Source: an uncultured Chitinophaga sp.
GTDB lineage: Bacteria; Bacteroidota; Bacteroidia; Chitinophagales; Chitinophagaceae
Direction of reading: 5' to 3'
Length of the DNA stretch: 64,000 nt
Assembly: GCA_964634265.1 (NCBI GenBank)
Contig: CAZWIM010000003.1
Location: 138,541-202,540 of the forward strand
In this document: positions 1-64,000 of the stretch, one piece after another
Layout: every line of letters starts with the position of its first letter
How positions within the stretch are numbered: position 1 is the first letter of the stretch
Translations under genes and position numbers: made by a program
The notes under the pieces: model-generated
The model's input: only the letters and a program-made list of their open reading frames with translations
Told to the model about the DNA's origin: nothing
Database searches by the model: none

Positions 1-1086
1 GTTCAATGTTTCATTCACAGATTTTATACTTGTATCTCTTCCTACACTCATCCCGGGCCATAAATGTCTTTTCTTCGTATTTTCTGACTCCCACCATCCC
101 AATAATACCGGGAAGCTTGCAGTCTGCCGGTTGATGGGCCAATATAACTGCGGCGTGAAATAATCAATCCATCCTTTGTTCAGCCAAAGTTTTGCATCGG
201 CATACAATTGTTCATATTGATCGAACCCACTAACTGATTCAGGATAACCCGGCCGCCAGATTCCAAAGGGACTCAAACCAAATTTTACATGCGGCTTTGC
301 TGTTTTTATTTTTTTATACAAGTTTTCTATAAATACATTCACAGCTTCACGACGCCAGTCGCCTCTTGATAATTTACCGCCGCCTTTCACATAAGCATTC
401 CAGCTTACTGAATCGGGGAAATCCGCACCTAAGTTATAGGAAGGATAAGGGTAGAAGTAATCATCAAAATGAACGCCATCAATATCATACCTGTTAACAA
501 GATCCATCACAACAGCAGCAGAATGATCTTGTGTCCCTTTTTGTGCAGGATCCAGCCACCAGTATCCTTCTTTAAGATAAAGGGCCAGTTCAGGACGTTT
601 TTTTACAATGGAATTCTCGCTTATATCTTTACCGTCTTTGTGATGGGCCCTGTATGGATTCAGCCAAACATGCAGTTCGATTCCACGATTATGTGCCTCC
701 TCCACCCAAAATTCAAGCGGATCATAAAATGGCGATGGAGCCTGTCCTTGTTTGCCTGTCAGGTAATATGACCATGGTTCAAGTTCGCTTTTGTAAAGGG
801 CATCACATTGCGGCCTCACCTGCAGTATGGCTGCGTTGAAATGATGTTTTTGTAAGAAGTCAAGTAATTCTATTGCCTCTTTTTTTTGCTCTTCAGTACT
901 TAATCCCGGCTTACTGGGCCAGTTGATATTAGCTACGGTGGCAATCCAGGCAGCCCTGAATTCCTGTAAGACACTGCCTGGAGTCTTAGTGGTTGTGGTC
1001 GTAGCGGTTTTTTGTGTAGTGCTGCAGGCAACTATCAGAAACAAAATTGAACTGATTGCTGTCGTCCTAATGAAATGACGTATCAT
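1..1086 (-). CDS. Family-10-like glycosyl hydrolase (YddW/DigH-type) lipoprotein, truncated by window edge
   Basis: Manual translation from ATG 1086: MIRHFIRTTAISSILFLIVAC-STT...EFRAAWIATVANINWPSKPG...ILQVRPQCDALY...VHFDDYFYPY. Absent from the ORF track, presumably because it runs off the window. Confidence 0.85.
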   Translation of the reverse strand, partial: MIRHFIRTTAISSILFLIVACSTTQKTATTTTTKTPGSVLQEFRAAWIATVANINWPSKPGLSTEEQKKEAIELLDFLQKHHFNAAILQVRPQCDALYKSELEPWSYYLTGKQGQAPSPFYDPLEFWVEEAHNRGIELHVWLNPYRAHHKDGKDISENSIVKKRPELALYLKEGYWWLDPAQKGTQDHSAAVVMDLVNRYDIDGVHFDDYFYPYPSYNLGADFPDSVSWNAYVKGGGKLSRGDWRREAVNVFIENLYKKIKTAKPHVKFGLSPFGIWRPGYPESVSGFDQYEQLYADAKLWLNKGWIDYFTPQLYWPINRQTASFPVLLGWWESENTKKRHLWPGMSVGRDTSIKSVNETLN

Positions 1087-1144
1087 TTTCTTACTTTAAT
1101 ATGATGTAGTTGAATGTCCTTAAAAGTAAGGTAAAATGTCAGGA

Positions 1145-1822
1145 TTAATCCCTTAGGAGGTCAGGCCTTCTTTCTTTTGTTCTTTGCAATGCCTGTTCGT
1201 GGCGCCATTCGTCAATCAGTTTATGATTGCCACTCATCAATACATCCGGAACTTTCCATCCACGGAATTCCACAGGCCGGGTGTAAACCGGCGGAGCCAG
1301 CATGTTATCCTGGAATGAATCTGTCAGAGCAGAGGTTTCATCATTTAGAACACCCGGAATAAGCCGGCCTATTGCATCTACCAATAAAGCAGCAGGAATT
1401 TCGCCGCCGCTTAGTACAAAATCGCCAATGGAAATTTCCCTTGTTACATACTGTTGACGGATACGTTCGTCAATGCCTTTGTAATGACCGCATATGATCA
1501 GCAGGTTTTCTTTCAAAGAGAAAGCATTGGCCATTTTCTGGTTAAACGTTATCCCATCAGGAGTCATATAAATGATCTCATCGTATTTTCTGTTCAGTGA
1601 TAATTCATCAATAGCTTTTGCCAACGGTTCACACATCATTACCATACCTGCGCCACCGCCATATTGGTAATCATCCACCTGCCCATAATCGTTTACAGCC
1701 CATTTGCGTAGCTGGTGAACCTTGATTGTGAGCAGGTTCTTTTCCTGCGCCCTTTTCATCATGCTGTGGTGAAAAGGACTTTCCAGCAGTTCAGGAAGTA
1801 CAGTCAGAATATCGATGTGCAT
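1145..1822 (-). CDS. trmD: tRNA (guanine-N1)-methyltransferase
   Basis: Motifs VDDYQYGGGAGMVM, ICGHYKGIDER, SIGDFVLSGGE. Confidence 0.97.
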   Translation of the reverse strand: MHIDILTVLPELLESPFHHSMMKRAQEKNLLTIKVHQLRKWAVNDYGQVDDYQYGGGAGMVMMCEPLAKAIDELSLNRKYDEIIYMTPDGITFNQKMANAFSLKENLLIICGHYKGIDERIRQQYVTREISIGDFVLSGGEIPAALLVDAIGRLIPGVLNDETSALTDSFQDNMLAPPVYTRPVEFRGWKVPDVLMSGNHKLIDEWRHEQALQRTKERRPDLLRD

Positions 1823-1842
1823 GCGGCAAAGATAGGAACTGC

Positions 1843-2226
1843 TTAATTGCAGGAAACCTCCACAACGGAGCGGCTTTCATTCACCGCCCTGTCTTTGGCT
1901 ATTACCTGTATTTTATAATTGATGCCGGCAGAAGCGGTAATAGATTCATTAAAGCTGGTTGAATTTGACCCGGGATAAATATGTACATCCATAAGTAAGG
2001 TCCCTGTATTGCTATTGCTGACATGTATATGCACTTCTGCGATATACTCATTGTCAGTAATATTACCACTGATAGGTATGGACTGGCCTGCTGTGAATGA
2101 TAGCCCGTTAACAGGAGTATTGATGGTGATAACCGGAAAGACTTTATCTCTTTCACTCTCCTTATTCTTAGAACAAGAAACCACTAATGAAGTCATTATT
2201 ATTAAATGTGCATAGCAGGCTTTCAT
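1843..2226 (-). CDS. Hypothetical lipoprotein with Ig-like (Big/DUF4625-like) domain
   Basis: Lipobox LVVSC; 'PVITINTP...F..G..I.ISG.ITDN' beta-sandwich pattern. Confidence 0.7.
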   Translation of the reverse strand: MKACYAHLIIMTSLVVSCSKNKESERDKVFPVITINTPVNGLSFTAGQSIPISGNITDNEYIAEVHIHVSNSNTGTLLMDVHIYPGSNSTSFNESITASAGINYKIQVIAKDRAVNESRSVVEVSCN

Positions 2227-2240
2227 GCTACAAAATTAAA

Positions 2241-2269
2241 CAAAAAGAAACCCCCGGAGAACCGGGGGT
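2241..2269 (-). terminator. Intrinsic terminator of the candidate sRNA
   Basis: Minus strand ACCCCCGG-TTCT-CCGGGGGT followed by TTCTTTTTG. Confidence 0.85.
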
Positions 2270-2340
2270 CGTGTAGAAACAAAAACCAACAATAACTCAT
2301 TTTCATGAGTTACATAAGTGTATGTAATACTTTCACCTGG
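2241..2340 (-). ncRNA. Candidate low-oxygen-induced small RNA (~100 nt)
   Basis: Perfect -7 TAGCTTTG (2351->2344) preceded by tandem FNR-like boxes; two hairpins (2310-2327; 2293-2312 with GAAA loop on the minus strand); GC-rich terminator 2250-2269 with U-tract. Confidence 0.6.
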
Positions 2341-2343
2341 AAA

Positions 2344-2409
2344 CAAAGCTAATATTGGGGATTTCAGAAAAAACTGATTATTATCAATTAATTTATTGAT
2401 TGCTGTCAG
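2344..2409 (-). promoter_or_regulatory. Tandem FNR-like boxes plus -7 element (sRNA promoter)
   Basis: CTGAT-TATT-ATCAA 2374-2387 and TTGAT-TGCT-GTCAG 2396-2409 (22 bp apart); TAGCTTTG 2351->2344. Confidence 0.8.
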
Positions 2410-2479
2410 GTTAGAAGCACAAGAAAAATTAGTAAGCGGATTGTCCCGAACTTTAATTCCGCAAAGATGTTACCTGAAT

Positions 2480-2701
2480 ATGAAAAAAGCTGAATTGATA
2501 CCTGTTCTGATTGTAAGCAGTTTACTTCTTTTTTATGTTGTGCTGGCTTTTTTGGATAAGGCTTCGGGTTTTACATCCTTTATTTTTTCATTCTCACCAT
2601 TTTTGGTGATTTGGCTGGTATATTCTGTAATCCGTCATGGCGAATATAAAGGAAAGGAGCTAAAATCTGATGAAGAGTTCGGGTATACAGATAAACTATG
2701 A
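2480..2701 (+). CDS. Small two-TM hypothetical membrane protein
   Basis: ORF 2396..2701, with the likely start at ATG 2480 (MKKAELIP); two hydrophobic segments and a charged tail EEFGYTD. Confidence 0.7.
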   Translation: MKKAELIPVLIVSSLLLFYVVLAFLDKASGFTSFIFSFSPFLVIWLVYSVIRHGEYKGKELKSDEEFGYTDKL

Positions 2702-3415
2702 TCAGGGATGACAGACGACCGCTTCCCCGGGTGACTGAGGTAATTCGGGGCTGATAAAAGGTATTCCGAGGTTTAATCCACGCATTATGAGTATTAGTCC
2801 CATAGCCACTACAAAATAAGGGACAGCTTTTCTCAATAATTCTCTTGTTTCCAGCTTCAGCTTTTGCCCTGCATAGGCTACCAGCATCATGGCAGGCAGA
2901 GTACCCAGGCCAAACATGGCCATAAAGCCAATGCTGTGATAGACTTCGGTAAAGGACAGGGTAGCTGCAACAGCTACATATACTAGTCCACAGGGTAATA
3001 ACCCATTGGCAAGCCCCATTAAGAGAAAACTGAAAGGACTGCCGGCATTTTTTAAGATTTTACCAATCATTTTTTGTATTGAAGCATAAAACCTGTTCAG
3101 TAAACTTAGATGAACAGTATACCGGCTAAAAAAGTATAATGCTGCAAGTAACAGGACTATTATTCCCAACCCGATAGAAAACCATTGCTGATAACCAGAG
3201 ATATAAATTCTTCTGCCGGCAAGGCCAAATACCAGTCCGATCAGGGAATAAGTAATGACCCTGCCAAACTGGTAGATTAATAGCGAGAAAAATTTTTGTG
3301 GTTTTGAAAAATGATTTACCGGTAATGCCAGGCTAAGCGGGCCGCACATGCCCACACAATGCAGGCTGCCTGCTGCACCCAATGTAAATCCTGATATTAA
3401 TACCGGCCATAGCAT
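2702..3415 (-). CDS. cbb3 assembly-associated membrane protein (DsbD_2 / TauE-SafE-like)
   Basis: GSLHCVGMCGP and NGLLPCGLVY motifs; last gene of the cco operon. Confidence 0.88.
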   Translation of the reverse strand: MLWPVLISGFTLGAAGSLHCVGMCGPLSLALPVNHFSKPQKFFSLLIYQFGRVITYSLIGLVFGLAGRRIYISGYQQWFSIGLGIIVLLLAALYFFSRYTVHLSLLNRFYASIQKMIGKILKNAGSPFSFLLMGLANGLLPCGLVYVAVAATLSFTEVYHSIGFMAMFGLGTLPAMMLVAYAGQKLKLETRELLRKAVPYFVVAMGLILIMRGLNLGIPFISPELPQSPGEAVVCHP

Positions 3416-3852
3416 TATAAAACGGTCAGGCTTTTTTCTGAATAATATGTTTTACCATCTTGTGCCCAGCTGATCTTTACTGTATAGTTACCTGAAGCAA
3501 TTTCGGTTAAAGGGAATTGCTGCTGGCCATTTTCATTTACCTGTAAGGTGAATTTTTTGTCTTTTTTCTTGTCGTAGGCGCAATAGAATAAAACATCACC
3601 AGTGATACTCTTGTTCTTCATTTCTTCAGGAAGTTGCAGCATGACGCCATTTTCAGATTGCACCAGCGTTACGGATGAGCCGAGCTCATTTGTCCGGTTG
3701 GAGGCATCAATCACCTGCTGGTAGCGTAGTTCGCTTTTGTAATAATCTTTTTCTACCAGCTCAAAATTTGTACTCATTGAACGATAGACCAGGTAGCCCA
3801 TGCCCAGGCCGAAAACGATGAATGTAACCAGTAATTTGTTGCCCCAGTTCAT
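3415..3852 (-). CDS. ccoH: FixH/CcoH family protein
   Basis: MNWG..., N-terminal TM, 'LVEKDYYKSELRYQ' motif; position in the cco operon. Confidence 0.85.
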   Translation of the reverse strand: MNWGNKLLVTFIVFGLGMGYLVYRSMSTNFELVEKDYYKSELRYQQVIDASNRTNELGSSVTLVQSENGVMLQLPEEMKNKSITGDVLFYCAYDKKKDKKFTLQVNENGQQQFPLTEIASGNYTVKISWAQDGKTYYSEKSLTVL

Positions 3853-3873
3853 AATGTTGTATTGTTGGTTTTA

Positions 3874-5319
3874 TTATAGCTTACTAAAAGGTCCCATAAA
3901 GTTAGTGCTGATAGAAGTTACTTTTTTGTCACCTTCATACAGACCTATTTTCAACCTTAATTTCCTCTTGTCGATAACATTTCTAGGCAGCACTATGAAA
4001 AATGAACCCGACGCCTGGTCTTCTTCTTTCAGCAGTATATTCTCAGTACCTATCAATTGAACATGCCCGGTTTTTCCGAAGTCTCCTTCCAGTTTTAATG
4101 TAACGGGTATATTTTTTATGGTCTTGTTGATGATCTTAATGTTATACAGGTTAGAAATGCTGTCGGCGCCTCTTTCCTGGTAGAGCTGCCCTCTTGTCCG
4201 GACAATAGTACCATCAATATCTTTTCGGCTTAGCAGCAGAGCAGAAAGTAATCCCGTAAGCACAATCAGAATAATAGTGTAAAATTTCATTCTGCCGGTA
4301 TACCGGAGTTTTTTTCCTTCCGCAATACCGTTTTCAGATGCATATCTTATAAGGCCCCTCGGTCTGTCTACTGCATCCATCATCTTGTCGCAGGCATCAA
4401 TACAAGCAGTGCAGCCTACGCATTCCATTTGTGTGCCATTACGGATGTCGATACCGGTTGGGCAGACTTTTACGCATTGAAAACAATCAATACAATCACC
4501 CGTATTCAATTCAGCTGCCTGCCCTTTTTTATATTTACCCCTGGGTTCGCCCCGTTTATAATCGTAAGCTACGATCATTGAGTTTCTGTCAAGAAGTACA
4601 CCCTGCAATCGGCCGTAAGGACAAACAACGGTGCAAACCTGTTCTCTGAAAAAAGCATAAACTCCGTAAAAAACAGCAGAAAAAATCAATATGGCCATGA
4701 AGCCAACAAAATGCTCACTTACCGGTTCGCTGATTATCTTCAGCAACTGATCCATCCCAATGATGTAAGCAAGGAAAAAGTTGGCGATGATGAAAGCAAG
4801 CAGGTAAAAGACAATATGTTTTGTTACTTTTTTCCTGATCTTCTCAGCAGTCCACGGCGATTTGTTAAGAATTTTTTGTTTGGCTGCATCACCCTCAATC
4901 AGGTATTCCATTTTACGGAACAGCATTTCCATAAAAATAGTTTGCGGACAGACCCATCCGCAAAACAACCTTCCGAATGCTGCTGTAAAAAGTACAATGA
5001 AGATAATGAAGGTTACCATCGTCAGCCCGAAGATGAAAAAATCTTGGGGCCAGAAAATTTTTCCAAAAATGATAAACTTGGCTTCAGGGATATTGAAAAG
5101 GAATAGTGGTCTTCCGTTCAATTCAATAAAGGGAAGCGCAAAGAACAATGCAAAGAAGCCCCAGCTAACCCAGGTACGGATATTGTAAAATTTACCCTTT
5201 GGTTTTTGGGCAAAGACCCATTTTCGTTTTCCTTTTTCATCAACCGTTGCTATCCTGTCCCTGAAGGACTCACCGGTTGAATTCTCATTCTCTAAATTGT
5301 TCTTTGCCTGATTTTCCAT
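3874..5319 (-). CDS. ccoG: Cytochrome c oxidase accessory 4Fe-4S protein
   Basis: FGRLFCGWVCPQT, CTVVCPYGRLQ, CIDCFQCVKVCP, CVGCTACIDAC. Confidence 0.95.
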   Translation of the reverse strand: MENQAKNNLENENSTGESFRDRIATVDEKGKRKWVFAQKPKGKFYNIRTWVSWGFFALFFALPFIELNGRPLFLFNIPEAKFIIFGKIFWPQDFFIFGLTMVTFIIFIVLFTAAFGRLFCGWVCPQTIFMEMLFRKMEYLIEGDAAKQKILNKSPWTAEKIRKKVTKHIVFYLLAFIIANFFLAYIIGMDQLLKIISEPVSEHFVGFMAILIFSAVFYGVYAFFREQVCTVVCPYGRLQGVLLDRNSMIVAYDYKRGEPRGKYKKGQAAELNTGDCIDCFQCVKVCPTGIDIRNGTQMECVGCTACIDACDKMMDAVDRPRGLIRYASENGIAEGKKLRYTGRMKFYTIILIVLTGLLSALLLSRKDIDGTIVRTRGQLYQERGADSISNLYNIKIINKTIKNIPVTLKLEGDFGKTGHVQLIGTENILLKEEDQASGSFFIVLPRNVIDKRKLRLKIGLYEGDKKVTSISTNFMGPFSKL

Positions 5320-5328
5320 TTTGCTCTC

Positions 5329-6513
5329 TTATTTCATCGTCACTGAATTATTCTTATTGACACTTGAGTCTGCAGCAGGTTTTGCTGGCACAGCTTCCTC
5401 TTCTTTATACAATTCACCTTGTGGCTCTTTCGCATTTGCCGGTTTGGTACCTCTTAATGATTTAATAAAGCTGGCTACCTGTGCGATCTGTTTAGGTGAT
5501 AAATCATCTTTCCAGCTCTTCATACCATTCTTAGCTCCGTATTTAATTGTTTTAAACAGATCTTTAATATTACCACCATAGATCCAATAATCATCTGTTA
5601 GATTTGGTCCAATGGCATTTCCACCGCCTTCAGGTCCATGACAAGCAACACATTTAGACGGATCAGTAAAGATTGCTTTTCCTGCAGCCAGGTCATCTGC
5701 ACTGGTCAGTAGTTTTACAGTGTTCTCGTCTACAGCGTCTCCCTTTTTCTTCATGTATTCCTTTATCCTTGCTTCTGCTTTTGCTACTGATCTTTCATAT
5801 TCTTCTTTACTGGAAGGTGCGGTGTGTGATACATGGTAACGCCACAGGTAAATACCTGCAAAAATGATGGTGAAATAAAAGCCATATAACCACCATGGCG
5901 GAAGCCGGTTATTCAGTTCTCGGATACCATCATAATCATGGCCAAGATCCAGGTCTGCTTCTTCGCTAACGGGTTTCAGTTTATTGAACCTGTCCCACCA
6001 ACTGAGTTTATTTCTTTTGACTTCTGCAATCTGTTCAGGAGTTGCGGTCTCTGTAACAAATTTTTCTTTCTCAGTTTTAAGAAGAAATTTGATATTTAGC
6101 AGCAGCCCGATTATGATCATCAATTCAATAAAAAGCACACCTGCCATGATGTAAAATGTACCGGCTGACATACCAGCTATTGTTTTAGCGGCAGTAGAAG
6201 TGGTTTCAGGAGTTGTACCCTGGGCAAAAACACTTGTGCCACCCAAGAGAAAAAATATTACCAGCACAGCAGCAACCGACTGGCCTTTTTCCATCGCTTT
6301 CTTCTTTTTGAGTTTTACATCTGCCGCACCAATCAGGATATTGGCAAGGATGCCGATTACAATTAAAAGCAGCAACATCAATGTTACCAGCATGATGATC
6401 ATTGGATTGCTGAAAGGTGATGGTGCCGGAGGTCCTGCAGCCCAAACGGGTTGCGCAGCCCAGAGCAATAGCCCTGAGAAAAGACCGAATATGTATTTTA
6501 AATTCTTTCGCAT
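5329..6513 (-). CDS. ccoP: cbb3-type oxidase subunit III (monoheme, N-terminally extended)
   Basis: HDYDGIRELNNRLPPWW, CVACHG, GPNLTDDYWIYGG, GMKSW. Confidence 0.93.
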   Translation of the reverse strand: MRKNLKYIFGLFSGLLLWAAQPVWAAGPPAPSPFSNPMIIMLVTLMLLLLIVIGILANILIGAADVKLKKKKAMEKGQSVAAVLVIFFLLGGTSVFAQGTTPETTSTAAKTIAGMSAGTFYIMAGVLFIELMIIIGLLLNIKFLLKTEKEKFVTETATPEQIAEVKRNKLSWWDRFNKLKPVSEEADLDLGHDYDGIRELNNRLPPWWLYGFYFTIIFAGIYLWRYHVSHTAPSSKEEYERSVAKAEARIKEYMKKKGDAVDENTVKLLTSADDLAAGKAIFTDPSKCVACHGPEGGGNAIGPNLTDDYWIYGGNIKDLFKTIKYGAKNGMKSWKDDLSPKQIAQVASFIKSLRGTKPANAKEPQGELYKEEEAVPAKPAADSSVNKNNSVTMK

Positions 6514-6543
6514 AATTATAAGCTTATTGGTTAGTTTAATTGC

Positions 6544-6705
6544 TTAGTTGTCTAATGGAATACGGCTTATTTCCTGTAATTCTTTCTTTTTGGTTCTGAA
6601 AACCATCATTAACATCACCGAAAAGAAGATGACAAATATTAATAAGGACGCCAGTCCCATTATTTCCACACCGCTTACTTTTTCTAAATAATTAATGAAT
6701 TTCAT
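6544..6705 (-). CDS. ccoQ: cbb3-type oxidase subunit IV
   Basis: Manual translation (below ORF-track cutoff): MKFINYLEKVSGVEIMGLASLLIFVIFFSVMLMMVFRTKKKELQEISRIPLDN, lying between ccoNO and ccoP. Confidence 0.88.
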   Translation of the reverse strand: MKFINYLEKVSGVEIMGLASLLIFVIFFSVMLMMVFRTKKKELQEISRIPLDN

Positions 6706-6715
6706 GATTCAGATT

Positions 6716-8857
6716 TTATTTGTTTTCAGCAATGGGTTTTTTAGCTTCTCCCTGTATATCCCGGCCTAAACGCTGCAGGTAAGCAATAAGTGCTATCACT
6801 TCAACATTGGAAGCTGTTTCGATCTTATCTTTTTTCAGATTGGCAGCAATTGAATCAGCCTGGTGCATCAGGTCACGGTTGGCAATTTTATCATAGCCAT
6901 CCGGGTAAGGTACACCCAGTGTCTTCATCGCCCTGATCTTTGCAGGAGTAGAACCTGTGTCAATTTTATTATCCAGCAACCAAATATATCTCGGCATTAA
7001 TGAGCCGGGTGATGTAAGTCTTGGGTCATACATGTGAGTGTAATGCCAGGAGTCAGGTCTTTTGTTTTTATCGTGTCCTTCTCTTGCCAGGTCCGGACCG
7101 GTACGTTTACTTCCCCACTGGAACGGATGATCATAAACAAACTCACCGGCCTTGGAATATTCACCATACCTGGCCACTTCATCACGGAACGGACGGATCA
7201 TTTGAGAGTGGCAGGTATAACAGCCTTCTCTCACATAAATATCCCTGCCCTGTAGTTCAAGTGGTGTGTAAGGCTTCACACTGGCAATGGTCGGAACATT
7301 TGATTTTACCAGGAATGTCGGGATCATCTGTACAAGGCCACCTATTGCCACAAGGATTAAACTCAATACCAGCATAGTAACAGGTTTTCTTTCAATAACC
7401 CTGTGCCAGTATTCTTTTTTAGCATGTTCTCCCTTCACCAATGGTGCTGCTTCAGCAGCTTCGTTTGCAATAAACTTACCGGCAACGATCGTTTTATAAA
7501 GATTATAAACCATCATTAATGCACCGATGAGGTATAAAGAACCACCCACACTGCGGGCAATATACATGGGCTTGATATTGGTCACAGTTTGCAGGAAGTC
7601 ATATTTAATCTGACCTTCCGGTGTAAATTGTTTCCACATCAGGCTCTGTTCAAAACCAGCCCAATACAGGGGGACAGCATATAAAATGATACCAATGGTA
7701 CCCAGCCAGAAGTGGTTAGTAGCCAACTTCTTTGAATATAGATTGGTACCCCACATTTTAGGGATCATATAATAAAGGATCGCAAATGCAAGGAAGCCAT
7801 TCCAGCCTAATCCACCGATATGTACGTGGGCTATTGTCCAGTCACTGAAGTGAGAGATGGCATTTACATTTTTCAAACTCAGCATCGGGCCTTCAAAGGT
7901 GCTCATACCATAACAGGTAATAGCCACTACCATGAATTTCAGAACAGGATCTTCCCTGACCTTATCCCATGCTCCCCGTAAAGTGAATAAGCCATTCAGC
8001 ATACCGCCCCAGCTTGGTGCTATAAGCATGACGGAGAATACAACACCCAGTGATTGTGCCCAGTCAGGCAAAGCTGTATATAAAAGGTGGTGAGGGCCGG
8101 CCCAGATATAAATAAATATCAATGCCCAGAAGTGAATAATAGAAAGTCTGTAAGAATATACCGGCCTGTTAGCTGCTTTGGGTAGGAAATAATACATAAG
8201 TCCCAATACAGGTGTGGTAAGGAAGAAGGCTACGGCATTATGTCCGTACCACCATTGTACCAACGCATCCTGTACACCGGCATACCAGCTATAGCTTTTC
8301 AATGCTGAAACTGGTATTTCAATGGAGTTAACTATGTGCAGCATAGCCACAGTAACCCAGGTAGCTATGTAGAACCAGATGGCCACATACAGGTGACGTT
8401 CTCTTCTTTTAATAATGGTACCAAACATGTTGATACCAAAAATTACCCATACCAGGGTGATAGCGATATCAATTGGCCATTCCAGTTCGGCGTATTCTTT
8501 ACCGGTTGTTTTACCCATCAGCAGAGTTATGGCTGCTGCTGCAATAATGAGCTGCCAGCCCCAGAAATGAACCCAGCTTAGCTTATCACTGAACATTCTG
8601 GCTTTACAGAGACGTTGTAAAGAATAATAAATACCGGCAAACGATGCATTACCTACAAAGGCAAAGATGATGGCGTTGGTATGCAACGGACGGAGGCGTC
8701 CGAAGGTGGTAGCGGCAAGGTTAAGGCTGCTTTCCGGATAATAGATCTGTATAGCAGCCCATAAGCCGGCCAGCATACCTACAATACCGAATAAGATCGT
8801 GGCCAAACCAAAGGCTTTAACGATCTTATTGTCATAATAAAACTTTTCTACTTGCAT
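6716..8857 (-). CDS. ccoNO: Fused cbb3-type oxidase subunits I/II (CcoN-CcoO)
   Basis: RPLHTN, QWWYGHNAVAF, WAGPHH, AHVH, then EGCYTCHSQMIRP and WGSKRTGPDL. Confidence 0.97.
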   Translation of the reverse strand: MQVEKFYYDNKIVKAFGLATILFGIVGMLAGLWAAIQIYYPESSLNLAATTFGRLRPLHTNAIIFAFVGNASFAGIYYSLQRLCKARMFSDKLSWVHFWGWQLIIAAAAITLLMGKTTGKEYAELEWPIDIAITLVWVIFGINMFGTIIKRRERHLYVAIWFYIATWVTVAMLHIVNSIEIPVSALKSYSWYAGVQDALVQWWYGHNAVAFFLTTPVLGLMYYFLPKAANRPVYSYRLSIIHFWALIFIYIWAGPHHLLYTALPDWAQSLGVVFSVMLIAPSWGGMLNGLFTLRGAWDKVREDPVLKFMVVAITCYGMSTFEGPMLSLKNVNAISHFSDWTIAHVHIGGLGWNGFLAFAILYYMIPKMWGTNLYSKKLATNHFWLGTIGIILYAVPLYWAGFEQSLMWKQFTPEGQIKYDFLQTVTNIKPMYIARSVGGSLYLIGALMMVYNLYKTIVAGKFIANEAAEAAPLVKGEHAKKEYWHRVIERKPVTMLVLSLILVAIGGLVQMIPTFLVKSNVPTIASVKPYTPLELQGRDIYVREGCYTCHSQMIRPFRDEVARYGEYSKAGEFVYDHPFQWGSKRTGPDLAREGHDKNKRPDSWHYTHMYDPRLTSPGSLMPRYIWLLDNKIDTGSTPAKIRAMKTLGVPYPDGYDKIANRDLMHQADSIAANLKKDKIETASNVEVIALIAYLQRLGRDIQGEAKKPIAENK

Positions 8858-8877
8858 AAGCTGGGTTGTTTTTAGAT

Positions 8878-9048
8878 TTATTGTGATTGCGTTTTGGTTT
8901 TACTCGCAGGTTTATCATCAAACAGGATGCGGGAGGCAGGAGAGTAATCATCTTCAAACTGGCCACTGCGAACACCCCAAAGAAAGGCAGCCAAAAAAAG
9001 GCCGGCAACGGATATGCTGGCAATAAGAAGTATTAGTATCACACTCAT
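8878..9048 (-). CDS. ccoS: cbb3 oxidase assembly protein
   Basis: MSVILILLIASISVAGLFLAAFLWGVRSGQFED; likely start 9048. Confidence 0.92.
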   Translation of the reverse strand: MSVILILLIASISVAGLFLAAFLWGVRSGQFEDDYSPASRILFDDKPASKTKTQSQ

Positions 9049-9085
9049 GTCCTGTTTTTTTGTCACCGGCAGCTGCCGGGATTTG

Positions 9086-9151
9086 TAAAAGTATTTTGAG
9101 GGTATAGGGTGTCAGGTAATAATTATCACTCAGGGAACTGATTTTTATCAT
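9086..9151 (-). promoter_or_regulatory. Tandem FNR-like boxes plus -7 element (ccoS-NOQP promoter)
   Basis: GTAAT-AATT-ATCAC 9116-9129 and CTGAT-TTTT-ATCAT 9138-9151; TACTTTTA 9093->9086. Confidence 0.75.
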
Positions 9152-9185
9152 TTCCCTCTTCAAATAGCCTGTAAGACAATGATTT

Positions 9186-11582
9186 CTAAAGTTTCATCTG
9201 CCTGGCTATCCAACTGCTGCTGCCAAATGTGAGCAATAAAATGCTTAATGAGCTGGCCGGCATCAGTATCGCTGCGATCAATGGCGACAAGGTGCCTTGT
9301 ACAGCAAATGACAAACCGATAATGTTGTAAACAATAGAAAGCACAAAGCTGGCAATCACGATGTTTTTATTTGCCTTGCAAAGGCTGATGAATCTTGTAA
9401 GTCTTGGTAGCTCTGATGCCCCGATAATAGCATCGCTGGAAGGAGTAAAATTGTTGGTTTGTTCAGAAATAGCAACACCTACATTAGCCTGCTTTAAAGC
9501 ACCTGCATCATTCAAACCGTCTCCAATCATCATTACCCTTTCGCCTCTGTGCTGTAGTTCATGTATATACTGCAGTTTGTCTTCTGGCTGTTGGTTGAAT
9601 AAAAGAGTAGCTTTTTCTCCCAGCAGTTTCCGGAGATTTGCTTTCTCAGTATCGTTGTCACCTGATAAAACCGATATTCTGTAGTTCTTTTTAATTTGAG
9701 CCAGAAAGCTTGACAGGTTATCCCTGTAGTGATTGCTGAACTTGAAAAAGCCAAGCATCTCATTATCAATACTGGCATAAACTACTGTGCCATCGTGGCG
9801 ATGTGGGCTGCCGCTTACAAAACCATAAGATCCAAGCTTTACAAATTTCTCACCCATATACCCTTCAATTCCCTGACCAGTGATTTCTTTAAAATTTGTT
9901 ACATCAATTCTTTTACGGGGAGCAAGATGCAGTGAGAGGGCTTTACTTAACGGATGTGAGGAATGAATAGCCAGCGATGCCAGCAGTTCTTGCTGCCTGC
10001 TATCAAGGGGTTCACCTTCAAAGGAAATATCCTGTTGCTGAGTTGTGGTCAGTGTACCTGTTTTGTCAAAGACTACATGATCGATATCTGCAATGTCTTC
10101 GATGGTTTGCGCATTCCTCAGGTAAAACCTGTTCTTGCCAAGTATCCTGAGGATATTACCGTTGGTGAAGGTATTTGACAATAGAAGGGCACAGGGACAG
10201 GCAATAATAAAAATAGCTGTTACGGCAGGCCATATTCTTGCAGGGTCATTGATTTGCCAGTATACAGCAGTACTAACTGCAATAGTAAATACTATGTAGG
10301 TGAAGTAGCGGCTGAGAAGGTGAACAAAGGATACAGATTTTGTTTCTTCCTGCCTGAATTCATCCCGGTTCCAGAGTTTGGTTAAATAACTCTGGGCTAC
10401 TTCTTTTACCACCAGTATCTCAATATTGCCTTCAGTCTGTTTTCCGCCGGCATAAACCAGTTCTCCTACTTCTTTTAATACGGGTAATGATTCACCAGTG
10501 ACGAAGCTGTAATCAATAAACGCTTTTCCTTTTGTTAAGATGCCATCTGCCGGAATCAGTTCTTCATTATGAATAAGCAGTGTATCGCCAGGTTTTATTT
10601 CGGGTAATGTTGTTGGAACTTCTTTATTATCCTTTAGTACGGAAATGGCAATGGGAAAATATGAAGTGTAATCTCTTTCAAATGAAAGCTGGCGGTAGGT
10701 TTTGTCCTGAACAATTCTGCCGGCCAGCATAAAGAAAACGATGCCTGTCATGGAATCGAAATAACCGCCGCCTGTTCCGCTTAGTACTTCATAAGCACTT
10801 CTTACAAAAGTGATGATGATGGCTAATGCAATGGGTGCATCTATATTAAGAAATCTGTGCTTTAAACTTTTCCAGGATGATTGATAAAAGGGAAGAGCAG
10901 AATATAGAAGAACAGGAATGGCCAGGCCAAAATTCAGCCAGCGGAAAACACCTCTCAGGCCCGTTTCACTGGCGTCTATGCCAAAATACTCAGGAAAACT
11001 CATCAGCATGATGTTACCAAAAGCAAAGCCAGCCACACCTAATTGATAAACCATGCTCTTATTAATAGCCGGACGTTTTTCTTTCAGGTCATTCAGGCTG
11101 ATATATGGCTCATAACCGATGCTGGTCAAAACTTCAGCTACTTTTCTCAAACTGGTTTGTCCTGTAAGCAAAACAATTTCCACTTCTTTTCGGGTAAAAT
11201 TGACCTTGCTGGAAACCACACCAGGATCAAGACGATGCAAATTCTCCAGCAAATACAAACAGGAACTGCAATGCATTTGCGGAAGGTAAAAGGTAACATG
11301 TATTTGCTTATCGTCTTTAAAGCTGATCAGCTGAAGCTGAATTTTTTCATCGTCAAGAAAAGCGAATTTATCTTTCCTTACTTTGATCCGTTGGCTGAGA
11401 CCAGGATTTTCATTCAGTGAGTAATAGTCGCAGAGAGAATGTTCATTCAGAATCTGGAATACCATTTTACAGCCTTCGCAGCAAAAATGTTTTTCTTCCA
11501 GCTGAATTTTATCGTTGGGACAAGCTTCACCGCAGTGATAGCAGCTTATTTTTTCCTTGGTAATACTGTCAGGTGAAAGCAT
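9186..11582 (-). CDS. ccoI: Cu-translocating P1B-type ATPase for cbb3 assembly
   Basis: N-terminal CYHCG/CCEGC, HCSSC, CPCAL, DKTGT, GDGLND. Start placed at MLSPDS (11582) because the predicted -7 lies at 11609-11602. Confidence 0.93.
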   Translation of the reverse strand: MLSPDSITKEKISCYHCGEACPNDKIQLEEKHFCCEGCKMVFQILNEHSLCDYYSLNENPGLSQRIKVRKDKFAFLDDEKIQLQLISFKDDKQIHVTFYLPQMHCSSCLYLLENLHRLDPGVVSSKVNFTRKEVEIVLLTGQTSLRKVAEVLTSIGYEPYISLNDLKEKRPAINKSMVYQLGVAGFAFGNIMLMSFPEYFGIDASETGLRGVFRWLNFGLAIPVLLYSALPFYQSSWKSLKHRFLNIDAPIALAIIITFVRSAYEVLSGTGGGYFDSMTGIVFFMLAGRIVQDKTYRQLSFERDYTSYFPIAISVLKDNKEVPTTLPEIKPGDTLLIHNEELIPADGILTKGKAFIDYSFVTGESLPVLKEVGELVYAGGKQTEGNIEILVVKEVAQSYLTKLWNRDEFRQEETKSVSFVHLLSRYFTYIVFTIAVSTAVYWQINDPARIWPAVTAIFIIACPCALLLSNTFTNGNILRILGKNRFYLRNAQTIEDIADIDHVVFDKTGTLTTTQQQDISFEGEPLDSRQQELLASLAIHSSHPLSKALSLHLAPRKRIDVTNFKEITGQGIEGYMGEKFVKLGSYGFVSGSPHRHDGTVVYASIDNEMLGFFKFSNHYRDNLSSFLAQIKKNYRISVLSGDNDTEKANLRKLLGEKATLLFNQQPEDKLQYIHELQHRGERVMMIGDGLNDAGALKQANVGVAISEQTNNFTPSSDAIIGASELPRLTRFISLCKANKNIVIASFVLSIVYNIIGLSFAVQGTLSPLIAAILMPASSLSILLLTFGSSSWIARQMKL

Positions 11583-11601
11583 TTTTTTCCAAAATAATGC
11601 G

Positions 11602-11667
11602 TGAAAGTATTCCACTGTTAAAATACTTTATTTGAGCAACCTCAAAAAGTAAACTGATTTTTATCAG
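11602..11667 (-). promoter_or_regulatory. Tandem FNR-like boxes plus -7 element (ccoI promoter)
   Basis: TTGAG-CAAC-CTCAA 11632-11645 and CTGAT-TTTT-ATCAG 11654-11667; TACTTTCA 11609->11602. Confidence 0.8.
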
Positions 11668-13076
11668 TTCCTTTCTTCAGCAACATGGCGGGGAGCCTGG
11701 ATCGTAACCAGCTCTTCTTCAACGGTAGGCTTCTTTTGGGTGCTGCTGGCCAGTATTTTATAAACAGAAAAGATCAAAAGAAAGAGACCGGCGAAAATAG
11801 CGATGCCACTATAGGCAAATAGCTTGAACCATGGCTGGCTTTTTTGCATGATAGAAGCAAATACTTCATTGTTGAGTTTACCGCTGAGCTTCAGCAGCCC
11901 GCTGCCCAACAGAGAAATCCAGAAAAGAAGTAGCGAAATATTTGTAATGAGAATACCCCAGTTTATATGCAGTTTTTTCTTTTCAATTGCGGCTCTGTTT
12001 TCGTTTTGGATAATATAAAATAAAGATGCAAATAACAGCATTGTATTAATACCAATAGTGGCGCCCATGGCATGAGCTACTGTTATGTGAGTACCGTGAG
12101 TATAATAATTCCAGGACGGAACAGATATCGCAATAGCCAATGTAAGATTCAGAAATATCCAGATATCGGCATAGGAAAGCAGCCGATAGGGTATGTTATG
12201 ATAATTTTTCCGTGCCTGTGTCATGGTCTTTCTCCACTGCATTATTATGTATCCCAGTATAAGTAACTCCGTCATACTTATCACATAGGCTACTGTTTTT
12301 ACCCAGGGTGCAGCTGGTACTATATAAGTGTGATGGCCCCAGTTGAACATCAGGTTGGTCAACCCGAGAAAATAAAAAAAGAAAGCGATAGGCGAACGAT
12401 TGGCTTTGGTGTCACCGCTCAACTTTTCCATAACATACATACCGGTGCCGTACACCAGCATGTTCCAGCTACCTACCATGGAGCCAAGTGCTTTCCACTG
12501 CACTGTCACATCCCTGACGATATTGGTATGAAAATAATCCAGCAGCCACAAATAGGATTCAGACAAGGTAATAAAGAAGAAAAGTATACCTGTTGACCAA
12601 CTCCAGATATAAACAGGTGCGTTCTTATAATCAGGCTTAAGGGTAAAAAAGAAGTTGATAGCAAAAGGTACCCATGACAGCATGATTACTGCGCCGAGTA
12701 ACGGGGGAAACTCCAGGTATTCTCTTCCCCCAAAATAGCCAAGAAAAAAACAAACTAAAATGAGCAAAGAAACTGCTGAGTGGAGAAAAAAGTGTATCCA
12801 GGCACCTTGTTGCCAGTGAAGAGGTCTGCCTGTTACTCTTGGTAAATAGTAATATAAACCGGCTTGTGCTGCCGTAAATATCCAGCTGATAACAAGATAT
12901 ACATGCAACGGTCTTGTTTTCTGAAAGGCCAGCTGATCTTTTAAAAATGGTGGAAGGATATATTGCAGCCCGCCGATAACTCCCAGCAACAAACCAATCA
13001 GGAGGTAACTTACAGAAAGCAGTAAAAATGCCTTTGCTGTTTTGTCAGAAGTGTATATAGCAGTGTCCTTAAACAT
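11664..13076 (-). CDS. Non-canonical heme-copper superfamily subunit I (NorB/CcoN-related)
   Basis: About 12 TM; RPLH58, GREYLEFP, NWGH248H249, E270 and AH335AM337 present; helix-VI His absent (QWKALGSMVGSWN). Confidence 0.85.
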   Translation of the reverse strand: MFKDTAIYTSDKTAKAFLLLSVSYLLIGLLLGVIGGLQYILPPFLKDQLAFQKTRPLHVYLVISWIFTAAQAGLYYYLPRVTGRPLHWQQGAWIHFFLHSAVSLLILVCFFLGYFGGREYLEFPPLLGAVIMLSWVPFAINFFFTLKPDYKNAPVYIWSWSTGILFFFITLSESYLWLLDYFHTNIVRDVTVQWKALGSMVGSWNMLVYGTGMYVMEKLSGDTKANRSPIAFFFYFLGLTNLMFNWGHHTYIVPAAPWVKTVAYVISMTELLILGYIIMQWRKTMTQARKNYHNIPYRLLSYADIWIFLNLTLAIAISVPSWNYYTHGTHITVAHAMGATIGINTMLLFASLFYIIQNENRAAIEKKKLHINWGILITNISLLLFWISLLGSGLLKLSGKLNNEVFASIMQKSQPWFKLFAYSGIAIFAGLFLLIFSVYKILASSTQKKPTVEEELVTIQAPRHVAEERN

Positions 13077-13082
13077 AACAGG

Positions 13083-13460
13083 TCAGGGCTTGGATTTATA
13101 GGTTACAGCAGTTGAGTCTACATATTTTAAGTAACTGATAATATCAGCGATTTCATCAGCTTTAAAATGAAAATTGGGCATTCTGGGTCCACCTGCCTGT
13201 AAGAAGGCTTTCATATAAACTTCACCCCGTTGCGGATCGCTGTAGGCAGTTGTCAGTTCAGGACCCAGGTAGCCGCCTAAACCGTATATCTGGTGGCAGG
13301 CAACGCAATTGTATTGTTCATACAGGTATTTACCACGGGATACTTTTTCTGCTTGTTGTCCTGTTAATTGTATCTCACTTTCCGTTCCTTTTGAATAAAT
13401 GACTGTACTGTAAACCGCATAGCTGGTGAATAAAGTGAGAAAGACTGCTATTTTGATCAT
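13083..13460 (-). CDS. Membrane-anchored monoheme cytochrome c (NorC-like)
   Basis: N-terminal TM, CVACHQIYGLGGYLGPELT, PRMP axial Met. Confidence 0.88.
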   Translation of the reverse strand: MIKIAVFLTLFTSYAVYSTVIYSKGTESEIQLTGQQAEKVSRGKYLYEQYNCVACHQIYGLGGYLGPELTTAYSDPQRGEVYMKAFLQAGGPRMPNFHFKADEIADIISYLKYVDSTAVTYKSKP

Positions 13461-13480
13461 CAGTACTTTGTTTAAAAGGG

Positions 13481-13546
13481 CGAAAGTATTTTCAGGCTTT
13501 GCAGGCAGCGGTGATTTTTCTCAGCCACCGGCCTGATAGTTCTCAT
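13481..13546 (-). promoter_or_regulatory. Tandem FNR-like boxes plus -7 element (norCB-like promoter)
   Basis: GTGAT-TTTT-CTCAG 13511-13524 and CTGAT-AGTT-CTCAT 13533-13546; TACTTTCG 13488->13481. Confidence 0.78.
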
Positions 13547-13569
13547 TTATTCTACTTTTTTAATGGACT

Positions 13570-13593
13570 AAAAAGCATAATCGTATGTTATGC
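13570..13593 (-). terminator. Probable terminator after nosY
   Basis: Minus strand GCATAA-CATACGA-TTATGC-TTTTT (short, AT-rich stem). Confidence 0.45.
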
Positions 13594-13622
13594 CAGAAAG
13601 ACTTTTAGCTCTGCTCTCTTTG

Positions 13623-14390
13623 TTAGAGATCTTTTCTATTGAATCTGCGTATAGCTAGCCAAAGGGGTAATACTGTCCACAGTAGCATGATACCTATTGT
13701 AAACAGCAGACCAGTGCTGCTGGTAAAGAAATCTTTGTATAAGGCGCTTGTGACTCCCATTAATGCACTGATGTCCATCTTTAATGTAACAAAGATTCTT
13801 CCAACATCAATCGGGTTCAGCGATATGAGGGGCAATGTGATTTTTTCCAGCGGGTAATCGCTAAAATTAAAGATTATGAGTAAAATAAGGCCATCAAAAA
13901 TAAGGGTGAAGTAAAACCAAAGCAGGAGAGCGGCACCGATACCCCTGGCTTTGTCTCTTGACCTGACTGATGCAAAAAAGGCAATAGCCACAAAAACAAC
14001 AGTTAAAGCCATCCCGGTCAAAAGCAGTGCAAAGCCGGTTTCATCCGGTGCATAAATGAGGATGGGCAAACCTACGCCGATCAGGAAGGCGCTGAGTAAT
14101 GATATACTTACACCGGCAAACTCACTTATTATGATGCGGGTACGGCTCATTGGCTGCGATGACATCAGTTCTATAAACTCATAAGAATTATAATAGTGAA
14201 TAGTGGTGAATACAAGACTAACCAGCGGCAAAACAATCAATACAATATTTAGCAAACTCAGCATGGCCTTACTGCTGTTTTCTTCCATATTGAACATACT
14301 CAGTGAAACAACCAGTAAAAACAGGGTATAGGCTAATACGATCTTGCTTCTTAGTATATCGTACAGCACATATTTTGATACCTTCATCAT
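13623..14390 (-). CDS. nosY: Nos ABC transporter permease
   Basis: Six-TM ABC-2 permease with LNPID motif, downstream of nosD-nosF. Confidence 0.88.
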   Translation of the reverse strand: MMKVSKYVLYDILRSKIVLAYTLFLLVVSLSMFNMEENSSKAMLSLLNIVLIVLPLVSLVFTTIHYYNSYEFIELMSSQPMSRTRIIISEFAGVSISLLSAFLIGVGLPILIYAPDETGFALLLTGMALTVVFVAIAFFASVRSRDKARGIGAALLLWFYFTLIFDGLILLIIFNFSDYPLEKITLPLISLNPIDVGRIFVTLKMDISALMGVTSALYKDFFTSSTGLLFTIGIMLLWTVLPLWLAIRRFNRKDL

Positions 14391-14401
14391 AGCTGCGGGG
14401 T

Positions 14402-15169
14402 TTAATAGATTTTCTCGTCTTTTTTAACTTCCAGTATCTTGTCTATCCACTCATTTGTGAGCTTTTCACCTTTCATAATCCTGGCAATAGCTTTACCCAG
14501 CCTCAGTTCGCCTGTTTCTTCCTGTAATGTCTGCATATCTTTAAAGAATTGCATTTTACCTTCCTGCAGGTACATCACATGTGTGGTCAGTTCATCAAGA
14601 TCGCTTAGTATATGAGAAGTGATGAGGATCAGCTTATTTTTTTTCTTTTCAGCAATGATCTTATCTTTTAATAGTTCAGAAGAAAGCGGATCAAGACCGG
14701 CGGTGGGTTCGTCAAGAATTAATATGGCAGGATCGAACAGGAATGCCAATGCAGCGCTAACTTTTTGACGGGTGCCTCCGCTCAATGTCCGCATAGGTTT
14801 ATCATATATCTTTTCCAGTTCAAATTGCCTGATCAATGTTTCATCCTGCTTATCAGTCGCTACTCCCCGAATGTTTTCAATCATACGGAAAAGTTGACCG
14901 ATCCTCATATTGTCAGGATACCGTCCAATCTGCGGCATATAACCGATATTGGCCCGATAGGAGTGATCCCCGCTGATCACATGCCCGTCAACTGTGATCT
15001 TGCCTTTATCGGGGCGTACCATCCCCAAAATGGATTTGATAAGGGTCGTTTTTCCGGATCCGTTTGGCCCGATAAGTGAAATTACCTGCCCTTTTTCCAT
15101 GTTGGCGTTGATATCGTCCAATACCTGGAGTTTGCGGAACCGCTTGCTGATATGTTCAATACTGATCAT
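14402..15169 (-). CDS. nosF: Nos ABC transporter ATPase
   Basis: GPNGSGKT, LSGG, ILDEP. Confidence 0.9.
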   Translation of the reverse strand: MISIEHISKRFRKLQVLDDINANMEKGQVISLIGPNGSGKTTLIKSILGMVRPDKGKITVDGHVISGDHSYRANIGYMPQIGRYPDNMRIGQLFRMIENIRGVATDKQDETLIRQFELEKIYDKPMRTLSGGTRQKVSAALAFLFDPAILILDEPTAGLDPLSSELLKDKIIAEKKKNKLILITSHILSDLDELTTHVMYLQEGKMQFFKDMQTLQEETGELRLGKAIARIMKGEKLTNEWIDKILEVKKDEKIY

Positions 15170-16398
15170 AGCTTCAGTGATTTCATCATTGGTTTTTTGT
15201 CTACAAGGTTTTCAGGGGTAAGACTTGGTATGGCTTTTTCAGCTTTGTCAAGCAGTTGAACGGTAAAACTTCTCAACAGCATCAGGGCATTGGGGTTTTG
15301 TTCTATGATCATAGAATACATGCTCACCGGATGATAAGGAATGTCGCCCACTCCATCCCTGTTGATATCGTACCCTTCATATTTATCCCAATAGTTACTG
15401 CTAAATTCATTCAGTGACACCGACCCGTTAGTGCCAACATCAAAACTGTTGCCTGAAAAATTATTACGCTGAAAAATGTTATTCTCACAACTCGCCTGAA
15501 CTTTAATGGCCCATCCGTTTTCCCTAAAAGTATTCCGTTCAATCGTCATGCGGCTGGTGCCTTCCATGTGTATGCCCACTGTGTTTTTGTAGAAAGTGTT
15601 ATGAGATATATAGCTGTCAGAAATATCTTTTAAAAGTATGCCATATGCAGATGACCCCCAGTTTTGATCAAAGTGATTGTTTTCCATCTTAACCTTTTTG
15701 GAATACATCACAGCCACACCAGCTCCATTATTTATGAAAGTATTATTCAGGTAAGCGTCATCATTGGAGAACATAAAATGTAAACCATAGCGAATATTTT
15801 TCTCACTATGATTATTTCTGATGATTGAATGGGTCACAAATTCAAAATAAATACCATCCCGGTGACCCTGGATATTGTTGTTTTCAATTACTGCATAGCT
15901 CGATTTCCACAAATGAATACCATTTCCGGTCAATTGTTCAGACCTGGGAGAGCCTGTTATTATATTGTTTTTAATGGTAGCATAGCTGGTATTAGATACA
16001 TGAATAGCAAAGTAGGCATTGGTTACTTTATTCCCGTCAATGGTGACTTTTGAAGCGTCCACCAGTTTTATGGATGCATAGTCATTTAATGCAGAATATC
16101 CGGAGTTTCTGAATGCAAGGCCTTTTATGCTGATATTCTGGCCACTTATCAGCATAATCTCATACTTATTCTCTCCCTCCAGTATGGGATAGTTTTGGCC
16201 TATGATCGTTATTGATTTTGTTAGTTGTAAAGCACCTTCTTTATAGAGCCCCGGCATCACAGTGATGCTGTCATAATCTTTGGCTATTTCGATGGCTTTC
16301 CGGATAGATGTTACTGACTGATTCTTACCCACGATAATATTCCGGCCAAATCCGGTTGCCGGTAACAGAATTAATAATATCAGGACGAAGCGGTGCAT
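15166..16398 (-). CDS. nosD: N2O reductase maturation protein
   Basis: Beta-helix repeats, GNGIHLW, HRDGIYFE, RYGLHFMFS, NYWDKYEGYD.N.DG.GD. Confidence 0.95.
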   Translation of the reverse strand: MHRFVLILLILLPATGFGRNIIVGKNQSVTSIRKAIEIAKDYDSITVMPGLYKEGALQLTKSITIIGQNYPILEGENKYEIMLISGQNISIKGLAFRNSGYSALNDYASIKLVDASKVTIDGNKVTNAYFAIHVSNTSYATIKNNIITGSPRSEQLTGNGIHLWKSSYAVIENNNIQGHRDGIYFEFVTHSIIRNNHSEKNIRYGLHFMFSNDDAYLNNTFINNGAGVAVMYSKKVKMENNHFDQNWGSSAYGILLKDISDSYISHNTFYKNTVGIHMEGTSRMTIERNTFRENGWAIKVQASCENNIFQRNNFSGNSFDVGTNGSVSLNEFSSNYWDKYEGYDINRDGVGDIPYHPVSMYSMIIEQNPNALMLLRSFTVQLLDKAEKAIPSLTPENLVDKKPMMKSLKL

Positions 16399-17429
16399 TA
16401 TTGCTGGCTTTTGAACAACTCCTCCCAGGTATGTAATGTACCTTCTTTTGTACTATTGGCTTTTTCAGCCGCTTCTTTTGATGAAAATGCGGCGGCATTA
16501 CTTCCCATCGGGCTTCTTAATTGCGGGTTTACCAAAAAGGTAGCTTTTTCCACATCAATGAAATCATTTTCTTTTTCAAAATTGATGACAACTCTTTGTG
16601 AAATTTCTTTTTCTTCCAACATACCGGATTTCAGAAAATTGATCATACATACGAGGTCATCAAATTTGTATACTTTACTTTTCTTGGTTATCACTTCACA
16701 TCCATATTTGGGATCCATGATACCCATTTTACAAAAGTGACAATTATCCTGTCCGTACTTAAATGGTTCTGGTTTTGCAGAACAGGAGCTAAGAAAGAGC
16801 CCCAGCAAAATAACAGGTGCCGCAAATGTGGTGGTTTTAAGTTTTTTTGAAGCTTTACGGTGCTTATACCACTCCGCAAACCAAACTGCAAAGGCGAGAC
16901 AGCCTGCTCCAATCACTATCCAGCCACCTACGTCTGGAAATGAATAAGAATCAAAATTCAGTAAACGTTTGTGGCCAATCAGCGGCGGCTGATAAGACAT
17001 GTCCGGCACCTGGATAGGTGCTTTTGGATCAAGGTTATGTCCGTATTTATAGCCCCATTGGTAAAAGTCCCACATAGCCAGTATGCCACCCAGGATAGTC
17101 AGACCTATATAGGCAAGCAGGAACTTGCGATTACCAGTAATGGCGACTATCATACCCAACAGCATGAAAAAGCCGACTACATAAGGCAGGTATTTAAATT
17201 CAGGGAACATGTCAACCGTAATGTGCTCCATACCGATATAATGGTTCAGGCCATTAATAATATCTACATCACCGGTAAGGCCATTTATCCAAATGTTCAT
17301 TGTCAGACCTTCCGGATATTGGGGAGCAAAAAGGTCTATACGCCAGGCGGGAAGAAAGAAAACGGCAATCAATGCACCAGATGCAAATGCTACTAGAATC
17401 CTCGATGCGACACTCAGTTTGTTGTTCAT
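16398..17429 (-). CDS. nosL: Clade II Nos membrane protein (NosB-like) fused to NosL copper chaperone
   Basis: N-terminal WRIDLFAPQYPEGL...LNHYIGM membrane domain; C-terminal CHFCKMGI, FDDLVC, SPMG; likely start MNNKLS. Confidence 0.85.
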   Translation of the reverse strand: MNNKLSVASRILVAFASGALIAVFFLPAWRIDLFAPQYPEGLTMNIWINGLTGDVDIINGLNHYIGMEHITVDMFPEFKYLPYVVGFFMLLGMIVAITGNRKFLLAYIGLTILGGILAMWDFYQWGYKYGHNLDPKAPIQVPDMSYQPPLIGHKRLLNFDSYSFPDVGGWIVIGAGCLAFAVWFAEWYKHRKASKKLKTTTFAAPVILLGLFLSSCSAKPEPFKYGQDNCHFCKMGIMDPKYGCEVITKKSKVYKFDDLVCMINFLKSGMLEEKEISQRVVINFEKENDFIDVEKATFLVNPQLRSPMGSNAAAFSSKEAAEKANSTKEGTLHTWEELFKSQQ

Positions 17430-17501
17430 AACCCTGTTTTTAATGACTTCCGGGGCATTGCACCCCGGAAGCTTCAATTTTTAAACCTTCAACAAGAAAA
17501 G

Positions 17502-18062
17502 CTATTTTTTAGCCGGTGGTAGCAATACCTCATCAATTACATATACAAGTCCGTTACTTGCGGGAATGGCAGCTACAATATTTGCTTTGCCATTTATTTT
17601 TATTTTACCATCTGCAGATTTACTGATAGTAATATTATCTCCGTTGGCCTGGCCTATTTGCTGACCGTCCTGCAGCATATTTTCTTTAAATACGCCTAGT
17701 GCAACATGGTATTCAAGAATGTTCTGCAAATCTGCTTTTTTATCATCTTTCATTAATCCATCAACAGTTCCTGCAGGGAGTTTATCAAAAGCAGCATTGG
17801 TTGGTGCAAACACGGTAAAAGGCCCGGCGTTTGAAATATCATCTACATATTCAGCCTGTTTAAGGGCAGCCACCAATGTGGTATGATCGGGTGAGCCAAC
17901 AGCTACTTTTACTATATCCTTTTGTGATACATCGTCCTTCACATTTTCCTGTCCCCCCGCTGTTACTGTTTCATCAGTAGCAGCAGTTTCTTTTTTTTCA
18001 TTATTGCAGGCATTTGTAAATATGATAAGTGCGACTGGCAGCAGTAAGATTAGTTTTTTCAT
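17502..18062 (-). CDS. Fasciclin (FAS1) domain lipoprotein
   Basis: Lipobox FTNAC; GPFTVFAPTNAAF, ILEYHV, ASNGLVYVIDEVLLP. Confidence 0.92.
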   Translation of the reverse strand: MKKLILLLPVALIIFTNACNNEKKETAATDETVTAGGQENVKDDVSQKDIVKVAVGSPDHTTLVAALKQAEYVDDISNAGPFTVFAPTNAAFDKLPAGTVDGLMKDDKKADLQNILEYHVALGVFKENMLQDGQQIGQANGDNITISKSADGKIKINGKANIVAAIPASNGLVYVIDEVLLPPAKK

Positions 18063-18091
18063 ATACTTATATTTTAAGTATGAAAGTTGAT

Positions 18092-18119
18092 AAGAGCAAC
18101 CGCATATGCGGTTGCTCTT
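18092..18119. repeat. Perfect 28-bp palindrome between nosZ and the fasciclin gene
   Basis: AAGAGCAACCGCAT|ATGCGGTTGCTCTT. Confidence 0.9.
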
Positions 18120-18126
18120 TACTTAA

Positions 18127-20130
18127 TTATTTCTTTTGAGTGGTGTCTTTGGGGGTAACTGGGGCTGTTTTACCAGTACTGAATGTAAGCGGCACATTCG
18201 ACCCGGCAGGGCTTACTCTTACATACCCTTGCATTTCCTGGTGCAGTGCAGAGCAGAAGTCTGTGCAATACATGGGGTATATACCCACTTTTTCTGGTTT
18301 CCATGCCAATGTTTGAGTTTCACCAGGCATGATCAACAGTTCGGCGTTATTAGCACCTTTAACTGCAAAGCCATGCGGCACATCCCAGTCCTGTTCCAGG
18401 TTAGTAACATGGAAGTAAACAATGTCGCCCAGTTTTACACCTTCGATATTGTCAGGAGTGAAGTGAGAGCGGATAGAGGTCATGTACACATGTATTTCAT
18501 TACCTTTTCTTTCCACTCTTGCATTGTTATCACCCAATGCAGCATAAGGGTTTTTGTTTTCTTCGATTTTATAGATCTTGGTTGAATTCTTCATGATCAG
18601 TTCAGCAGGAATGGCTTCAGCATAGTGCGGCTCACCAATTGTGGGGAAGTCAAGCAATAGCTTCATTTTTTCACCGCTGATGTCATATAACTGGGCACTT
18701 TGTGTCAGTTCAGGACCTGTAGGCAGGTAACGGTCTTTTGTGATTTTGTTGTAAGCAATTACATATTTGCCATGTGGTTTTTTAGTAGGACCACCGGGCA
18801 CACAGAGGTGACCAATTGAGTAATACGTAGGTACACGGTCAACCACTTTCAGGTCTTTAATATTCCATTTTACTATCTCAGATGATACGAAGAAAGAGGT
18901 ATAGGCATTACCTTTTGCATCAAATTCTGTATGCAAAGGGCCTAATCCTGGTTTTTGTACCTCACCATGTAAAACAGCTTCATATTTTAAAACAGGTATA
19001 CCATCAAAGTTGCCATCAAAATTCTTCTGGGCTATTGCTTCCTGGATTTTGGTGAAAGAAAATACCGGTATTACGGCTGCCAGTTTACCACTGCCTACAA
19101 TATACTCACCGGTAGGATCGGTATCACAACCGTGGGGTGATTTGGGGCAAGGCATATAATACACCATATCGGGGCAATCTTTTGGATCAAGTACCAGTAC
19201 TTCATTTTCCATAGTTGAAGTGGCAGAATGAGTGCTTTCATTATACACATTATGTGCATACTTCACGGCTTTCTTAACTCCTTTGCCTGCTTTTGCATAC
19301 TCTTCTGCTTTTTTCCAGTTCACTGCCATAATAAAATCTTTGTCTTTCTGGGAAGCATTCACTTCCAGCAGTGTATTGGCTTTTTCAGAATTGTAACAGC
19401 TAAAGAACATCCAGCCAGCAGATTTGCCTTTGCCGGCACGGGCAAGGTCATAATTTACACCCGGGGTAAGTATCTGGAAAGCGATATTCATGTTGCCGGA
19501 AGTTTTATCAATGCCGATAAAACTTACAGTTCCTTTAAAGTTCTCTTTGTATGTTTCAATGGGTACATCTTGTTTATCACCAATAGGAATACTGAAACGG
19601 GTACCAGCCACAACGTACTCGGAATTCTCAGTTATGAACGGAGAAGAGTGGTTGCCGGCACTGTTGGGAATTTCAATAATTTCTGCTGTTCTGAATGTTT
19701 TAAGGTCAATGCGGGCAATACGAGGAGTGTTATTAGCATTACCAAATGCCCAGCGACCGTCATGCTCTCCGTTCGTAACAGACAGTGCTATGTGGTGCAG
19801 ATCATCCCAGGGTACAAAACCATGTGATGTGTTCAACATAGGTTTGGATTCTTCACTGTAGCCCCAGCCTTTTTCAGGATCAACGGAAAAAACGGGTATA
19901 ACACGGAACAAACGTCCTGATGGTAAACCATACACAGACATTTGCCCGCTGAAACCACCGGAAACAAAGTTGTAGAATTCATCATATTTACCGGGGGCAA
20001 CGTAAACCTTGGAAGCAGCATTTCCGCTTACGGCTGATTGCGATCCTTTGGGTTTACAGCCCTGCATGAACACCAATCCAGTCGTTAATAACAGGAATGG
20101 TATTGTTGTTCTTAAAAATTTGTGTTTCAT
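18127..20130 (-). CDS. nosZ: Clade II (Sec-dependent) nitrous oxide reductase
   Basis: No twin-Arg signal; lipoprotein-like signal ...FMQGC; CuZ His motifs DLHH, GNH, PHG, GPLHT, GHL, EPH; CuA motif H...CTDFCSALHQEM. Confidence 0.97.
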   Translation of the reverse strand: MKHKFLRTTIPFLLLTTGLVFMQGCKPKGSQSAVSGNAASKVYVAPGKYDEFYNFVSGGFSGQMSVYGLPSGRLFRVIPVFSVDPEKGWGYSEESKPMLNTSHGFVPWDDLHHIALSVTNGEHDGRWAFGNANNTPRIARIDLKTFRTAEIIEIPNSAGNHSSPFITENSEYVVAGTRFSIPIGDKQDVPIETYKENFKGTVSFIGIDKTSGNMNIAFQILTPGVNYDLARAGKGKSAGWMFFSCYNSEKANTLLEVNASQKDKDFIMAVNWKKAEEYAKAGKGVKKAVKYAHNVYNESTHSATSTMENEVLVLDPKDCPDMVYYMPCPKSPHGCDTDPTGEYIVGSGKLAAVIPVFSFTKIQEAIAQKNFDGNFDGIPVLKYEAVLHGEVQKPGLGPLHTEFDAKGNAYTSFFVSSEIVKWNIKDLKVVDRVPTYYSIGHLCVPGGPTKKPHGKYVIAYNKITKDRYLPTGPELTQSAQLYDISGEKMKLLLDFPTIGEPHYAEAIPAELIMKNSTKIYKIEENKNPYAALGDNNARVERKGNEIHVYMTSIRSHFTPDNIEGVKLGDIVYFHVTNLEQDWDVPHGFAVKGANNAELLIMPGETQTLAWKPEKVGIYPMYCTDFCSALHQEMQGYVRVSPAGSNVPLTFSTGKTAPVTPKDTTQKK

Positions 20131-20194
20131 AATATGTATTTAGCAGTTTTGAAAAGAGGTTCCTTTGCTTCCGTTGGTTCTTGTTTTGGTTCTT

Positions 20195-20665
20195 TTATTT
20201 TTCACCGTCATTGCTGCGCATGAACTCCAGTACTTTCCTTGCGTCCTCTTTAGCGATGTTTTGATTCGGCATTCTCACCATACACTGTTCCAGTAATTTT
20301 TGTGCTTCGGCATCACTTTCAAGCATCATGTCAACATTGGTGATCATATTCATGATCCAAAGAGGCTTTCTTCTTTTGGTAACATCTTTCCATCCGGGAC
20401 CCACCAGTTTTTCTTCAGTAAGGCGATGGCAAGACTGACATTTCAACTCATAAGTGCTTTTTCCGGCGCTGACCATTGCCTGGTCTAAAGGGGTATTTAA
20501 AGTGATATCCCCTTCTTTTAATTCTGTGCCATGAACTTCAGGTTGGTTCTTGGTCAGGTCTTGTACATCAACAGGTTTTTCATCTTTTTTTACACCTTCA
20601 TTGCAGGCAAATAAAAAAGCGCCGCCGGCGATTAATACAAGGGCCGAAAGTTTGAGTGATTTCAT
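20195..20665 (-). CDS. Monoheme cytochrome c lipoprotein (NosC-like, first gene of nos operon)
   Basis: Lipobox LFAC; CQSCH; VRMP. Confidence 0.9.
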   Translation of the reverse strand: MKSLKLSALVLIAGGAFLFACNEGVKKDEKPVDVQDLTKNQPEVHGTELKEGDITLNTPLDQAMVSAGKSTYELKCQSCHRLTEEKLVGPGWKDVTKRRKPLWIMNMITNVDMMLESDAEAQKLLEQCMVRMPNQNIAKEDARKVLEFMRSNDGEK

Positions 20666-20726
20666 GTTTAATTTTTTAGTGATTAGATGATATAATTCTT
20701 TAAACTAAAGTTACATGGTTTTTAAA

Positions 20727-20744
20727 AAAGACATCGATGTCTTT
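20727..20744. promoter_or_regulatory. Candidate Rrf2 operator 1
   Basis: Perfect palindrome AAAGAC-ATCGAT-GTCTTT immediately downstream of the predicted nos -7 element. Confidence 0.65.
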
Positions 20745-20752
20745 AATGGGGT

Positions 20753-20818
20753 CAAAAGTATCAGGGAGTAAAACTGTATAATATGACAACCATCAAATAA
20801 TCAGCTGATATTTATCAC
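20753..20818 (-). promoter_or_regulatory. Tandem FNR-like boxes plus -7 element (nos promoter, possibly bidirectional)
   Basis: ATGAC-AACC-ATCAA 20783-20796 and CTGAT-ATTT-ATCAC 20805-20818; TACTTTTG 20760->20753; degenerate TTTTTTTG 20841-20848 at the mirror position on the + strand. Confidence 0.8.
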
Positions 20819-20825
20819 CTTGAAA

Positions 20826-20843
20826 TAGGACAGCTTGGTCTTT
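20826..20843. promoter_or_regulatory. Candidate Rrf2 operator 2 (autoregulatory)
   Basis: TAGGAC-AGCTTG-GTCTTT, same GAC-N6-GTC core as operator 1, overlapping the rrf2 promoter. Confidence 0.55.
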
Positions 20844-20852
20844 TTTTGCAAA

Positions 20853-21293
20853 ATGGTATGTTCTAAGTCTTTTGGATATGCTCTAAGGGGGATACTTTAT
20901 GTTGCATTGATGAATGATCAGAAGCCCCGGGTACAGGTAGAAGAAATAGCTGAAAAGCTATCTGTACCCAAGCATTACCTGGGTAAGATTATGAAGCAGG
21001 TGGTGAAAGAAGGTATCCTATCATCTACAAAAGGTCCTTATGGCGGTTTTTCTTTAAATGAAACTACGCTTTCAAGTCCTTTGATTAATATCCTTAAGAT
21101 CACAGATGGGTTTGAACAATTCAATACCTGTGTGCTAAGATTAAGAAAATGCAATTCCAGCCGTCCTTGTCCGCTTCATGACCAGATTGAAGCTAACAGG
21201 AAGCAATGGTTACAAATATTTTCTAAAACCAGTATAGGAGACCTTTTGAACAAAGATGAAGTCAGCTTCCTGGAAGGGCTGGCAACTATTTAA
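20853..21293 (+). CDS. Rrf2-family transcriptional regulator (Fe-S type, possibly NO-responsive)
   Basis: SKSFGYALR, STKGPYGGF wing, CVLRLRKCNSSRPCPLH; ATG 20853 preferred over TTG 20835. Confidence 0.9.
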   Translation: MVCSKSFGYALRGILYVALMNDQKPRVQVEEIAEKLSVPKHYLGKIMKQVVKEGILSSTKGPYGGFSLNETTLSSPLINILKITDGFEQFNTCVLRLRKCNSSRPCPLHDQIEANRKQWLQIFSKTSIGDLLNKDEVSFLEGLATI

Positions 21294-21305
21294 AGTCAGA
21301 AAGAC

Positions 21306-21371
21306 GATATAAAAATCATTCTCCGGCCTGATTTAAGTCAGGTCAGCAGCATATTACATATTCTAATTTGC
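21306..21371 (+). promoter_or_regulatory. Tandem FNR-like boxes plus -7 element (ric promoter)
   Basis: GATAT-AAAA-ATCAT 21306-21319 (half site) and CTGAT-TTAA-GTCAG 21328-21341; TAATTTGC 21364-21371. Confidence 0.65.
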
Positions 21372-21408
21372 CTCCAAATTTTCTTTTTAAAAAAGAAATG
21401 AGAGTATT

Positions 21409-22164
21409 ATGTTTTTGAAGCCATTACGAATAGAACCAACTTCATTTGTAACAGATATTGTAACGGCTGATTACCGGACTGCAGAAGTATTTCGTAAATA
21501 CGATATCGAATACTGCTGTGGCGGAAGATGGCCGTTAGAAATGGTTTGCCATGCAAAAGGACTTAATATAAACGACCTCACCAGGGAATTGGAGCAGTCA
21601 ATTCGCTCTGTACAGGTGCCCAATTCATTGCCTTTTAATGAATGGCATATTGATTTTTTAGCTGATTATATTGTAAATGTTCATCATCATTATTTGCGTA
21701 CACAGCTTCCTGAAATAAAGGAACTGATCCGGAAGTTTTCAGAGGAGCATTTAAAAAAATATCCTTTTTTGCAGGAGGTTGAAAAAATATTCCTCCAATT
21801 ATATAAGGAAATGATTCCTCACCTGAAGCAAGAAGAAGAGATCATTTTCCCTTATATACGACAGATAGCTCATGCCTATGAAAGCAGTGAGTCTTATGCC
21901 AGTTTGCTGGTAAGAACACTTCGCAAACCTGTGGAAGAAGTAATGAACCACGAACATGCTTCCGTGGTGAGATCAGTACATCGTATCAGGGAACTTACAA
22001 ATGATTACACTCCTCCGCCAAATGCCTGTGTTAGTCATAAGGTCACATTCTCTAAATTGAAAGAACTGGATAACGACCTGATGCAGCATATGCACCTGGA
22101 GAATAACATCCTCTTTCCCCGGGCTATTGAAATGGAAAAAATCTTGTTAGCCACAAAGGATTAG
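21409..22164 (+). CDS. ric: Iron-sulfur cluster repair di-iron protein (Ric/YtfE/ScdA)
   Basis: DYRTAEVFRKYDIEYCCGG, HHHYLR, HLKQEE, EH, HMHLENNILFP. Confidence 0.95.
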   Translation: MFLKPLRIEPTSFVTDIVTADYRTAEVFRKYDIEYCCGGRWPLEMVCHAKGLNINDLTRELEQSIRSVQVPNSLPFNEWHIDFLADYIVNVHHHYLRTQLPEIKELIRKFSEEHLKKYPFLQEVEKIFLQLYKEMIPHLKQEEEIIFPYIRQIAHAYESSESYASLLVRTLRKPVEEVMNHEHASVVRSVHRIRELTNDYTPPPNACVSHKVTFSKLKELDNDLMQHMHLENNILFPRAIEMEKILLATKD

Positions 22165-22229
22165 AATCGTTGGTTATCACATTTTTTCTCTCAGCTCCTT
22201 TTCCTTAATTTGCTGCTTTTTAAGAGCTT

Positions 22230-23477
22230 ATGCATCTTGACGCAGCACATATGACATCTCTGTTCGAGAATGCTACAGAGGGAATTATTTTGGTAAATCA
22301 ACAAGGGGAGATTGTATTGGCCAATCCTTCTGCTGGCCGGATGTTTGGCTATGAACCGGACGAACTGATCGGACAACAAATTGAAATACTTATTCCTGAG
22401 AGGTTCAGTACTCATCACCATCATCACAGAGATGGGTTTTATCAAAAACCATCAAACAGGGTTATGGGGCAGGGCCGGGATCTGTATGGTAAAAGAAAAG
22501 ATGGCACTGACCTGCCCGTGGAAGTTAGTCTGAGCCATTATAAAAAGGAGGATCAGCTTTTTGTGATTGCCTTCATTGTTGATATTACAAAGCGGAAAGA
22601 AATAGAAAGCAGCATGCTTCAGCAAAAGCGGGAGCTGGAAAAGATCACCGATAAAATACGGCAGCTTAATGCCAGCCTGGAAGTAAAGGTAGAAGAACGG
22701 ACACTTATATTGAAAGAAGCATTGCAGAAGCTTGAGCAGTCACAATTGGAACTGAGTGAAGCACTGGATAAAGAAAGACAACTGAATGAGATCAAAAGCC
22801 GCTTTGTTTCAATGGCGTCTCATGAGTTCAGGACACCGCTGAGTACTGTTCTTTCTTCGGCATCATTGCTGTCTAAATACAAAACAGGAGAAGAACAGGA
22901 GAAAAGGGATAAACATATTCAGCGGATCAAGAATTCAGTCAATCACTTAAATGACATACTGGAGGACTTCCTTTCTTTGGGCAAACTGAATGAAGGAAAA
23001 GTTGATAAAGTAGCCGACCAGGTTTCCCTTAAGGAAGTAATACTTGATACAATGGATGAGATGAGGGGCATTTTGAAAAAAGATCAATACTTTGATTTCC
23101 AGTGTGATTCTGATTGTAATGCCTGTACGGATAAAAAGCTATTCAAAAATATCCTTATCAACCTGATCAGCAATGCCAGTAAGTTTTCCGACGAAGGAAA
23201 GAAAATCCTTATCAAGAGCAAGGTAGAAGATGATAATGTTATTGTCTCCGTTATTGATGAGGGAATTGGTATATCCGAAGAGGATCAGCTGCATCTTTTT
23301 TCCAGCTTCTTCCGTGGGGCCAATGCTACCAATATCCAGGGCACCGGCCTAGGATTGCACATTGTGAAGAGTTATATTGATCTGCTGGGAGGGGATGTAA
23401 GATTAAAGAGTACGTTAAATACAGGAACAACAATTACCTTTACGGTTCCTGTAAATTTACTTGAAAAGGAAGAATAG
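22230..23477 (+). CDS. PAS-domain sensor histidine kinase (FixL/DosP-like PAS)
   Basis: PAS with HHHHHR..F...P..RVMGQGRDLYGKRKDG; SHEFRTPL H-box; NLISNASKFS; DEGIG; GTGLGL. Confidence 0.92.
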   Translation: MHLDAAHMTSLFENATEGIILVNQQGEIVLANPSAGRMFGYEPDELIGQQIEILIPERFSTHHHHHRDGFYQKPSNRVMGQGRDLYGKRKDGTDLPVEVSLSHYKKEDQLFVIAFIVDITKRKEIESSMLQQKRELEKITDKIRQLNASLEVKVEERTLILKEALQKLEQSQLELSEALDKERQLNEIKSRFVSMASHEFRTPLSTVLSSASLLSKYKTGEEQEKRDKHIQRIKNSVNHLNDILEDFLSLGKLNEGKVDKVADQVSLKEVILDTMDEMRGILKKDQYFDFQCDSDCNACTDKKLFKNILINLISNASKFSDEGKKILIKSKVEDDNVIVSVIDEGIGISEEDQLHLFSSFFRGANATNIQGTGLGLHIVKSYIDLLGGDVRLKSTLNTGTTITFTVPVNLLEKEE

Positions 23478-23512
23478 ATAACCTGTTGCTATAACCAACA
23501 AAAAACCAACAC

Positions 23513-24568
23513 ATGAAATCAATACTGGTAATAGATGACAACCCCGATATCAGGGAGAATACCGCAGAAATCCTGGAGCTGGCAGGATATAAAACCCTGA
23601 CAGCTGAAAATGGTAAGAAGGGTGTTGAGTTAGCCCAAAAAGAAAAACCAGATGTTATTGTTTGTGATATAATGATGCCTGAACTTGACGGGTATGGTGT
23701 GTTGCACCTGCTCAGAAAGAACCCGGAAACAGAGCAAATCCCATTTTTATTTCTTACTGCTAAAACAGAGAGAAGTGATTTTCGCAAAGGGATGGAAATG
23801 GGAGCTGATGATTATATTACCAAGCCATTCGAAGACATCGAATTACTGAATGCCATAGAAACCCGTCTTCGCAAAGCGGCGATCATGGATAATAAGTATG
23901 CCGCATCTCATCAAGGTATCAACCAGTTCATTAAGGATGTAAAAAATTCAGGACTGATGAGCCAGCTGGCTGATCAGTACGATGTAGAAGTTTATACAAA
24001 GAAGCAGACACTTTACCAGGAGGGAAAACGGCCAAGGTTCCTCTATTACCTGGTCAAGGGCAAGGTGAAAGGATTTAAGACACATGAAGATGGTAAGGAA
24101 TATATAACGGATCTGTTCAGCGATGGCGACTTTATTGGCTATCCTGCTTTAATTGAGGATAAAAACTATGATGATTCTGCTGTTATCCTTGAAGATGCAG
24201 AGATCATGCAGATACCCAGGGAAGATTTTCTGCAAATGATCTACGGCAATATAGATATCGCAGCTAAGTTTATCCGGATTATTACACAGAATGTTAAAGA
24301 AAAAGAAGACAGGCTGCTGAACCTTGCTTACAGCTCGTTAAGAAAAAGAGTAGCAAAAGCGTTGGTGGATATACATGGTAAATTCAACGCAGAAAACCCT
24401 AGTAAGCCCCTTGAGATTTCAAGAGAAGATTTTGCGCATTATGTAGGAACGGCTACGGAATCCCTTATCCGTACACTTAGCGATTTCAAGTCCGAGAAAC
24501 TCATCGAAATAAAAGATGGAAAAATATCTATCATCAATTTAGATAAGCTCAAAAACTTATTATTTTAA
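23513..24568 (+). CDS. Response regulator with REC plus Crp/Fnr (cNMP + HTH) domains
   Basis: ILVIDD, CDIMMP, KPF receiver; Crp fold; HTH GTATESLIRTLSDF. Confidence 0.92.
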   Translation: MKSILVIDDNPDIRENTAEILELAGYKTLTAENGKKGVELAQKEKPDVIVCDIMMPELDGYGVLHLLRKNPETEQIPFLFLTAKTERSDFRKGMEMGADDYITKPFEDIELLNAIETRLRKAAIMDNKYAASHQGINQFIKDVKNSGLMSQLADQYDVEVYTKKQTLYQEGKRPRFLYYLVKGKVKGFKTHEDGKEYITDLFSDGDFIGYPALIEDKNYDDSAVILEDAEIMQIPREDFLQMIYGNIDIAAKFIRIITQNVKEKEDRLLNLAYSSLRKRVAKALVDIHGKFNAENPSKPLEISREDFAHYVGTATESLIRTLSDFKSEKLIEIKDGKISIINLDKLKNLLF

Positions 24569-24569
24569 A

Positions 24570-24602
24570 TAAAACCCTCCGCATTGCGGAGGGTTTTTCT
24601 TT
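24570..24602. terminator. Terminator between convergent regulator and hsp20 genes
   Basis: AAACCCTCCGCA-T-TGCGGAGGGTTT flanked by A/T tracts. Confidence 0.88.
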
Positions 24603-24626
24603 TCATCAGGGTATGTCCCTGTACGA

Positions 24627-25079
24627 TCAGTTTACAGAGATGTTTTTAACCTTTTTAGGTTCTTTTACTTCCATTTTTGGGATCATGATCTTCAACTCTC
24701 CGTTCTTGTACTCAGCATTGATCTTGCCATAATCGCAGTTTTCAGGTAATGAAAAACTGCGGCTCCAGCTGCTGTAATTGTACTCCCTGCGGTTGTAGCG
24801 TCCGTTCTTTTCTTCTTTTTCTTCCCTTTCATGTTCAGCACTGATGGTCAGCATGTCGTCAAAAGCTTCTACCTTGAAATCTTTCTTTTCAAGGCCCGGC
24901 GCTGCTATAGCCAGCCTGAACTCAGTGTCTGTTTCTGTTACGTTTACAGCCGGAACATTCATCACCTTGCCAAAATTGAAAAACTCATCCAGCGGAGCGT
25001 TGAAAAACTTGTCCATCCAGCCTTTGTCAAACAAAGTTGGCCAGGAAGTTCTGGGTTTGTCAACAGCTTTAGTTTCCAT
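24627..25079 (-). CDS. Hsp20/alpha-crystallin small heat shock protein
   Basis: PAVNVTET, APGL, RREYNYSSWSRSFSLP, YKNGELKIMIPK; likely start METKAV. Confidence 0.95.
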   Translation of the reverse strand: METKAVDKPRTSWPTLFDKGWMDKFFNAPLDEFFNFGKVMNVPAVNVTETDTEFRLAIAAPGLEKKDFKVEAFDDMLTISAEHEREEKEEKNGRYNRREYNYSSWSRSFSLPENCDYGKINAEYKNGELKIMIPKMEVKEPKKVKNISVN

Positions 25080-25119
25080 AAAACTGAGTTTTAAGGTGAT
25101 CATTAATTCCAATTCAGGA

Positions 25120-25186
25120 GAAAGTTATTTTGAGATCTCAGCGAGAAACAATGACAGACGTAAGTTGTAATACTGATTTTTGTCAG
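25120..25186 (-). promoter_or_regulatory. Tandem FNR-like boxes plus -7 element (hsp20 promoter)
   Basis: ATGAC-AGAC-GTAAG 25151-25164 and CTGAT-TTTT-GTCAG 25173-25186; TAACTTTC 25127->25120. Confidence 0.7.
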
Positions 25187-25226
25187 CAATGCTGGAAAAA
25201 GTGATTAAGTAAAATATTAGCTGATA

Positions 25227-25646
25227 TTAGCTGAAAGCATCCCTGTTAATATCATAGTCATCAGGAGGCAATTCTTTATCTTTTCCGTTCGTTATTTCCC
25301 TCCCATGATTATTTTGCTGCTGAAGGGTCCAGTTGTCAGTCATGGTCGTTTCAAGCCAAAGGTTACCTGATTTTCTAAAGACCTGTACAGCAAGATTGAA
25401 TTTATCTTTAAATAGTTTTTCCAGTTCGTTCACTTTCATATCTTCTTCAATCTCAATGACACCGCCTTGCAGTGAAAGATTATTGTCGCCCAGTTTTCGG
25501 TTATGCGGGATAATCTGTTTTACAGAAAAGTCTGACCGGGAAAAGGACTTATTATTGAAGAATTCAATTTTCAGGAACGGAAATGCACTATTGAAATCCT
25601 TTTGGATCTCACTAATCAGCCGCTCAGGTGCAATGTACAACTCCAT
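25227..25646 (-). CDS. Hypothetical cytoplasmic protein with internal duplication
   Basis: ORF 25227..25667, likely start MELY (25646); two homologous halves. Confidence 0.75.
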   Translation of the reverse strand: MELYIAPERLISEIQKDFNSAFPFLKIEFFNNKSFSRSDFSVKQIIPHNRKLGDNNLSLQGGVIEIEEDMKVNELEKLFKDKFNLAVQVFRKSGNLWLETTMTDNWTLQQQNNHGREITNGKDKELPPDDYDINRDAFS

Positions 25647-25769
25647 ATTCACTGAATTAGTAAACATAGTTTAATGAAATGTCAGATACCTGCCCAGTAT
25701 ACCCAAAGGGTTCTCGCTTAGCTCCTACTAACACTATTGATAAGGGCATAAAGAGAAGGTTATTTATGA

Positions 25770-25835
25770 CGAAGCTAACCTCCTCCTTAGCGGATGTGAA
25801 TGATGCAAATAATACAACAGGATGATTTTCATCAC
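25770..25835 (-). promoter_or_regulatory. Tandem FNR-like boxes plus -7 element (hypothetical gene promoter)
   Basis: ATGAT-GCAA-ATAAT 25800-25813 and ATGAT-TTTC-ATCAC 25822-25835; TAGCTTCG 25777->25770. Confidence 0.75.
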
Positions 25836-25844
25836 TGAGCAGAG

Positions 25845-26228
25845 TCATTCGAAAAACTCATCAAGGTCACGTCTTTGTTTCTTGGTTGGGCGTCCAACTT
25901 TACTTAACCGCTTGCCGGTATGGAAACTGGCCGCCTGGAATTGCAACCTTTGCAGTTCTTCTTCAGGAGTGATATCTAAATAATAATTGATCGCTTCACT
26001 ATAAGCAACCCTGTTATACAGCAGGCCTGTCACTTTAATACGCCATCTTTTGGCTTCCGTTTTTACTTCATACTCATCGCCAACGGATACATTCTTTGCA
26101 GCTTTTGCCTGCATACCTTCATATTTCACTTTACCGGTATCGCAAGCAGCAGCAGCAGCTGTTCTTGTTTTGAACAAACGGATCGACCATAGGTATTTAT
26201 CAAGCCGTAATTTTTCTTTGGAAGGCAT
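25845..26228 (-). CDS. hslR: S4-domain RNA-binding heat shock protein (Hsp15)
   Basis: RLDKYLWSIRLFKTR, GRPTKKQRR. Confidence 0.92.
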   Translation of the reverse strand: MPSKEKLRLDKYLWSIRLFKTRTAAAAACDTGKVKYEGMQAKAAKNVSVGDEYEVKTEAKRWRIKVTGLLYNRVAYSEAINYYLDITPEEELQRLQFQAASFHTGKRLSKVGRPTKKQRRDLDEFFE

Positions 26229-26241
26229 ACTCAAAAATAAA

Positions 26242-26268
26242 AAACCTCATCTAAAAGTGATGAGGTTT
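26242..26268 (-). terminator. Terminator after M20 peptidase gene
   Basis: AAACCTCATC-TAAAAGT-GATGAGGTTT with T-tract on the minus strand. Confidence 0.75.
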
Positions 26269-26288
26269 AAAAAGTATAAAAGCAGATC

Positions 26289-27656
26289 TTACGATTCCGC
26301 AAAATATTTGTGGAAATAAGGTATCGTTTCAATGCCCTTGTAATAATTATCTATATTATATTTTTCATTAGGGCTATGCAGATTGTCATTGTCCAAGCCG
26401 AAGCCCATAAAAACAATCTTAACTCCCAGCTCCTTTTCTAATATTGAACAGATAGGAATACTTCCGCCACCCCGAACAGGGATTGGTGTTTTACCAAAAG
26501 TGGTTTCCAGTGCTTTGGATGCAGCTTTATAACCTTTACTGTCAATAGGCGTAAGATAAGGCTCACCACCGTGGTGCAACTCGGCTTTTACTTCTACAGA
26601 TGGAGGAGCGATGGATTTAAAATAATTAAGCAATACCTCAGTCATTTTATGCGATGACTGGTTGGGCACTAATCGGGCAGATATTTTTGCATATGCTTTT
26701 GAAGGTAGTACAGTTTTAGCTCCTTCGCCTGTATAGCCACCCCAGATACCATTTAATTCAAGTGTAGGCCGGATGCCGGTTCTTTCATACGTAGTATAAC
26801 CTTTTTCTCCCCACAATTCTTTTACACCCAGTTCATCTTTATATTCCTGTTCATTGTAAGGGGCTTTATTCAGCATATCCCTTTCTTCTTTTGATGCCAC
26901 CAAAACATCATCATAGAAACCAGGGATGGTAATATGGTTATTCTCATCGTGACAGGAGGCGATCATTTTGGCCAGAATGGTAATAGGGTTTGCCACAGCG
27001 CCACCGTATGTTCCGCTGTGCAGGTCACGGTTGGCACCGGTTACTTCTACCTGTATATAGCTAAGGCCTCTCATTCCTACATCCAGTGAAGGATTTTCCA
27101 TGCTGAGAAGGGCACTATCACTGATCAATATCACATCACATTTCAGCAGGTCTTTATGTGCCGCTACAAAAGGTCCAAGGTTGGGCGAACCCACTTCTTC
27201 TTCACCTTCGATCAGGAATTTGATATTGGTGGCCATGCTGTTTGTATTCGACATTATTTCCAATGCCTTTACATGCATGTAAAACTGGCCTTTGTCATCT
27301 GCAGAGCCTCTTGCAAATACTTTTCCATCTTTTATAACCGGTTCAAACGGACCGCTATGCCATAATTCCAATGGTTCAGCTGGCTGTACATCATAATGTC
27401 CGTAAACCAAAACGGTTGGTTTTGATGGATCAATTATTTTTTCACCATACACTACCGGGTGTCCGGCAGTTGCCATTACTTCTGCTTTATCGCAGCCGGC
27501 AGCCAGAAGGCTTTTCTTTACTGCCTCGGCACATTTCAGCATATCATCTTTATGTTCGCTTTTAGCGCTGACAGAGGGTATCCGCAGAAGGTCAAGCATT
27601 TCGTTCAGAAAACGGTCTTTATTTTTTTCCTGGTATTCTTTCCATGTTTGTGACAT
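26289..27656 (-). CDS. M20-family metallo-dipeptidase
   Basis: YGHYDVQP, RGSADDKG, EGEEE, DLHSG, LHSPNE. Confidence 0.94.
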   Translation of the reverse strand: MSQTWKEYQEKNKDRFLNEMLDLLRIPSVSAKSEHKDDMLKCAEAVKKSLLAAGCDKAEVMATAGHPVVYGEKIIDPSKPTVLVYGHYDVQPAEPLELWHSGPFEPVIKDGKVFARGSADDKGQFYMHVKALEIMSNTNSMATNIKFLIEGEEEVGSPNLGPFVAAHKDLLKCDVILISDSALLSMENPSLDVGMRGLSYIQVEVTGANRDLHSGTYGGAVANPITILAKMIASCHDENNHITIPGFYDDVLVASKEERDMLNKAPYNEQEYKDELGVKELWGEKGYTTYERTGIRPTLELNGIWGGYTGEGAKTVLPSKAYAKISARLVPNQSSHKMTEVLLNYFKSIAPPSVEVKAELHHGGEPYLTPIDSKGYKAASKALETTFGKTPIPVRGGGSIPICSILEKELGVKIVFMGFGLDNDNLHSPNEKYNIDNYYKGIETIPYFHKYFAES

Positions 27657-27756
27657 AAAATTGGTTTTTTGGGATGACGAAGATAAGCAGGAAGAGCTTA
27701 TGTCTGCCTGAGGTTTTTGCTGCCCGGTCCTGATTTGTATATACCCGGCTTAGGGT

Positions 27757-28365
27757 ATGCTGTCGTCAATGAAATTATCTACATTTAGCATTATGAAAGT
27801 AGTTCGGTCAATATTTACAGTGTCGTTGGTTCTGGTCTGCATGTCAGCAATGGCTGATGCAGGATTTTCTATCCGCAGGCGAACGGCCCCAAGCCAGATT
27901 ACGTTTGAGGGAACCGGTAACCTGGTCGGGTATAAATTAGTTTTGGTACAATACTCTTTTCATGGTGAGGATACCTTGCTTAGAAATCCTTTTATCAGCC
28001 GGAGAGATACGATTGCTGATGGTTACAAAATAGTTATACAGGATGGGGGGAAAAGGTGGGATGAGTCTGAGCGGTACTTACATTTTGCATTAGCCAAAAC
28101 AGATTCCGCCGGAAAAGTAACGGATACCTTTACCGTATATATGAAAAAATGGAACTATCATATGATGATCTCCGGTCAGAAAGATGGTAAGTTGCTATAC
28201 AAAATGAAAAAATCAAAAGCTTATTTTGATTATACGGTTATCGCTGATGATGAATCAGGTAATAATGGCAGGGTTAACCGTTGGATATTTATCCTTTGTT
28301 CTTTAGCAGGTCTTATGCTTTTGGTGTTATTATTCCTTAAACGAAAAAATATAAAACCGGCTTAG
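27757..28365 (+). CDS. Hypothetical secreted protein with C-terminal TM anchor and basic tail
   Basis: Signal peptide ending SAMA-DAG (start may be 27793); C-terminus WIFILCSLAGLMLLVLLFL-KRK. Confidence 0.75.
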   Translation: MLSSMKLSTFSIMKVVRSIFTVSLVLVCMSAMADAGFSIRRRTAPSQITFEGTGNLVGYKLVLVQYSFHGEDTLLRNPFISRRDTIADGYKIVIQDGGKRWDESERYLHFALAKTDSAGKVTDTFTVYMKKWNYHMMISGQKDGKLLYKMKKSKAYFDYTVIADDESGNNGRVNRWIFILCSLAGLMLLVLLFLKRKNIKPA

Positions 28366-28378
28366 GCTGTTCTTAACT

Positions 28379-28684
28379 ATGCCACTTATTATTGCATTAA
28401 TAGGGTTCTTCATAATTAAGGGAGTTTTCCAATTGCCGTTTTATCTGAGGCAGTGGAAGGCATCTCTGCTTGTTGCTTTCTTTACCAGCCTGGCAGTGGT
28501 GCCTTTAATCACCATTTTGTATCATGAAACTTCCCTGGATTTTACACTGGTTTATGCGGCTATGATATTGTTAGACATTGCTGTATTGAACTTATTGGTA
28601 CAAAGAAACTGGTGGAAAGCAATACCGGCAGCCTTAATTGTAAATACGATTGCTATTCTCTTTTTTTTCATGGGAAACGGATAA
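28379..28684 (+). CDS. 101-aa multi-TM hypothetical membrane protein (paralog of 28859..29173)
   Basis: Hydrophobic; aligns without gaps to 28859..29173. Confidence 0.7.
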   Translation: MPLIIALIGFFIIKGVFQLPFYLRQWKASLLVAFFTSLAVVPLITILYHETSLDFTLVYAAMILLDIAVLNLLVQRNWWKAIPAALIVNTIAILFFFMGNG

Positions 28685-28706
28685 TTTAAAAAATAATTTT
28701 AAAGCT

Positions 28707-28862
28707 ATGTTCAGATTTTTTTTAGATATGCCACCCGAGCCGGCTTTTACTGAAAGAGCAAAGAATAACACATGGTTAATTGTGCTTGCATTAGCAGCTT
28801 TAGTTGCCTTGGTAGCTTACTTTATCTGGAAGCAACGTAAAAACAAAGAGGATAAGAAATGA
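28707..28862 (+). CDS. 51-aa single-TM small protein
   Basis: MFRFFLDMPPEPAFTERAKNNTWLIVLALAALVALVAYFIWKQRKNKEDKK; stop overlaps the next ATG (ATGA). Confidence 0.65.
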   Translation: MFRFFLDMPPEPAFTERAKNNTWLIVLALAALVALVAYFIWKQRKNKEDKK

Positions 28863-29173
28863 ACCCATGGCTTTTTTTTGTGCTTACGCTGGTGATAGAA
28901 TACCCGGTTATTCTTTTCTTTTATAAAAAGCAGTGGAAAGAAGTTGCCATTACTTTTCTTTTGCTTAACCTTTTCACCTGGCCACTTCTGCATTTTTTTC
29001 TATTGACAACAGATATTTCACTTCCTGTAATGGAATTGGGTGTGGCTTTAGCTGAAATGACGGGGTATAAATTGTTAATGAGGAGCAGTTGGAAAAAATC
29101 GTTTGCTGCTTCATTCATTGCCAATGGGGTAAGTTATGGGGCAGGCCTGCTGATTAATAATTATATTTTATGA
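28859..29173 (+). CDS. 104-aa multi-TM hypothetical membrane protein with intramembrane Glu/Asn
   Basis: TLVIE14YP, N37, E59, E66, N89; ATGA-coupled on both sides. Confidence 0.75.
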   Translation: MNPWLFFVLTLVIEYPVILFFYKKQWKEVAITFLLLNLFTWPLLHFFLLTTDISLPVMELGVALAEMTGYKLLMRSSWKKSFAASFIANGVSYGAGLLINNYIL

Positions 29174-30240
29174 ACTTAACTTATAACCGGAGTTTGCAAC
29201 CTGTTTACTGGGGATTGCTACATGGCGTTAATGATCTTGCTGCAGGGTTTCTGCTCGCAGCTTATACATTGACACATGGGTATAACGACAGCTTTTTGTT
29301 TATCAGTATTTATGCGATACTCGGATTTGGCGGGCAATTGCCTGTTGGGTTCTGGCTGGATAAGCAAAAAAATATTGCTTTGTTTGCAAAAATTTCGGTC
29401 TCACTTTTACCTCTTTCTTTACTTTTCTTTTTTATATCTGCTGAAGCTGCGATAATATGTTCCGGAGTGGCATCAGCCTTCGTACATGTTACTGGCGGAA
29501 CAATTTGTCTTCAGGTGCATGATAATAAATCAGGGCCTTTGGGATTATTCACCGCACCTGGTGTTTTGGGCCTTACTATTGGAGGTTTATTGGGTGAGGC
29601 TGGATATTGGCTGCCCGTAATTTTATTGCTTGCGACATTGCTTGTAACTATTTCTATTTTCAGACTGCCTTTGCCGGTTTATCAGGCTCCGGAGAAAAAG
29701 GAAAGTGAATTGGATAGACATGATCTTGTGATGTTGTTGTTGTTACTTTTTATGTGCTTCCGTTCTTTTTTATTTGATGTGGTAAACTATGTAGCAGAAA
29801 ATTATGAAGATGGCGTTTTATACATCGGTGTAAGTGCCTTTTTAGGGAAAATAATTGGTGGTTTTGTGGCTGACAAAGTTGGGGTCAGAAAATTTATTTA
29901 TATAACACTTTTTACAGCACTGATCCTTTTCCAGTTCGGAAAAAATAATATTTATATGTTATGTGCAGGTATTACTTTCCTTCAAAGTTCTGTGCCTGTC
30001 ACATTACTGATGATGAGCCGTAGCCTGCTTTTTCATCCGGCTAGTGCCACTGCATTCAGTTTGGGAGCATCAATCATATTTGCCGGTTTGCCTTTATTCC
30101 TTGTTAGTGATAAGAAGGTTTTTCATGATCTTTTCACGGAACCGGGTTTAATCACAGTCATTTATATCTTGATCCTTGCGACCGCATTTTTTGTGACCGG
30201 CCTTTTTATGAAAAAACTCTTTTTGAACAGGAATGGATGA
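29170..30240 (+). CDS. MFS-like polytopic membrane protein
   Basis: About 11-12 TM; QLPVGFWLDK and IIGGFVADKVG loop motifs. Confidence 0.7.
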   Translation: MNLTYNRSLQPVYWGLLHGVNDLAAGFLLAAYTLTHGYNDSFLFISIYAILGFGGQLPVGFWLDKQKNIALFAKISVSLLPLSLLFFFISAEAAIICSGVASAFVHVTGGTICLQVHDNKSGPLGLFTAPGVLGLTIGGLLGEAGYWLPVILLLATLLVTISIFRLPLPVYQAPEKKESELDRHDLVMLLLLLFMCFRSFLFDVVNYVAENYEDGVLYIGVSAFLGKIIGGFVADKVGVRKFIYITLFTALILFQFGKNNIYMLCAGITFLQSSVPVTLLMMSRSLLFHPASATAFSLGASIIFAGLPLFLVSDKKVFHDLFTEPGLITVIYILILATAFFVTGLFMKKLFLNRNG

Positions 30241-30336
30241 AAGCTTTCGGAGGTAAAAATTATTGGTATAACTGTTTAAAAGGAATCAATAAGCTGGTTT
30301 TAAATCAATAAATACCGGCTGTTTTGGAGACTTATT

Positions 30337-32547
30337 ATGGGAATAAAATCTTCATCTAGTATTAAAATTTTGCCGATGCGTCTATTATTTTACCTGATTT
30401 TGACAATGGGAATTACCGGAACTCTTCCTGCACAACAAAACTTTAGTCTAACTGACTTTTACCCCATTCCCATGAAAGTCAAAAAGGAGATGATAAAGGC
30501 ATACACGAATCATTTGTTTTCGGGTTGTGCTGAGGGTAACTGTGTTGATGGCAAAGGAACCTGGATTTCGGTTTATGTTTCGGGATTTGGCGGCACAGGT
30601 TATTCAGCAGAATACCTGCAAAATGTAAATCTGATCTATTATATCACAAAAGGTGTTTTCAAAGACAGCGGACTTGTATGTGAGGGACAACAAACCACCA
30701 CTTATTTTCCACTCAAACGAAATCATAGCTCGGAGGATTACCAGTCGGAAAATACAGCGAGACGTATTGATACTACCACTGCCGACTTGAAAACAGGGGT
30801 ATTTGATAAATATGAAAAGGGTTTTTATAGCAATGGAGAAGTGCAATTGATAGGCATGGCTAAAAAGTATAATTATAAAAAGGCGGTAGCCTGGACTCAG
30901 TGGGATAAGATCCGGTATGCAACTGTGGAATATTCTGCCACCGATATTTTTTCAAAATTCACCGGGATTGTTGATGAATACCTGCGGCCTCTTTATGGTG
31001 TAGCAACATATCGGGATGGCAGTGTTTTCAATGGTTTTTTTATCCGGAATAGCACTGGTCCGGGTTTTTATTTTAAATCTGCTGAAACAGAAGATGGGAA
31101 GCCCAGGGACGGAGCCGGGGATTTTGATTTTATGCCGGATATTAATTTGTTTCAACAGGCCTTTTCTACTTTTAATACAGGTAATACGCATTCAATAGAA
31201 GTAGGATGGGGTGATGCGGAACAGGAGAAAGAAGCAGGTATGCAACCAGTGGAAATTTACCGGGACCTTACCCGATATGGAGGTGGTGATGCTGGTTGGA
31301 TTTTTGGTGAAGATGGAAACCGTAAAACATCCCGATACACCGGCAAGGGTATCTACTATTACAGCGAGAATCTTTTTTATTTTGGTTCTTTTGATAATGG
31401 ACGTCCGGATGGTAAAGGTTTTTTGTATTACCGGCATGTTTACAGTGATACTACGTTGTGGCCATCAGAAACTTATTTTAAGTATGGCAATTTTATTCAA
31501 GGCTTTTTTAACGATGGTTACTTTATTTTTAAAAAGGGAAACCAGTTTGTTAAAAAGGAATTGCCGGTACCAAAAATTTCAGAATCTTCTTTTCGTTCCC
31601 TGGCTAAGGAAGCCAATAATAATAACACGCAGGCACTATTGGAACTGGGTGATATTTATTTTGAAGGAAAAGAAGTGAAACCTGATGTTACGAAGGCAAT
31701 AGGCTTTTACAAAAGAGCCCTGTCTTATGGTAATGCGCAGGCTGCTATTAAACTCGGAAGCTTGTATCAAAAAGGAGATCCTGTGAAGAAAATACAACGG
31801 GATTCGCTTAAAGCTGTATACTATTATAAACGGGGCGCCCAGGTGAAACAATCTGCTATTTCATCTGCAGCGGAAATCAAAGAATGCCTGGTAAAATATT
31901 TTCTTTTTGCTTATCCCTACCTTACGAGTGAGCAAGCAGCCCGATTTACCCTTGACGATGAATATAACATGGTGTCGGAGTTGTCTGATTTAGTATCTGC
32001 AGACTGGAAAAAAAGAAGAGAAAGAGAAAGGTTAGAAGAAGAGGCAAGAAAGAAAAAGTCAGAGGAGCAGGCCAATAAAGAAAAAGCAGAAAGCAAAGAA
32101 GTAGTATTATCTGAAGAAGAAGAAAGGAATCTCGTAGGAAAAATATTTTTTAAGACCTATAGCGCCTCCACGGGAAGAAATAATTGGAGTACTGAAACAA
32201 TTTTCTACAAGATTACAGGCGTTCAAAAAGGCGAGGCCCGGGTAATTTACTCTACTACTGCAGATGTTACTATTCGTAATGGAAATAAACCGATTCAGTT
32301 GTTTGTGGCTAAGAGCAATGGATTTACCGAGGCCAGGAAAAACTATCATAAATGTAATGGATGCAGTGGAGGTGGCACTATAGCGAAAACCAGTACCAGT
32401 ACCTTTAAACACACTAACGACTATACCTATACATTGGGCAAAAAAATAACATACACTTCTACCAGAACCGTTACAAGCTATGTAAAATGTAATAAATGCT
32501 ATGGAGCCGGATTTTGTCCGGTAGATGGATCAGCTCCGGAGTGGTAG
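30337..32547 (+). CDS. Secreted multidomain protein (MORN-like, Sel1 repeats, coiled coil, DnaJ-type Zn finger)
   Basis: Signal peptide (likely start 30376); CAEGNCVDGKG; YFGSFDNGRPDGKG; two Sel1 repeats; CNGCSGGG...CNKCYGAG. Confidence 0.75.
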   Translation: MGIKSSSSIKILPMRLLFYLILTMGITGTLPAQQNFSLTDFYPIPMKVKKEMIKAYTNHLFSGCAEGNCVDGKGTWISVYVSGFGGTGYSAEYLQNVNLIYYITKGVFKDSGLVCEGQQTTTYFPLKRNHSSEDYQSENTARRIDTTTADLKTGVFDKYEKGFYSNGEVQLIGMAKKYNYKKAVAWTQWDKIRYATVEYSATDIFSKFTGIVDEYLRPLYGVATYRDGSVFNGFFIRNSTGPGFYFKSAETEDGKPRDGAGDFDFMPDINLFQQAFSTFNTGNTHSIEVGWGDAEQEKEAGMQPVEIYRDLTRYGGGDAGWIFGEDGNRKTSRYTGKGIYYYSENLFYFGSFDNGRPDGKGFLYYRHVYSDTTLWPSETYFKYGNFIQGFFNDGYFIFKKGNQFVKKELPVPKISESSFRSLAKEANNNNTQALLELGDIYFEGKEVKPDVTKAIGFYKRALSYGNAQAAIKLGSLYQKGDPVKKIQRDSLKAVYYYKRGAQVKQSAISSAAEIKECLVKYFLFAYPYLTSEQAARFTLDDEYNMVSELSDLVSADWKKRRERERLEEEARKKKSEEQANKEKAESKEVVLSEEEERNLVGKIFFKTYSASTGRNNWSTETIFYKITGVQKGEARVIYSTTADVTIRNGNKPIQLFVAKSNGFTEARKNYHKCNGCSGGGTIAKTSTSTFKHTNDYTYTLGKKITYTSTRTVTSYVKCNKCYGAGFCPVDGSAPEW

Positions 32548-32604
32548 CACTAGTATGACGGTACTTTATGTATAAAATAAATGCTATGAAACTGAATTCG
32601 TATA

Positions 32605-33801
32605 TCAGGAATTATCAATCCTCTTATTGGTTGCAGGCTGATTTTCTTTTTTTGAATTGGAATTAACCGCTTTGGTCAAAAGCTTACTGCCAAACCGGTC
32701 TTTAATATCATCGACGGCTTTATAAAGGTTTAGTTTCTCCACTTTATTTTCAAACAAACTCATTTGTGTGGTAATAGGTATCATGTGGCTGAAACGGACA
32801 CCCAATAAGCGGACAGGTCTTCCTTTCTGGTATGTTTTGTTGAAGAGGTCTTTTACTTTGGCAATCAGTATATCATCCAATGCAGTGTAGTCAACCGTTT
32901 CTTGCCTTGAAATGGTCTCAAAATCTTTATACCTGATTTTTACGGTTACACAGCCAGTCATTTTTTCATCCTCTCTAAGCCCATAGCAGGTTTTTTCTGT
33001 AAGCCTTACTAATTCTTTATGCAGAAAATCTATGTCGGTGTAATCAGTATCAAAAGTATTTTCATGGCTCATACTTTTCTGCTCCCAGTCGGTGGCAATT
33101 TCTGCACTGCCACGGCCATGAGCTTTGTGCCAAAGGGCTTCACCCCATTTTCCGGCTATACGTTCCATAATTTCCATCGGCGTTTTCGCAATATCTTCAA
33201 TGGTGTAAATACCAAAACTTTTGAGGTGTTGTTCTGTTTGTTTGCCAACACCGTTTATTTTCTCAATACCCAACGGCCATAAGAACTCCAGTTCTTTTCC
33301 ATGGGGAATTTCAAGAAAACCATTTGGCTTAGCTTCATTGGTTGCCATCTTGCTGATAAACCGGGCCGATGATAACCCTCCGGATATTGGTAAACCTGTT
33401 TCTTTTGTGACCAACTGACGCAACTCCTGCGCAAACTTTGCTGAGCCAAAATATTTATCCATGCCTGTTAAGTCCACATAAAACTCATCAATACTGGCTT
33501 TTTCAAATAAGGGTACTTTCGAGGCAATCAGTTCGGTAACCCATCGGGAATACTTACTGTACTGACTGCTGCTGGCATGTGTAACGATAGCATGCGGGCA
33601 TAACTGTAGTGCCCTTTTCATCGGCATGGCAGAATGAACTCCATATTTTCTTGCCTCGTAGCTGCAGGTGGAAACAACTCCTCTCTCATAACCACCAATA
33701 AGAACGGGTTTTCCTTTCAGAGCAGGATTATTCAGTATCTCCACCGATACAAAAAAGGAATCAAGGTCGAAGTGGGCGATATAATGTTTGATATCTGACA
33801 C
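32605..33801 (-). CDS. dinB: DNA polymerase IV
   Basis: HFDLDSFFVSVE, STCSYEAR, SIDEFY; GTG start. Confidence 0.95.
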   Translation of the reverse strand: MSDIKHYIAHFDLDSFFVSVEILNNPALKGKPVLIGGYERGVVSTCSYEARKYGVHSAMPMKRALQLCPHAIVTHASSSQYSKYSRWVTELIASKVPLFEKASIDEFYVDLTGMDKYFGSAKFAQELRQLVTKETGLPISGGLSSARFISKMATNEAKPNGFLEIPHGKELEFLWPLGIEKINGVGKQTEQHLKSFGIYTIEDIAKTPMEIMERIAGKWGEALWHKAHGRGSAEIATDWEQKSMSHENTFDTDYTDIDFLHKELVRLTEKTCYGLREDEKMTGCVTVKIRYKDFETISRQETVDYTALDDILIAKVKDLFNKTYQKGRPVRLLGVRFSHMIPITTQMSLFENKVEKLNLYKAVDDIKDRFGSKLLTKAVNSNSKKENQPATNKRIDNS

Positions 33802-33820
33802 TTTTCACTAGTCGTAAAGC

Positions 33821-34339
33821 TTATTGTAAATAGATTTCCAGTAAACCTTCAGGTAATACTACCACCACTTCCTTTTTTTGGTGGTTTACTTTCTGCAGTG
33901 TTTCCTCATGCAACGGTATTAATACTTCTTTGCCTTTTATTTCCAAACGGCAAAGGAGCTGATGAGGCTGTTCAATAAGTTCCAGTATTTCACCGAGGGC
34001 TTCATTGTTATCGATTATGGTGTAACCGAGTAAACTGGCGGGTGCTGATTTCGCAGCATATTTTTTAAAATCAGCTTCTGGTAGCCAAACCTGTTTCTGG
34101 GTTAGTTTAAGTGCGGCTTCTCTTACATCAACCCCTTCCAGTTTAACATATATTTCATCTGCGGATCTGATCTTAGCTGATTCAATAAACCAGGGGAGAA
34201 ATGAATTTTTCTTTTCTTCTATGAAAATAGCGGACAGTCCTTTTAGAGAAGTTTTTTTCCCTAACTCATGTTTCAGCACCAATTCTCCTTTGAGACCATG
34301 AACAGCAACCAATTTCCCTATTTTGAAATATTCCGTCAT
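33821..34339 (-). CDS. rimM: Ribosome maturation factor
   Basis: IGKLVAVHGLKGE; PRC barrel EVLIP; likely start MTEYF. Confidence 0.93.
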   Translation of the reverse strand: MTEYFKIGKLVAVHGLKGELVLKHELGKKTSLKGLSAIFIEEKKNSFLPWFIESAKIRSADEIYVKLEGVDVREAALKLTQKQVWLPEADFKKYAAKSAPASLLGYTIIDNNEALGEILELIEQPHQLLCRLEIKGKEVLIPLHEETLQKVNHQKKEVVVVLPEGLLEIYLQ

Positions 34340-34397
34340 ACGTTGCAAAGCAAAATATAATCTGTGTAAATCTGCATAATCTTCTCCCAAATAAAAA

Positions 34398-34424
34398 AAT
34401 CCTTCCCGGAATACGGGAAGGATT
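34398..34424 (-). terminator. Terminator after rpsP
   Basis: AATCCTTCCCG-GAATA-CGGGAAGGATT with poly-T on the minus strand. Confidence 0.85.
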
Positions 34425-34448
34425 AAGAACTTTCAGGATGCGGAGGAT

Positions 34449-34895
34449 TTATCCTTCACTTCCGCCTTCGCCTTCGGCTTTTCTCTCAGGTCTGCGACCC
34501 GGAGCGGCACGTCTGGCTCTTTTCTGGCGGTAAGATTCTTCCTGGCGTCTTTTCACCTGGGCTTCATGCTCGGCACTCCACTTGGTGAATTTTTCCATTG
34601 CTGTAGCTTCATCAAACAGACCAAGACCTACACCACGAAGCAGGTGCTTCAGATATAATACTCCTTTGAAGCTCAGGATGCGGCGAACGGTGTCAGTTGG
34701 TGTGGCACCTTTGTTCAGCCACTCAAGGGCTTTCTGACGATCCAGCTGAATAGTAGCAGGAATAGTCAGGGGGTTGTAAGTACCTAATTTCTGGATGAAT
34801 TTGCCATCACGGGGAGCCCGGGAATCGGCTACTACAATGAAGTAGAAGGGTCTTTTCTTTGACCCGTGTCTTTGAAGACGGATTTTTGCTGACAT
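34449..34895 (-). CDS. rpsP: 30S ribosomal protein S16 (C-terminally extended)
   Basis: [31 protein letters not shown]; start MSAKIR. Confidence 0.97.
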
Positions 34896-35061
34896 AAATA
34901 GAAATTTAACAGCGTTAAACAATAATTGTTAGTTCCGGTAGAAACCGGACGGCAAATATAAGGCGGTCACCGCAGAATGACAAGTGAAAATTGGGGACTT
35001 ATGGGTCGAAATACAAGGTGAAATAGCCCTCATAGTAAAACTATAGACTCAAGACTAATCT

Positions 35062-36387
35062 TTATTTTTTCATTCCGGGCATCATCCTGCCGAATGCACC
35101 CATCTTGTTCATATTCTTCATCATATCCCGCATTTGCTCAAACTGTTTCATAAAAGCATTCACCTCGTTGAGGTCTTTTCCGGCCCCTTTAGCGATACGT
35201 TTTTTCCGGCTGCCGTCAATAAGGTCCGGGTCGGCTCTTTCTTCCGGAGTCATGGAGTTTATCATGGCTTCAATGCCCTTGAAGGAATCTTCGTTTATGT
35301 CAAGGTCTTTTACTTTGCTGCCAACCCCCGGTATCATACTCAGCATATCTTTCATGTTCCCCATCTTCTTGATCTGCTCCAGTTGCATTTTGAAGTCAGC
35401 AAAATCAAACTTGTTCTTCCGGATCTTGGCTTCCAGCTTTTTGGCCTGCTCTTCATCAAAGGCAGATTGGGCTTTTTCTACCAATGAAGTGATATCCCCC
35501 ATGCCAAGGATCCTTTGCGCCATTCTTTCGGGGTAGAACACATCCAGGGTATCCATTTTTTCACCACTGCTGGTAAACTTAATGGGTTTATTAACGGTGT
35601 ATTTGATAGAAAGGGCGGCACCGCCTCTTGTATCGCCATCCAGTTTTGTCAGCACCACACCTGTAAAGTCTAAGCGGTCGTTGAATGCTTTGGCGGTATT
35701 CACCGCATCCTGGCCGGTCATGCTATCCACCACAAACAAGATTTCCTGCGGATTTACTGCGCTTTTTACATTGGCCACTTCTGTCATCATCACTTCATCT
35801 ATAGCGAGGCGGCCGGCGGTATCTATGATGAGTACATTTTTATTTTTGCTTCTCGCTTCTTTAACGGCATTTTTAGCAATGTCAACTGCATCTTTATTCT
35901 CCAGTTCAATATGAACATCTACGCCAATTTGCTCACCCAGCACCCTTAATTGTTCCATCGCTGCAGGCCGGTAAATATCTGCGGCAACCAGCATGGGGGA
36001 GAGGCCTTTTTTGGATTTAAGGTAGTTGGCAAGCTTGCCGCTAAAAGTGGTTTTACCAGAACCCTGTAAGCCGGCAATCAGGATTACAGCAGGGTTACCT
36101 TTGGCGTTGAAAGGAGCTTCCTGTCCGCCCATTAATTCGGCGAGTTCATCCTTTACAATTTTCACCATTAACTGGCCCGGAGAAATGGCATTGAGCACCT
36201 TTTCTCCCAGTGCCTTATCCTTCACTTTGTCGGTAAATTCTTTGGCAATCTTATAATTTACATCGGCATCTACCAATGCCCGGCGGATGTCTTTTACGGT
36301 AGAAGCGATGTTAAGTTCAGTAATGCGTCCCTGGCCTTTCAGGTTTTTAAACGCCGATTCCAGTTTTTCCTGTAATGAATTGAACAT
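35062..36387 (-). CDS. ffh: Signal recognition particle protein
   Basis: GLQGSGKTT, DTAGR, TKLDGDTRGG, Met-rich M domain. Confidence 0.98.
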   Translation of the reverse strand: MFNSLQEKLESAFKNLKGQGRITELNIASTVKDIRRALVDADVNYKIAKEFTDKVKDKALGEKVLNAISPGQLMVKIVKDELAELMGGQEAPFNAKGNPAVILIAGLQGSGKTTFSGKLANYLKSKKGLSPMLVAADIYRPAAMEQLRVLGEQIGVDVHIELENKDAVDIAKNAVKEARSKNKNVLIIDTAGRLAIDEVMMTEVANVKSAVNPQEILFVVDSMTGQDAVNTAKAFNDRLDFTGVVLTKLDGDTRGGAALSIKYTVNKPIKFTSSGEKMDTLDVFYPERMAQRILGMGDITSLVEKAQSAFDEEQAKKLEAKIRKNKFDFADFKMQLEQIKKMGNMKDMLSMIPGVGSKVKDLDINEDSFKGIEAMINSMTPEERADPDLIDGSRKKRIAKGAGKDLNEVNAFMKQFEQMRDMMKNMNKMGAFGRMMPGMKK

Positions 36388-36418
36388 AGTTCACAAAAGT
36401 TTTCACTGTCACACAAAG

Positions 36419-36447
36419 AAAAAGTGAACATCAAATGTTCACTTTTT
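36419..36447. repeat. 13-bp inverted repeat in the ffh upstream region
   Basis: AAAAAGTGAACAT-CAA-ATGTTCACTTTTT. Confidence 0.85.
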
Positions 36448-36482
36448 AAAGAGTTGCAAAGATAAGTAGTGTACAAGTTATA

Positions 36483-37358
36483 TCATGCGCCTAAATAGGT
36501 TCTTAATAGTTTACAACGATTGGATGTTTTTAGTTTGGTAATGGCCTTGTCTTTGATCTGCCTTACCCTTTCCCTTGTGAGGTTGAATTTTTCACCTATG
36601 TCTTCCAGGCTCATAGGATGATCCACTCCTATACCAAAGAAAAAGCAGATAACCTCTTTTTGCCTTTCCGTCAGTGTTTTAAGGCTTCGGTCTATCTCGG
36701 TTTTTAGTGATTCGGTGTGGTAAAGTTCTCCGTCAGTTTTTTCTGCATTGGGATTTTCCAGCACATCAATCAGTGTGTTTTCTTCGCCCTCAGAAAGGGG
36801 AGAATCCATACTTACATGGCGGGCATTGATACCAAGGGTGGAGGCAACTTCTTCAAGGTCCATTTCCAGCACTTCAGCCAGTTCTTCTGCAGAAGGTTCT
36901 CTTTCATATTGCTGCTCCAATAGTGAATATGCCTTTTGGATCCGGTTAGTGAGGCCCACTTTATTAAGAGGCAACCTTACAATCCTCGATTGTTCGGCCA
37001 GTGCCTGTAAAATGCTCTGGCGAATCCACCAAACGGCATAGGAAATGAACTTAAATCCACGGGTTTCATCAAAACGCTGGGCTGCCTTGATGAGACCCAG
37101 GTTGCCTTCATTGATCAGGTCCGGCAAAGACAAACCCTGGTTTTGGTATTGTTTGGCAACAGATACTACAAAACGAAGATTGGCCTTGGTCAACCTGTCT
37201 AATGCCCGTTGATCTCCCTGCTTAATAAGGGTGGCTAATTTTACCTCTTCCTCAGGGGTAATGAGCTCGACTTTGCCGATCTCCTGGAGATACTTTTCGA
37301 GGCTTTGAGATTCACGATTCGTAATAGACTTCGTGATCTTGAGTTGTCTCATGCTCAT
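36483..37358 (-). CDS. rpoD: Primary sigma-70 factor (short Bacteroidota RpoD type)
   Basis: [49 protein letters not shown]. Confidence 0.93.
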
Positions 37359-37668
37359 AGGTATGGTTTTTAGAATGGTGTATTTTAAGGGTTAAAGAAT
37401 TATAAGTTTTGGTATTGCCTTATACTCTAAAAATACCCACCACAATTTCTTAGTTATTCAGAAAGCATTGAACTTCAAAGCAATTTAAGGAAATTGCTTA
37501 TTCCGGCAAAATAAATTTTGACATCTCATTAACGTTTATAAGGCTGGTTTATTTCACAACTTTTAAGGTTGGGGAAGGCTGAGGGAAAAATAAACCATAA
37601 AATATTTTGCCGCAATGATTTATTTTCTATTATTGCAGCCATCGCATCAATTTTTTGATTTAAGAATA

Positions 37669-38046
37669 ATGAGTAAACAATTATACACCTTAGAGTTCCC
37701 GGTTCGTTGCTCGCCATCCATTTTGTATGAGTTTTTGTCAACCCCTGCAGGTTTGGGAGAATGGTTTGCCGATAAAGTGGACGAAAGAGACAATGTTTTC
37801 TATTTTGGCTGGAATGGTGCTTTTGAGAAAGCAGAAGTAGTGGAAAGTGAGCAAGACAAGTTTATCAGGTTTCGCTGGCTGACTGCTCCGAAAGATGAAT
37901 ATTTTGAATTCCGTATTGATAAGTCTGAGATTACCAATCAAACTATTCTTGTTGTAAAAGACTTTGCTGAGAAGAAGGATATCAAAGACCAGAGTATGTT
38001 ATGGGACTACCAGGTGAAGGAGCTCTTTCACCGTTTAGGTAATTAA
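37669..38046 (+). CDS. START-like/SRPBCC domain protein
   Basis: LYEFLSTPAGLGEWFADKV; likely start MSKQ (alternative 37615). Confidence 0.82.
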   Translation: MSKQLYTLEFPVRCSPSILYEFLSTPAGLGEWFADKVDERDNVFYFGWNGAFEKAEVVESEQDKFIRFRWLTAPKDEYFEFRIDKSEITNQTILVVKDFAEKKDIKDQSMLWDYQVKELFHRLGN

Positions 38047-38654
38047 CCAGCCAATATTTCTAACAGAGACTTATAGTGGTTGAGTAAAAAATCTTCCGCA
38101 GTTTCCCATCTCTCTAAAGAAATTTTCGTTGCTATTTTAACGAATGAAGCTTCTTCAATTCGTTTCCTGTATGCCTCCTCCGTCATTTCTGAGACTGAGA
38201 TATAATTTTCAGGAAAGAAGTGGTGTATCCATTCATTCTCACTTATACAGTAATAAAATTTTTCTTGCTGTATCAAAGGGTAGGCGTTAATTAGTTTTTT
38301 CTCAAATACTTTTTTATTGCCTCCGGATATATGCAAGGTGATACTAAAGAAATTTCCCCACCAAAACATCGTTCTGATTGCTCCGAAACCGGACTCATCA
38401 AAAAAACGGGGGTAATCCAGCACTACATAAGGAAGACCTGAATAATTTTCCCCCTTAGATATCTTGGGTGAAGCCGTAAAGAACCTTGAAGGAAGTTTGT
38501 TTTTATATAATTGTAATACATTTCTCTGCTCCTCTTGCAATGATGAAAAGAACTGTACGATTTTTTCAATAATGGCATTCTTTGTTAAAATCCAGTCAGC
38601 ATTTTTTATCAGTTCAATCTCGGTTGATGAAAGCCTTATTTTTGCCTGATTCAT
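38043..38654 (-). CDS. Hypothetical protein
   Basis: 203-aa ORF; KISKGENYSGLPYVVLDYPR, RTMFWWG; no function recognised. Confidence 0.75.
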   Translation of the reverse strand: MNQAKIRLSSTEIELIKNADWILTKNAIIEKIVQFFSSLQEEQRNVLQLYKNKLPSRFFTASPKISKGENYSGLPYVVLDYPRFFDESGFGAIRTMFWWGNFFSITLHISGGNKKVFEKKLINAYPLIQQEKFYYCISENEWIHHFFPENYISVSEMTEEAYRKRIEEASFVKIATKISLERWETAEDFLLNHYKSLLEILAG

Positions 38655-38666
38655 ACTTAAAGATAA

Positions 38667-40103
38667 GTGTTCAAAAAACTAGATAAGCTCATTATTAAAG
38701 CCTTCATCGGGCCTTTCATTGCAACGTTTTTTATAACGCTGCTGGTGCTTATCATGCAGTTTTTCTGGTTATATATTGACGATTTTGTCAGTAAAGGATT
38801 GGGAACCGGTATAATCCTGGAGTTTATATTATACCTGAGTGCTACATTGGTCCCTCTGGCTTTACCGTTGGCCATCCTGCTTTCATCATTAATGACTTTT
38901 GGCAACCTTGGGGAGAGTTTTGAACTGGTTGCTATCAAATCGGCAGGCATCTCACTTCTCCGCTTTATGCGGCCACTTTTTTTTGTAACGATTCTTATTT
39001 CAGGAATTGCCTTTGTTTTCGCCAACAACGTCATTCCAATTGCTAACCTGAAGCAGAGGACTTTACTCTCGGATATTGTTTTCGCCAAACCAGCTTTTGA
39101 TCTGAAAGAAGGAGTATTCTACGATAAGATACCCGGATTTGCTATCAAGATTGGAAAGAAGGAAGAAAATGACAGTGTGGTCAGGGATGTGATCATTTAC
39201 GAACAGGGCAATCCATTGCAGGATAATTTCATTGTAGCCAAAAGCGGCATAATGCGGGTTTCAGATAATAAAAGGTTTCTTGAATTTAATCTGAAAGATG
39301 GTTGGCGTTACCAGGAAAGAGGGTATGCCTATGCGCAAGGAAACAGTGAATTTATCAGGATAGGATTTAAAGAGTATAAGAAGCAATTCGATCTGAGTAC
39401 ATTGGGTTTTACAAACCGTACTGCTGACAGCGTAAATAAAAACAATGAAAAAATGCTCAGCATGCGGCAGTTGCAAAAAGCTATTGACTCATTACAAAAA
39501 GAAAACCGGCGTATCAGGGACCAGATGACAAAGGACATGTTGCTTCAGTTTCACTTCGCCAGCCGCCCGGATTCGTTCTGGCTTCAGCCGGTATTGAATC
39601 AAAAACCTGCAGGGGAGGTAGTAAAAAGATTTGATCTATTGTTGCCAGATTCGGCGGAAGGGAATGTAAATCAGAATGTGCAGAATATGGCCTCCTCGGT
39701 CAGGCTCAGCACAGAATCACTTATCAGTACAGCCAACGACAAAGACAGGACTTTACGCAGGCATAAAATTGAATGGCACCGTAAAATTGTCCTTTCCCTT
39801 GCCTGCCTGGTTTTGTTCCTGGTAGGCGCCCCGTTAGGGTCTATTATCCGAAAGGGGGGACTGGGGACACCATTGATTTTTGCCATTATTTTCTTTATGG
39901 TTTTTTATTTTTCCAGTACTACAGGAGAAAAATTTGCCAAGGAAAATACCTTTACACCCTTTACGGGTATGTGGATGGCTACTTTTGTTCTTACTCCCGT
40001 AGGTATATTCTTGACTTACAAAGCCATGAGGGATTCCCAATTGTTCAATAAAGAGTTCTACTACCGGGCAGCCAGGTTTATAAAAAGGCTTTTTGGCCGC
40101 TGA
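38667..40103 (+). CDS. LptF/LptG-family LPS export permease
   Basis: LPLAILLSSLMTFGNLGESFELVAIKSAGISL; GAPLGSIIRKGG. Confidence 0.92.
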   Translation: MFKKLDKLIIKAFIGPFIATFFITLLVLIMQFFWLYIDDFVSKGLGTGIILEFILYLSATLVPLALPLAILLSSLMTFGNLGESFELVAIKSAGISLLRFMRPLFFVTILISGIAFVFANNVIPIANLKQRTLLSDIVFAKPAFDLKEGVFYDKIPGFAIKIGKKEENDSVVRDVIIYEQGNPLQDNFIVAKSGIMRVSDNKRFLEFNLKDGWRYQERGYAYAQGNSEFIRIGFKEYKKQFDLSTLGFTNRTADSVNKNNEKMLSMRQLQKAIDSLQKENRRIRDQMTKDMLLQFHFASRPDSFWLQPVLNQKPAGEVVKRFDLLLPDSAEGNVNQNVQNMASSVRLSTESLISTANDKDRTLRRHKIEWHRKIVLSLACLVLFLVGAPLGSIIRKGGLGTPLIFAIIFFMVFYFSSTTGEKFAKENTFTPFTGMWMATFVLTPVGIFLTYKAMRDSQLFNKEFYYRAARFIKRLFGR

Positions 40104-40281
40104 CCCCTTTTTTGGCCATATTTTCCCGAAAAATCACCTGTTTGTGGTATAGGATGGTAACCGGAAAATCTTCAATTTTAATGCAGCATATATCCGCTTA
40201 CTCAATCAAGACTTCCGTTTACTAATTCCGCCATGAAAACTTGCCGGCAATGTCGGAATTTCAGGTAATCAATAAAAACCA

Positions 40282-41880
40282 TTGAACCGAAAAATTAAGC
40301 TTATGCAATCAGCCAAAACTGTTACTGCAACTATGAGAAGGCAATCTTTACTTATTCTTTCCTTATTCGTTACCGGAAAAGCAATGTTGGCGCAGGATGT
40401 TATGAAAGTGCAATCAGGCGCCGTTATTACGGTACAAAATGGAGCGGAACTGGTAGTAAAAGGAGGAATTTCCCTTGATAATGGGAGTACCATCAGTAAT
40501 TCTGGAACGATACGGATGTCTCAGAATGGAGCTTCCGGAGCAGCCGATTGGATTGATAATACCGTGACCGGGTATAATTATGGTACAGGCAAAGTGGTGT
40601 TTAATGGTAATGGCGGGCATTTGATCAATACCAAAAGCATTTTTGGCCAGGTTGATATTGACGCTTCGGGCCATGCCACATTGGGGAGTGATGTGCAGGC
40701 TAATAAATGGTATCTGAAAAATGGTAAGCTGAATACAACTTCTTCTTTTAAAGCTATAGCTCTCAGTACAGATCAACTGGCAGTGGAGGCAGATCCTTCT
40801 AATGTTAATTTTTCCAATAGCTGGGTAAATGGAAACCTTAGGAGGTACGTATTGCCTGCATCAGTAATTACGTATATTTTTCCTGTTGGTGATGTTGCAA
40901 AAGTTAACAGGGCTGTTTTAGACAACTTAATTACTTCACCACTAAATAATCTTACTTATATAGATGCATCGTTTGGTCCTAAACCCGGAAACGATGTTGG
41001 ATTAGCCGTAACGGAAAACGGCCAGCCCTATGTTTCAGTCAATCCCGGAGGAGTTTGGTATTTAACACCTGATGTGATGCCAACTTCGGGAGCTTATGAC
41101 CTTTTGCTTTATTTCAACAGCTTTACTGCCCTGACAGACAATTCATTTGCTATTCTCAAGAGACAGAATGCATCAAGCAATGCGGCAGAATGGCTATCTC
41201 CTGTCGGAAGTATATTGCCTGCAAATAACCAACCGGGACGAGTTGTTTCTTCAGGTTATGCCAGGAGGAATAGCTTAAATAGTTTCAGTCAATTCGGAAT
41301 TGGTCAGCTTTCCGGCGTTTTGCCTGTCACACTGGTTGATTTTGATGCTAAGCGACTTACCCGTCAAAAAGTGCAGGTGAACTGGCAAACTGTATTTGAG
41401 CAAAATAACCTTGGATTTGATGTAGAAAGAAGATTAGACGGTGAGTCAGTATTCACAACCATCGGCTTTGCCCCAACAAAAGCTTTGAATGGCAGCAGTA
41501 CTTCACAAATAGATTACTCCTATACAGATGCAAATGGATATTCCGGCATCAGTTATTATCGCCTGAAGCAAATTGACCGTGACAGTCGTTACACCTACAC
41601 CCATATTAAAGCGGTAAAGGGTATGGGTGAAACACAAGTTAGTGTTCTGTTGTATCCCAATCCCAATTACGGACAGTTTTCTATCAGGCTTGATGGCGTC
41701 AACAGATCATTTGATGCATACATAACCGATATGAGCGGCAAAGTGGTGAAGCAATTAAGACTAACCAATAATAACAGTATAAATATATCCGGACTTACTT
41801 CAGGAACATATCTGATAAAGATCCCCGATGTGTTTGGGGCCGGTGAATCGTTCACCGAAAAGGTATTAGTGATCAAATAG
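40282..41880 (+). CDS. T9SS type A sorting-domain secreted protein
   Basis: Signal peptide, LPVTLVDF-type beta domain, C-terminal LYPNP...GTYLIKI; start uncertain. Confidence 0.85.
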   Translation: MNRKIKLMQSAKTVTATMRRQSLLILSLFVTGKAMLAQDVMKVQSGAVITVQNGAELVVKGGISLDNGSTISNSGTIRMSQNGASGAADWIDNTVTGYNYGTGKVVFNGNGGHLINTKSIFGQVDIDASGHATLGSDVQANKWYLKNGKLNTTSSFKAIALSTDQLAVEADPSNVNFSNSWVNGNLRRYVLPASVITYIFPVGDVAKVNRAVLDNLITSPLNNLTYIDASFGPKPGNDVGLAVTENGQPYVSVNPGGVWYLTPDVMPTSGAYDLLLYFNSFTALTDNSFAILKRQNASSNAAEWLSPVGSILPANNQPGRVVSSGYARRNSLNSFSQFGIGQLSGVLPVTLVDFDAKRLTRQKVQVNWQTVFEQNNLGFDVERRLDGESVFTTIGFAPTKALNGSSTSQIDYSYTDANGYSGISYYRLKQIDRDSRYTYTHIKAVKGMGETQVSVLLYPNPNYGQFSIRLDGVNRSFDAYITDMSGKVVKQLRLTNNNSINISGLTSGTYLIKIPDVFGAGESFTEKVLVIK

Positions 41881-41902
41881 CCTTTAACCAACCTTAACCT
41901 CT

Positions 41903-41937
41903 ATTGCCTTTGTTGTGTTAACAGCAAAGGCAATTTT
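41903..41937 (+). terminator. Terminator after T9SS cargo gene
   Basis: ATTGCCTTTG...CAAAGGCAAT-TTT. Confidence 0.7.
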
Positions 41938-41972
41938 ATTTCAGTAATTTCGGCAGACCAAAACTTATAACA

Positions 41973-42749
41973 ATGCGACTGCTATTTGTTTATTTAATAA
42001 TAGCTGCTTTACTTGGATGTAACTCCAGAGATGTAAATAGTAAAGGTTCTGCAAATACGGATTCAACCCAAACAGATACTACAGACAAGCAAACTGCCCC
42101 GATTGATCCCTTTAAGGGAACTGCTGCAGATATTCCTGCCACGATAAAAATTACCGGCACCATTCAGGAGGTTTGGAAATGGAAAGATAAAATGGGAGAT
42201 AACCTGCTTATAACTTCTTATGTAGCTCCGTATGAGGATAAGAACAAGAATGAATATGGTGAAGAAGGATTTACCGGGGAACTTTATGCAGCACACTATG
42301 CCGGAACGGATGGGGCTTATCGGCAAATATGGTCAATCTCGGAGGCAGAAAAATCATGTCCCTTTGACGTTACATGTGAGTTTATCAAAAATGCGGTTAG
42401 TATAACAGACCTTGATGCTGACAAGGTGGCAGAAGTAACTGTTCAGTATAAACTGGCTTGCCGCAGTGATGTATCACCGGCAATTATGAAACTGGCTATG
42501 TATGAGGGTGGTACAAAATATGGTCTGAAAGGACTGATGTGGTTAGCCACAAGCCCAGAGGATAAGTTTACAGTTACAGAAAATGATGCTAATCTCGAAA
42601 AGTTACCCGGTTACAAAGGAACAGAAGAAGAATACATGAAAACTTTTGGCCGTTATGAATCGGAAAAGGAGTTTTCCCAGGCTCCGGCTGAGTTCATCAC
42701 CCATGCCCGCAGCAGGTGGATTCGGTTTGTAAAAGAATCATTTGAATAA
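41973..42749 (+). CDS. Hypothetical lipoprotein (resembles M949_RS01915-type family)
   Basis: Lipobox LLGC; CPFD...ITDLDADKVAE...CRSDVSP pattern recalled from that family. Confidence 0.65.
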   Translation: MRLLFVYLIIAALLGCNSRDVNSKGSANTDSTQTDTTDKQTAPIDPFKGTAADIPATIKITGTIQEVWKWKDKMGDNLLITSYVAPYEDKNKNEYGEEGFTGELYAAHYAGTDGAYRQIWSISEAEKSCPFDVTCEFIKNAVSITDLDADKVAEVTVQYKLACRSDVSPAIMKLAMYEGGTKYGLKGLMWLATSPEDKFTVTENDANLEKLPGYKGTEEEYMKTFGRYESEKEFSQAPAEFITHARSRWIRFVKESFE

Positions 42750-42759
42750 ATGAAATCTC

Positions 42760-43746
42760 TTGAACAGGTCAAAACAAAATCTGAATGTACAAAAGTGGGT
42801 AGCACTAGTATCGGTACTATTGCTTGCTGTGAAGTTTCTTGCTTATTATTCTACTCACTCTGTGTCGATTCTTACTGATGCATTGGAAAGCATTGTGAAT
42901 GTAGTAGCAGGCCTCATTGGCCTCTATAGCTTGTATGTGGCGGCAAAGCCACGGGATAAAGACCATCCGTATGGGCATGGCAAGGCTGAGTTTCTTTCTG
43001 CAGCCGTAGAGGGGACGCTGATTGGCAGCGCTGGCGCTATTATTTTATACAAGGCAATTCAAGCCCTGATCAAACCGGTTGAGCTCCAAAAAATTGATTA
43101 TGGAATTTGGCTTGTTGCTGCTACAGCAGTTGTCAATTATATAATGGGTTATTTCTGTTTAAGAACAGGTAAAAGAAACGGCTCCCTCGCTTTGATTGCC
43201 AGTGGCAGGCATTTACAAAGCGATACACTGTCGACCTTGGGTATTATAACTGGTTTGATTCTGCTTTATTTTACCAAACTCGTATGGATCGATAGTGTAG
43301 TGGCAATTTTATTTGGTGTAATAATAATGATAACAGGATACCGTATACTTAGAAAATCTATTGCTGGTATTATGGATGAAGCGGATACAGATTTGCTGGA
43401 GAAGTTTGTTGGGATATTGAATGCAAACAGAAAAGAGAACTGGATTGACCTGCACAATTTAAGAGTAATTAAATACGGTAGTATATTGCATGTTGACTGT
43501 CATCTCACTGTGCCCTGGTATCTGAATGTGCATGAAGCCCATAGAGAAATTGATGTCCTGGCTGAACTGGTGAGAAAGGAATTTGGAGAGTCATTAGAAC
43601 TTTTTGTTCATTCTGATGGTTGTCTGCCTTTTTCCTGCAGGATCTGCCAAAAAGAGGGTTGCCCGGAACGAAGACATCAGTTTGAACAAAAAATTACCTG
43701 GACACTTGAAAATATTTCCAATAACAAAAAACATGAACTGGAATGA
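42760..43746 (+). CDS. Cation diffusion facilitator transporter
   Basis: DALESIVN, HPYGHGKAE, HLQSD, VDCHL. Confidence 0.93.
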   Translation: MNRSKQNLNVQKWVALVSVLLLAVKFLAYYSTHSVSILTDALESIVNVVAGLIGLYSLYVAAKPRDKDHPYGHGKAEFLSAAVEGTLIGSAGAIILYKAIQALIKPVELQKIDYGIWLVAATAVVNYIMGYFCLRTGKRNGSLALIASGRHLQSDTLSTLGIITGLILLYFTKLVWIDSVVAILFGVIIMITGYRILRKSIAGIMDEADTDLLEKFVGILNANRKENWIDLHNLRVIKYGSILHVDCHLTVPWYLNVHEAHREIDVLAELVRKEFGESLELFVHSDGCLPFSCRICQKEGCPERRHQFEQKITWTLENISNNKKHELE

Positions 43747-44135
43747 GAACAACCACGATTTGGAAAAAGAAGCATGAATTTGAAAGCCACCAAGGCGACA
43801 ATTATATCAAATTAGATGGAAGCAAGGAGCATGGATTTAGCCCCAAGGCACTATTACTGACCGGGCTCGCAGGTTGTTCCGGAATAGATGTTGTGGAAAT
43901 ACTAGAAAAGATGCGGGTAAAATTTTCACATTTTGAGATTGAAACAGAGGCCACCCAAACCGATGATCACCCCAAAGTTTTCAAGGATGTTCTTATAACC
44001 TATAAGATTAAAACAGATAAGGAAAATGAAGACAAAGTGAGAAAGGCTATTGATCTGTCGCTGGAAAAATATTGCGGTGTATCAGCAATGCTTCGTAAAA
44101 ACTCTCCAGTAAATTATAAGCTGATAATTGAATAA
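43743..44135 (+). CDS. OsmC/YhfA family protein
   Basis: LAGCSGID...KYCGV. Confidence 0.9.
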   Translation: MRTTTIWKKKHEFESHQGDNYIKLDGSKEHGFSPKALLLTGLAGCSGIDVVEILEKMRVKFSHFEIETEATQTDDHPKVFKDVLITYKIKTDKENEDKVRKAIDLSLEKYCGVSAMLRKNSPVNYKLIIE

Positions 44136-44147
44136 TAAATTGCTCAA

Positions 44148-44555
44148 ATGCTTTCTAAAAAATCACAATATGCCTTTAAGGCATTAACGTATCTGACAGA
44201 GCGTTATAAGAAAGGACCTGTTTTAATTGCTGAGATTTCAAAAAAGAAAAAGATCCCATTAAAGTTTTTAGAGAATATTCTGCTTGAGCTAAAAAAAGCA
44301 GACATACTTGACAGCAAGAAGGGAAAGGGTGGCGGTTATTTTCTTAAAAAAGATCCTTCTAAAGTTAAGATGGCAACTGTTATCCGGCTGGTGAACGGGC
44401 CTATTGCTATGCTGCCCTGCGTCAGCCTATATTTTTACGAACGATGCAAAAACTGCGATGAAAAGAATTGCGGCCTCCATGATATGATGGTGGAAGTAAG
44501 AGATGCAACACTTGGCATCCTGGAAAACAGGACACTGCAGGACCTGGTTGTATAA
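44148..44555 (+). CDS. Rrf2-family regulator (IscR/CymR-like)
   Basis: LSKKSQYA, SKKGKGGGY, CVSLYFYERCKNC...CGL. Confidence 0.92.
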   Translation: MLSKKSQYAFKALTYLTERYKKGPVLIAEISKKKKIPLKFLENILLELKKADILDSKKGKGGGYFLKKDPSKVKMATVIRLVNGPIAMLPCVSLYFYERCKNCDEKNCGLHDMMVEVRDATLGILENRTLQDLVV

Positions 44556-44557
44556 GT

Positions 44558-44572
44558 CTACTAATTTAGTAG
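44558..44572. promoter_or_regulatory. Palindromic candidate Rrf2 operator upstream of prx
   Basis: CTACTAA-T-TTAGTAG. Confidence 0.6.
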
Positions 44573-44606
44573 GAATTCATTATTTTCGTGTCCTAAAATC
44601 TATTTT

Positions 44607-45245
44607 ATGGGATTACGACTTGGAGACATAGCTCCCAACTTTAAAGCAAAAACTACTGTCGGGGTAATTGATTTTTATGATTATCTCGGGGACAATTGGG
44701 GAATTTTATTTTCCCATCCGGCTGACTACACACCTGTGTGTACTACAGAGTTAGGTAAAACTGCATTGCTGCAGCAGGAATTTGCAAAGCGGAATGTAAA
44801 AGTCATTGCGGTTAGTGTGGATCCATTAGATAAACATGAAGGCTGGGTAAAAGATATAAATGAAACACAGCATTGTACTGTTTCATTCCCGATTATCGCT
44901 GATGATGATAGGAATGTAGCTACCCTGTATGATATGATTCATCCCAATGCTTCAGAAACGTTTACCGTACGTTCACTTTTCGTTATCGGCCCTGATAAAA
45001 AGGTGAAATTGATGATTACCTATCCGGCTTCAACAGGAAGGAATTTTTATGAGGTGTTACGGGTTATTGATTCCCTGCAATTAACAGCAGGGTATAGTGT
45101 GGCCACACCGGCAGACTGGAAAAGCGGGGAGGATGTGATTGTGGTTCCCGCTGTATCCACTGAAGACGCTGTTAAAAAATTTCCGAAAGGAATTAAGGTG
45201 ATCAAACCGTATTTGAGATATACGCCTCAGCCTGACCTGAAATAA
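44607..45245 (+). CDS. 1-Cys peroxiredoxin (Prx6)
   Basis: FSHPADYTPVCTTE; YPASTGRNF. Confidence 0.95.
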   Translation: MGLRLGDIAPNFKAKTTVGVIDFYDYLGDNWGILFSHPADYTPVCTTELGKTALLQQEFAKRNVKVIAVSVDPLDKHEGWVKDINETQHCTVSFPIIADDDRNVATLYDMIHPNASETFTVRSLFVIGPDKKVKLMITYPASTGRNFYEVLRVIDSLQLTAGYSVATPADWKSGEDVIVVPAVSTEDAVKKFPKGIKVIKPYLRYTPQPDLK

Positions 45246-45281
45246 CTTAAAATTTGTAAAAATGATGTTGGGCAAGGATAA

Positions 45282-46016
45282 TTACTTGCCCTTTTTTCTT
45301 TTCTGGAGTTGTTGCAAAGTTGCCCGCATGTCTTTATGTAAGGGAGCTTCTAGTTCAATTATATTCCCGTCGATATCAGTAAAAGATAACTGGTAAGCAT
45401 GAAGGGCCAGCCTGTTTAGAATAGGCCTTTCTTCTTCTTCATTTTTTGACAACTTAAATTTTGATTTTAGTGACGAAACTAAGACAGGCTTTCCGTCGCC
45501 ATAAAGATTATCACAAACGATAGGATGGCCGATATCCTTCATATGTACCCGAATCTGGTGGGTACGTCCGGTATGTATTCTGAATTGCAGGAAAGAATAA
45601 ATTCCAAAATTTTCCAATACTTCATAGTCTGTTAGTGATTCTTTCCCCTTCCGGTGGATGATCATTGTGCCATTTTGGGCGGGATGTTCTGCTATCGGGC
45701 TATCAATACTGCCCTGCTGCTTTTCGGGACATCCGATTACTAATCCCAGGTAAATTTTTTTGGTTTGACTTTCCTCAAATTGTCTTGATAAGTGCTTATG
45801 AACTTCGTCATTTTTTGCAAATAAAATCAGGCCACTGGTATCCTTGTCTAGGCGGTGGACAGTAAAAATATTCCCATATTTTTCTTTCAGCATTGTTTTT
45901 AATGAAACTTCCTTTCCTTCCCTGTCAGGAATAGATAAAAGTCCTGAAGGTTTATTTACAGCAACCCAATTCTCTGTTTCTTCAATTACCCAATCGGATA
46001 TTTTTATTGAAATCAT
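45282..46016 (-). CDS. RluA-family pseudouridine synthase
   Basis: VNKPSGL, HRLDKDTSG, TGRTHQIRVH. Confidence 0.94.
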   Translation of the reverse strand: MISIKISDWVIEETENWVAVNKPSGLLSIPDREGKEVSLKTMLKEKYGNIFTVHRLDKDTSGLILFAKNDEVHKHLSRQFEESQTKKIYLGLVIGCPEKQQGSIDSPIAEHPAQNGTMIIHRKGKESLTDYEVLENFGIYSFLQFRIHTGRTHQIRVHMKDIGHPIVCDNLYGDGKPVLVSSLKSKFKLSKNEEEERPILNRLALHAYQLSFTDIDGNIIELEAPLHKDMRATLQQLQKRKKGK

Positions 46017-46037
46017 ACTAAGCAGTGTAATCAGAAG

Positions 46038-46991
46038 TTACTTTCCTTTTTTAAAGTGTTTCAAATCTCTAACTTCTTTTTCAGTGAGAAATCTCCATTT
46101 ACCACGATCAACATTTTTCTTGGTAAGACCTGCAAACATTACCCGGTCAAGTCCTTTTACATCATAGCCCAAATGTTCGAAAATGCGGCGTACGATACGA
46201 TTACGACCACTATGGATCTCAACACCAATTTGTGTTTTATCTTTCGAATCAGCATAAGCCAGTGTGTCTACGTTAGCCAGCCCGTCTTCTAAAACAACTC
46301 CATTCAATATCTGATCAAAGTCTTTTTTATCGAGTGGCTTATTCAGTGTGACATGATATACTTTTTTCACTTCATTGCTGGGATGAGTAAGTTTTTGAGC
46401 CAGCTCTCCATCGTTTGTCAGCAGTAAAACACCTGAAGTGTTTCTGTCAAGTCGCCCAACCGGGTAAACTCTTTCGTTTGTTGCCCTGCCAATAATGTCC
46501 AGTACAGTTTTCCTTCCCTGTGGATCATCCGTAGTGGTAATAAAATCTTTAGGCTTATTGAGAAGTATGTAAACAAGGTTCTTTGCCAGGAAGATTTTTT
46601 TTCCGTTAACCCTGATATCATCTTTTGCAAAAACTTTATGGCCCGGTTCTGTCACTGATTCACCATTCACTTTAACAAGCCCCTTTTTAACCAATTCAGC
46701 TGCTTCACGCCGGGCTGCTACACCGGCATTCGCAATAAATTTATTCAGCGGCATTGCGCCTGCCACTTCAGGTTTGATGTGAGCAGCAGGAGCGGCAGCA
46801 TGGCCTTTTTGTATTGCTTGTTGGTTAGCAGCCCCGGTATTTCTTGCCCTGGCTTCAGCTTTCCTCTTCTCAAAGTACTCTTCCTTTTCCTTTTTTATTT
46901 TTCTTTTTTCCTGCTTGAACTGTTCTTTAATGGCTGCATTACTTTTTTTGGTTGCAAACTTGCCAAAATTATGAGTGGGTTTCTTTTTCAT
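46038..46991 (-). CDS. RsuA/RluB-family pseudouridine synthase with S4 domain
   Basis: LNKFIANAGVAARREA, YPVGRLDRNTSG, GRNRIVRR. Confidence 0.94.
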   Translation of the reverse strand: MKKKPTHNFGKFATKKSNAAIKEQFKQEKRKIKKEKEEYFEKRKAEARARNTGAANQQAIQKGHAAAPAAHIKPEVAGAMPLNKFIANAGVAARREAAELVKKGLVKVNGESVTEPGHKVFAKDDIRVNGKKIFLAKNLVYILLNKPKDFITTTDDPQGRKTVLDIIGRATNERVYPVGRLDRNTSGVLLLTNDGELAQKLTHPSNEVKKVYHVTLNKPLDKKDFDQILNGVVLEDGLANVDTLAYADSKDKTQIGVEIHSGRNRIVRRIFEHLGYDVKGLDRVMFAGLTKKNVDRGKWRFLTEKEVRDLKHFKKGK

Positions 46992-47065
46992 GATGAGAAT
47001 TTTCTGTTTTACAACAGTAGTGAAACGTAAAGATAGTCTTTAGCCGGTCAATGACGGAAAAAGAA

Positions 47066-47086
47066 AAGCCCCGGAACACGGGGCTT
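47066..47086 (-). terminator. Terminator after Spy-like gene
   Basis: AAGCCCCG-GAACA-CGGGGCTT with T-tract on the minus strand. Confidence 0.82.
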
Positions 47087-47109
47087 GAATGTCTTATACG
47101 GATATCCAA

Positions 47110-47811
47110 TTAAATAATTTCTTTATCAGCAGGTTTTTGTCCTTGAGGTCCGTGAGGTTTACCGGGGCCACCTGGCTTTCTGTGGCCCGGTTTCTTACCT
47201 TGCTGCATTTTTTTCAATTGTTCTTCGGTAAGAACAGATTTCATATTCTCTTTCTGCTTTTTCATTAATTCTTTCATTTCTTCTCTTTTCTTTTCATCGC
47301 TGAGAGATTTATTTTCACGGATCGCTTTCATTTTTTCTCCCATTTCTTTTCTGTTCTTTTCAATCTTAGCTGCCTGCTCTTCAGTAAGGCCGAGATGTAT
47401 TTTCATCTTTTCCATCCTGGCTTTGGCATCTACTTCATGTATGGCCTTTCTTTCTGTCTTCATTTTTTCCAACTGTCCTTTTTGCTCAGTGGTTAGAATG
47501 TTCTCCATTTTTGTTTTTTGCTCTTTGCGGAGGTTTTCCATCCTGGTTTTCCATTCTTTTACGGTAATGTTCTCATTTTTTTTCAGGTCATCCATTTGCT
47601 TACGGAAATTTTCCCGTTGTGCTTTCATTTGTTCTTTCTGTGAATCAGTGAGATTCAATTTTTGGAACTCCATGACGCCGGGGCGATGCTGCATTTTTCC
47701 ATGGCGTTCATGAACGCCTTTACCGTCTCGTTTGCGTTCTGGTATTTCCTGTGCTTGTACAGAAATGGTGGCTATAGCACCTGCAACTACTGCTGCTAAT
47801 ATTTTTTTCAT
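47110..47811 (-). CDS. Periplasmic Spy/CpxP-like protein with four LTxxQ repeats
   Basis: Signal MKKILA...VQA; LTDSQ, LTTEQ, LTEEQ x2. Confidence 0.78.
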   Translation of the reverse strand: MKKILAAVVAGAIATISVQAQEIPERKRDGKGVHERHGKMQHRPGVMEFQKLNLTDSQKEQMKAQRENFRKQMDDLKKNENITVKEWKTRMENLRKEQKTKMENILTTEQKGQLEKMKTERKAIHEVDAKARMEKMKIHLGLTEEQAAKIEKNRKEMGEKMKAIRENKSLSDEKKREEMKELMKKQKENMKSVLTEEQLKKMQQGKKPGHRKPGGPGKPHGPQGQKPADKEII

Positions 47812-47960
47812 GGTTATCATTTTTAGTTTGGACGTCGGCTTGTTCTAAAAACTTTCGGCTTGGCTTGTTATAAAATTTTGTGAACGAAATACAGACCCAA
47901 ACCGGTAAAAGAGGTTTAACCAGAACTAAGAATTTGATCGTAAGTGGAAAAAATCAGGGA

Positions 47961-49010
47961 TTAATGGCTATCCTTATTAGCCAATTGACCACAGGCGGCA
48001 TCAATATCTTTGCCGCGGCTGCGCCGGAGACGGACATTGACCCGGTGTTTCTCAAGGTATTCCATAAAAGCCTGCACCTTGGCTTCTTCCGGTTTTTCAA
48101 ACCGGGCAAAATCGATTGGATTGTATTCGATGATATTAATAAGATCGGCGGGAACCTGCCTGTATAGCTTAATCAGTTCGTCAGCATCTTTCAGTGAATC
48201 GTTGAAATCCTTAAAAAGGATATACTCAAAAGTGATCTCGTTAGCGGTTTGTTTATAGAAATAGTTGAGAGCTTCAATGAGTGTTTTAATGTTATTACTG
48301 TCATTTATTGGCATTATCTCATGCCGCTTTGCATCATTGGCTGCATGTAGCGATAATGCCAGTTTGAATTTCACTTTGTCATCACCCAACTGTCTTATCC
48401 CTTTGGCTACACCTGCTGTGGACACGGTAATGCGCCGGGGGCTCATGGCCAGTCCGTCAGGTGAGGTAATCCGTTCAACTGCTTTCAATACATTCTTATA
48501 ATTCAGCAGCGGTTCTCCCATTCCCATAAAAACAATGTTGCTTAGTTTTTTTCCATGAATTCTTTCACACTGCTGGTTGATCAGCACCACTTCATCATAG
48601 ATCTCATCAAAATCAAGATTTCTTTTTCTATCTATATAACCGGTGGCACAAAATTTACAACTCAGCGAACAACCGATCTGGGAAGAAACACAGGCTGTAA
48701 AACGGGAAGTAGTGGGAATTAGTACACCTTCCACGAGGTGTCCGTCATGTGTTTTGAAACGGGATTTTACAGTACCATCAGCGGAATATTGTGTAGCATC
48801 GGTAGTTAATGCCGGGAGTGTAAAGGTTTCCCCCAGTTTTTGGCGCAGGTCTTTGCTGAGGTTGGTCATATCGGCAAAGCTCATGGCATGTTTTTGCCAG
48901 AGCCATTCATACACCTGTTTGGCCCGGAACTTTTTTTCGCCGAGTTCCTCAAAATACTGTTCAAGTTCCTGTAAGGATAAATGCCGTATGTTCCTGCTGA
49001 TTTTCTTCAT
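47961..49010 (-). CDS. rlmN: Dual-specificity RNA methyltransferase
   Basis: CVSSQIGCSLSCKFCATG, MGMGEP, DIDAACGQL; likely start MKKISR. Confidence 0.96.
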   Translation of the reverse strand: MKKISRNIRHLSLQELEQYFEELGEKKFRAKQVYEWLWQKHAMSFADMTNLSKDLRQKLGETFTLPALTTDATQYSADGTVKSRFKTHDGHLVEGVLIPTTSRFTACVSSQIGCSLSCKFCATGYIDRKRNLDFDEIYDEVVLINQQCERIHGKKLSNIVFMGMGEPLLNYKNVLKAVERITSPDGLAMSPRRITVSTAGVAKGIRQLGDDKVKFKLALSLHAANDAKRHEIMPINDSNNIKTLIEALNYFYKQTANEITFEYILFKDFNDSLKDADELIKLYRQVPADLINIIEYNPIDFARFEKPEEAKVQAFMEYLEKHRVNVRLRRSRGKDIDAACGQLANKDSH

Positions 49011-49080
49011 CGGCTGCAAAGATAGCCTGCAAACAAGGCATTCATCAGATTTCACAGATATTTGCTTTCAAATATTTTGA

Positions 49081-50277
49081 ATGAACCCTGTTTATATAAT
49101 TGACACCGTACGAACTCCGGTTGGTAAGTATGGAGGTGCACTTAGTTCTGTCAGGCCAGATGATCTGCTGGCAATAGTTATCAAGGCCCTGGTTGAGAGA
49201 AACAGAACTATAGATATAAATGAAATAGAAGATGTAATTGCCGGGGCAGCTAACCAGGCAGGTGAAGATAACCGGAATGTAGCCAGAATGGCGGCACTGC
49301 TGGCAGGGTTGCCGGTAACTGTGGCTGGCAATACTGTGAACAGGCTTTGTGCTTCAGGATTGCAGGCTATTATGGATGGTTCCCGGCAGATCATTTGCGG
49401 AGATGCAGAACTTATTATTGCAGGAGGGGCTGAGAGTATGACCAGGGCTCCATATGTATTGGCAAAAAGTACTGAAGCATACAGCAGGTCGGCAGAAATA
49501 TTTGATACTACAATGGGTTGGCGTTTCATTAATAAAGAATTGGCGGCAATGTACCATCCTTATACAATGGGAGAGACGGCGGAGAATGTTGCCAGGCAAT
49601 GGAACATAAGCAGGTCAGAACAGGATGAGTTTGCAATGACTTCACAGCAGCGTTATGCCGAAGCAAAAGCTGCAGGTAAATGGCAGGAAGAAATAATTCC
49701 TGTAACGGTGAGTAAGGGAAAAGACAAAATAACTGTAGGTACTGATGAGCATCCGCGGGAAACATCATTGGAAAAGCTGGCGGCCCTGAAACCGGCGTTT
49801 ATCAAAGATGGAACAGTTACAGCCGGAAATTCTTCTGGAATTAATGATGGAGCAGCAGCTATGTTGCTGGCAAGCGAAAAATCTGTCAACAAATATGGAT
49901 TAAAACCTATGGCAAGGGTTATGGCCATGGCAGTGTCTGGGGTAGATCCCTCCATAATGGGTATTGGGCCGGTACCGGCGGTAAAAAAAGTTTTACAAAG
50001 GGCCGGACTAAAAACCGATGATATTGATCTTATAGAACTGAATGAGGCGTTTGCTTCACAGGCACTGGCCTGCATAAGAGATTTGCATCTTGATAAGAAA
50101 AAAGTAAATGTAAATGGTGGTGCTATTGCCATAGGCCATCCACTGGGATGCAGCGGAGTTCGCATTTCAACTACTTTGTTGTATGAGATGAAGAGAAGGC
50201 ATTCCCGGTTTGGCTTAGCTACTATGTGTGTAGGAGTGGGGCAGGGGGCGGCTGTGATATATGAGAATATGGATTGA
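49081..50277 (+). CDS. Thiolase (acetyl-CoA C-acyltransferase, PcaF/PaaJ-like)
   Basis: NRLCASG, NEAF, GHPLG, CVGVGQG. Confidence 0.94.
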   Translation: MNPVYIIDTVRTPVGKYGGALSSVRPDDLLAIVIKALVERNRTIDINEIEDVIAGAANQAGEDNRNVARMAALLAGLPVTVAGNTVNRLCASGLQAIMDGSRQIICGDAELIIAGGAESMTRAPYVLAKSTEAYSRSAEIFDTTMGWRFINKELAAMYHPYTMGETAENVARQWNISRSEQDEFAMTSQQRYAEAKAAGKWQEEIIPVTVSKGKDKITVGTDEHPRETSLEKLAALKPAFIKDGTVTAGNSSGINDGAAAMLLASEKSVNKYGLKPMARVMAMAVSGVDPSIMGIGPVPAVKKVLQRAGLKTDDIDLIELNEAFASQALACIRDLHLDKKKVNVNGGAIAIGHPLGCSGVRISTTLLYEMKRRHSRFGLATMCVGVGQGAAVIYENMD

Positions 50278-50330
50278 TTTTGTTAATTTTTTCTTTTTAA
50301 ATTCGTTTTACGACTATAAACCAACAATAT

Positions 50331-50696
50331 ATGAGAACTATTTTCTTTTCTCTGTTGATGATCATTGGCAGTTTATCTATTAATGCACAAACTGATTCGC
50401 TGGAACAATACACTGGTAAATACAAGTTCCCCGATGGAAGCCCGGTTACAGAAATTGGGATCGTTATTGAGAACGGTATATTAATGGCCACATCTGCTAT
50501 GGGCAATTCAGAATTCAGGAAAACTGATACAAAAGATGTGTTTGAAGTAGTGGCTTATGCAGGTACGGCAACTTTCAGGAGAAATGATCAGAACAAAGTG
50601 GTGGGTGTGTTAATTCAGGTACAGGATATTAATATGGAAGGAACTAAAGGGGAAGGTTTGGCAATACGACAACAATATATTAAACATATTAAATAA
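50331..50696 (+). CDS. Small secreted hypothetical protein
   Basis: Signal peptide ending INA-Q; LEQYTGKYK motif. Confidence 0.72.
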   Translation: MRTIFFSLLMIIGSLSINAQTDSLEQYTGKYKFPDGSPVTEIGIVIENGILMATSAMGNSEFRKTDTKDVFEVVAYAGTATFRRNDQNKVVGVLIQVQDINMEGTKGEGLAIRQQYIKHIK

Positions 50697-50729
50697 TCCG
50701 TACATCAGTTACTGATGTACGGATTATTT
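50691..50729. terminator. 18-bp perfect inverted repeat between convergent genes (bidirectional terminator)
   Basis: AAATAATCCGTACATCAG-TTA-CTGATGTACGGATTATTT. Confidence 0.85.
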
Positions 50730-52096
50730 CAAAAAGGATATTTAACCAGGAACCCTGAAGGAATGGTCTCCTGTTCACCCGTGGCCAGCCTTTTAATTTT
50801 ACATTTATTTTCCATCATTTCAGCTTCACCATTAATAATGGCATAAGGAATATTTTTCTTTTCTGCGTATTTGAACTGCTTGTCAAATTTGCTGTTCTCA
50901 TGAAAGAGTTCACAGCGGATTCCTTTTTCCCTTAACTGTTGCATCAGCTCAAAAGAATAACGACTTTCTTTTTCCCCAAGATTGAAAAATAAAACCTGTG
51001 TGCCGATATGTACATCTGGCGGAAAAAATTGCAGTTCCTCCATTACATCATAAATGCGGTCGACACCAAATGAAATACCAACACCGGGTATATCCGGAAC
51101 TCCAAATAAACCTGTCAGGTCATCATACCGGCCGCCTCCACCAATGCTGCCGATTTTTACAGATGCCGGTGCTTTGGCTTCAAAAATGGTACCTGTATAA
51201 TAATTAAGTCCCCTTGCCAAGGCAGGGTCAACGATCAAATCAACATTATGAGTGCTAAGTTGTGTAAATAAGAACCGCAACTCTTCAATTCCTTTTTTGC
51301 CCGTTTCTGTTTTTCCAATTAAAGATTCCAGGCTATTTAGGATTGATTCGTTACTGCCGTTTACGGAAAGATATTTTTCTATGGTGTTTACCTGCTCATT
51401 CGTTAATCCACGTTGTACCAGTTCGTCTTTTACTTTGTCCAGTCCAATTTTATCCAGTTTGTCGATGGCAATGGTGATATCTGTCATCTTATCAACTCCG
51501 CCGCAAACTTCTGCTAGGGCTGCCAATATTTTGCGATGGTTAATCCTTAATTCAAAACCGGTGAGTTGCAGTTTATTGAAAACGGTATGATAAATGAGAG
51601 CCAGTTCTACTTCGTTGAGTAAGGATCGGCTGCCCACCACATCTGCATCACATTGGTAAAATTCACGGTAACGTCCTTTTTGTGGCCTGTCGGCCCGCCA
51701 TACCGGCTGCACCTGGTAGCGTTTAAAAGGGAAAGTCAGCTGGTTGTGATTCATCGCTACATAACGGGCAAAAGGAATAGTGAGATCGTATTTAAGTGCT
51801 CTTTCGGTAATACCTTTTGTGTTCTTGCCTTGTAAAACTTTTTCAAAATCTTCCCTTACCTGCTTTTCTTTTTCCGGATTATCCAATCCGTTATTCAGGA
51901 TTTTAAAAATGAGCTTATCTCCCTCTTCGCCGTATTTACCCATCAGCGTATCAATGTTTTCCATTGCCGGCGTTTCTAATGGCTGAAAGCCATATACTTC
52001 AAACACAGATTTAATTGTATTCAGTATATAGTTCCTTTTACGGACAACATCTGGTCCAAAATCTCTTGTTCCCTGTGGTAGTGTTGGTTTACTCAT
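50729..52096 (-). CDS. hisS: Histidine--tRNA ligase
   Basis: GTRDF, YDLTIPFARY, GRYREFYQCD, RGLNYYTG, GGGRYD. Confidence 0.97.
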   Translation of the reverse strand: MSKPTLPQGTRDFGPDVVRKRNYILNTIKSVFEVYGFQPLETPAMENIDTLMGKYGEEGDKLIFKILNNGLDNPEKEKQVREDFEKVLQGKNTKGITERALKYDLTIPFARYVAMNHNQLTFPFKRYQVQPVWRADRPQKGRYREFYQCDADVVGSRSLLNEVELALIYHTVFNKLQLTGFELRINHRKILAALAEVCGGVDKMTDITIAIDKLDKIGLDKVKDELVQRGLTNEQVNTIEKYLSVNGSNESILNSLESLIGKTETGKKGIEELRFLFTQLSTHNVDLIVDPALARGLNYYTGTIFEAKAPASVKIGSIGGGGRYDDLTGLFGVPDIPGVGISFGVDRIYDVMEELQFFPPDVHIGTQVLFFNLGEKESRYSFELMQQLREKGIRCELFHENSKFDKQFKYAEKKNIPYAIINGEAEMMENKCKIKRLATGEQETIPSGFLVKYPF

Positions 52097-52108
52097 ATCA
52101 TTGAAAGA

Positions 52109-52588
52109 TCAAAGATTTGCTGCAGGTATGCTTACACCGTACCTGGTGATTATTGTATCGCATACACGGTCTATCATGGAATATACTTCATGATAACCTG
52201 CTTCTGGTCCATACCAGGGATCCGGAACATCCATATTTTCTCCAGGGTAAATTTCATTCATCAGCAGATCAACTTTACCAGGGTCAAATTTATCCTTTGC
52301 GATTCGTTTTATTTCATCCAATACGTCCCCGGCTAAAGCATATATCTTATCATAGGTGTCAAAATCATTGGCTGAAAATCTTCTGGCTCTTTGGTGGCTT
52401 ATATCAATTCCGTTGAACCTTGCAACTTTTTGTGAAAGATGATGAGGTGGTTCACCAGTATGATAGTTATTAGTGCCGGCACTTTCGATACTCCATGTTA
52501 AACCTGCCTTAAAAGCTTTATCCTGCAATATTCCTTCTGCCAGCGGACTGCGGCAAATATTACCAAGGCAAACCATTAAAATTTTCAT
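52109..52588 (-). CDS. Low-molecular-weight protein-tyrosine phosphatase
   Basis: VCLGNICRSP; DPWYG. Confidence 0.95.
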   Translation of the reverse strand: MKILMVCLGNICRSPLAEGILQDKAFKAGLTWSIESAGTNNYHTGEPPHHLSQKVARFNGIDISHQRARRFSANDFDTYDKIYALAGDVLDEIKRIAKDKFDPGKVDLLMNEIYPGENMDVPDPWYGPEAGYHEVYSMIDRVCDTIITRYGVSIPAANL

Positions 52589-52703
52589 AAAGACAAAGGT
52601 AAGCTTCGTGAAGTATGCGCCAAGTCATTTGTATGAAGAAATGATGACAATCCTGGTTGTGGATTTTTATTGATCATCGCATCTATCTGTCAAACACACA
52701 CCC

Positions 52704-53531
52704 ATGACAAACAAAGAAATTTTAAACGCCGATTTGCTCGATATCATCTTCGAGAACAGGAATAAGGAATATGGCGCTTATGCACTACGCAGGGGATATA
52801 ATGTTCGTATGCTTACGGCATTAGGTGTCGGGCTATCTGTCATTTTAGTTTTTGCGCTGATGAATGCATTAAAGAAAGAAACCAGTGCTGCTGTTCATCA
52901 GGTGTCGAAGGAAAGAAATGAAGTAGTAATACGATCTATTCAAATGCCACAGGAAAAGCCAAAAGAACCTGAGCAAATGAGGCAGGCTTCCAAACCTAAA
53001 CCTGCACCTAAAGTAGCAGAGATAAAATTTACTAACCCCAAAATAACAGAGGATAACAAAGTAAAAGAGCCGCTGCCTCCGGTTGAAGACCTGAGCGGGA
53101 AGGTGACTTCTACACAGAACGTAGCCGGGATTCCTGATGATGGGAAGGAAAAATCAGTAACTAAACAGGAAGATCCTGTCGGTACAGGTACTGCCGGACC
53201 TTCTCAGCCTGTCGCAGATTTTATTATCCAGGAAAGAGATCCTGAATTTCCCGGAGGTGCAGACGCATTAAAAAAGTTCCTTGCCCGGTACCTTTCTACA
53301 CCGGACGAACTGGAAGCCGGCGAAAAAAAGGTAGTTAAAGTGAAGTTTAAAGTAGATAAAGATGGCAGCGTCAATACATTTGAGATTGTAACCAGTGGTG
53401 GTGACGGGTTTGATGACGAGGTACTTAGGGTAGTGAAGAAAATGCCCCGTTGGGTACCGGCTATCCAAAATGGCGTAAATGTTCCGGTAAGCTATGTACT
53501 GCCTGTAACATTTATAGGGATGGAAGAATAA
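52704..53531 (+). CDS. TonB-family energy transducer
   Basis: DIIFENRNKEYGAY.LR, TM segment, Pro-rich linker, PEFPGG...W.PA.QNG.NV. Confidence 0.92.
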   Translation: MTNKEILNADLLDIIFENRNKEYGAYALRRGYNVRMLTALGVGLSVILVFALMNALKKETSAAVHQVSKERNEVVIRSIQMPQEKPKEPEQMRQASKPKPAPKVAEIKFTNPKITEDNKVKEPLPPVEDLSGKVTSTQNVAGIPDDGKEKSVTKQEDPVGTGTAGPSQPVADFIIQERDPEFPGGADALKKFLARYLSTPDELEAGEKKVVKVKFKVDKDGSVNTFEIVTSGGDGFDDEVLRVVKKMPRWVPAIQNGVNVPVSYVLPVTFIGMEE

Positions 53532-53561
53532 ATTTTAATAATTTGCCTGCCCCGTAAAGAA

Positions 53562-53810
53562 ATGGCAATGTTTGAAGATTATGAAAAGAAGAAACGAAAC
53601 CAGGTTTCGTTGATGAAATCCCTGATGGATTATGGCATGGGGCTGATTATCCTTTTATTAGGTGTGTTTTTCTTCTTCCGTAACCAGTTCAAACTTTCTT
53701 TTAATGAAAGATTTCCTCCTGATGATATTGATAAGATACTGGGTGTAATGTGTATCATCTATGGCATCTGGAGGATTTACAGGGGGTATAAGAAAAACTA
53801 TTTTAAATGA
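53562..53810 (+). CDS. Small two-TM membrane protein
   Basis: 82 aa; YGIWRIYRGY; ATGA overlap with the next gene. Confidence 0.75.
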   Translation: MAMFEDYEKKKRNQVSLMKSLMDYGMGLIILLLGVFFFFRNQFKLSFNERFPPDDIDKILGVMCIIYGIWRIYRGYKKNYFK

Positions 53811-54745
53811 GTTGCCGCACAATCAGGAAGATCCCCGGTTCTTTTATTTTCATAGTTACGATGCTGGTTTCTGTGATAGGGTGTAAATCGTTTAAAGAGC
53901 AGGAGGATGAGCTGCCGGATAACAGGAGAAGAGGTACAATCTATGTCAGTGCAGATGAATCCTTCAAGCCGATCATCGATGAGCATGTTAAGGTGTATGA
54001 ATCCAATTATCCCGGTACTAAAATCAATGTAGATTATAAACCCGAAGCCGAATGCCTGAAAGATATGCTCATTGACAGCATCCGGCTGGTTATTACGACA
54101 AGGACTTACCACCAGGATGAAAAGGACTTTATAGTTGACTCTTTACGAAAATCGCCCAGGAGCATGGTGGTGGCAAGGGATGCAATTGCGGTGATTGTTC
54201 ACCCGGATTCACCCGATACACTATTTACTATGTCAGAAATAAGGGAAATACTTACCGGCAGGTACAAGAAAAAGTTAATTCCTGTTTTTGACGGCGTAAA
54301 AGCAACCAGTACAGTACGTTTTGTCATCGATTCAGTGTTAAGGGGTGATTCACTGACACCGGAGGCAATGGCGGCCAGGAGTAGTGAAGGTGTGATTGAT
54401 TATGTGGCAAAAACTCCCGGGGTGATTGGCTTCATTGGTGTTAGCTGGATAGGTAACCCGGAAGATTCAAGTCATCTAAGTTTTTTGAAAAAGGTAAAAG
54501 TGGCATCATTGGAAAGCACAGATATACCAGATGCATATGTTAAAGCTTACCAGGCAAACATTTACATTAAGCGGTATCCAATGGTACGGGATTTGGTTTA
54601 TATACTTAAAGAAAACCACAAGGGATTAGGAAATGGATTTGCCAATTTTATGAGCGGAGAGATCGGACAAATGATATTCAGAAGGGCCTATTTGGCACCG
54701 GCACAAAAAAACTTTGGAATCCGGCCCATCAGGCTGAATGAGTAA
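53807..54745 (+). CDS. PstS-like substrate-binding lipoprotein
   Basis: Lipobox VIGC; VSADES, DAIAVIVHP, YPMVR. Confidence 0.85.
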   Translation: MSCRTIRKIPGSFIFIVTMLVSVIGCKSFKEQEDELPDNRRRGTIYVSADESFKPIIDEHVKVYESNYPGTKINVDYKPEAECLKDMLIDSIRLVITTRTYHQDEKDFIVDSLRKSPRSMVVARDAIAVIVHPDSPDTLFTMSEIREILTGRYKKKLIPVFDGVKATSTVRFVIDSVLRGDSLTPEAMAARSSEGVIDYVAKTPGVIGFIGVSWIGNPEDSSHLSFLKKVKVASLESTDIPDAYVKAYQANIYIKRYPMVRDLVYILKENHKGLGNGFANFMSGEIGQMIFRRAYLAPAQKNFGIRPIRLNE

Positions 54746-54792
54746 AAGAAGGAGTTAGTTATATTTACAAACTTTTTAAAAGAAGAAGTAAA

Positions 54793-56559
54793 ATGAAGAA
54801 AACCTTAATTACACTACTTGCATCAGGGCTGCTATCGGTTGCGGTGCAGGCACAAACACTGCAGGAAGGGATTAACAATCTCTATGCGGGAAGGATCAAA
54901 AACGCCATCTCAGTTTTTGAAAAACTACTGGCTGTCAACCCCAATAATATTGAGGCTATATACTGGCTTGGCCAGACGAAACTGGAGACAGATGAGATCA
55001 TGGGGGCCAGGTTAAAGGATGTTCGAAGCATTTATGAAAAGGCGCTTCAGGCAACTAATGGTGCACCACTCATTAAAGTTGGTATGGGCCACATAGACCT
55101 GCTGACCAATAAGAATGAGGATGCCCGTCAGCATTTTGAGTCAGCCTTGACTATGACCCGTACAAAAAAGGGAGATGATCCTGTTATCAGCACTGCTATT
55201 GGCAGGGCCATTACAGATTCCAAAAATGGTGATTTCGCCTATGCCATCAGGCTGCTGGAAGATGCTGCATCAAAGGATCCAAAGAATACAGAAACATTAT
55301 TGCAACTGGGTAATGCTTACCGCAAAGCAAGACCCGGTGAGGGTGGAGGTCTGGCCTTTCAGACCTATAAAAAAGCTATTGAAGTCAATTCAAGCTTTGT
55401 TGGTCCGTATCTGAGGCTGGCCAAACTTTTTGAATCGCAGAAAAACTGGGAACTTTACTTACAGTACCTGAATGACGGCGTGGCAAAAGATCCTAAGTTC
55501 ACTGCCGCTTATTATGAACTATTCTATTATTACTTCTTCAGAGCACAGTTTACCGAAGCGGAAAATTACCTGACAAAGTATATTGATAGTAAATTACCCG
55601 AAACTGATATCCAGGACCAATTCCTGTACGCACAGCTATGTTGGGCTAAAAAGGATTTTAGTTGTGCTATCAGTAAAGCCGAAATTGTATATGTAGCGAT
55701 GGGTGATGTAACCAAGCCCAAAGTTTTCCGCCTGCTGGCAGATGCCTATTTCCAGAAAGGTGACTATGCTAATGCCAAAAAATACAGCGACCTGTTTTTC
55801 CAGAAAAAGAACCCGGATGATTATATTTCCGGAGACCATAAGATAAGAGCGGACATTTTATCCAAAACAGGGGGCACTACTGACGAGATATTTGTGAATT
55901 ACCTTCAGGGTTCTGTACTAGACACCTTACTTAGCTCTAAAATAGATTTTTTAAAACAAGGTGCTGAGTTTTTGAAAGCAAGGGGCGATAGTATCAGCCG
56001 GGTAAGGGAAGGCGATCTTCGACTTGAAATTGTTAAGCTAAAAGGGGATAAAGCAGGTCAGAGAGACTTCTTCGATGCCGGCTTTGCCTACTACCAGGGT
56101 AAAAATTATGAAAGAGCAGACAGTGTATTTGATGTTTTTACAGAAAAGTTTCCTGATGAAGTTTACGGCCCAATGATGCAGTATAATATTCACAGGGCAC
56201 TCGACAGTACCATGGAGAAGGGAATGGCAGTACCCTGGGCAGAAAAATACCTGAACATTCTCGAAAAAGATACCGCTAAAAATAAAAAGACGATTATCGG
56301 TGTGGCCAGCTACCTGGCATCTTACCATGCTAATATTGTAAAAGACAAAGAAAAGGCATTGGAATACCTGAGAAAGATGCTGGTGCTTGATCCTACAAAT
56401 GAAATAATAAAAAATAATATAAGTGTGCTGGAAAAAGCTCCGGCAACAAAGCCACCTTCACCTTCTAAGGGCGGGGCAACACCGGCGCCGGCCAAAACGG
56501 GTAATCCTAAGCCTTCCGCAAAGACAACAATAAATAAAGAAATTCCTATAAAGACTTAG
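54793..56559 (+). CDS. Secreted tetratricopeptide-repeat protein
   Basis: Signal peptide ending VQA-Q; multiple TPR-like helical pairs. Confidence 0.85.
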   Translation: MKKTLITLLASGLLSVAVQAQTLQEGINNLYAGRIKNAISVFEKLLAVNPNNIEAIYWLGQTKLETDEIMGARLKDVRSIYEKALQATNGAPLIKVGMGHIDLLTNKNEDARQHFESALTMTRTKKGDDPVISTAIGRAITDSKNGDFAYAIRLLEDAASKDPKNTETLLQLGNAYRKARPGEGGGLAFQTYKKAIEVNSSFVGPYLRLAKLFESQKNWELYLQYLNDGVAKDPKFTAAYYELFYYYFFRAQFTEAENYLTKYIDSKLPETDIQDQFLYAQLCWAKKDFSCAISKAEIVYVAMGDVTKPKVFRLLADAYFQKGDYANAKKYSDLFFQKKNPDDYISGDHKIRADILSKTGGTTDEIFVNYLQGSVLDTLLSSKIDFLKQGAEFLKARGDSISRVREGDLRLEIVKLKGDKAGQRDFFDAGFAYYQGKNYERADSVFDVFTEKFPDEVYGPMMQYNIHRALDSTMEKGMAVPWAEKYLNILEKDTAKNKKTIIGVASYLASYHANIVKDKEKALEYLRKMLVLDPTNEIIKNNISVLEKAPATKPPSPSKGGATPAPAKTGNPKPSAKTTINKEIPIKT

Positions 56560-56581
56560 AACTCGGTTTTCTTCTTTTACA

Positions 56582-56624
56582 AAAGAAAATCCCTTGCTGT
56601 TATGGTGGGGGATTTTTCTTTTTT
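56582..56624 (+). terminator. Terminator after TPR gene
   Basis: AAGAAAATCCC...GGGATTTTTCTTTTTT. Confidence 0.7.
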
Positions 56625-56633
56625 GTTTAAAAA

Positions 56634-56699
56634 CTGATGATAACCACATAGTACTATGATTTTTAATTAGGGTATTTTGCGCCGGTCACCTTATTTTTG
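56634..56699 (+). promoter_or_regulatory. Degenerate tandem FNR-like boxes plus perfect -7 element (nuo promoter)
   Basis: CTGAT-GATA-ACCAC 56634-56647 and ATGAT-TTTT-AATTA 56656-56669; TATTTTTG 56692-56699 at the same 23-bp offset. Confidence 0.55.
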
Positions 56700-56719
56700 C
56701 CGACAGTTCAAAAGAGCTT

Positions 56720-57115
56720 ATGATTCACCTTCTACAGACCGGTTTGAACACATCAGATGCCGGATCCTATCTTCCGGTAGCGCTACAGGTACTGATAGCA
56801 GTAGGTTTAGTGGCATTCTTAATGGCATTAACGCATTGGCTGGGCCCTAAACGTAAGACTTCAGACAAGTTGCAAAACTTCACCAGTGGAATTGAATCTC
56901 ATGGCGATGCCCGCCAGCCCATGGCTATCAAATACTTTTTGACGGCTATTTTGTTTGTGTTATTTGATGTGGAAGTGATCTTTTTCTACCCTTATGCGGT
57001 GAATTTCAAAGGTCTTGGCTGGGATGGGTTTTGGGCTGTTTTGATGTTCGTTGGCTTTTTCCTTTGTGGATTTATATATATAGTAAAGAGAGGGGCATTA
57101 AAGTGGGAAGACTGA
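56720..57115 (+). CDS. nuoA: NADH-quinone oxidoreductase subunit A
   Basis: YFLTAILFVLFDVEVIFFYP. Confidence 0.96.
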   Translation: MIHLLQTGLNTSDAGSYLPVALQVLIAVGLVAFLMALTHWLGPKRKTSDKLQNFTSGIESHGDARQPMAIKYFLTAILFVLFDVEVIFFYPYAVNFKGLGWDGFWAVLMFVGFFLCGFIYIVKRGALKWED

Positions 57116-57216
57116 GCTATTGAAATTTGTTTATAGAATATTGAAGATCTAGGTGAACCCCGGGTAGTACGAGTTGTTTTAGGTATTAAATCTTCAAAGA
57201 AAAAAATTGTAATAAC

Positions 57217-57801
57217 ATGTCTCGTCCGGTATCATATAATCTAATACAAAAGCCGCTGGTTGCTGATATCAGTATGGCTGAGATGCCAGAAGGCCACCAA
57301 GGGGAAGGTTTTTTCGCCACTTCTTTGGATAAAGTTATCGGGTTGGCAAGAAAAAATTCTATCTGGCCATTGCCTTTTGCCACATCTTGTTGCGGTATTG
57401 AGTTCATGGCTACTATGGGTTCTCATTACGACCTGGCTCGTTTTGGTTCCGAAAGGGTTGGTTTTTCTCCCCGTCAGTGTGATCTTCTGATGGTAATGGG
57501 CACCATTGCCAAGAAAATGGGTCCGGTAGTAAAGCAGGTTTATCTGCAGATGGCAGAACCCCGCTGGGTATTGGCTGTAGGTGCCTGCGCCAGCAGTGGT
57601 GGTATCTTCGATACCTATAGTGTTTTACAAGGAATTGACCAGGTGATACCTGTGGATGTTTATGTACCTGGCTGCCCACCAAGGCCTGAAGCGATAATCG
57701 ATGGTGTTATAAGGATACAGGACCTTGTTGGCAAGGAAAATCTCCGGAGAAGGAATACTGAACAATACAAAGCACTATTAGAAAGCTACGGAATACAATA
57801 A
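57217..57801 (+). CDS. nuoB: NADH-quinone oxidoreductase subunit B
   Basis: TSCCGIE, GACASSGG, PGCPPRPE. Confidence 0.97.
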   Translation: MSRPVSYNLIQKPLVADISMAEMPEGHQGEGFFATSLDKVIGLARKNSIWPLPFATSCCGIEFMATMGSHYDLARFGSERVGFSPRQCDLLMVMGTIAKKMGPVVKQVYLQMAEPRWVLAVGACASSGGIFDTYSVLQGIDQVIPVDVYVPGCPPRPEAIIDGVIRIQDLVGKENLRRRNTEQYKALLESYGIQ

Positions 57802-57803
57802 TA

Positions 57804-58310
57804 ATGGCGTTGACTAACGAACATATTAAGCAAAAACTGATTGAAAAATTTGGAGAGCAGGTTTCCGGCTTCGAAGAGCCATACGGTATGCTGACTTTTG
57901 AAGCGCCTAAGGAAATGAACCTGAAAGTGCTCAACTTCTTATACGACGATGCAGCATTGAAATTTCGTTTCCTTACAGATATTACAGGAGTACATTACCC
58001 GGACAAAATAGGCAATGAGCTGGCCGTTGTTTATCACCTGCATAATCTTGAGGATAATGTAAGAGCCAGGTTTAAAGTCTTTACCAGTGTAAGTACACCT
58101 GATGTGTATACGGCCACAGGATTATTTTCCGCCGCCAACTGGATGGAAAGAGAGACCTATGATTTTTTCGGGATAAATTTTGTAGGCCATCCTAACCTGA
58201 AGCGGATTTTGAATGTGGATGAGATGGATTACTTCCCGTTGCGAAAAGAGTTTCCGCTGGAAGACCAGACCAGGATTGATAAAGACGATGAAATGTTTGG
58301 AAGGGGATAA
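57804..58310 (+). CDS. nuoC: NADH-quinone oxidoreductase subunit C
   Basis: ANWMERETYDFFGINFVGHPNLKRIL. Confidence 0.96.
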   Translation: MALTNEHIKQKLIEKFGEQVSGFEEPYGMLTFEAPKEMNLKVLNFLYDDAALKFRFLTDITGVHYPDKIGNELAVVYHLHNLEDNVRARFKVFTSVSTPDVYTATGLFSAANWMERETYDFFGINFVGHPNLKRILNVDEMDYFPLRKEFPLEDQTRIDKDDEMFGRG

Positions 58311-58325
58311 TTAGCTAATGTGCTG

Positions 58326-58389
58326 ATTTGATAATTTGAGAATGATTGAACGGTCACTTTCAAATAATCAAATCGAAAAATTATCAAAT
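58326..58389. repeat. Intergenic inverted repeat between nuoC and nuoD
   Basis: ATTTGATAATTT (58326-58337) and AAATTATCAAAT (58378-58389). Confidence 0.7.
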
Positions 58390-58395
58390 TAAAGA

Positions 58396-59619
58396 ATGTC
58401 AGAACATCATATCAAATTACCCGAAGGCTCAATTGAGAAAACGACTACCACGCTGAACCTGGGCCCCACACACCCGGCTACTCATGGTGTGATGCAGAAT
58501 ATATTGGAACTGGACGGGGAAAGAATCGTTTCTACCGAACAAACCATTGGTTATATACATCGGGCATTTGAAAAGCTGGCTGAACGCCGTCCGTTGGCGC
58601 AAATCACTACTTTAACCGACAGGTTAAACTACTGTTCCTCTCCGTTAAATAATATGGGTTGGCACATGACCTGTGAAAAACTACTGGGTGTTAAAACACC
58701 AAAGCGGGTAGACTATCTCCGGGTCATCATTATGGAGCTGGCGAGGATTGCGGATCACCTGATTTGTAATTCTATTGTAGGTGTGGATGCAGGAGCTTAC
58801 ACCGGCTTCCTGTATGTGATGCAATACCGGGAATTGATTTATGAAATTTACGAAGAAGTATGTGGCGCAAGGTTGACAACTAATATTGGCCGAATCGGCG
58901 GTTTCGAAAGAAATTTTAATGACATCGCCTTCCAGAAACTGGAAAAATTCCTGAAAGAGTATCCCGCAGTATTAAAAGAATTTGAAAACCTGTTTCAGCG
59001 CAACAGAATTTTCATGGAAAGAACAATGGGCACTGGTGCTATCAGCGCTGAAAGAGCATTGAATTATGGTTTTACCGGTCCCAATCTCCGTGCCGCAGGT
59101 GTGGATTACGATCTTCGGGTACACTCACCTTATTCCAGTTATGAAGATTTTCAATTCAACATTCCGGTAGGAACCACTGGTGATAATTATGATCGCTGGC
59201 TGGTTCGTAACCAGGAAATGTGGCAAAGCCTTAGCATTATTGAACAGGCTTATCAAAAAGTACAAGAGTTCAAAGGTGCAGAAGCAGAAATATATCATGC
59301 CGATGTACCTGAGTATTACCTTCCTCCAAAAGCTGACGTTTATACAAAAATGGAGGCATTGATCTGGCATTTCAAGATCATCATGGGCGAAACAGAAATC
59401 CCGGCGGGAGAGGTATATCACTCAATAGAAGCGGCCAATGGAGAGTTGGGTTTTTACCTGATCAGCGATGGCGGACGTTCTCCGTATCGTTTGCATTTCC
59501 GAAGACCTTGTTTTGTGTATTACCAGGCTTTTGAAGAATTAATAAAAGGTTCGATGCTGAGTGATGCAATTATGACGATGAGTAGTTTAAACCTGATTGC
59601 CGGGGAATTAGATGCTTAG
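58396..59619 (+). CDS. nuoD: NADH-quinone oxidoreductase subunit D
   Basis: LGPTHPATHGV, GYIHRAFEK, RLNY, IAGELD. Confidence 0.97.
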   Translation: MSEHHIKLPEGSIEKTTTTLNLGPTHPATHGVMQNILELDGERIVSTEQTIGYIHRAFEKLAERRPLAQITTLTDRLNYCSSPLNNMGWHMTCEKLLGVKTPKRVDYLRVIIMELARIADHLICNSIVGVDAGAYTGFLYVMQYRELIYEIYEEVCGARLTTNIGRIGGFERNFNDIAFQKLEKFLKEYPAVLKEFENLFQRNRIFMERTMGTGAISAERALNYGFTGPNLRAAGVDYDLRVHSPYSSYEDFQFNIPVGTTGDNYDRWLVRNQEMWQSLSIIEQAYQKVQEFKGAEAEIYHADVPEYYLPPKADVYTKMEALIWHFKIIMGETEIPAGEVYHSIEAANGELGFYLISDGGRSPYRLHFRRPCFVYYQAFEELIKGSMLSDAIMTMSSLNLIAGELDA

Positions 59620-59670
59620 TATGATTTGTCACCCTGAGCTTGACGAAGGGTGATTAAAAGAATAAAGAAA

Positions 59671-60174
59671 ATGAGTTTGATTTTTTCAGACGAGAAATTA
59701 AAAGAAGTGCGAAATATAGTTGCCCGCTATCCGCAGGGTAAACATAGAAGTGCATTGATACCTGTGCTGCATTTGGCACAGGAAGAGTTTGGTGGATGGC
59801 TGAGTACAGAAACGATGGATTATGTGGCATCAGTATTGAACCTGAAGCCCATTGAAGTGTATGAAGTGGCTACATTCTACAGTATGTTTAACCTGAAGCC
59901 GGTTGGCAAATACATGTTTGAAGTGTGCCAGACAGGTCCTTGTATGCTGAATGGCAGTGATGATATTGTAAAATACATTTACGAAAAGCTGGGAATCAAA
60001 CCGGGTGAAACTACGGAAGATGGTATGTTTACCCTTAAAACGGTAGAATGTCTCGGTGCTTGTGGTTATGCCCCCATGATGCAGCAGGGAAAATATTATA
60101 AAGAGCATCTGACCAAAGAAAAAATAGATGCAATCATTGCTGAATGCAGGAGTACTGCAGCAGCTAAAAACTAA
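59671..60174 (+). CDS. nuoE: NADH-quinone oxidoreductase subunit E
   Basis: EVATFYSMF, CQTGPC, ECLGAC; likely start MSLIFS. Confidence 0.96.
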   Translation: MSLIFSDEKLKEVRNIVARYPQGKHRSALIPVLHLAQEEFGGWLSTETMDYVASVLNLKPIEVYEVATFYSMFNLKPVGKYMFEVCQTGPCMLNGSDDIVKYIYEKLGIKPGETTEDGMFTLKTVECLGACGYAPMMQQGKYYKEHLTKEKIDAIIAECRSTAAAKN

Positions 60175-60177
60175 TAC

Positions 60178-60594
60178 TTGAAAAAGTTATTAGTCATAGT
60201 TCTTTTATTGACGGCAGTTGTGGCCGGGGCTCAAACTGAAGAAGCGAAACTGGCAACAACGATAAAAGAGTTTCACCAGGCGTTGGTAAAAGGGAATACA
60301 GTTTCCATTAACCAGCAAACTGATAAAATACTGAGTTATGGACATAGCAATGGCTGGGTGGAGACTAAACAAGAGTTGATCAAAAACCTGGAAACAGGTT
60401 ATATGAAGTATAACAGTTATAAAGAAGACAGTCTGCAGGTAGTGATCAATGGCAATGTGGCAAATGCAAGATTTGTGGCAGATATAGCAGCAGCTCTTAA
60501 CGGAAAAGAAGGCAACTTTCATTTGAAGGTGCTGGAAGTTTGGGTGAAGAAAGGAAAGAGATGGTTGCTGTTTGCCAGGCAGGCAGTAAAGTAA
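60178..60594 (+). CDS. Secreted NTF2-like (DUF4440-type) protein inside the nuo operon
   Basis: TTG start, signal peptide ending AGA-Q; LSYGHSNGWVETK...VWVKKGKRWLL. Confidence 0.82.
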   Translation: MKKLLVIVLLLTAVVAGAQTEEAKLATTIKEFHQALVKGNTVSINQQTDKILSYGHSNGWVETKQELIKNLETGYMKYNSYKEDSLQVVINGNVANARFVADIAAALNGKEGNFHLKVLEVWVKKGKRWLLFARQAVK

Positions 60595-60638
60595 AAAAGC
60601 TTATAGTTATTGGCTAATGGCTGATAGCTTTTCTAAAT

Positions 60639-61997
60639 ATGGGACGAAAATTATTATTAGACAAAGCACACATTGAAGGCATCAGGTTTTATGATGTATA
60701 CCGCCGCGAAGGTGGTTATCGTAGTGTGGAGAAAGCGCTGAAATCAATGACACCGGACCAGGTGACGGATGAAGTAAAGAAAAGTGGCCTTCGTGGTCGT
60801 GGTGGTGCAGGATTTCCAACTGGAATGAAGTGGAGCTTTTTGGCTAAACCGGAAGGTGTGCCCCGTTACCTGGTGGTAAATGCTGATGAATCGGAGCCGG
60901 GAACTTTCAAGGACCGTTACCTGATGGAGTTCATTCCACATTTATTGATTGAGGGAATGATCACTTCATCGTTTGCTTTAGGATCTAATCGTTCTTATAT
61001 CTACATCCGTGGTGAGTATGCATGGATTGTTGATATACTGGAGCAGGCTATTGCAGAAGCAAAGAATAATGGCTGGTTAGGTAAAAACATTTTGGGTACC
61101 GGGTTTGATCTGGAAATTTATGTGCAGCGGGGAGCAGGTGCTTACATCTGCGGAGAAGAAACCGCTTTGCTGGAATCATTAGAAGGAAAAAGAGGTAACC
61201 CAAGAATCAAACCTCCATTCCCTGCTGTAAAAGGTTTATGGGATTGCCCTACTGTGGTAAATAATGTGGAGACAATTGCTGCAGTTGTGCCCATTGTAAA
61301 CGAAGGCGGAGAAGAATATGCCAAAATTGGTGTAGGCAAATCCACTGGTACAAAACTCATTTCTGCCTGTGGTAATATCAAAAAGCCCGGTGTTTACGAG
61401 ATAGACATGACCATTTCGGTAGAAGAGTTTATCTACAGTGATGAATATTGTGGCGGTATTGCCAACGGAAGAAAACTAAAAGCCTGTATTCCCGGTGGTT
61501 CTTCAGTACCTGTTTTACCGGCTAATCTCTTGCTGAAAACAGCAAAAGGAGAAACAAGATACATGAATTATGAGAGCCTTGCTGATGGTGGTTTTGCTAC
61601 CGGTTCGATGATGGGTTCAGGTGGCTTCATTGTAATGGATGACAGCCAGTGTGTGGTTCGTCATACTTATACATTGGCAAGATTTTATCGTCACGAAAGT
61701 TGCGGACAATGTTCACCTTGCCGTGAAGGAACTGGATGGATGGAAAAAATTCTCTGGAACCTTGAAACAGGTAAAGGGAAAATGAGTGATATTGACTTGT
61801 TGTGGGATATACAAAGAAAGATTGAAGGAAATACGATTTGTCCTTTGGGTGATGCAGCTGCATGGCCGGTGGCGGCAGCTATCCGTCATTTCCGTGATGA
61901 ATTTGAATGGCATGTTACCAACCCGGATGATGCACAAAGAAGAAATTATGGATTGGCACATTATGCTGATCCGATAAAGATGGCAACACCTGCATAA
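60639..61997 (+). CDS. nuoF: NADH-quinone oxidoreductase subunit F
   Basis: GLRGRGGAGFPTG, NADESEPG, GAYICGEETAL, CGQCSPCREG. Confidence 0.98.
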   Translation: MGRKLLLDKAHIEGIRFYDVYRREGGYRSVEKALKSMTPDQVTDEVKKSGLRGRGGAGFPTGMKWSFLAKPEGVPRYLVVNADESEPGTFKDRYLMEFIPHLLIEGMITSSFALGSNRSYIYIRGEYAWIVDILEQAIAEAKNNGWLGKNILGTGFDLEIYVQRGAGAYICGEETALLESLEGKRGNPRIKPPFPAVKGLWDCPTVVNNVETIAAVVPIVNEGGEEYAKIGVGKSTGTKLISACGNIKKPGVYEIDMTISVEEFIYSDEYCGGIANGRKLKACIPGGSSVPVLPANLLLKTAKGETRYMNYESLADGGFATGSMMGSGGFIVMDDSQCVVRHTYTLARFYRHESCGQCSPCREGTGWMEKILWNLETGKGKMSDIDLLWDIQRKIEGNTICPLGDAAAWPVAAAIRHFRDEFEWHVTNPDDAQRRNYGLAHYADPIKMATPA

Positions 61998-63110
61998 ATG
62001 AATTGTATGGCTGAAGAGAAGAAATTATTTAAAGTAACCATCGACAACATCACTATAGATGTTGAGCCTGGCACCACTATCCTTAATGCAGCCCGGCAAA
62101 TTGGTGGCGATGTAACACCTCCTGCCATGTGCTACTACAGCAAGCTGCAGGGAAGCGGTGGTAAATGCCGGACCTGTTTGGTAGAAGTGGCGGCTGGTTC
62201 TGCTGTTGATCCGAGACCAATGCCTAAGCTGGTAGCAAGTTGCCGCACTACGGTAATGGATGGCATGGTGGTAAAAAATATCACCAGTGAAAGAGTGCTG
62301 GATGCAAGAGCTGGTGTAGTAGAATTTTTGTTATTGAACCATCCGCTGGATTGTCCTATTTGCGATCAGGCTGGTGAATGTCACCTGCAGGATCTCAGTT
62401 ATGAGCATGGTAAAGAAGGTACCCGTTACGAGTTCAAGAGAAGGACATTTGAAAAAGAAGATATTGGTCCATATATACAGTTGCATATGACAAGATGCAT
62501 TCTTTGTTATCGCTGTACATATGTGGCTGACCAAATTACTAATAACAGGGTGCATGGAGTTTTGGACAGAGGCGATCATGCGGAAATTTCAACATATATC
62601 TCAAAGGCAATTGATAATGACTTTAGCGGAAATATGATTGATGTATGTCCTGTTGGCGCATTGACTGATAAAACATTCCGTTTCAAAAACAGGGTATGGT
62701 TTACCAAGCCGGTAGATGCACACCGTGATTGCGATAAGTGTTGCGGCAAAGTAACCTTGTGGCAAAGAGGCGATGAGGTGTTGAGGGTTACTGCCAGAAA
62801 AGACCAATGGGGAGAGGTGCAGAGTTATGATGGTAAGCCCGGCTGGATTTGCAATACCTGTCGTTTTGATAAGAAGCATGTAAATGACTGGGTGATTGAA
62901 GGTCCTACTAAGATCAGCCGTCATTCCGTAATCTCACAAGGGCATTATATAGGTATGCAAAAACCTAAAGAAACGATGCCGGAAGTGATGGGTGGAAGGG
63001 CCCCCAAACTGCTGATGGATATTCATGATATCAGTGAAGTGAACAGTGTTGATATCAGCGCTTTGCCCGGACCGGCAACAAGTAAAACATTTGAAAAGAA
63101 AGAACAATAA
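61998..63110 (+). CDS. nuoG: NADH-quinone oxidoreductase subunit G (short, Fe-S domain only)
   Basis: CYYSKL, KCRTC, HPLDCPICDQAGEC, CILCYRC, CPVGAL, CDKCCG...CNTC. Confidence 0.94.
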   Translation: MNCMAEEKKLFKVTIDNITIDVEPGTTILNAARQIGGDVTPPAMCYYSKLQGSGGKCRTCLVEVAAGSAVDPRPMPKLVASCRTTVMDGMVVKNITSERVLDARAGVVEFLLLNHPLDCPICDQAGECHLQDLSYEHGKEGTRYEFKRRTFEKEDIGPYIQLHMTRCILCYRCTYVADQITNNRVHGVLDRGDHAEISTYISKAIDNDFSGNMIDVCPVGALTDKTFRFKNRVWFTKPVDAHRDCDKCCGKVTLWQRGDEVLRVTARKDQWGEVQSYDGKPGWICNTCRFDKKHVNDWVIEGPTKISRHSVISQGHYIGMQKPKETMPEVMGGRAPKLLMDIHDISEVNSVDISALPGPATSKTFEKKEQ

Positions 63111-63119
63111 TAGCAGACC

Positions 63120-64000
63120 ATGTACTTACTGGCATTAGACCTGTGGTTGATCGTAGAGAAAGCAGCATTGATACTTTGTATCATTGGCCTCTCCTTTTTT
63201 ATTGCTATGTACACCACTTTGGCAGAACGTAAAGTGGCTGCATGGATGCAGGATCGCCGTGGCCCCAGCCGTGCAGGTCCATGGGGAATTTTTCAACCGT
63301 TGGCTGACGGGGGTAAATTGTTCTTCAAGGAAGAAATTATTCCACTGGCTTCTTCTAAGTTTCTTTTCATATTAGGTCCTGCCATGGCCATGACAACAGC
63401 ACTGCTGACCAGTGCCGTAATTCCATGGGGAGGCAACCTTCACTTGTTTGGTCGTGATATTTCCCTTCAGATAGCAGATATCAATATTGGTATCCTTTAC
63501 ATTTTTGGTGTGGTTAGTTTAGGTGTTTACGGAATAATGATAGGAGGGTGGGCTTCAAATAATAAATTTTCATTGCTCGCAGCTATTCGTGGTGCATCAC
63601 AAATGATCTCATACGAACTGGCCATGGGGCTTGCATTGATTGCTGTGCTGATGCTCACAGGTACGTTACAGATGAGCGGCATTGTAGGAAACCAGATGGC
63701 AGGCAATAATCTCTGGCATATATTCCTGCAGCCTCTTGGTTTTATTATCTTTTTCGTTTGTGCGTTGGCAGAGTGTAACCGTACTCCGTTTGACCTGCCA
63801 GAAGCAGAAAACGAGTTGAATTTTGGTTACCACCAGGAGTATTCATCAATGAAGCTGGGTTTTTATCTCTTTGCTGAATACATCAATATGTTTATCAGCA
63901 GTGCGGTGATGGCCACTTTGTTTTTTGGTGGTTATGATATTCTGCCGTTTGTAGATGAAGCAAAATGGGGATTATCTGAGAACCTGCTGACGATACTTGG
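63120..64000 (+). CDS. nuoH: NADH-quinone oxidoreductase subunit H, truncated by window edge
   Basis: Manual translation from ATG 63120: ...AERKVAAWMQDRRGPSRAGPWGIFQPLADGGKLFFKE...AECNRTPFDLPEAE. Confidence 0.96.
   Translation, partial: MYLLALDLWLIVEKAALILCIIGLSFFIAMYTTLAERKVAAWMQDRRGPSRAGPWGIFQPLADGGKLFFKEEIIPLASSKFLFILGPAMAMTTALLTSAVIPWGGNLHLFGRDISLQIADINIGILYIFGVVSLGVYGIMIGGWASNNKFSLLAAIRGASQMISYELAMGLALIAVLMLTGTLQMSGIVGNQMAGNNLWHIFLQPLGFIIFFVCALAECNRTPFDLPEAENELNFGYHQEYSSMKLGFYLFAEYINMFISSAVMATLFFGGYDILPFVDEAKWGLSENLLTIL

What the first reader, a model, noticed from the sequence alone, without database searches (positions are those of the whole stretch)
2241..2409. Unannotated ~100-nt structured RNA under the low-oxygen regulon (FnrS-like role in Bacteroidota)
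Seen: on the minus strand, tandem boxes (2396-2409, 2374-2387) are followed, 23 bp from the proximal box, by a perfect -7 element TAGCTTTG (2351->2344). Then come hairpin TTACATA-CACT-TATGTAA, hairpin TAACTCAT-GAAA-ATGAGTTA with a GNRA loop (the two overlap by 3 nt), an unpaired U/G-rich stretch, and a strong terminator with a U-tract. The next gene (2226) has its own -7 element (TAATTTTG 2238->2231), so it does not need this transcript. Known: enterobacterial FnrS is an FNR-activated, multi-hairpin sRNA. Inference: this is an independent sRNA induced at low O2, and I recognise no named family for it.
Basis: partly seen in the sequence, partly recalled or inferred. Interest (0 to 1): 0.85.

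Follow-up and report, generated by a model that had tools for sequence, protein, structure and literature searches.

The report
Low-oxygen small RNA of Chitinophagaceae
A roughly 98-nt regulatory RNA gene sits at the tail of respiratory-oxidase operons across the family Chitinophagaceae, shares its Crp/Fnr-type promoter design with the low-oxygen respiration genes, and appears to base-pair with the start of the oxidase-assembly genes ccoG/ccoH; it is a new RNA family, so far supported only by comparative genomics.

Summary
All the reported elements are at the stated coordinates on the minus strand.

- **Conservation.** 111 distinct homologous loci were recovered, and strong matches span 16 genera of Chitinophagaceae. 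None were found elsewhere in the order, and no Rfam family matches.
- **Promoter.** The proximal box lies 34-36 bp (35 in 77) upstream of the -7 element in 85 of 111 loci, centring it at -41.5. A second box lies 22 bp further upstream in 81. The same design precedes ccoS-ccoNO, ccoI, nor, nos and hsp20 in this window.
- **Structure.** Hairpin 2 and the terminator are kept through compensatory changes (17 of 17 pairs). The 16-nt stretch between them is 94% identical.
- **Target.** That stretch is complementary to the ccoG start region in 21 of 33 genomes (4.3% background). A U/C difference in the RNA tracks A/G in ccoG. In this genome the match is on ccoH instead.

Verdict: this is a new, own-promoter, base-pairing sRNA of a FixL/FixK-like low-oxygen regulon. 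It resembles FnrS, PcrZ and NarS in role but is not a member of any of them.

The parts
2397..2408 (-). Distal Crp/Fnr-type box TGACAGCAATCA, centre at -63.5
   Evidence: Read. A box 22 bp upstream of the proximal box is present in 81 of 111 homologous loci.
2375..2386 (-). Proximal Crp/Fnr-type box TGATAATAATCA, centre at -41.5 (class II activator position)
   Evidence: Read. The box start lies 35 bp upstream of the -7 element start in 77 loci and 34 or 36 bp in 8 more. The -7 box spans -12 to -5 in Bacteroidota (PMC9723704).
2344..2351 (-). Bacteroidota sigma-A -7 element TAGCTTTG
   Evidence: Read. A TAnnTTT(G/A) element is found at the equivalent place in 85 of 111 loci.
2241..2339 (-). 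Predicted sRNA, about 97-99 nt, with +1 inferred at 2339/2338 and the 3' end in the U-tract
   Evidence: The start is inferred from the -7 position. Fold z = -4.5. The covariance model matches 30 genomes in 16 genera at E below 1e-6. No Rfam family matches.
2310..2327 (-). 5' hairpin 1 (TTACATA/CACT/TATGTAA), specific to this lineage
   Evidence: Present here and in the closest relatives only. The 5' part varies in length and sequence elsewhere.
2293..2312 (-). Conserved hairpin 2 (TAACTCAT/GAAA/ATGAGTTA)
   Evidence: All 8 pairs show changes on both sides, and mean column identity is only 52%.
2271..2294 (-). Single-stranded seed UAUUGUUGGUUUUUGUUUCUACAC
   Evidence: Unpaired in the RNAalifold consensus. 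14 of 16 core columns are at least 95% identical in 40 sequences that were not selected by the search pattern. Complementary to ccoG/ccoH start regions.
2241..2270 (-). Intrinsic terminator (9-bp G+C-rich stem, loop UUCU, U-tract)
   Evidence: Found by the terminator scan. All 9 pairs show compensatory changes across genera.
3861..3872 (-). Predicted target site in this genome: AAAACCAACAAT, 8 nt upstream of the ccoH (FixH) ATG at 3852
   Evidence: A 12-nt perfect complement to the seed. Duplex -14.7 kcal/mol against -7.7 for the reversed seed. Kept in the closest relatives L002, L089 and L003.
23501..23511 (+). Weaker candidate target: AAAAACCAACA, 1 nt upstream of the ATG of the REC-Crp regulator
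   Evidence: An 11-nt complement, -14.0 kcal/mol. Not conserved across the genus: median -10.5 against -10.3 for the reversed seed.
22230..24568 (+). Candidate sensor-regulator pair: PAS-HisKA-HATPase kinase (22230-23477) and REC-cNMP-HTH_Crp fusion (23513-24568)
   Evidence: Pfam assignments. The PAS domain matches FixL and DosP heme domains at E about 1e-14. The regulator is present in 28 of 30 genomes that carry the sRNA, and lies on the same contig 3-35 kb away in 19.
9117..9150 (-). Tandem boxes of the ccoS-ccoNO promoter, same architecture as the sRNA promoter
   Evidence: C3:147690, with a -7 element TACTTTTA. Further copies have their distal boxes starting at window 11666 (ccoI), 13545 (cyt c-nor), 20817 (cyt c-nosZ) and 25185 (hsp20).

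Best explanation
Window 2339-2241 (minus strand) encodes a trans-acting, base-pairing small RNA of about 98 nt that belongs to a previously undescribed family confined to Chitinophagaceae.

**Transcription.** It starts from its own sigma-A promoter. That promoter depends on a Crp/Fnr-family activator bound at two TGA-N6-TCA boxes centred at -41.5 and -63.5. The same design drives the cbb3 oxidase, nor and nos operons. The signal is therefore most likely low oxygen, relayed by the linked FixL-like heme-PAS kinase and the REC-Crp fusion regulator (inferred).

**Anatomy.** The RNA has a variable 5' part, a conserved hairpin, a nearly invariant unpaired stretch GUUGGUUUU(U/C)GUUUC and an intrinsic terminator.

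**Action.** The unpaired stretch pairs with the translation-start region of ccoG. In this genome's small clade it pairs instead with the start region of the next cistron, ccoH. Both genes lie inside the cco operon, whose 3' end the RNA gene occupies.

**Likely outcome (inferred).** Occlusion of the start region reduces translation of the distal assembly genes relative to the structural genes ccoNOQP. This would be an incoherent feed-forward loop. Other targets must exist, because half of the genomes with the RNA lack ccoG. The genome has no Hfq, so any helper protein would be of another type, for example one of its five single-RRM proteins.
For: **Shown**
- All elements are present, and the fold is better than every shuffle.
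- 111 distinct loci were found. 85 have a box 34-36 bp before the -7 element (77 at exactly 35), and 81 have a second box 22 bp upstream, while the spacer sequences vary freely.
- TAnnTTTG spans -12 to -5 (PMC9723704), which puts the box centres at -41.5 and -63.5.
- Tandem boxes are enriched in the genome: 92 hits counting both strands, against 20-30 in shuffles. With a -7 element they precede ccoS-ccoNO, ccoI, cyt c-nor, cyt c-nosZ and hsp20.
- Both helices covary. 17 of 17 pairs change on both sides, with a score of 0.60 against 0.20 for shuffles and about 0.1 for slid controls. RNAalifold finds the same helices and leaves the seed unpaired.
- Seed columns average 94% identity against 52% for hairpin 2.
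- ccoG 5' regions pair with their own genome's seed at or below -14 kcal/mol in 21 of 33 cases. The reversed seed does so in 6 of 33, and 4.3% of 2747 G000 gene starts do.
- Control genes in the same loci score low: trmD 0 of 76, dsbD2 1 of 45, lipoprotein 1 of 34, ccoP 0 of 10.
- The seed's U/C variant tracks GAAACA versus GAAACG in ccoG: 13:1 against 2:6, Fisher p = 0.002. This includes sites in non-coding positions before the ATG.
- This genome's ccoH start region has a 12-nt perfect match, -14.7 kcal/mol.
- The downstream genes have their own -7 elements, 4 nt before their ATG.
- The kinase's PAS domain matches FixL and DosP heme domains. The REC-Crp regulator is present in 28 of 30 RNA-bearing genomes and linked within 3-35 kb in 19.
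- The genome has no Hfq and has five RRM proteins.

**Inferred**
- The transcription start point.
- Which regulator binds the boxes.
- Repression as the outcome.
Against: - The start, the end and low-oxygen induction are all predictions.
- Genome-wide, predicted pairing with start regions is not clearly enriched over the reversed or shuffled seed: 44 against 5-34 at or below -16 kcal/mol. Exact matches of at least 10 nt are only 2.4-fold enriched, 26 against 11.
- This genome's own ccoG lacks the site (-8.6 kcal/mol).
- The ccoH site is confined to a few relatives, 8 of 44.
- 15 of 30 genomes with the RNA have no ccoG.
- The ccoG site often encodes Glu-Thr-Lys-Thr, so part of its conservation could be at the protein level.
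- The genomes compared are related, so the Fisher test and the counts overstate independence.
- Three Crp-family proteins in the genome could bind the boxes.
- The RNA is nearly always just upstream of trmD on the same strand, which a purely trans-acting role does not explain.
Confidence: 0.72

Rival explanations
1. It is a cis-acting leader or attenuator of the downstream lipoprotein/trmD genes. Transcription from the box-dependent promoter usually stops at the terminator and reads through under some condition.
For: The element lies upstream of trmD on the same strand in nearly all loci, 28-600 nt away.
Against: - trmD and the lipoprotein gene each have a canonical -7 element 4 nt before their ATG, so they do not need this transcript.
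- No conserved alternative (anti-terminator) pairing is seen. The stretch before the terminator stays unpaired and invariant.
- In 11 loci the module is fused to the 3' end of a cytochrome c gene and has no promoter of its own.
- Seed-to-ccoG complementarity with covariation is not expected of a leader.
Confidence: 0.06
2. It is only the 3' untranslated end and terminator of the oxidase operon, with no regulatory function of its own. The boxes would serve something else, for example the divergent 73-aa gene in this genome.
For: - In most relatives the boxes begin within about 10 nt of the dsbD2 stop codon with no terminator in between, so operon transcripts must end at this terminator.
- Class B copies have no promoter.
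Against: - A passive 3' end would not keep 14 of 16 unpaired positions at least 95% identical across 16 genera while both helices drift.
- The -7 element sits at a fixed 35 bp and points into the RNA.
- On the plus strand there is no -7 element at the matching distance.
- Most genomes have no divergent gene at this place.
Confidence: 0.08
3. It is a protein-binding RNA. The invariant U/G-rich stretch would be a binding site that titrates or recruits an RNA-binding protein, for example an RRM protein, rather than a base-pairing seed.
For: - Invariance over 15 nt is unusually strict.
- Genome-wide pairing enrichment is weak.
- The genome lacks Hfq but has five RRM proteins.
Against: Complementarity to ccoG is specific among the neighbouring genes. 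It tracks the U/C seed variant, including at non-coding sites. Protein binding and base pairing do not exclude each other.
Confidence: 0.1
4. It encodes a small hydrophobic peptide, such as the 36-codon TTG frame 2346-2236 or the frame starting at the ATG in hairpin 2.
For: An open frame exists in this genome. 28 of 85 homologues have some ATG frame of at least 15 codons crossing the seed.
Against: 57 of 85 homologues have no such frame. Length differences between seed and terminator and in the hairpin are not multiples of three. The substitution pattern is that of paired RNA helices.
Confidence: 0.02

Closest known systems
FnrS (Rfam RF01796), the FNR-activated sRNA of Enterobacteriaceae
   Same: It is a roughly 100-nt RNA with its own promoter and an intrinsic terminator. 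An oxygen-linked Crp/Fnr-family activator sits at the class II position (-41.5). An unpaired stretch pairs with translation-start regions, and the RNA is part of the anaerobic or micro-oxic regulon. The FnrS features are from established knowledge; the features here are.
   Different: There is no sequence or structure similarity: no RF01796 match at E up to 10. This RNA has two boxes rather than one. Its host has no Hfq. It sits at the 3' end of an oxidase operon. Its best-supported target is a gene induced by the same signal (ccoG/ccoH), not an aerobic-metabolism gene.
PcrZ of Rhodobacter sphaeroides, a low-oxygen sRNA dependent on PrrA and FnrL
   Same: The logic is an incoherent feed-forward loop: the low-oxygen regulator switches on both a set of operons and an sRNA that damps some of those same genes. 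The PcrZ part is established knowledge. The part concerning this RNA is inference.
   Different: The phylum is unrelated, there is no homology, the targets are different (photosynthesis genes), and PcrZ works in an Hfq-containing host.
sRNAs embedded in mRNA 3' ends: NarS (narK 3' UTR, nitrate respiration), and DapZ and MicL (own promoter inside the upstream gene, shared terminator)
   Same: In most genomes the RNA shares its terminator with the upstream respiratory operon. Class A copies have their own promoter just after the last stop codon, like DapZ and MicL. Class B copies have none and would need processing, like NarS.
   Different: This is a new sequence family in Bacteroidota. Its proposed target lies in the same operon that carries it, which would make it a self-directed loop rather than cross-regulation.
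Bacteroidota sRNAs described so far: GibS, MasB and the FopS family in Bacteroides thetaiotaomicron (PMC7366714, PMC11697453), and Rfp18 in Flavobacterium psychrophilum (PMC9723704)
   Same: All are Hfq-independent riboregulators in the same phylum, with TAnnTTTG promoters and targets in A-rich start regions that lack Shine-Dalgarno sequences.
   Different: None is reported as oxygen-controlled or linked to respiratory operons in the papers retrieved. None matched through Rfam. Those papers describe no Chitinophagaceae sRNA.

Membership tests
FnrS (RF01796) | Match to the family covariance model | tested here: not met
   cmscan of 1500-3500 at E up to 10 lists only JA04, MicX, suhB and others far below their gathering scores. 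FnrS is not among them.
FnrS (RF01796) | Promoter with an FNR-type site at the class II position | tested here: met
   The proximal TGA-N6-TCA box is centred at -41.5 here and in 85 of 111 homologues. This is a likeness of mechanism, not of descent.
FnrS (RF01796) | Hfq-dependent action | tested here: not met
   PF17209 finds no Hfq in the 98.5%-complete genome, while the control genomes do give hits.
Any Rfam 15 family | Score at or above the gathering threshold | tested here: not met
   The best match is 21 bits against a threshold of 81.
Trans-acting base-pairing sRNA (generic kind) | Own promoter and Rho-independent terminator delimiting a short non-coding transcript | tested here: met
   The promoter geometry and terminator are conserved. 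No conserved reading frame exists. The transcript itself has not been observed.
Trans-acting base-pairing sRNA (generic kind) | Conserved unpaired seed with conserved complementarity to a target mRNA | tested here: met
   The seed is 94% identical and unpaired. ccoG 5' regions pair in 21 of 33 cases against 4.3% background, with U/C-to-A/G co-variation at p = 0.002.
Trans-acting base-pairing sRNA (generic kind) | Demonstrated effect on target translation or stability | not testable with these tools
   This needs reporter fusions with compensatory mutations.
3'-end-embedded sRNA with its own promoter (DapZ/MicL type) | Promoter at or inside the end of the upstream gene, no terminator in between, and a shared terminator | tested here: inconclusive
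   Met in most relatives, where the boxes begin within about 10 nt of the dsbD2 stop and dsbD2 ends 100-120 nt before the seed. In this window a 73-aa gene on the other strand (2480-2701) separates dsbD2 from the boxes.
Crp/Fnr class II activated promoter | Binding by an oxygen-responsive Crp/Fnr-family protein | not testable with these tools
   The candidates are the REC-Crp fusion (recognition helix TESLIR) and two plain Crp-family proteins with E--SR helices. None has an FNR-type N-terminal Cys cluster.

The most novel reading that the evidence does not exclude
A family-wide riboregulator rides on the 3' end of terminal-oxidase operons: cbb3 in most genomes, a ba3-like coxII-coxI-SCO1-cyt c operon in others. 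It folds back in trans on an internal cistron of its own operon (ccoG or ccoH). The cell can thereby uncouple synthesis of oxidase assembly factors from structural subunits as oxygen falls. The RNA is driven by a FixL-like kinase and a one-protein FixJ-FixK fusion (REC-Crp) in a phylum without Hfq. The target site has moved between neighbouring cistrons during evolution while the seed stayed fixed.
Probability: 0.4. Interest if true: 0.8.

Novelty: new member of a known kind. Interest (0 to 1): 0.68.

Why it matters
- **A gap in the phylum.** Riboregulation in Bacteroidota outside the gut Bacteroides is almost unexplored, and no oxygen-responsive sRNA is described for the phylum in the sources searched.
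- **Ready for experiment.** This RNA comes with a defined promoter logic, a candidate sensor-regulator pair, a conserved seed and a target supported by seed-target co-variation. It can therefore be tested directly.
- **Environmental relevance.** The carriers are abundant in activated sludge, freshwater and groundwater. There, switching between oxic respiration, cbb3-dependent micro-oxic respiration and N2O reduction (nosZ lies in the same regulon) affects nitrogen removal and N2O emission.
- **A model for Hfq-free pairing.** It offers a natural case for how base-pairing RNAs act on start regions that lack Shine-Dalgarno sequences, and for how a target site can move between cistrons.

Tried and rejected
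- **Rfam.** The permissive search found nothing relevant.
- **Literature.** Searches for a Chitinophagaceae or Bacteroidota oxygen-linked sRNA, and for FixK-linked sRNAs, gave no description of this RNA.
- **Genome-wide target prediction by duplex energy.** There was no clear excess over the reversed or shuffled seed, so the single-genome ranking is not trusted. Exact-match counts are only about 2-fold enriched.
- **The REC-Crp regulator's start region as a conserved target (a feedback loop).** It holds in this genome and a few relatives: 6 of 19 have at least 9 nt (my count from the listing), and 4 of 17 reach -14 kcal/mol or lower. The genus-wide median equals the reversed-seed control. It is kept only as a weak candidate.
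- **ccoH as the general target.** It holds in only 8 of 44 loci.
- **Using presence of the regulator to separate box-bearing from box-less copies.** This is uninformative, because the regulator is present in 28 of 30 genomes.
- **Small-peptide reading.** Rejected.
- **The boxes serving the divergent 73-aa gene.** Rejected, because there is no -7 element at the required distance on the plus strand.
- **Hairpin 1 as part of the family core.** Rejected, because it is not conserved.

Full report
**1. What is in the sequence**

- Two boxes, CTGACAGCAATCAA (2409-2396) and TTGATAATAATCAG (2387-2374), have 12-mer cores TGA-N6-TCA whose starts are 22 bp apart.
- TAGCTTTG lies at 2351-2344.
- Two hairpins overlap by three bases (2327-2310 and 2312-2293).
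- An unpaired U/G-rich stretch follows.
- A terminator with 9 pairs (7 G-C) and a U-tract lies at 2270-2241.

The 100-nt RNA folds at -33.1 kcal/mol, and none of 200 shuffles folds as well (z = -4.5).

In Bacteroidota the sigma-A box TAnnTTTG occupies -12 to -5 (PMC9723704). The start is therefore inferred at 2339/2338, the RNA is about 98 nt, and the box centres fall at -41.5 and -63.5.

**2. Surroundings**

Upstream on the same strand lies a cbb3 oxidase cluster: ccoNO 6716-8857, ccoP 5329-6513, ccoG 3874-5319, ccoH 3415-3852 and a DsbD_2-family gene 2702-3415. A small 73-aa membrane ORF lies on the other strand at 2480-2701. Downstream lie a Big_7/DUF4625 lipoprotein gene (1843-2226), trmD (1145-1822) and a GHL10 gene.

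Further upstream are a copper ATPase, a cyt c plus COX1-like (nor-like) pair, and a nosZ-nosL-nosD-ABC cluster. Beyond those are Rrf2 and ScdA genes, a PAS histidine kinase and a REC-cNMP-HTH_Crp fusion.

**3. The element is conserved, and it is a gene**

- BLAST found the element in 18 of 24 genomes of the same genus.
- A pattern scan of one genome per species found 85 stretches, all in MAGs labelled Chitinophagaceae or broader Bacteroidota.
- A covariance model of the 3' module hit 30 of 301 family genomes at E below 1e-6. These fall in 16 genera.
- At the same threshold, the 251-genome order sample gave hits only in the own genus; no other family gave any.
- Rfam has no family for it, and the searched literature has no description.

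On the model-based alignment all 17 pairs of hairpin 2 and the terminator show changes on both sides. The covariation score is 0.60, against 0.20 for shuffles and about 0.1 for slid partners. RNAalifold independently returns the same two helices and leaves the stretch between them unpaired.

In the 40 sequences that were not retrieved through the exact pattern, 14 of 16 columns of CGUUGGUUUU(U/C)GUUUC are at least 95% identical. Hairpin 2 columns average 52%. This is the signature of a sequence-constrained single strand flanked by structure-constrained helices.

No reading frame is conserved.

**4. The promoter**

Among 111 distinct loci, 85 have a TGA-N6-TCA box starting 34-36 bp before a TAnnTTT(G/A) element, and in 77 the distance is exactly 35. 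In 81 loci a second box lies 22 bp further upstream. The sequences between these elements are free to vary.

In this genome tandem boxes are three- to four-fold more frequent than in shuffles (92 against 20-30, counting both strands). Those followed by a -7 element precede ccoS-ccoNO (window 9150), ccoI (11666), cyt c-nor (13545), cyt c-nosZ (20817), hsp20 (25185) and the RNA.

On the plus strand there is no -7 element at the right distance for the divergent 73-aa gene. The RNA therefore belongs to the regulon that switches on micro-oxic respiration and denitrification steps.

**5. Which regulator and which signal (inferred)**

The genome has three Crp-family proteins with plausible recognition helices. 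None has an FNR-type cysteine cluster.

The REC-Crp fusion next to a PAS kinase is the best candidate, for three reasons.
- The kinase's PAS domain matches the heme domains of FixL and DosP at E about 1e-14.
- The fusion is present in 28 of 30 genomes that carry the RNA.
- It lies on the same contig, 3-35 kb from the RNA, in 19 of them, including genomes without cbb3.

This looks like a FixL-FixJ-FixK chain compressed into two proteins. Binding has not been tested.

**6. Position in the genome**

In most genomes the boxes begin a few bases after the stop codon of the last cco gene, and dsbD2 ends 100-120 nt before the seed. No terminator lies between them, so the operon's transcripts must also end at the RNA's terminator. 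The 73-aa gene in this window is an insertion shared only with close relatives.

In 11 loci (class B) there are no boxes. There the module follows a membrane-anchored cytochrome c gene whose stop codon lies in or next to the hairpin. That gene ends a coxII-coxI-SCO1-cyt c operon. The module thus sits at the 3' end of a terminal-oxidase operon in both arrangements.

trmD follows on the same strand in almost every locus. However, trmD and the lipoprotein gene each carry a canonical -7 element 4 nt before their ATG, which predicts leaderless transcripts of their own. This argues against a leader function.

**7. Targets**

Ranking all 2751 start regions of this genome by duplex energy gave no clear excess over the reversed or shuffled seed. 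Exact matches of at least 10 nt were 26 against 11. Single-genome predictions are therefore weak.

The comparative signal is different. Within the loci already fetched, the 5' region of ccoG stood out. 85% of 20 distinct sequences pair at or below -14 kcal/mol, against 10% with the reversed seed and 0-3% for trmD, dsbD2, the lipoprotein gene, ccoP and GHL10.

Adding ccoG from other genera, each paired with its own genome's seed, gave 21 of 33 against 6 of 33. The background is 4.3%.

Genomes whose seed reads ...UUUUCGUUUC have GAAACG in ccoG, and those with ...UUUUUGUUUC have GAAACA (6:2 against 1:13, p = 0.002). The sites lie from 16 nt before the ATG to about codon 10, some in non-coding sequence.

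Three caveats apply.
- The genomes are related.
- Many sites encode Glu-Thr-Lys-Thr.
- 15 of 30 carriers lack ccoG altogether, so other targets exist.

In this genome and its two closest relatives ccoG lacks a convincing site: -8.6, -14.0 and -10.9 kcal/mol, against -11.5, -12.6 and -12.8 for the reversed seed. The start region of the next cistron, ccoH, carries a 12-nt perfect match at 3872-3861, -14.7 against -7.7 kcal/mol.

The 11-nt match before the regulator's ATG (23501-23511) is real but not conserved across the genus.

**8. Mechanism proposed**

Low oxygen activates the kinase and regulator. The regulator, bound at -41.5 and -63.5, switches on the oxidase, nor and nos operons and also the RNA. 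The RNA's unpaired stretch then covers the start region of ccoG or ccoH and lowers their translation relative to the upstream structural genes.

- Shown: the anatomy, conservation, promoter geometry, shared regulon architecture and complementarity with co-variation.
- Inferred: the transcript ends, the identity of the regulator, the oxygen signal and the direction of the effect.

The host has no Hfq but has five RRM proteins.

**9. Comparison and novelty**

In role the RNA resembles FnrS (a class II FNR promoter), PcrZ (an incoherent loop at low oxygen) and the 3'-end-embedded sRNAs NarS, DapZ and MicL. It is not a member of any of these families: there is no model match, no Hfq and a different phylum.

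I rate it a new member of a known kind, namely a transcription-factor-controlled base-pairing sRNA. Its placement is unusual, and it may be directed at its own operon.

**10. Verdict**

- Confidence that this is a real conserved RNA gene with a Crp/Fnr-type promoter is about 0.9.
- Confidence that it is a low-oxygen base-pairing regulator acting on ccoG/ccoH is about 0.6.
- Confidence in the explanation as a whole is 0.72.

Noticed in passing
window 1822-1840 and 2226-2238 (minus strand); also L008, L011, L012, L088 and others: trmD and the lipoprotein gene each have a canonical -7 element (TATCTTTG, TAATTTTG) exactly 4 nt before their ATG. This predicts leaderless mRNAs. The trmD arrangement TATCTTTG-N4-ATG is conserved across genera.
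   Followed up: partly
G000 C8:28828-28902 (outside the window); similar in L131: A second module with a related unpaired stretch (CAGUUGGUUUUGGUUUACA) and a terminator lies directly after the stop codon of an Hsp20 gene. The covariance model scores it at 37.6 bits (E about 9e-6). It may be a paralogous 3'-end sRNA with a similar seed.
   Followed up: partly
window 22230-24568: A kinase with a FixL-like PAS domain is followed by a receiver domain fused to a cNMP-binding/Crp DNA-binding module, with only one cysteine. The fusion is 70-99% identical across 16 genera and stays within 3-35 kb of the sRNA.
   Followed up: partly
window 2480-2701 (+): A 73-aa predicted membrane ORF with no Pfam match is inserted between the cco operon and the sRNA promoter. 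tblastn finds it at this place in the closest relatives (L002, L003, L089), and about 2.6-2.8 kb upstream of the sRNA in L030 and L086.
   Followed up: partly
L039, L067, L079, L092, L093, L111, L119, L123, L128, L130, L132: In these genomes the sRNA module has no boxes. It is attached to the 3' end of a cytochrome c gene that closes a coxII-coxI-SCO1-cyt c operon, judged from the CuA motif and CxxCH by eye. The stop codon lies in or beside the hairpin loop.
   Followed up: partly
G000 C10:81296-81424 and C15:3590-3745: Two further tandem-box promoters precede genes whose 5' regions also contain 12-nt perfect complements to the seed. One is a 548-aa flavoprotein/ferredoxin-type oxidoreductase and the other a 72-aa protein with a twin-arginine-like signal. 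Both could be same-regulon targets.
   Followed up: no
window 20727-20848 and 20835-22164: An Rrf2-family regulator and a ScdA/hemerythrin (iron-centre repair) gene lie divergent from the nos operon. ScdA- or Rrf2-like genes, recognised by eye, also flank the sRNA in two carriers that lack ccoG (L113, L121). This suggests a nitric-oxide input to the same island.
   Followed up: no

What the first reader, a model, noticed from the sequence alone, without database searches (positions are those of the whole stretch)
2271..2294. sRNA unpaired segment is complementary to start regions of its own regulator and two other genes
Seen: the unpaired segment (5'-UAUUGUUGGUUUUUG) pairs perfectly with three translation-initiation regions in this window. 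These are AAAAACCAACA at 23501-23511 (11 nt, -12..-2 of the REC-Crp regulator, 14 nt with one bulge), AAAACCAACAATA at 3872->3860 (13 nt, -20..-8 of ccoH) and AAACCAACAATA at 50318-50329 (12 nt, -13..-2 of the 50331 gene). Inference: a negative feedback loop on the regulator and tuning of cbb3 assembly. Caveat: A/C-rich leaders are common in Bacteroidota, so some matches are expected by chance.
Basis: inference. Interest (0 to 1): 0.62.

Follow-up and report, generated by a model that had tools for sequence, protein, structure and literature searches.

The report
Low-oxygen small RNA and its targets
The three matches are really there, and the U/G-rich stretch is the invariant pairing "seed" of a new, widely conserved Chitinophagaceae small RNA, but its best-supported targets are two envelope-protein genes outside this window, while the proposed feedback on the regulator is weak.

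Summary
All three exact matches are confirmed at the stated coordinates. In this genome the 25-nt segment has 11 start-region matches of at least 11 nt, against 2.5±2.8 for shuffled or anti-leader control seeds (P≈0.02). Three of the 11 lie in this window (P≈0.002).

The RNA is real. About 70 Chitinophagaceae genomes carry it, with tandem Crp/Fnr-type boxes, a Bacteroidota −7 box, a covarying hairpin, an invariant core GUUGGUUUUYGUUUC and a terminator. It matches no Rfam family.

I compared each genome's own seed with the leaders of orthologous genes. Leaders with at least 10 nt of complementarity (background about 1%):
- **FapF-like outer-membrane channel:** 13 of 19 genomes, up to 21 nt, with compensatory changes.
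- **DUF418 membrane protein:** 10 of 22, also with compensatory changes.
- **DUF3471 gene (50331):** 9 of 30 at 9 nt or more.
- **ccoH:** 6 of 34, in several lineages and at different sites.
- **REC-Crp:** 2 of 30 at 9 nt or more, close to background.

A control gene with a 14-nt match in this genome shows no conservation.

Verdict: this is a trans-acting, probably low-oxygen-induced repressor of envelope-protein translation. ccoH and DUF3471 are plausible lineage-variable targets. The feedback loop on the regulator is unproven. The scan has not noted this RNA on other DNA.

The parts
2396..2409 (-). Distal Crp/Fnr-type box, CTGACAGCAATCAA
   Evidence: Read. 38 of 72 family promoters have two exact TGAY-N4-RTCA boxes, always spaced 22 bp apart.
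2374..2387 (-). Proximal Crp/Fnr-type box, TTGATAATAATCAG
   Evidence: In 40 family members the proximal box starts 35 nt upstream of the -7 box. 61 of 72 promoters have at least one exact box, against 0.7% of shuffled sequences.
2344..2351 (-). Bacteroidota-type -7 promoter element, TAGCTTTG
   Evidence: A TAnnTTTN element sits at the equivalent place in most family members. Its role as a promoter is inferred from the known Bacteroidota consensus.
2240..2338 (-). Predicted small RNA of about 100 nt. The transcription start is inferred, not measured.
   Evidence: Fold energy -33.1 kcal/mol, z-score -4.5 against shuffles. Homologues in about 70 Chitinophagaceae genomes. No Rfam match.
2292..2313 (-). 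Hairpin 2: 9-bp stem with a GAAA loop, directly 5' of the seed
   Evidence: A hairpin is present in all 69 unique family sequences, with 35 different hairpin sequences. The structure is conserved while the sequence varies.
2271..2294 (-). The finding: single-stranded seed region. The invariant core GUUGGUUUUUGUUUC is 2290->2276.
   Evidence: The core is invariant (one Y position) in all family members, including 10 found through the terminator alone. Mean predicted unpaired probability of the core is 0.48.
2240..2270 (-). Intrinsic terminator: 9-bp G+C-rich stem, UUCU loop, U-tract
   Evidence: Compensatory changes occur at the stem base.
3860..3872 (-). 13-nt seed match in the ccoH (FixH) leader, -20..-8, directly after the ccoG stop codon
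   Evidence: FixH by Pfam. At least 10 nt of complementarity recurs in 7 of 35 linked loci, counting this genome. Neighbouring controls: tauE 0/35, trmD 0/59 and Big_7 0/29.
23493..23511 (+). Two adjacent seed matches in the REC-Crp leader: AACCAACAA (9 nt) and AAAAACCAACA (11 nt, -12..-2)
   Evidence: domains confirmed by Pfam. Orthologous leaders in 30 genomes mostly have 8 nt or less.
50318..50329 (+). 12-nt seed match in the leader of the DUF3471 secreted-protein gene, -13..-2
   Evidence: weak DUF3471 match (E 2.2e-5, 25.2 bits, below Pfam's 29.3-bit cut-off). 9 of 30 orthologous leaders have at least 9 nt, in at least five configurations.

Best explanation
The segment is the seed of a trans-acting, base-pairing small RNA of about 100 nt. 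The RNA forms a new family confined to part of the Chitinophagaceae.

**Transcription.** It is made from its own Bacteroidota-type promoter, which sits under two Crp/Fnr-type boxes. It is therefore probably switched on with the cbb3 oxidase and nos genes when oxygen is low. Induction and the identity of the regulator are inferred.

**Mechanism.** The single-stranded core GUUGGUUUUYGUUUC and its flanks pair with A/C-rich leaders between about -25 and the start codon. Bacteroidota ribosomes need these leaders unstructured, so pairing should block initiation. The pairing is supported by covariation. Repression is inferred from the position of the sites.

**Targets.**
- The conserved core targets are mRNAs for envelope proteins: a FapF/COG4313-like outer-membrane channel and a DUF418 inner-membrane protein. 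Both lie outside this window.
- The DUF3471 gene at 50331 and ccoH are secondary targets that come and go between lineages.
- The match to the REC-Crp leader may be a recent acquisition in this lineage, or chance.
For: **Family and anatomy**
- About 73 of 80 fetched pattern hits are Chitinophagaceae members. They share promoter, hairpin, seed and terminator.
- Hairpin 2 has 35 sequence variants, all of which still fold.
- The seed is invariant even in the 10 members found through the terminator alone.
- 61 of 72 promoters have exact boxes, with 22-bp spacing and a fixed distance to the -7 box.

**Pairing with orthologous leaders** (background in 428 neighbouring genes: at least 10 nt in 0.9%)
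- Outer-membrane channel: 13 of 19 other genomes have at least 10 nt, up to 21 nt.
- DUF418: 10 of 22 other genomes have at least 10 nt.

**Compensatory changes**
- sRNA UUUUCG goes with target G in 4 of 5 cases. UUUUUG goes with target A in 14 of 14 (Fisher P=0.0013).
- sRNA C or U just 5' of GUUGG goes with target G or A (P=0.004). For the channel this holds in 11 of 11 cases.

**Energies**: channel median -18.4 kcal/mol, DUF418 -14.8, controls -8.8.

**Site positions:** all sites lie between -37 and 0.

**Own genome:** 11 leader hits against 2.5 expected. The DUF418 leader ranks 1st of 3008 by duplex energy.
Against: - No expression data.
- The direction of regulation is inferred from site position only.
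- In this genome the best-conserved target, the channel, has only a 10-nt exact match (13 of 15 with two mismatches).
- Compared genomes are related, so the binomial and Fisher P values overstate significance.
- Gene starts come from a crude home-made caller.
- A 14-nt perfect leader match in this genome (72-aa protein) is not conserved at all. This shows that single-genome matches of this length can be meaningless.
Confidence: 0.72

Rival explanations
1. In this organism the sRNA represses its own activator REC-Crp (negative feedback), ccoH (tuning of cbb3 assembly) and the 50331 gene, and these are its physiologically important targets.
For: - Exact matches of 11, 13 and 12 nt lie at -2..-20.
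- Three of the genome's 11 hits fall in this low-oxygen island.
- The REC-Crp leader has two adjacent seed matches. The two closest relatives keep 9 and 8 nt.
- ccoH and DUF3471 complementarity recurs in other lineages.
Against: - REC-Crp leaders in 30 genomes are near background (2 of 30 at 9 nt or more).
- ccoH leaders as a set do not differ from controls in energy (P=0.15).
- The nearest relative lacks the DUF3471 match (4 nt).
- The three rank 54th to 101st by energy in this genome.
- A longer 14-nt match elsewhere in the genome is not conserved.
Confidence: 0.3
2. The three in-window matches are chance products of A/C-rich, G-poor Bacteroidota leaders meeting a U/G-rich sequence, and none of them is regulated.
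For: - Leaders here are 35-63% A and about 10% G.
- Control seeds give up to 19-20 hits in individual trials.
- The 72-aa control gene shows that a 14-nt match can lack any conservation.
- REC-Crp conservation is at background.
Against: - 11 hits against 2.5 expected, using nulls that preserve leader composition.
- The hits cluster in the window (P about 0.002).
- ccoH complementarity arises repeatedly (6 of 34 against 0.12 expected), and so does DUF3471 complementarity (9 of 30 against about 2%). Different parts of the seed are used in different lineages.
Confidence: 0.2
3. The element is not a trans-acting RNA. It is instead a cis-acting leader or attenuator of the downstream Big_7-trmD genes, the 3' end of the cco operon transcript, or a small coding gene.
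For: - The terminator ends only about 14 nt before the ATG of the next minus-strand gene (2226). trmD is linked in 58 loci.
- Six family members lack boxes and directly follow a coding region.
- A 27-codon frame (ATG at 2305) runs through the seed in this genome; I read it from the sequence and ran no translation.
Against: - The family has its own promoter with fixed-geometry boxes in 61 of 72 members.
- No conserved alternative (antiterminator) pairing was seen in the single-sequence folds or the alignment fold.
- The downstream gene varies. The Big_7 protein matched only 30 of the fetched loci (29 usable leaders).
- The ATGs of the frame lie in the hairpin and are absent in members with other hairpin sequences.
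- Covariation with unlinked target leaders is not expected of a cis element.
Confidence: 0.06

Closest known systems
FnrS (Rfam RF01796), the FNR-activated sRNA of Escherichia coli and Salmonella
   Same: A small RNA of about 100 nt with its own promoter under an FNR-type box. It is presumably made when oxygen is low, and its single-stranded seed pairs with translation-initiation regions of several mRNAs to repress them. These properties of FnrS are from my own knowledge.
   Different: - No sequence or structure similarity. FnrS is not among the weak Rfam matches even at E up to 10.
- Tandem boxes rather than one.
- A different phylum, with no Shine-Dalgarno use and, to my knowledge, no Hfq.
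- The conserved targets are envelope proteins, not enzymes of aerobic metabolism.
GibS and the FopS family of Bacteroides thetaiotaomicron (PMC7366714, PMC11697453)
   Same: Same phylum and the same demonstrated mechanism. A conserved single-stranded seed pairs with translation-initiation regions. FopS represses the outer-membrane SusC porin mRNA and has canonical Bacteroidota promoters and intrinsic terminators. One FopS member is 3'-UTR-derived (PMC11697453).
   Different: - Their seed is at the 5' end; here it lies between a hairpin and the terminator.
- No sequence relation.
- Mostly a single copy per genome rather than 14 paralogues.
- The presumed signal is oxygen, not bile or glycans.
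- Any role of an RbpB-like protein is untested here.
RoxS/RsaE of Firmicutes and the envelope sRNAs MicA, RybB and OmrA/B of Enterobacteria
   Same: RoxS/RsaE responds to redox and NO and uses a seed complementary to the generic ribosome-binding sequence. MicA, RybB and OmrA/B repress many outer-membrane protein mRNAs at their start regions. This is from my own knowledge.
   Different: - Here the generic leader feature is A/C-rich rather than a G-rich Shine-Dalgarno sequence, so the seed is U/G-rich rather than C-rich.
- There is no homology.
- The regulator is different.

Membership tests
Trans-encoded base-pairing sRNA (functional class) | Independent transcription unit: own promoter and intrinsic terminator, non-coding | tested here: met
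   A -7 box and tandem boxes in fixed geometry are found in 61 of 72 members. The terminator is confirmed. No conserved reading frame. The promoter rests on motif evidence only.
Trans-encoded base-pairing sRNA (functional class) | Conserved single-stranded seed | tested here: met
   The 15-nt core is invariant apart from one Y, and it is flanked by variable sequence. It is predicted to be largely unpaired.
Trans-encoded base-pairing sRNA (functional class) | Complementarity to unlinked mRNAs that is kept through compensatory changes | tested here: met
   Outer-membrane channel 13 of 19 and DUF418 10 of 22 with at least 10 nt. Two covarying positions (Fisher P=0.0013 and 0.004), not corrected for phylogeny.
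Trans-encoded base-pairing sRNA (functional class) | The RNA is expressed and changes target expression | not testable with these tools
FnrS (RF01796) | Match to the family covariance model | tested here: not met
   No Rfam family reaches its gathering score in the window. FnrS is absent even at E up to 10 on 2200-2460.
FnrS (RF01796) | FNR-type box at an activating position upstream of the promoter | tested here: met
   TTGATAATAATCAG at 2387->2374 has one mismatch to TTGAT-N4-ATCAA (the consensus is from my own knowledge) and lies about 43 nt upstream of the inferred start. Exact TGAY-N4-RTCA boxes are conserved in the family. This is an analogy of regulation, not membership.
GibS/FopS sRNAs of Bacteroides | Sequence and structure similarity, meaning the R1 seed in the single-stranded 5' region | tested here: not met
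   No Rfam match of any Bacteroidota sRNA family. The architecture differs, with the seed 3' of a hairpin.

The most novel reading that the evidence does not exclude
Chitinophagaceae may run a small network of 'anti-leader' sRNAs. Their U/G-rich seeds would be the counterpart, in a phylum without Shine-Dalgarno use, of the anti-Shine-Dalgarno seeds of other bacteria.

Two sRNAs would share the core GUUGGUUUU: the low-oxygen sRNA described here, and a second element carried in the 3' end of the hsp20 transcript. They would converge on the same envelope mRNAs, with DUF418 as the candidate shared target.

In this lineage the low-oxygen sRNA would have additionally captured ccoH and its own activator. 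That would create an incoherent feed-forward loop on cbb3 oxidase assembly and a negative feedback loop on the oxygen response that also drives N2O reduction.
Probability: 0.25. Interest if true: 0.65.

Novelty: new member of a known kind. Interest (0 to 1): 0.5.

Why it matters
Almost nothing is known about RNA regulators in Bacteroidota outside gut Bacteroides. I found no paper on Chitinophagaceae sRNAs.

- **A new family defined by sequence alone.** The evidence gives a new sRNA family with its signal input (Crp/Fnr-type boxes shared with the cbb3 oxidase and N2O reductase island). It also gives an invariant seed and two targets supported by compensatory evolution.
- **Directly testable.** The result offers a test case for how sRNAs block initiation on leaders that lack a Shine-Dalgarno sequence.
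- **Environmental link.** It ties post-transcriptional control to the low-oxygen and N2O-reducing lifestyle of common soil and wastewater bacteria.
- **A caution for method.** Perfect 11-14-nt leader matches in one genome did not separate conserved targets from noise. The comparison across genomes did.

Tried and rejected
- **Rfam:** no match at gathering thresholds, and only noise at E up to 10.
- **RNAalifold on a MAFFT alignment:** it found only the terminator, because hairpin 2 is misaligned by sequence. I replaced this with per-sequence folds. I did not build a covariance model.
- **Single-genome RNAduplex ranking:** noisy. The conserved channel target ranks 133rd, and G:U-rich duplexes with large loops dominate the top. 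I did not use it as the main evidence.
- **First box search:** it used N6 spacing and found nothing. The correct spacing is N4.
- **Small-peptide reading:** rejected, because the ATGs are part of hairpin 2 and disappear in members with other hairpins.
- **Cis-attenuator reading:** rejected as the main model; see the rival explanations.
- **72-aa TAT-like protein:** it has the longest leader match in this genome (14 nt) but is not conserved, so I kept it as a negative control.
- **TolC-like, 239-252-aa secreted and beta-lactamase-like genes:** these carry 14-nt matches in single genomes. I did not follow them across genomes. The TolC-like leader in this genome does not match.

Full report
**Observation**

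The intergenic region 2227-2482 carries the following features on the minus strand:
- two FNR-like boxes, CTGACAGCAATCAA (2409->2396) and TTGATAATAATCAG (2387->2374);
- a Bacteroidota -7 element, TAGCTTTG (2351->2344);
- two hairpins;
- the stretch UAUUGUUGGUUUUUGUUUCUACAC (2294->2271);
- a strong intrinsic terminator (2270->2249) followed by a U-tract.

The RNA folds at -33.1 kcal/mol, z-score -4.5.

The three reported complements are present exactly as written:
- 23501-23511, 11 nt, at -12..-2 of the REC-Crp gene;
- 3872->3860, 13 nt, at -20..-8 of ccoH;
- 50318-50329, 12 nt, at -13..-2 of the 121-aa gene.

Pfam confirms Response_reg + cNMP_binding + HTH_Crp_2 for the regulator and FixH for ccoH. 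The 121-aa protein gives only a weak DUF3471 match, below Pfam's cut-off.

**Is it more than chance in this genome?**

The genome (3.6 Mb, 90 contigs) was laid out, and I called 3011 genes with a simple trained caller. Leaders are A-rich, with 63% A at -11, and G-poor.
- The 25-nt segment has an exact complement of at least 11 nt in 11 leaders (-30..+3).
- Five hundred shuffled seeds give 2.5±2.8 (P=0.018). Five hundred pseudo-seeds made from the antisense of real leaders give 2.5±2.8 (P=0.022). Leader composition therefore does not fully explain the excess.
- Three of the 11 lie in this window, which holds 67 of the 3011 genes (P about 0.002). A fourth lies 8.5 kb upstream of the window.
- By duplex energy, ccoH, the 50331 gene and REC-Crp rank 54th, 75th and 101st of 3008.

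**The RNA is a conserved family**

- BLAST in 301 family genomes found orthologues in which the seed and terminator are the best-conserved part.
- An exact-pattern scan of 185,579 species gave 109 places. Of the 80 fetched, about 73 are Chitinophagaceae (MAGs variously labelled Chitinophagaceae, Terrimonas, Chitinophaga, Sphingobacteriales or Bacteroidota) with the same architecture.
- 35 of these loci contain ccoH and 58 contain trmD, so the position between the cco operon and trmD is syntenic.
- Hairpin 2 is present in all 69 unique sequences, with 35 different sequences.
- The promoter region has at least one exact TGAY-N4-RTCA box in 61 of 72 members, against 0.7% of shuffles. 38 have two boxes, always 22 bp apart. 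The proximal box starts 35 nt before the -7 box in 40 members.
- A search anchored on the terminator alone, in 401 family genomes, recovered 10 carriers. All have GUUGGUUUUYGUUUC, so the invariance of the seed is not an artefact of the pattern used.
- No Rfam family matches, and no paper on Chitinophagaceae sRNAs was found.
- A same-genus genome without ccoH also lacks the sRNA but keeps REC-Crp.

**Comparative test of targets**

For each carrier genome I took its own seed and the -45/-50..+3 leader of the orthologue, and recorded the longest exact complement. Background was measured on 428 other genes in the sRNA neighbourhoods: at least 10 nt in 0.9%, at least 9 nt in 1.9%, at least 8 nt in 5.8%.

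| Gene | Result in other genomes |
|---|---|
| ccoH | 6 of 34 at ≥10 nt (0.12 expected from shuffled seeds) |
| 50331 gene (DUF3471) | 9 of 30 at ≥9 nt; 4 of 30 at ≥10 nt |
| REC-Crp | 1 of 30 at ≥10, 2 at ≥9, 7 at ≥8 |
| 72-aa TAT-like protein (control; 14 nt in this genome) | 1 of 27 at ≥9 nt |

- **ccoH.** The positive genomes fall in four or five lineages that use different parts of the seed. One has a compensating G opposite the C variant. Neighbouring controls give tauE 0/35, trmD 0/59 and Big_7 0/29.
- **DUF3471.** At least five site configurations occur, but the nearest relative has none.
- **REC-Crp.** The genomes with 8 nt or more cluster in this genome's clade and one other. Binomial P=0.11 for 9 nt or more.

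**Discovery of the conserved targets**

I searched 35 carrier genomes for the complement of the core. This turned up exact 14-mers directly before the start codons of secreted or outer-membrane proteins.

*The outer-membrane channel.* This is a 356-363-aa protein with no Pfam family. Its AlphaFold model (pLDDT 78.6) is a beta-barrel closest to FapF and to the COG4313 channel (Foldseek E 2e-14, TM about 0.74 on the target).
- Orthologues exist in 20 distinct carriers, counting this genome (21 of 40 handles matched, two of which are the same genome). 13 of 19 other genomes have at least 10 nt of complementarity to their own sRNA, up to 21 nt.
- The pairing follows the sRNA's variable positions. 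CGAU pairs with UAUCG-type sRNAs and CAAU with UAUUG-type. ACGAAAA pairs with UUUUCG-type and ACAAAAA with UUUUUG-type. Even the 3' flank follows (ACAG or AUUG).
- In this genome the leader keeps AACCAACAAT, which is 13 of 15 positions. Its energy rank is 133rd.

*The DUF418 membrane protein.* Its leader ranks first in this genome, with GUGUAGAAAC and AAAACCAACA in one leader.
- 10 of 22 other genomes have at least 10 nt, again with compensating G/A changes.
- The exception is where the base in question is the A of the ATG, which cannot vary.

*Across all target sets.*
- The Y position of the seed and its partner covary (4/5 against 0/14, Fisher P=0.0013). So does the base 5' of GUUGG (P=0.004).
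- Energies agree:

| Leader set | Median duplex energy (kcal/mol) | Test against controls |
|---|---|---|
| Channel | -18.4 | P=1.6e-8 |
| DUF418 | -14.8 | P=1.3e-9 |
| DUF3471 | -11.6 | P=0.0045 |
| REC-Crp | -10.0 | P=0.008, small shift |
| ccoH | -8.9 | P=0.15 |
| Controls | -8.8 | n/a |

- All sites lie between -37 and the start codon.
- These P values ignore shared ancestry and are upper bounds on significance.

**Mechanism**

- *Shown by sequence:* a conserved, structured, promoter- and terminator-bounded RNA. It has an invariant single-stranded core and coevolving complementarity to start regions of unlinked envelope-protein mRNAs.
- *Inferred:* it is transcribed under low oxygen through the tandem boxes, by REC-Crp or by one of the only two other HTH_Crp_2 matches in the genome, one of them below Pfam's cut-off. 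Pairing occludes the A-rich leader and represses translation.
- *In-window sites:* ccoH and DUF3471 are plausible targets that vary between lineages. For ccoH this would be an incoherent loop that trims one gene inside an operon induced by the same signal. The REC-Crp site is the weakest. Its two adjacent matches and partial retention in the two nearest relatives leave a lineage-specific feedback loop possible.

**Comparison with known systems**

- In regulatory logic it resembles FnrS.
- In phylum and mechanism it resembles GibS/FopS of B. thetaiotaomicron, which repress an outer-membrane porin at its start region (PMC11697453; PMC7366714).
- In target class it resembles MicA, RybB and OmrA/B.
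- In using a seed against the generic ribosome-loading sequence it resembles RoxS/RsaE.

It is not a member of any of these families. It is a new family working by a known mechanism.

**Limits**

- Gene starts come from a crude caller.
- Most carriers are MAGs.
- The statistics are not corrected for phylogeny.
- The regulator assignment and the direction of regulation are inferences.

Noticed in passing
G000 C8:28858-28903 (+), outside the window; also L006, L009, L014, L026: A second conserved element sits directly after the hsp20 stop codon: CUCAUAAGCAGUUGGUUUUGGUUUACAC plus a G+C-rich terminator. It shares the core GUUGGUUUU with the sRNA studied here. Using this genome's version of its seed, 8 of 23 DUF418 leaders have at least 10 nt of complementarity, three of them 14 nt (AAACCAAAACCAAC). 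A heat-shock 3'-UTR sRNA may therefore share targets with the low-oxygen sRNA.
   Followed up: partly
L073, L094, L097, L099, L111, L125: Six family members have no Crp/Fnr boxes, and the sRNA follows directly on a coding region. These look like 3'-UTR-derived versions of the same sRNA.
   Followed up: no
L078 and L107 (one MAG); L064 and L083 (another MAG): Two MAGs carry two copies of the sRNA. In the first MAG each copy lies next to its own ccoH, which suggests a duplicated cco-sRNA module.
   Followed up: no
L278 and L279 (other Chitinophagaceae genomes): Unrelated terminators are preceded by other U/G-rich stretches (AGUUUGUUUUUAGUUGUUUUGUUUC and CAUGUUGGUUGUUUUAAGGG). These may be further 'anti-leader' sRNAs.
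   Followed up: no
window 2483-2701 (+): A 72-aa hydrophobic ORF with no Pfam family lies between the sRNA promoter and the DsbD_2 gene and converges on that gene. Homologues appear in only 8 of the fetched loci.
   Followed up: partly
window 15169 (-) and 16398 (-) gene starts in the nos cluster: The leaders of these two genes rank 4th and 6th of 3008 by RNAduplex energy against the seed, through G:U-rich pairings with internal loops. Conservation was not tested.
   Followed up: no
G000 C15:3590 (-), outside the window: A 72-aa protein with a twin-arginine-like SRRQFF motif has the longest leader match in the genome (14 nt). The match is absent from 27 orthologous leaders, which makes it a useful negative control for single-genome target prediction.
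   Followed up: yes
L218 and L232 (channel-gene neighbourhood): The conserved channel target lies directly downstream of a 463-aa PAP2/vanadium-haloperoxidase-like gene in most genomes. In this genome an extra 220-aa ORF is inserted between them, and the leader match is shorter.
   Followed up: partly
whole genome G000: Start-region composition shows a sharp A peak at -13..-10 (63% A at -11) and about 10% G throughout. This is typical of initiation without a Shine-Dalgarno sequence.
   Followed up: no

Follow-up and report, generated by a model that had tools for sequence, protein, structure and literature searches.

A fixed promoter plan was found to recur in a 64,000-nt stretch of the genome of an uncultured Chitinophaga sp. 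(hereafter, the window), in which the centres of two Crp/Fnr-type palindromes are spaced by exactly 22 bp, with 23 nt separating the end of the proximal box from a Bacteroidota-type −7 element. This geometry is enriched genome-wide, conserved among relatives, co-occurs with one Crp/Fnr clade across the Bacteroidia, and precedes genes of respiration, denitrification and stress. We consider it likely that these are activator-dependent promoters on which two regulator dimers would sit side by side, the regulator in the source genome being the receiver–Crp fusion protein (REC-Crp) encoded at 23513–24568.

Paired boxes in register with the −7 element

To define the geometry, strict boxes (TGAY-N4-RTCA) were located in the source genome (3.6 Mb), and a second box was scored over its 8 positions at each offset. 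The 269 strict boxes found were close to the chance expectation. With a threshold of 7 of 8 positions for the second box, an offset of 22 bp gave 21 cases, versus 0–6 at each other offset from 12 to 60; with a threshold of 6 of 8, it gave 44, versus about 8 elsewhere. In 80 loci of other Chitinophagaceae (820 kb), which are orthologous regions and do not yield independent site counts, the offset of 22 occurred 130 times versus 0–7 elsewhere, and a TAnnTTTG-like −7 element (at least 5 of 6) stood exactly 23 nt past the proximal box 128 times, versus 0–8 at each remaining gap between 0 and 69. Cultivable relatives with the module include Sediminibacterium magnilacihabitans DSM 22423, Segetibacter aerophilus and Flavihumibacter cheonanensis. 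The 22-bp spacing and 23-nt offset that the earlier note had proposed from nine promoters, with Crp/Fnr-type boxes in fixed register with the promoter, were thus borne out far beyond chance, both genome-wide and in relatives. Consistently, a PWM scan of the source genome returned 75 strand-hits at ≥16 bits versus 1 in the reversed genome, and matches with a −7 element at gap 23 numbered 21–26 versus 0 in the same control.

Upstream of −7 elements, strict boxes were concentrated at gap 23 (97 cases) and gap 45 (102 cases) versus about 4 at other gaps, and no further peak marked a different helical register, class I-like positions included. At a few sites in the source genome, triple boxes in 22-bp register were observed, with no general 44-bp peak. 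Of the 102 strict boxes in the distal position, 89 had a proximal partner with 6 or more of the 8 positions matched; such boxes almost never stood without one. Among promoters near REC-Crp genes with a strict proximal box, about 12–15% had no recognisable distal box, indicating that one dimer can suffice and that the tandem arrangement had been too strongly described as obligate. Pairs flanked by −7 elements on both sides made up 17 of 144 in the 80 loci, most having a −7 on one side only, which ruled out that pairs arise solely from divergent promoters.

The promoters with a proximal box alone, together with the 17 two-sided pairs, would also accord with activation by the proximal box only, the distal box serving repression or anti-activation or being the proximal box of a divergent promoter, with no cooperation between dimers. 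We regard this as improbable, since most pairs are one-sided, distal strict boxes are accompanied by a partner as described above, and the spacing does not vary by a single base pair, as direct contact would require.

The −7 element at the paired-box promoters is the TAnnTTTG of the Bacteroidota sigma-A promoter. The −33 element of that promoter type (TTTG, about 19 nt upstream of −7) was sought in columns 34–39, where no conserved TTG/TTTG was found; the region in which it would lie is occupied by the proximal box. The outer T/A of the FNR box was unconserved (position −1: C 0.44, A 0.29, T 0.15). The two boxes differ in detail, the distal centre being A-rich and the proximal upstream half-site degenerate; strong distal boxes seemed to go with weak proximal ones, a relation confounded by the way in which the sites were selected. 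As an internal control, seven single GTGA-N6-TCAC boxes near a different Crp gene (C3:79432) stood at gap 23 without a partner, and thus pairing is clade-specific and the 23-nt offset general.

Promoters and genes in the window

As summarized in Table 1, the box and −7 coordinates given in the earlier note all hold, the 12-nt cores starting 1 nt further in because 14-mers had been listed. Eight of its nine promoters were found credible. Seven (sRNA, ccoS, ccoI, nor-like, nos, hsp20 and the hypothetical gene) scored strongly in the per-site PWM analysis, and ric, with a distal box of 5.2 bits and a poor −7 element, was a weaker but plausible member. The ninth, nuoA, was rejected: its supposed proximal box scored −5.9 bits and is not a box, and among the upstream regions of nuoA in 29 family relatives the −7 element was kept in 28 and the box pair in none. 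The nuoA −7 element is real and conserved, and the distal match is not conserved. A tenth promoter absent from that list, that of the Rrf2 gene, diverges from nos and uses the same two boxes, so that the distal box of either promoter is the proximal box of its neighbour.

Table 1. Paired-box promoters and associated genes in the window (positions from the first nucleotide of the window).
Feature	Positions	Strand	Distal box	Proximal box	−7 element	Remarks
Small RNA promoter	2344–2408	−	2397–2408 TGACAGCAATCA	2375–2386 TGATAATAATCA	2344–2351 TAGCTTTG	distal 12.2, proximal 13.4, −7 9.4 bits; gap 23
Predicted small RNA	2243–2338	−				~95 nt; two hairpins and intrinsic terminator 2270–2249
ccoS-ccoNO-ccoP-ccoG (cbb3 oxidase) promoter	9086–9150	−	9139–9150	9117–9128	9086–9093	
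cbb3 operon genes						CcoS-like ORF 8878–9066; COX1+FixO 6716–8857; FixP; FixG
ccoI/fixI (P-type ATPase) promoter	11602–11666	−	11655–11666	11633–11644	11602–11609	likely ATG start 11582
nor-like promoter	13481–13545	−	13534–13545	13512–13523	13481–13488	
nor-like genes						cytochrome c 13083–13460; COX1-family subunit 11664–13076
nos/Rrf2 divergent promoters	20753–20848	.				one common two-box module, 20784–20795 and 20806–20817
nos operon (cytochrome c, NosZ, downstream genes)		leftward			20753–20760	
Rrf2/NsrR-like gene		rightward			20841–20848	ATG 20853
ric (ScdA/hemerythrin) promoter	21307–21371	+	21307–21318 ATATAAAAATCA	21329–21340	21364–21371 TAATTTGC	distal weak, proximal strong, −7 atypical
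PAS-HisKA-HATPase sensor kinase	22230–23477	+				PAS resembles FixL haem-PAS
REC + cNMP_binding + HTH_Crp response regulator	23513–24568	+				351 aa; candidate binder
hsp20 promoter	25120–25185	−	25174–25185	25152–25163	25120–25127	gap 24
Promoter of hypothetical gene 25227–25667	25770–25834	−	25823–25834	25801–25812	25770–25777	
nuoA region	56635–56699	+		56657–56668 (not a box)	56692–56699	rejected as member

The predicted small RNA folded with an MFE of −33.1 kcal/mol (z = −4.5) and was positive in the terminator scan, and an Rfam search of 2243–2338 returned no family match. The ccoI/fixI product carries the Pfam domains E1-E2_ATPase and ATPase-cat_bd, and the hypothetical gene at 25227–25667 had no Pfam match. 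In the hsp20 promoter, only the downstream half-site of the proximal box is good; in the five orthologous cases covered by the flanking sequence analysed, the distal box is conserved, whereas conservation of the proximal box is confined to its downstream half. The ric promoter probably also drives the kinase and REC-Crp genes, and in 28 of 59 relatives a same-strand tandem promoter preceded the REC-Crp gene by 1.25–3.5 kb.

About 25–34 paired promoters were counted in the source genome. The predicted regulon includes the cbb3 oxidase with its assembly genes, the nor-like genes, nos, Rrf2, RIC, Hsp20, two Usp proteins, a beta-carbonic anhydrase, a rhodanese-MBL protein and the small RNA.

The candidate regulator and its clade

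The protein encoded at 23513–24568 belongs to the Crp/Fnr family, having a cNMP-binding-like beta-roll followed by a Crp-type helix-turn-helix (PF00027, 5.8e-20; PF13545, 4.1e-14; PF00325, 1.5e-5), and classifies as a two-component response regulator by its receiver (PF00072, 9e-31), which is canonical (DD, D52, T, K) and whose gene adjoins that of a kinase. Its recognition helix reads GTATESLIR, with E and R present and Ile where FNR has Ser. The N-terminal Cys cluster of FNR sensu stricto was not found in this protein, the single Cys of which lies in the receiver. In the adjoining kinase, PAS residues 5–139 align to residues 122–256 of FixL (NF041777) with 114 bits, compared with a family cut-off of 850.

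Across 80 species, tandem promoters were approximately 16-fold denser around the REC-Crp gene, clustering within 6 kb of it, and in the source genome no other protein has the helix of this clade. These observations, with the domain composition, support the link to REC-Crp that the earlier note gave as probable, except that the geometry was revealed to be independent of the receiver. The 22/23 geometry is present in at least 10 other Bacteroidia families: when the gap was left free between 15 and 31 in 14 genomes of 12 other families, 35 of the 42 matches, which came from 11 of these genomes and 10 families, fell at 23. In a set of 151 Bacteroidia genomes, two or more tandem matches occurred in 73 of the 86 that have a full-length REC-Crp, in 19 of the 32 in which the match was only partial (a stand-alone paralog in most cases) and in 1 of the 33 that have neither (Fisher, full-length REC-Crp versus all others, p = 1e-11); strict tandem matches were absent from 8 of the 86.

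The stand-alone FNR-like paralogs in relatives have the same recognition helix together with N-terminal Cys clusters (CxxC-x8-C), and their genes adjoin tandem sites. Genomes in which such a paralog occurs without REC-Crp display the identical 22/23 architecture, and thus bridging of the dimers through REC–REC contacts, as a cause of the pairing, was not supported. The geometry tracks one Crp/Fnr clade with the helix GTATE(S/T)xIR, whether REC-fused or stand-alone; read from these sequences, it is a property of the FNR-like clade of the Bacteroidia as a whole rather than of the receiver fusion.

In many Bacteroidia genomes, REC-Crp is found together with a stand-alone paralog that has the common helix, which, with the A-rich distal centre and the degenerate proximal half-site, might suggest that each box has a Crp/Fnr protein of its own and that the promoter integrates two signals. 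This seems unlikely, given that the source genome has one protein of the clade and yet about 25–34 paired promoters, that a genome without REC-Crp (G095) has the same pairs, and that in divergent promoters each box is distal on one side and proximal on the other. We likewise give little credence to the assignment of the sites to one of the two other, small Crp-family proteins of the source genome, C3:79432 or C6:18653, with REC-Crp merely a member of the regulon. Although the E..SR helix of both is compatible with TGA-N6-TCA half-sites, C3:79432 adjoins the separate set of single GTGA-N6-TCAC boxes, tandem sites follow the REC-Crp/FNR-like clade across the 151 genomes, and paired promoters cluster around REC-Crp genes. 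Finally, chance or a dispersed repeat element, with which the near-chance number of single strict boxes would agree, was refuted by the controls: the reversed genome gave 0–1 matches, reversed patterns were near zero across 190 genomes, and almost no information was carried by the spacer columns, either from box to box or from the proximal box to −7, so that the paired promoters are not copies of one element, mobile or otherwise.

Proposed mechanism and related systems

From the sequences, we infer the binder, its stoichiometry and cooperativity, the signal and the transcription-start positions as follows. The promoters would combine a sigma-A −7 element (TAnnTTTG) with two TGAY-N4-RTCA palindromes in place of −33; with −7 placed as in Bacteroides and Flavobacterium, the box centres would lie at about −41 and −63. 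A single regulator would bind as two adjacent dimers on nearly the same DNA face and substitute for −33, the proximal dimer acting as a class II-like activator touching RNA polymerase and the distal box, usually the stronger, helping to load the often degenerate proximal one. Cooperative binding of this kind would accord with the exact spacing, the near-absence of distal-only sites and the degenerate proximal half-sites. Under low oxygen, the adjoining FixL-like PAS kinase would phosphorylate the REC-Crp protein, which would switch on low-oxygen, denitrification and stress genes and probably exert feedback on its own operon by way of the ric promoter.

The FNR box is the inverted repeat TTGAT-N4-ATCAA, bound by FNR/CRP dimers, and 22 bp is about two helical turns; the TGA-N6-TCA core is common to this box and those described here. 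In class II FNR/CRP-dependent promoters of E. coli, the site is centred at −41.5. The present promoters resemble these in placing a Crp/Fnr palindrome over the upstream promoter element at a fixed distance from the downstream one, and differ in the second box exactly 22 bp upstream in most promoters, in the Bacteroidota −7 promoter type and in the unconserved outer T/A. E. coli class III tandem CRP/FNR promoters pair a site at −41.5 with one at about −90, or −61.5 with −93.5. To our knowledge, the two sites of such pairs in E. coli are separated by at least about 30 bp, a distance that varies and leaves room for the alpha C-terminal domain. Two activator dimers on the same DNA face of one promoter would be common to both arrangements, whereas in the Bacteroidia the dimers would abut at 22 bp, with a spacing that is invariant across a class. 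In the literature searchable without subscription, neither the paired-box architecture nor Bacteroidota REC-Crp regulators were found described; the earlier note likewise knew of no description of the tandem geometry.

In the FixL-FixJ-FixK cascade of rhizobia and Caulobacter, single FixK boxes precede fixNOQP/ccoNOQP. The window shares with this cascade a haem-PAS-like kinase, a Crp/Fnr output, and cbb3 oxidase, fixGHIS and denitrification targets, although the kinase score is below the FixL family cut-off. Unlike in that cascade, receiver and Crp/Fnr module are joined in one polypeptide, and thus neither a FixJ-type LuxR output domain nor a separate FixK step is present. The predicted small RNA recalls FnrS, the FNR-activated sRNA of enterobacteria, in being preceded by an oxygen-regulon promoter, and has no sequence or Rfam relationship to it.

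More tentatively, and with less than even confidence, we suggest that in aerobic Bacteroidia a class-specific FNR-like clade may act as two touching dimers (−41/−63) on −33-less promoters, sensing through Fe-S or a FixL-fed receiver, with the distal dimer replacing the alpha C-terminal domain/UP element of Proteobacteria, and that hypoxic respiration, the reduction of N2O and a dormancy-like set of stress genes may all be under one module class-wide.

The Bacteroidia are a large class of ecological importance that has received too little genetic study. They include clade II nosZ N2O reducers of soils and wastewater, and the host described here is a soil-type Bacteroidota with the plan at its N2O reductase and high-affinity oxidase promoters. 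For this class, the plan would provide a precise low-oxygen promoter grammar, by which regulons can be predicted from sequence, here including an unannotated sRNA, and which points to a likely master regulator. It also raises the mechanistic question of how, on a promoter that has no −33 element, two abutting Crp/Fnr dimers would bring about activation of a sigma-A(Bfr)-type polymerase.

Geometry of the paired boxes

The earlier note had claimed a tandem FNR-box plan for nine promoters of the window, which spans C3:138541-202540, and inspection of the sequence showed its site sequences and 22-bp repeat to be as claimed at every listed site. On the transcribed strand, a distal 12-nt core (TGAY-N4-RTCA) is followed by a second core starting exactly 22 bp downstream, and a TAnnTTTG-like element lies 23 nt after the second core (24 nt at hsp20). 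The box pairing is not due to chance. Strict single boxes in the genome (3.6 Mb, 41.5% GC) occur at about chance frequency, 269 being observed versus approximately 280 expected from base composition. When the enrichment check proposed with the original claim was run, a partner box with no more than one mismatch in 8 positions was found at offset 22 in 21 cases, versus 0-6 at any other offset from 12 to 60, and the corresponding figures for 80 loci around regulator orthologs in other species were 130 versus 0-7. In these loci, the proximal box was exactly 23 nt from the -7 element in 128 cases, versus 0-8 at other gaps. Distances from strict boxes to the -7 element peaked only at gap 23 (97 cases) and gap 45 (102 cases), the background being about 4 cases. 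In addition, a position-weight scan of the genome gave 75 strand-hits of at least 16 bits, versus one in the reversed genome, and 21-26 promoters with the -7 element in register, versus none in the control; a gap tolerance of 22-24 yielded 34 candidate promoters.

Features discussed in this part (window coordinates, unless a contig of the same genome, C3 to C51, or a compared genome, G008 to G131, is named)
Feature	Location	Description
sRNA behind listed site	2243-2338 (-)	~95 nt, two hairpins, ending in strong intrinsic terminator; predicted paired-box promoter
ccoS-ccoNO-ccoP-ccoG		behind listed site
ccoI/fixI ATPase		behind listed site
cytochrome c + COX1-family (nor-like) pair		behind listed site
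cytochrome c-nosZ, then further genes		behind listed site
Rrf2 -7 to start	20841-20853 (+)	ATG 12 nt past T of -7 element
ric, then kinase and regulator genes		behind listed site
PAS kinase	22230-23477 (+)	PAS-HisKA-HATPase
REC-Crp	23513-24568 (+)	REC + cNMP_binding + HTH_Crp
hsp20 -7 to start	25112-25127 (-)	behind listed site; start codon (TTG at 25112, ORF list) 15 nt past T of -7
ORF without Pfam match		behind listed site
nuoA -7 element	56690-56700	behind listed site; TTATTTTTGC
Five-box array	C15:3663-3767	starts 3663, 3685, 3712, 3734, 3756; -7 element TACTTTTG
Box triples	G028:C2:2518584-2518639; G008:C123:4534-4591	
MlaE-like gene with paired-box promoter	C14:8863; C51:8860	identical sequence
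Seven single GTGA-N6-TCAC boxes	C3:64238-79418	upstream of window
205-aa Crp-family gene	C3:79432	helix REVISR
Receiver and Crp part	G131:C1:1599614-1600661	two adjacent open frames

Promoter anatomy and individual sites

The description of the tandem as obligate proved nearly, but not fully, correct: 89 of 102 strict distal-position boxes have a proximal partner with no more than two mismatches in 8 positions, the rest being close to background, whereas about 17 of 97 strict proximal boxes (about 4 expected by chance) lack a recognisable distal box. The inter-box spacer and the 23 nt between proximal box and -7 element carry almost no information content. No TTTG was found at the Bacteroidota -33 position of paired-box promoters, and thus the proximal box occupies the place of the -33 element. 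When measured in samples whose selection had not involved the box in question, the proximal box had a half-site of almost no variation on the promoter side (T 0.98, C 0.90, A 0.96; 5.3 bits) and a degenerate upstream half (2.8 bits); the few orthologous hsp20 promoters showed the same pattern, keeping the downstream half. The centre of the distal box is A-rich on the sense strand (A at position 5, 0.71), an asymmetry unexpected for a plain palindrome. Since TAnnTTTG is centred near -7 in Bacteroides and Flavobacterium promoters, the box centres would lie near -41 and -63.

Seven of the nine listed promoters were strong, whereas nuoA failed: its proximal "box" scored -5.9 bits, and 29 relatives keep the -7 element, none with boxes. 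This -7 element is nearly invariant family-wide and often sits right behind a terminator-like hairpin of the preceding gene. The ric site, whose proximal box is strong (13.6 bits) but whose distal box is weak (5.2 bits) and -7 element atypical, was judged weaker but plausible, because, in 28 of 59 relatives, a same-strand paired promoter precedes the regulator gene by 1.25-3.5 kb. Beyond the nine, an Rrf2/NsrR-like gene divergent from nos has a promoter of its own, one pair serving both directions with swapped roles; two-sided pairs of this kind number 17 in the 80 loci. Considering the short -7-to-start distances, the Rrf2 and hsp20 mRNAs may be leaderless or nearly so. On C15, five boxes, grouped as a pair and a triple that keep the 22-bp register, stand together with a perfect -7 element upstream of a PSCyt1-type cytochrome gene.

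The candidate regulator and its distribution

REC-Crp, whose receiver residues are canonical and which contains a single Cys and the recognition helix GTATESLIR, is the probable reader of the paired boxes; the genome encodes two other Crp-family proteins. No solved structure or curated family covering the fusion was found. In the Bacteroidia genome G131, a receiver (76% identical) and a Crp part (42% identical) occupy separate open frames, owing to a split gene or else to a frameshift. The PAS domain of the preceding kinase aligns to the FixL haem-PAS, below the family cut-off, and contains a five-His run (HHHHH). Judging from regulator orthologs (56-92% identity), which come almost only from Chitinophagaceae, the genome belongs to this family.

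Among 151 Bacteroidia genomes, at least two paired-box hits were found in 73 of 86 with full-length REC-Crp, 19 of 32 with a partial match only and 1 of 33 with neither (Fisher's test, full-length versus all others, p = 1e-11), reversed-pattern controls being near zero. Most partial matches are stand-alone proteins of ~240 aa that carry FNR-like Cys clusters at the N-terminus together with the REC-Crp-type helix GTATE(T/S)xIR; their genes adjoin paired boxes. In G095, a genome without REC-Crp, 16 paired hits nevertheless have their -7 element at gap 23. A search of 14 genomes of 12 other families, in which any gap from 15 to 31 was allowed, gave 42 matches (11 genomes, 10 families), 35 of them at gap 23. 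Because genomes without REC-Crp and other families thus keep gap 23, the 22/23 geometry is, on these comparisons, a property of a Bacteroidia FNR-like clade and not of the receiver fusion.

The single boxes on C3 adjoin the gene of one of the two other Crp-family proteins and precede sulfur-related genes (MBL-rhodanese paralog, YeeE-like, TauE-like, Dps-like, thioredoxin-like), each at a distance of exactly 23 nt to a -7 element. They probably serve a response to sulfur or persulfide that uses a lone class II site of the classical type. Since these boxes share the offset, it is general for Crp-type activators here, and pairing is the feature of one clade.

Proposed mechanism and regulon

The PAS kinase would sense low oxygen and phosphorylate REC-Crp, two dimers of which would occupy the paired boxes. 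The dimer on the proximal box would activate transcription in class II fashion, the promoter lacking a -33 element, and would be stabilised by direct contact with its distal neighbour. Consistent with this model are the spacing of exactly 22 bp, the degeneracy of one half of the proximal box and the fact that promoters with a distal box alone are almost absent. Its parts are of known kinds, namely a Crp/Fnr activator, a class II position, a FixL-like kinase and tandem activators. As the earlier note had supposed for the tandem geometry, no description was found in the searchable literature of a fixed abutting pair as a dominant, class-wide promoter plan, or of a receiver-Crp regulator as its probable reader.

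The sRNA matched no Rfam family, and may correspond to FnrS in function. The identity of the C14 and C51 loci suggests a redundant assembly or else a recent duplication. Outside the window, the module fronts two Usp genes, a beta-carbonic anhydrase, MBL-rhodanese, a YeeE-type transporter, a PLD-family gene, a PSCyt1 cytochrome and others. Based on these targets and on the cbb3 oxidase, nor-like, nos, Rrf2, RIC, Hsp20 and sRNA genes, the predicted regulon looks like a programme for hypoxia, denitrification and stress.
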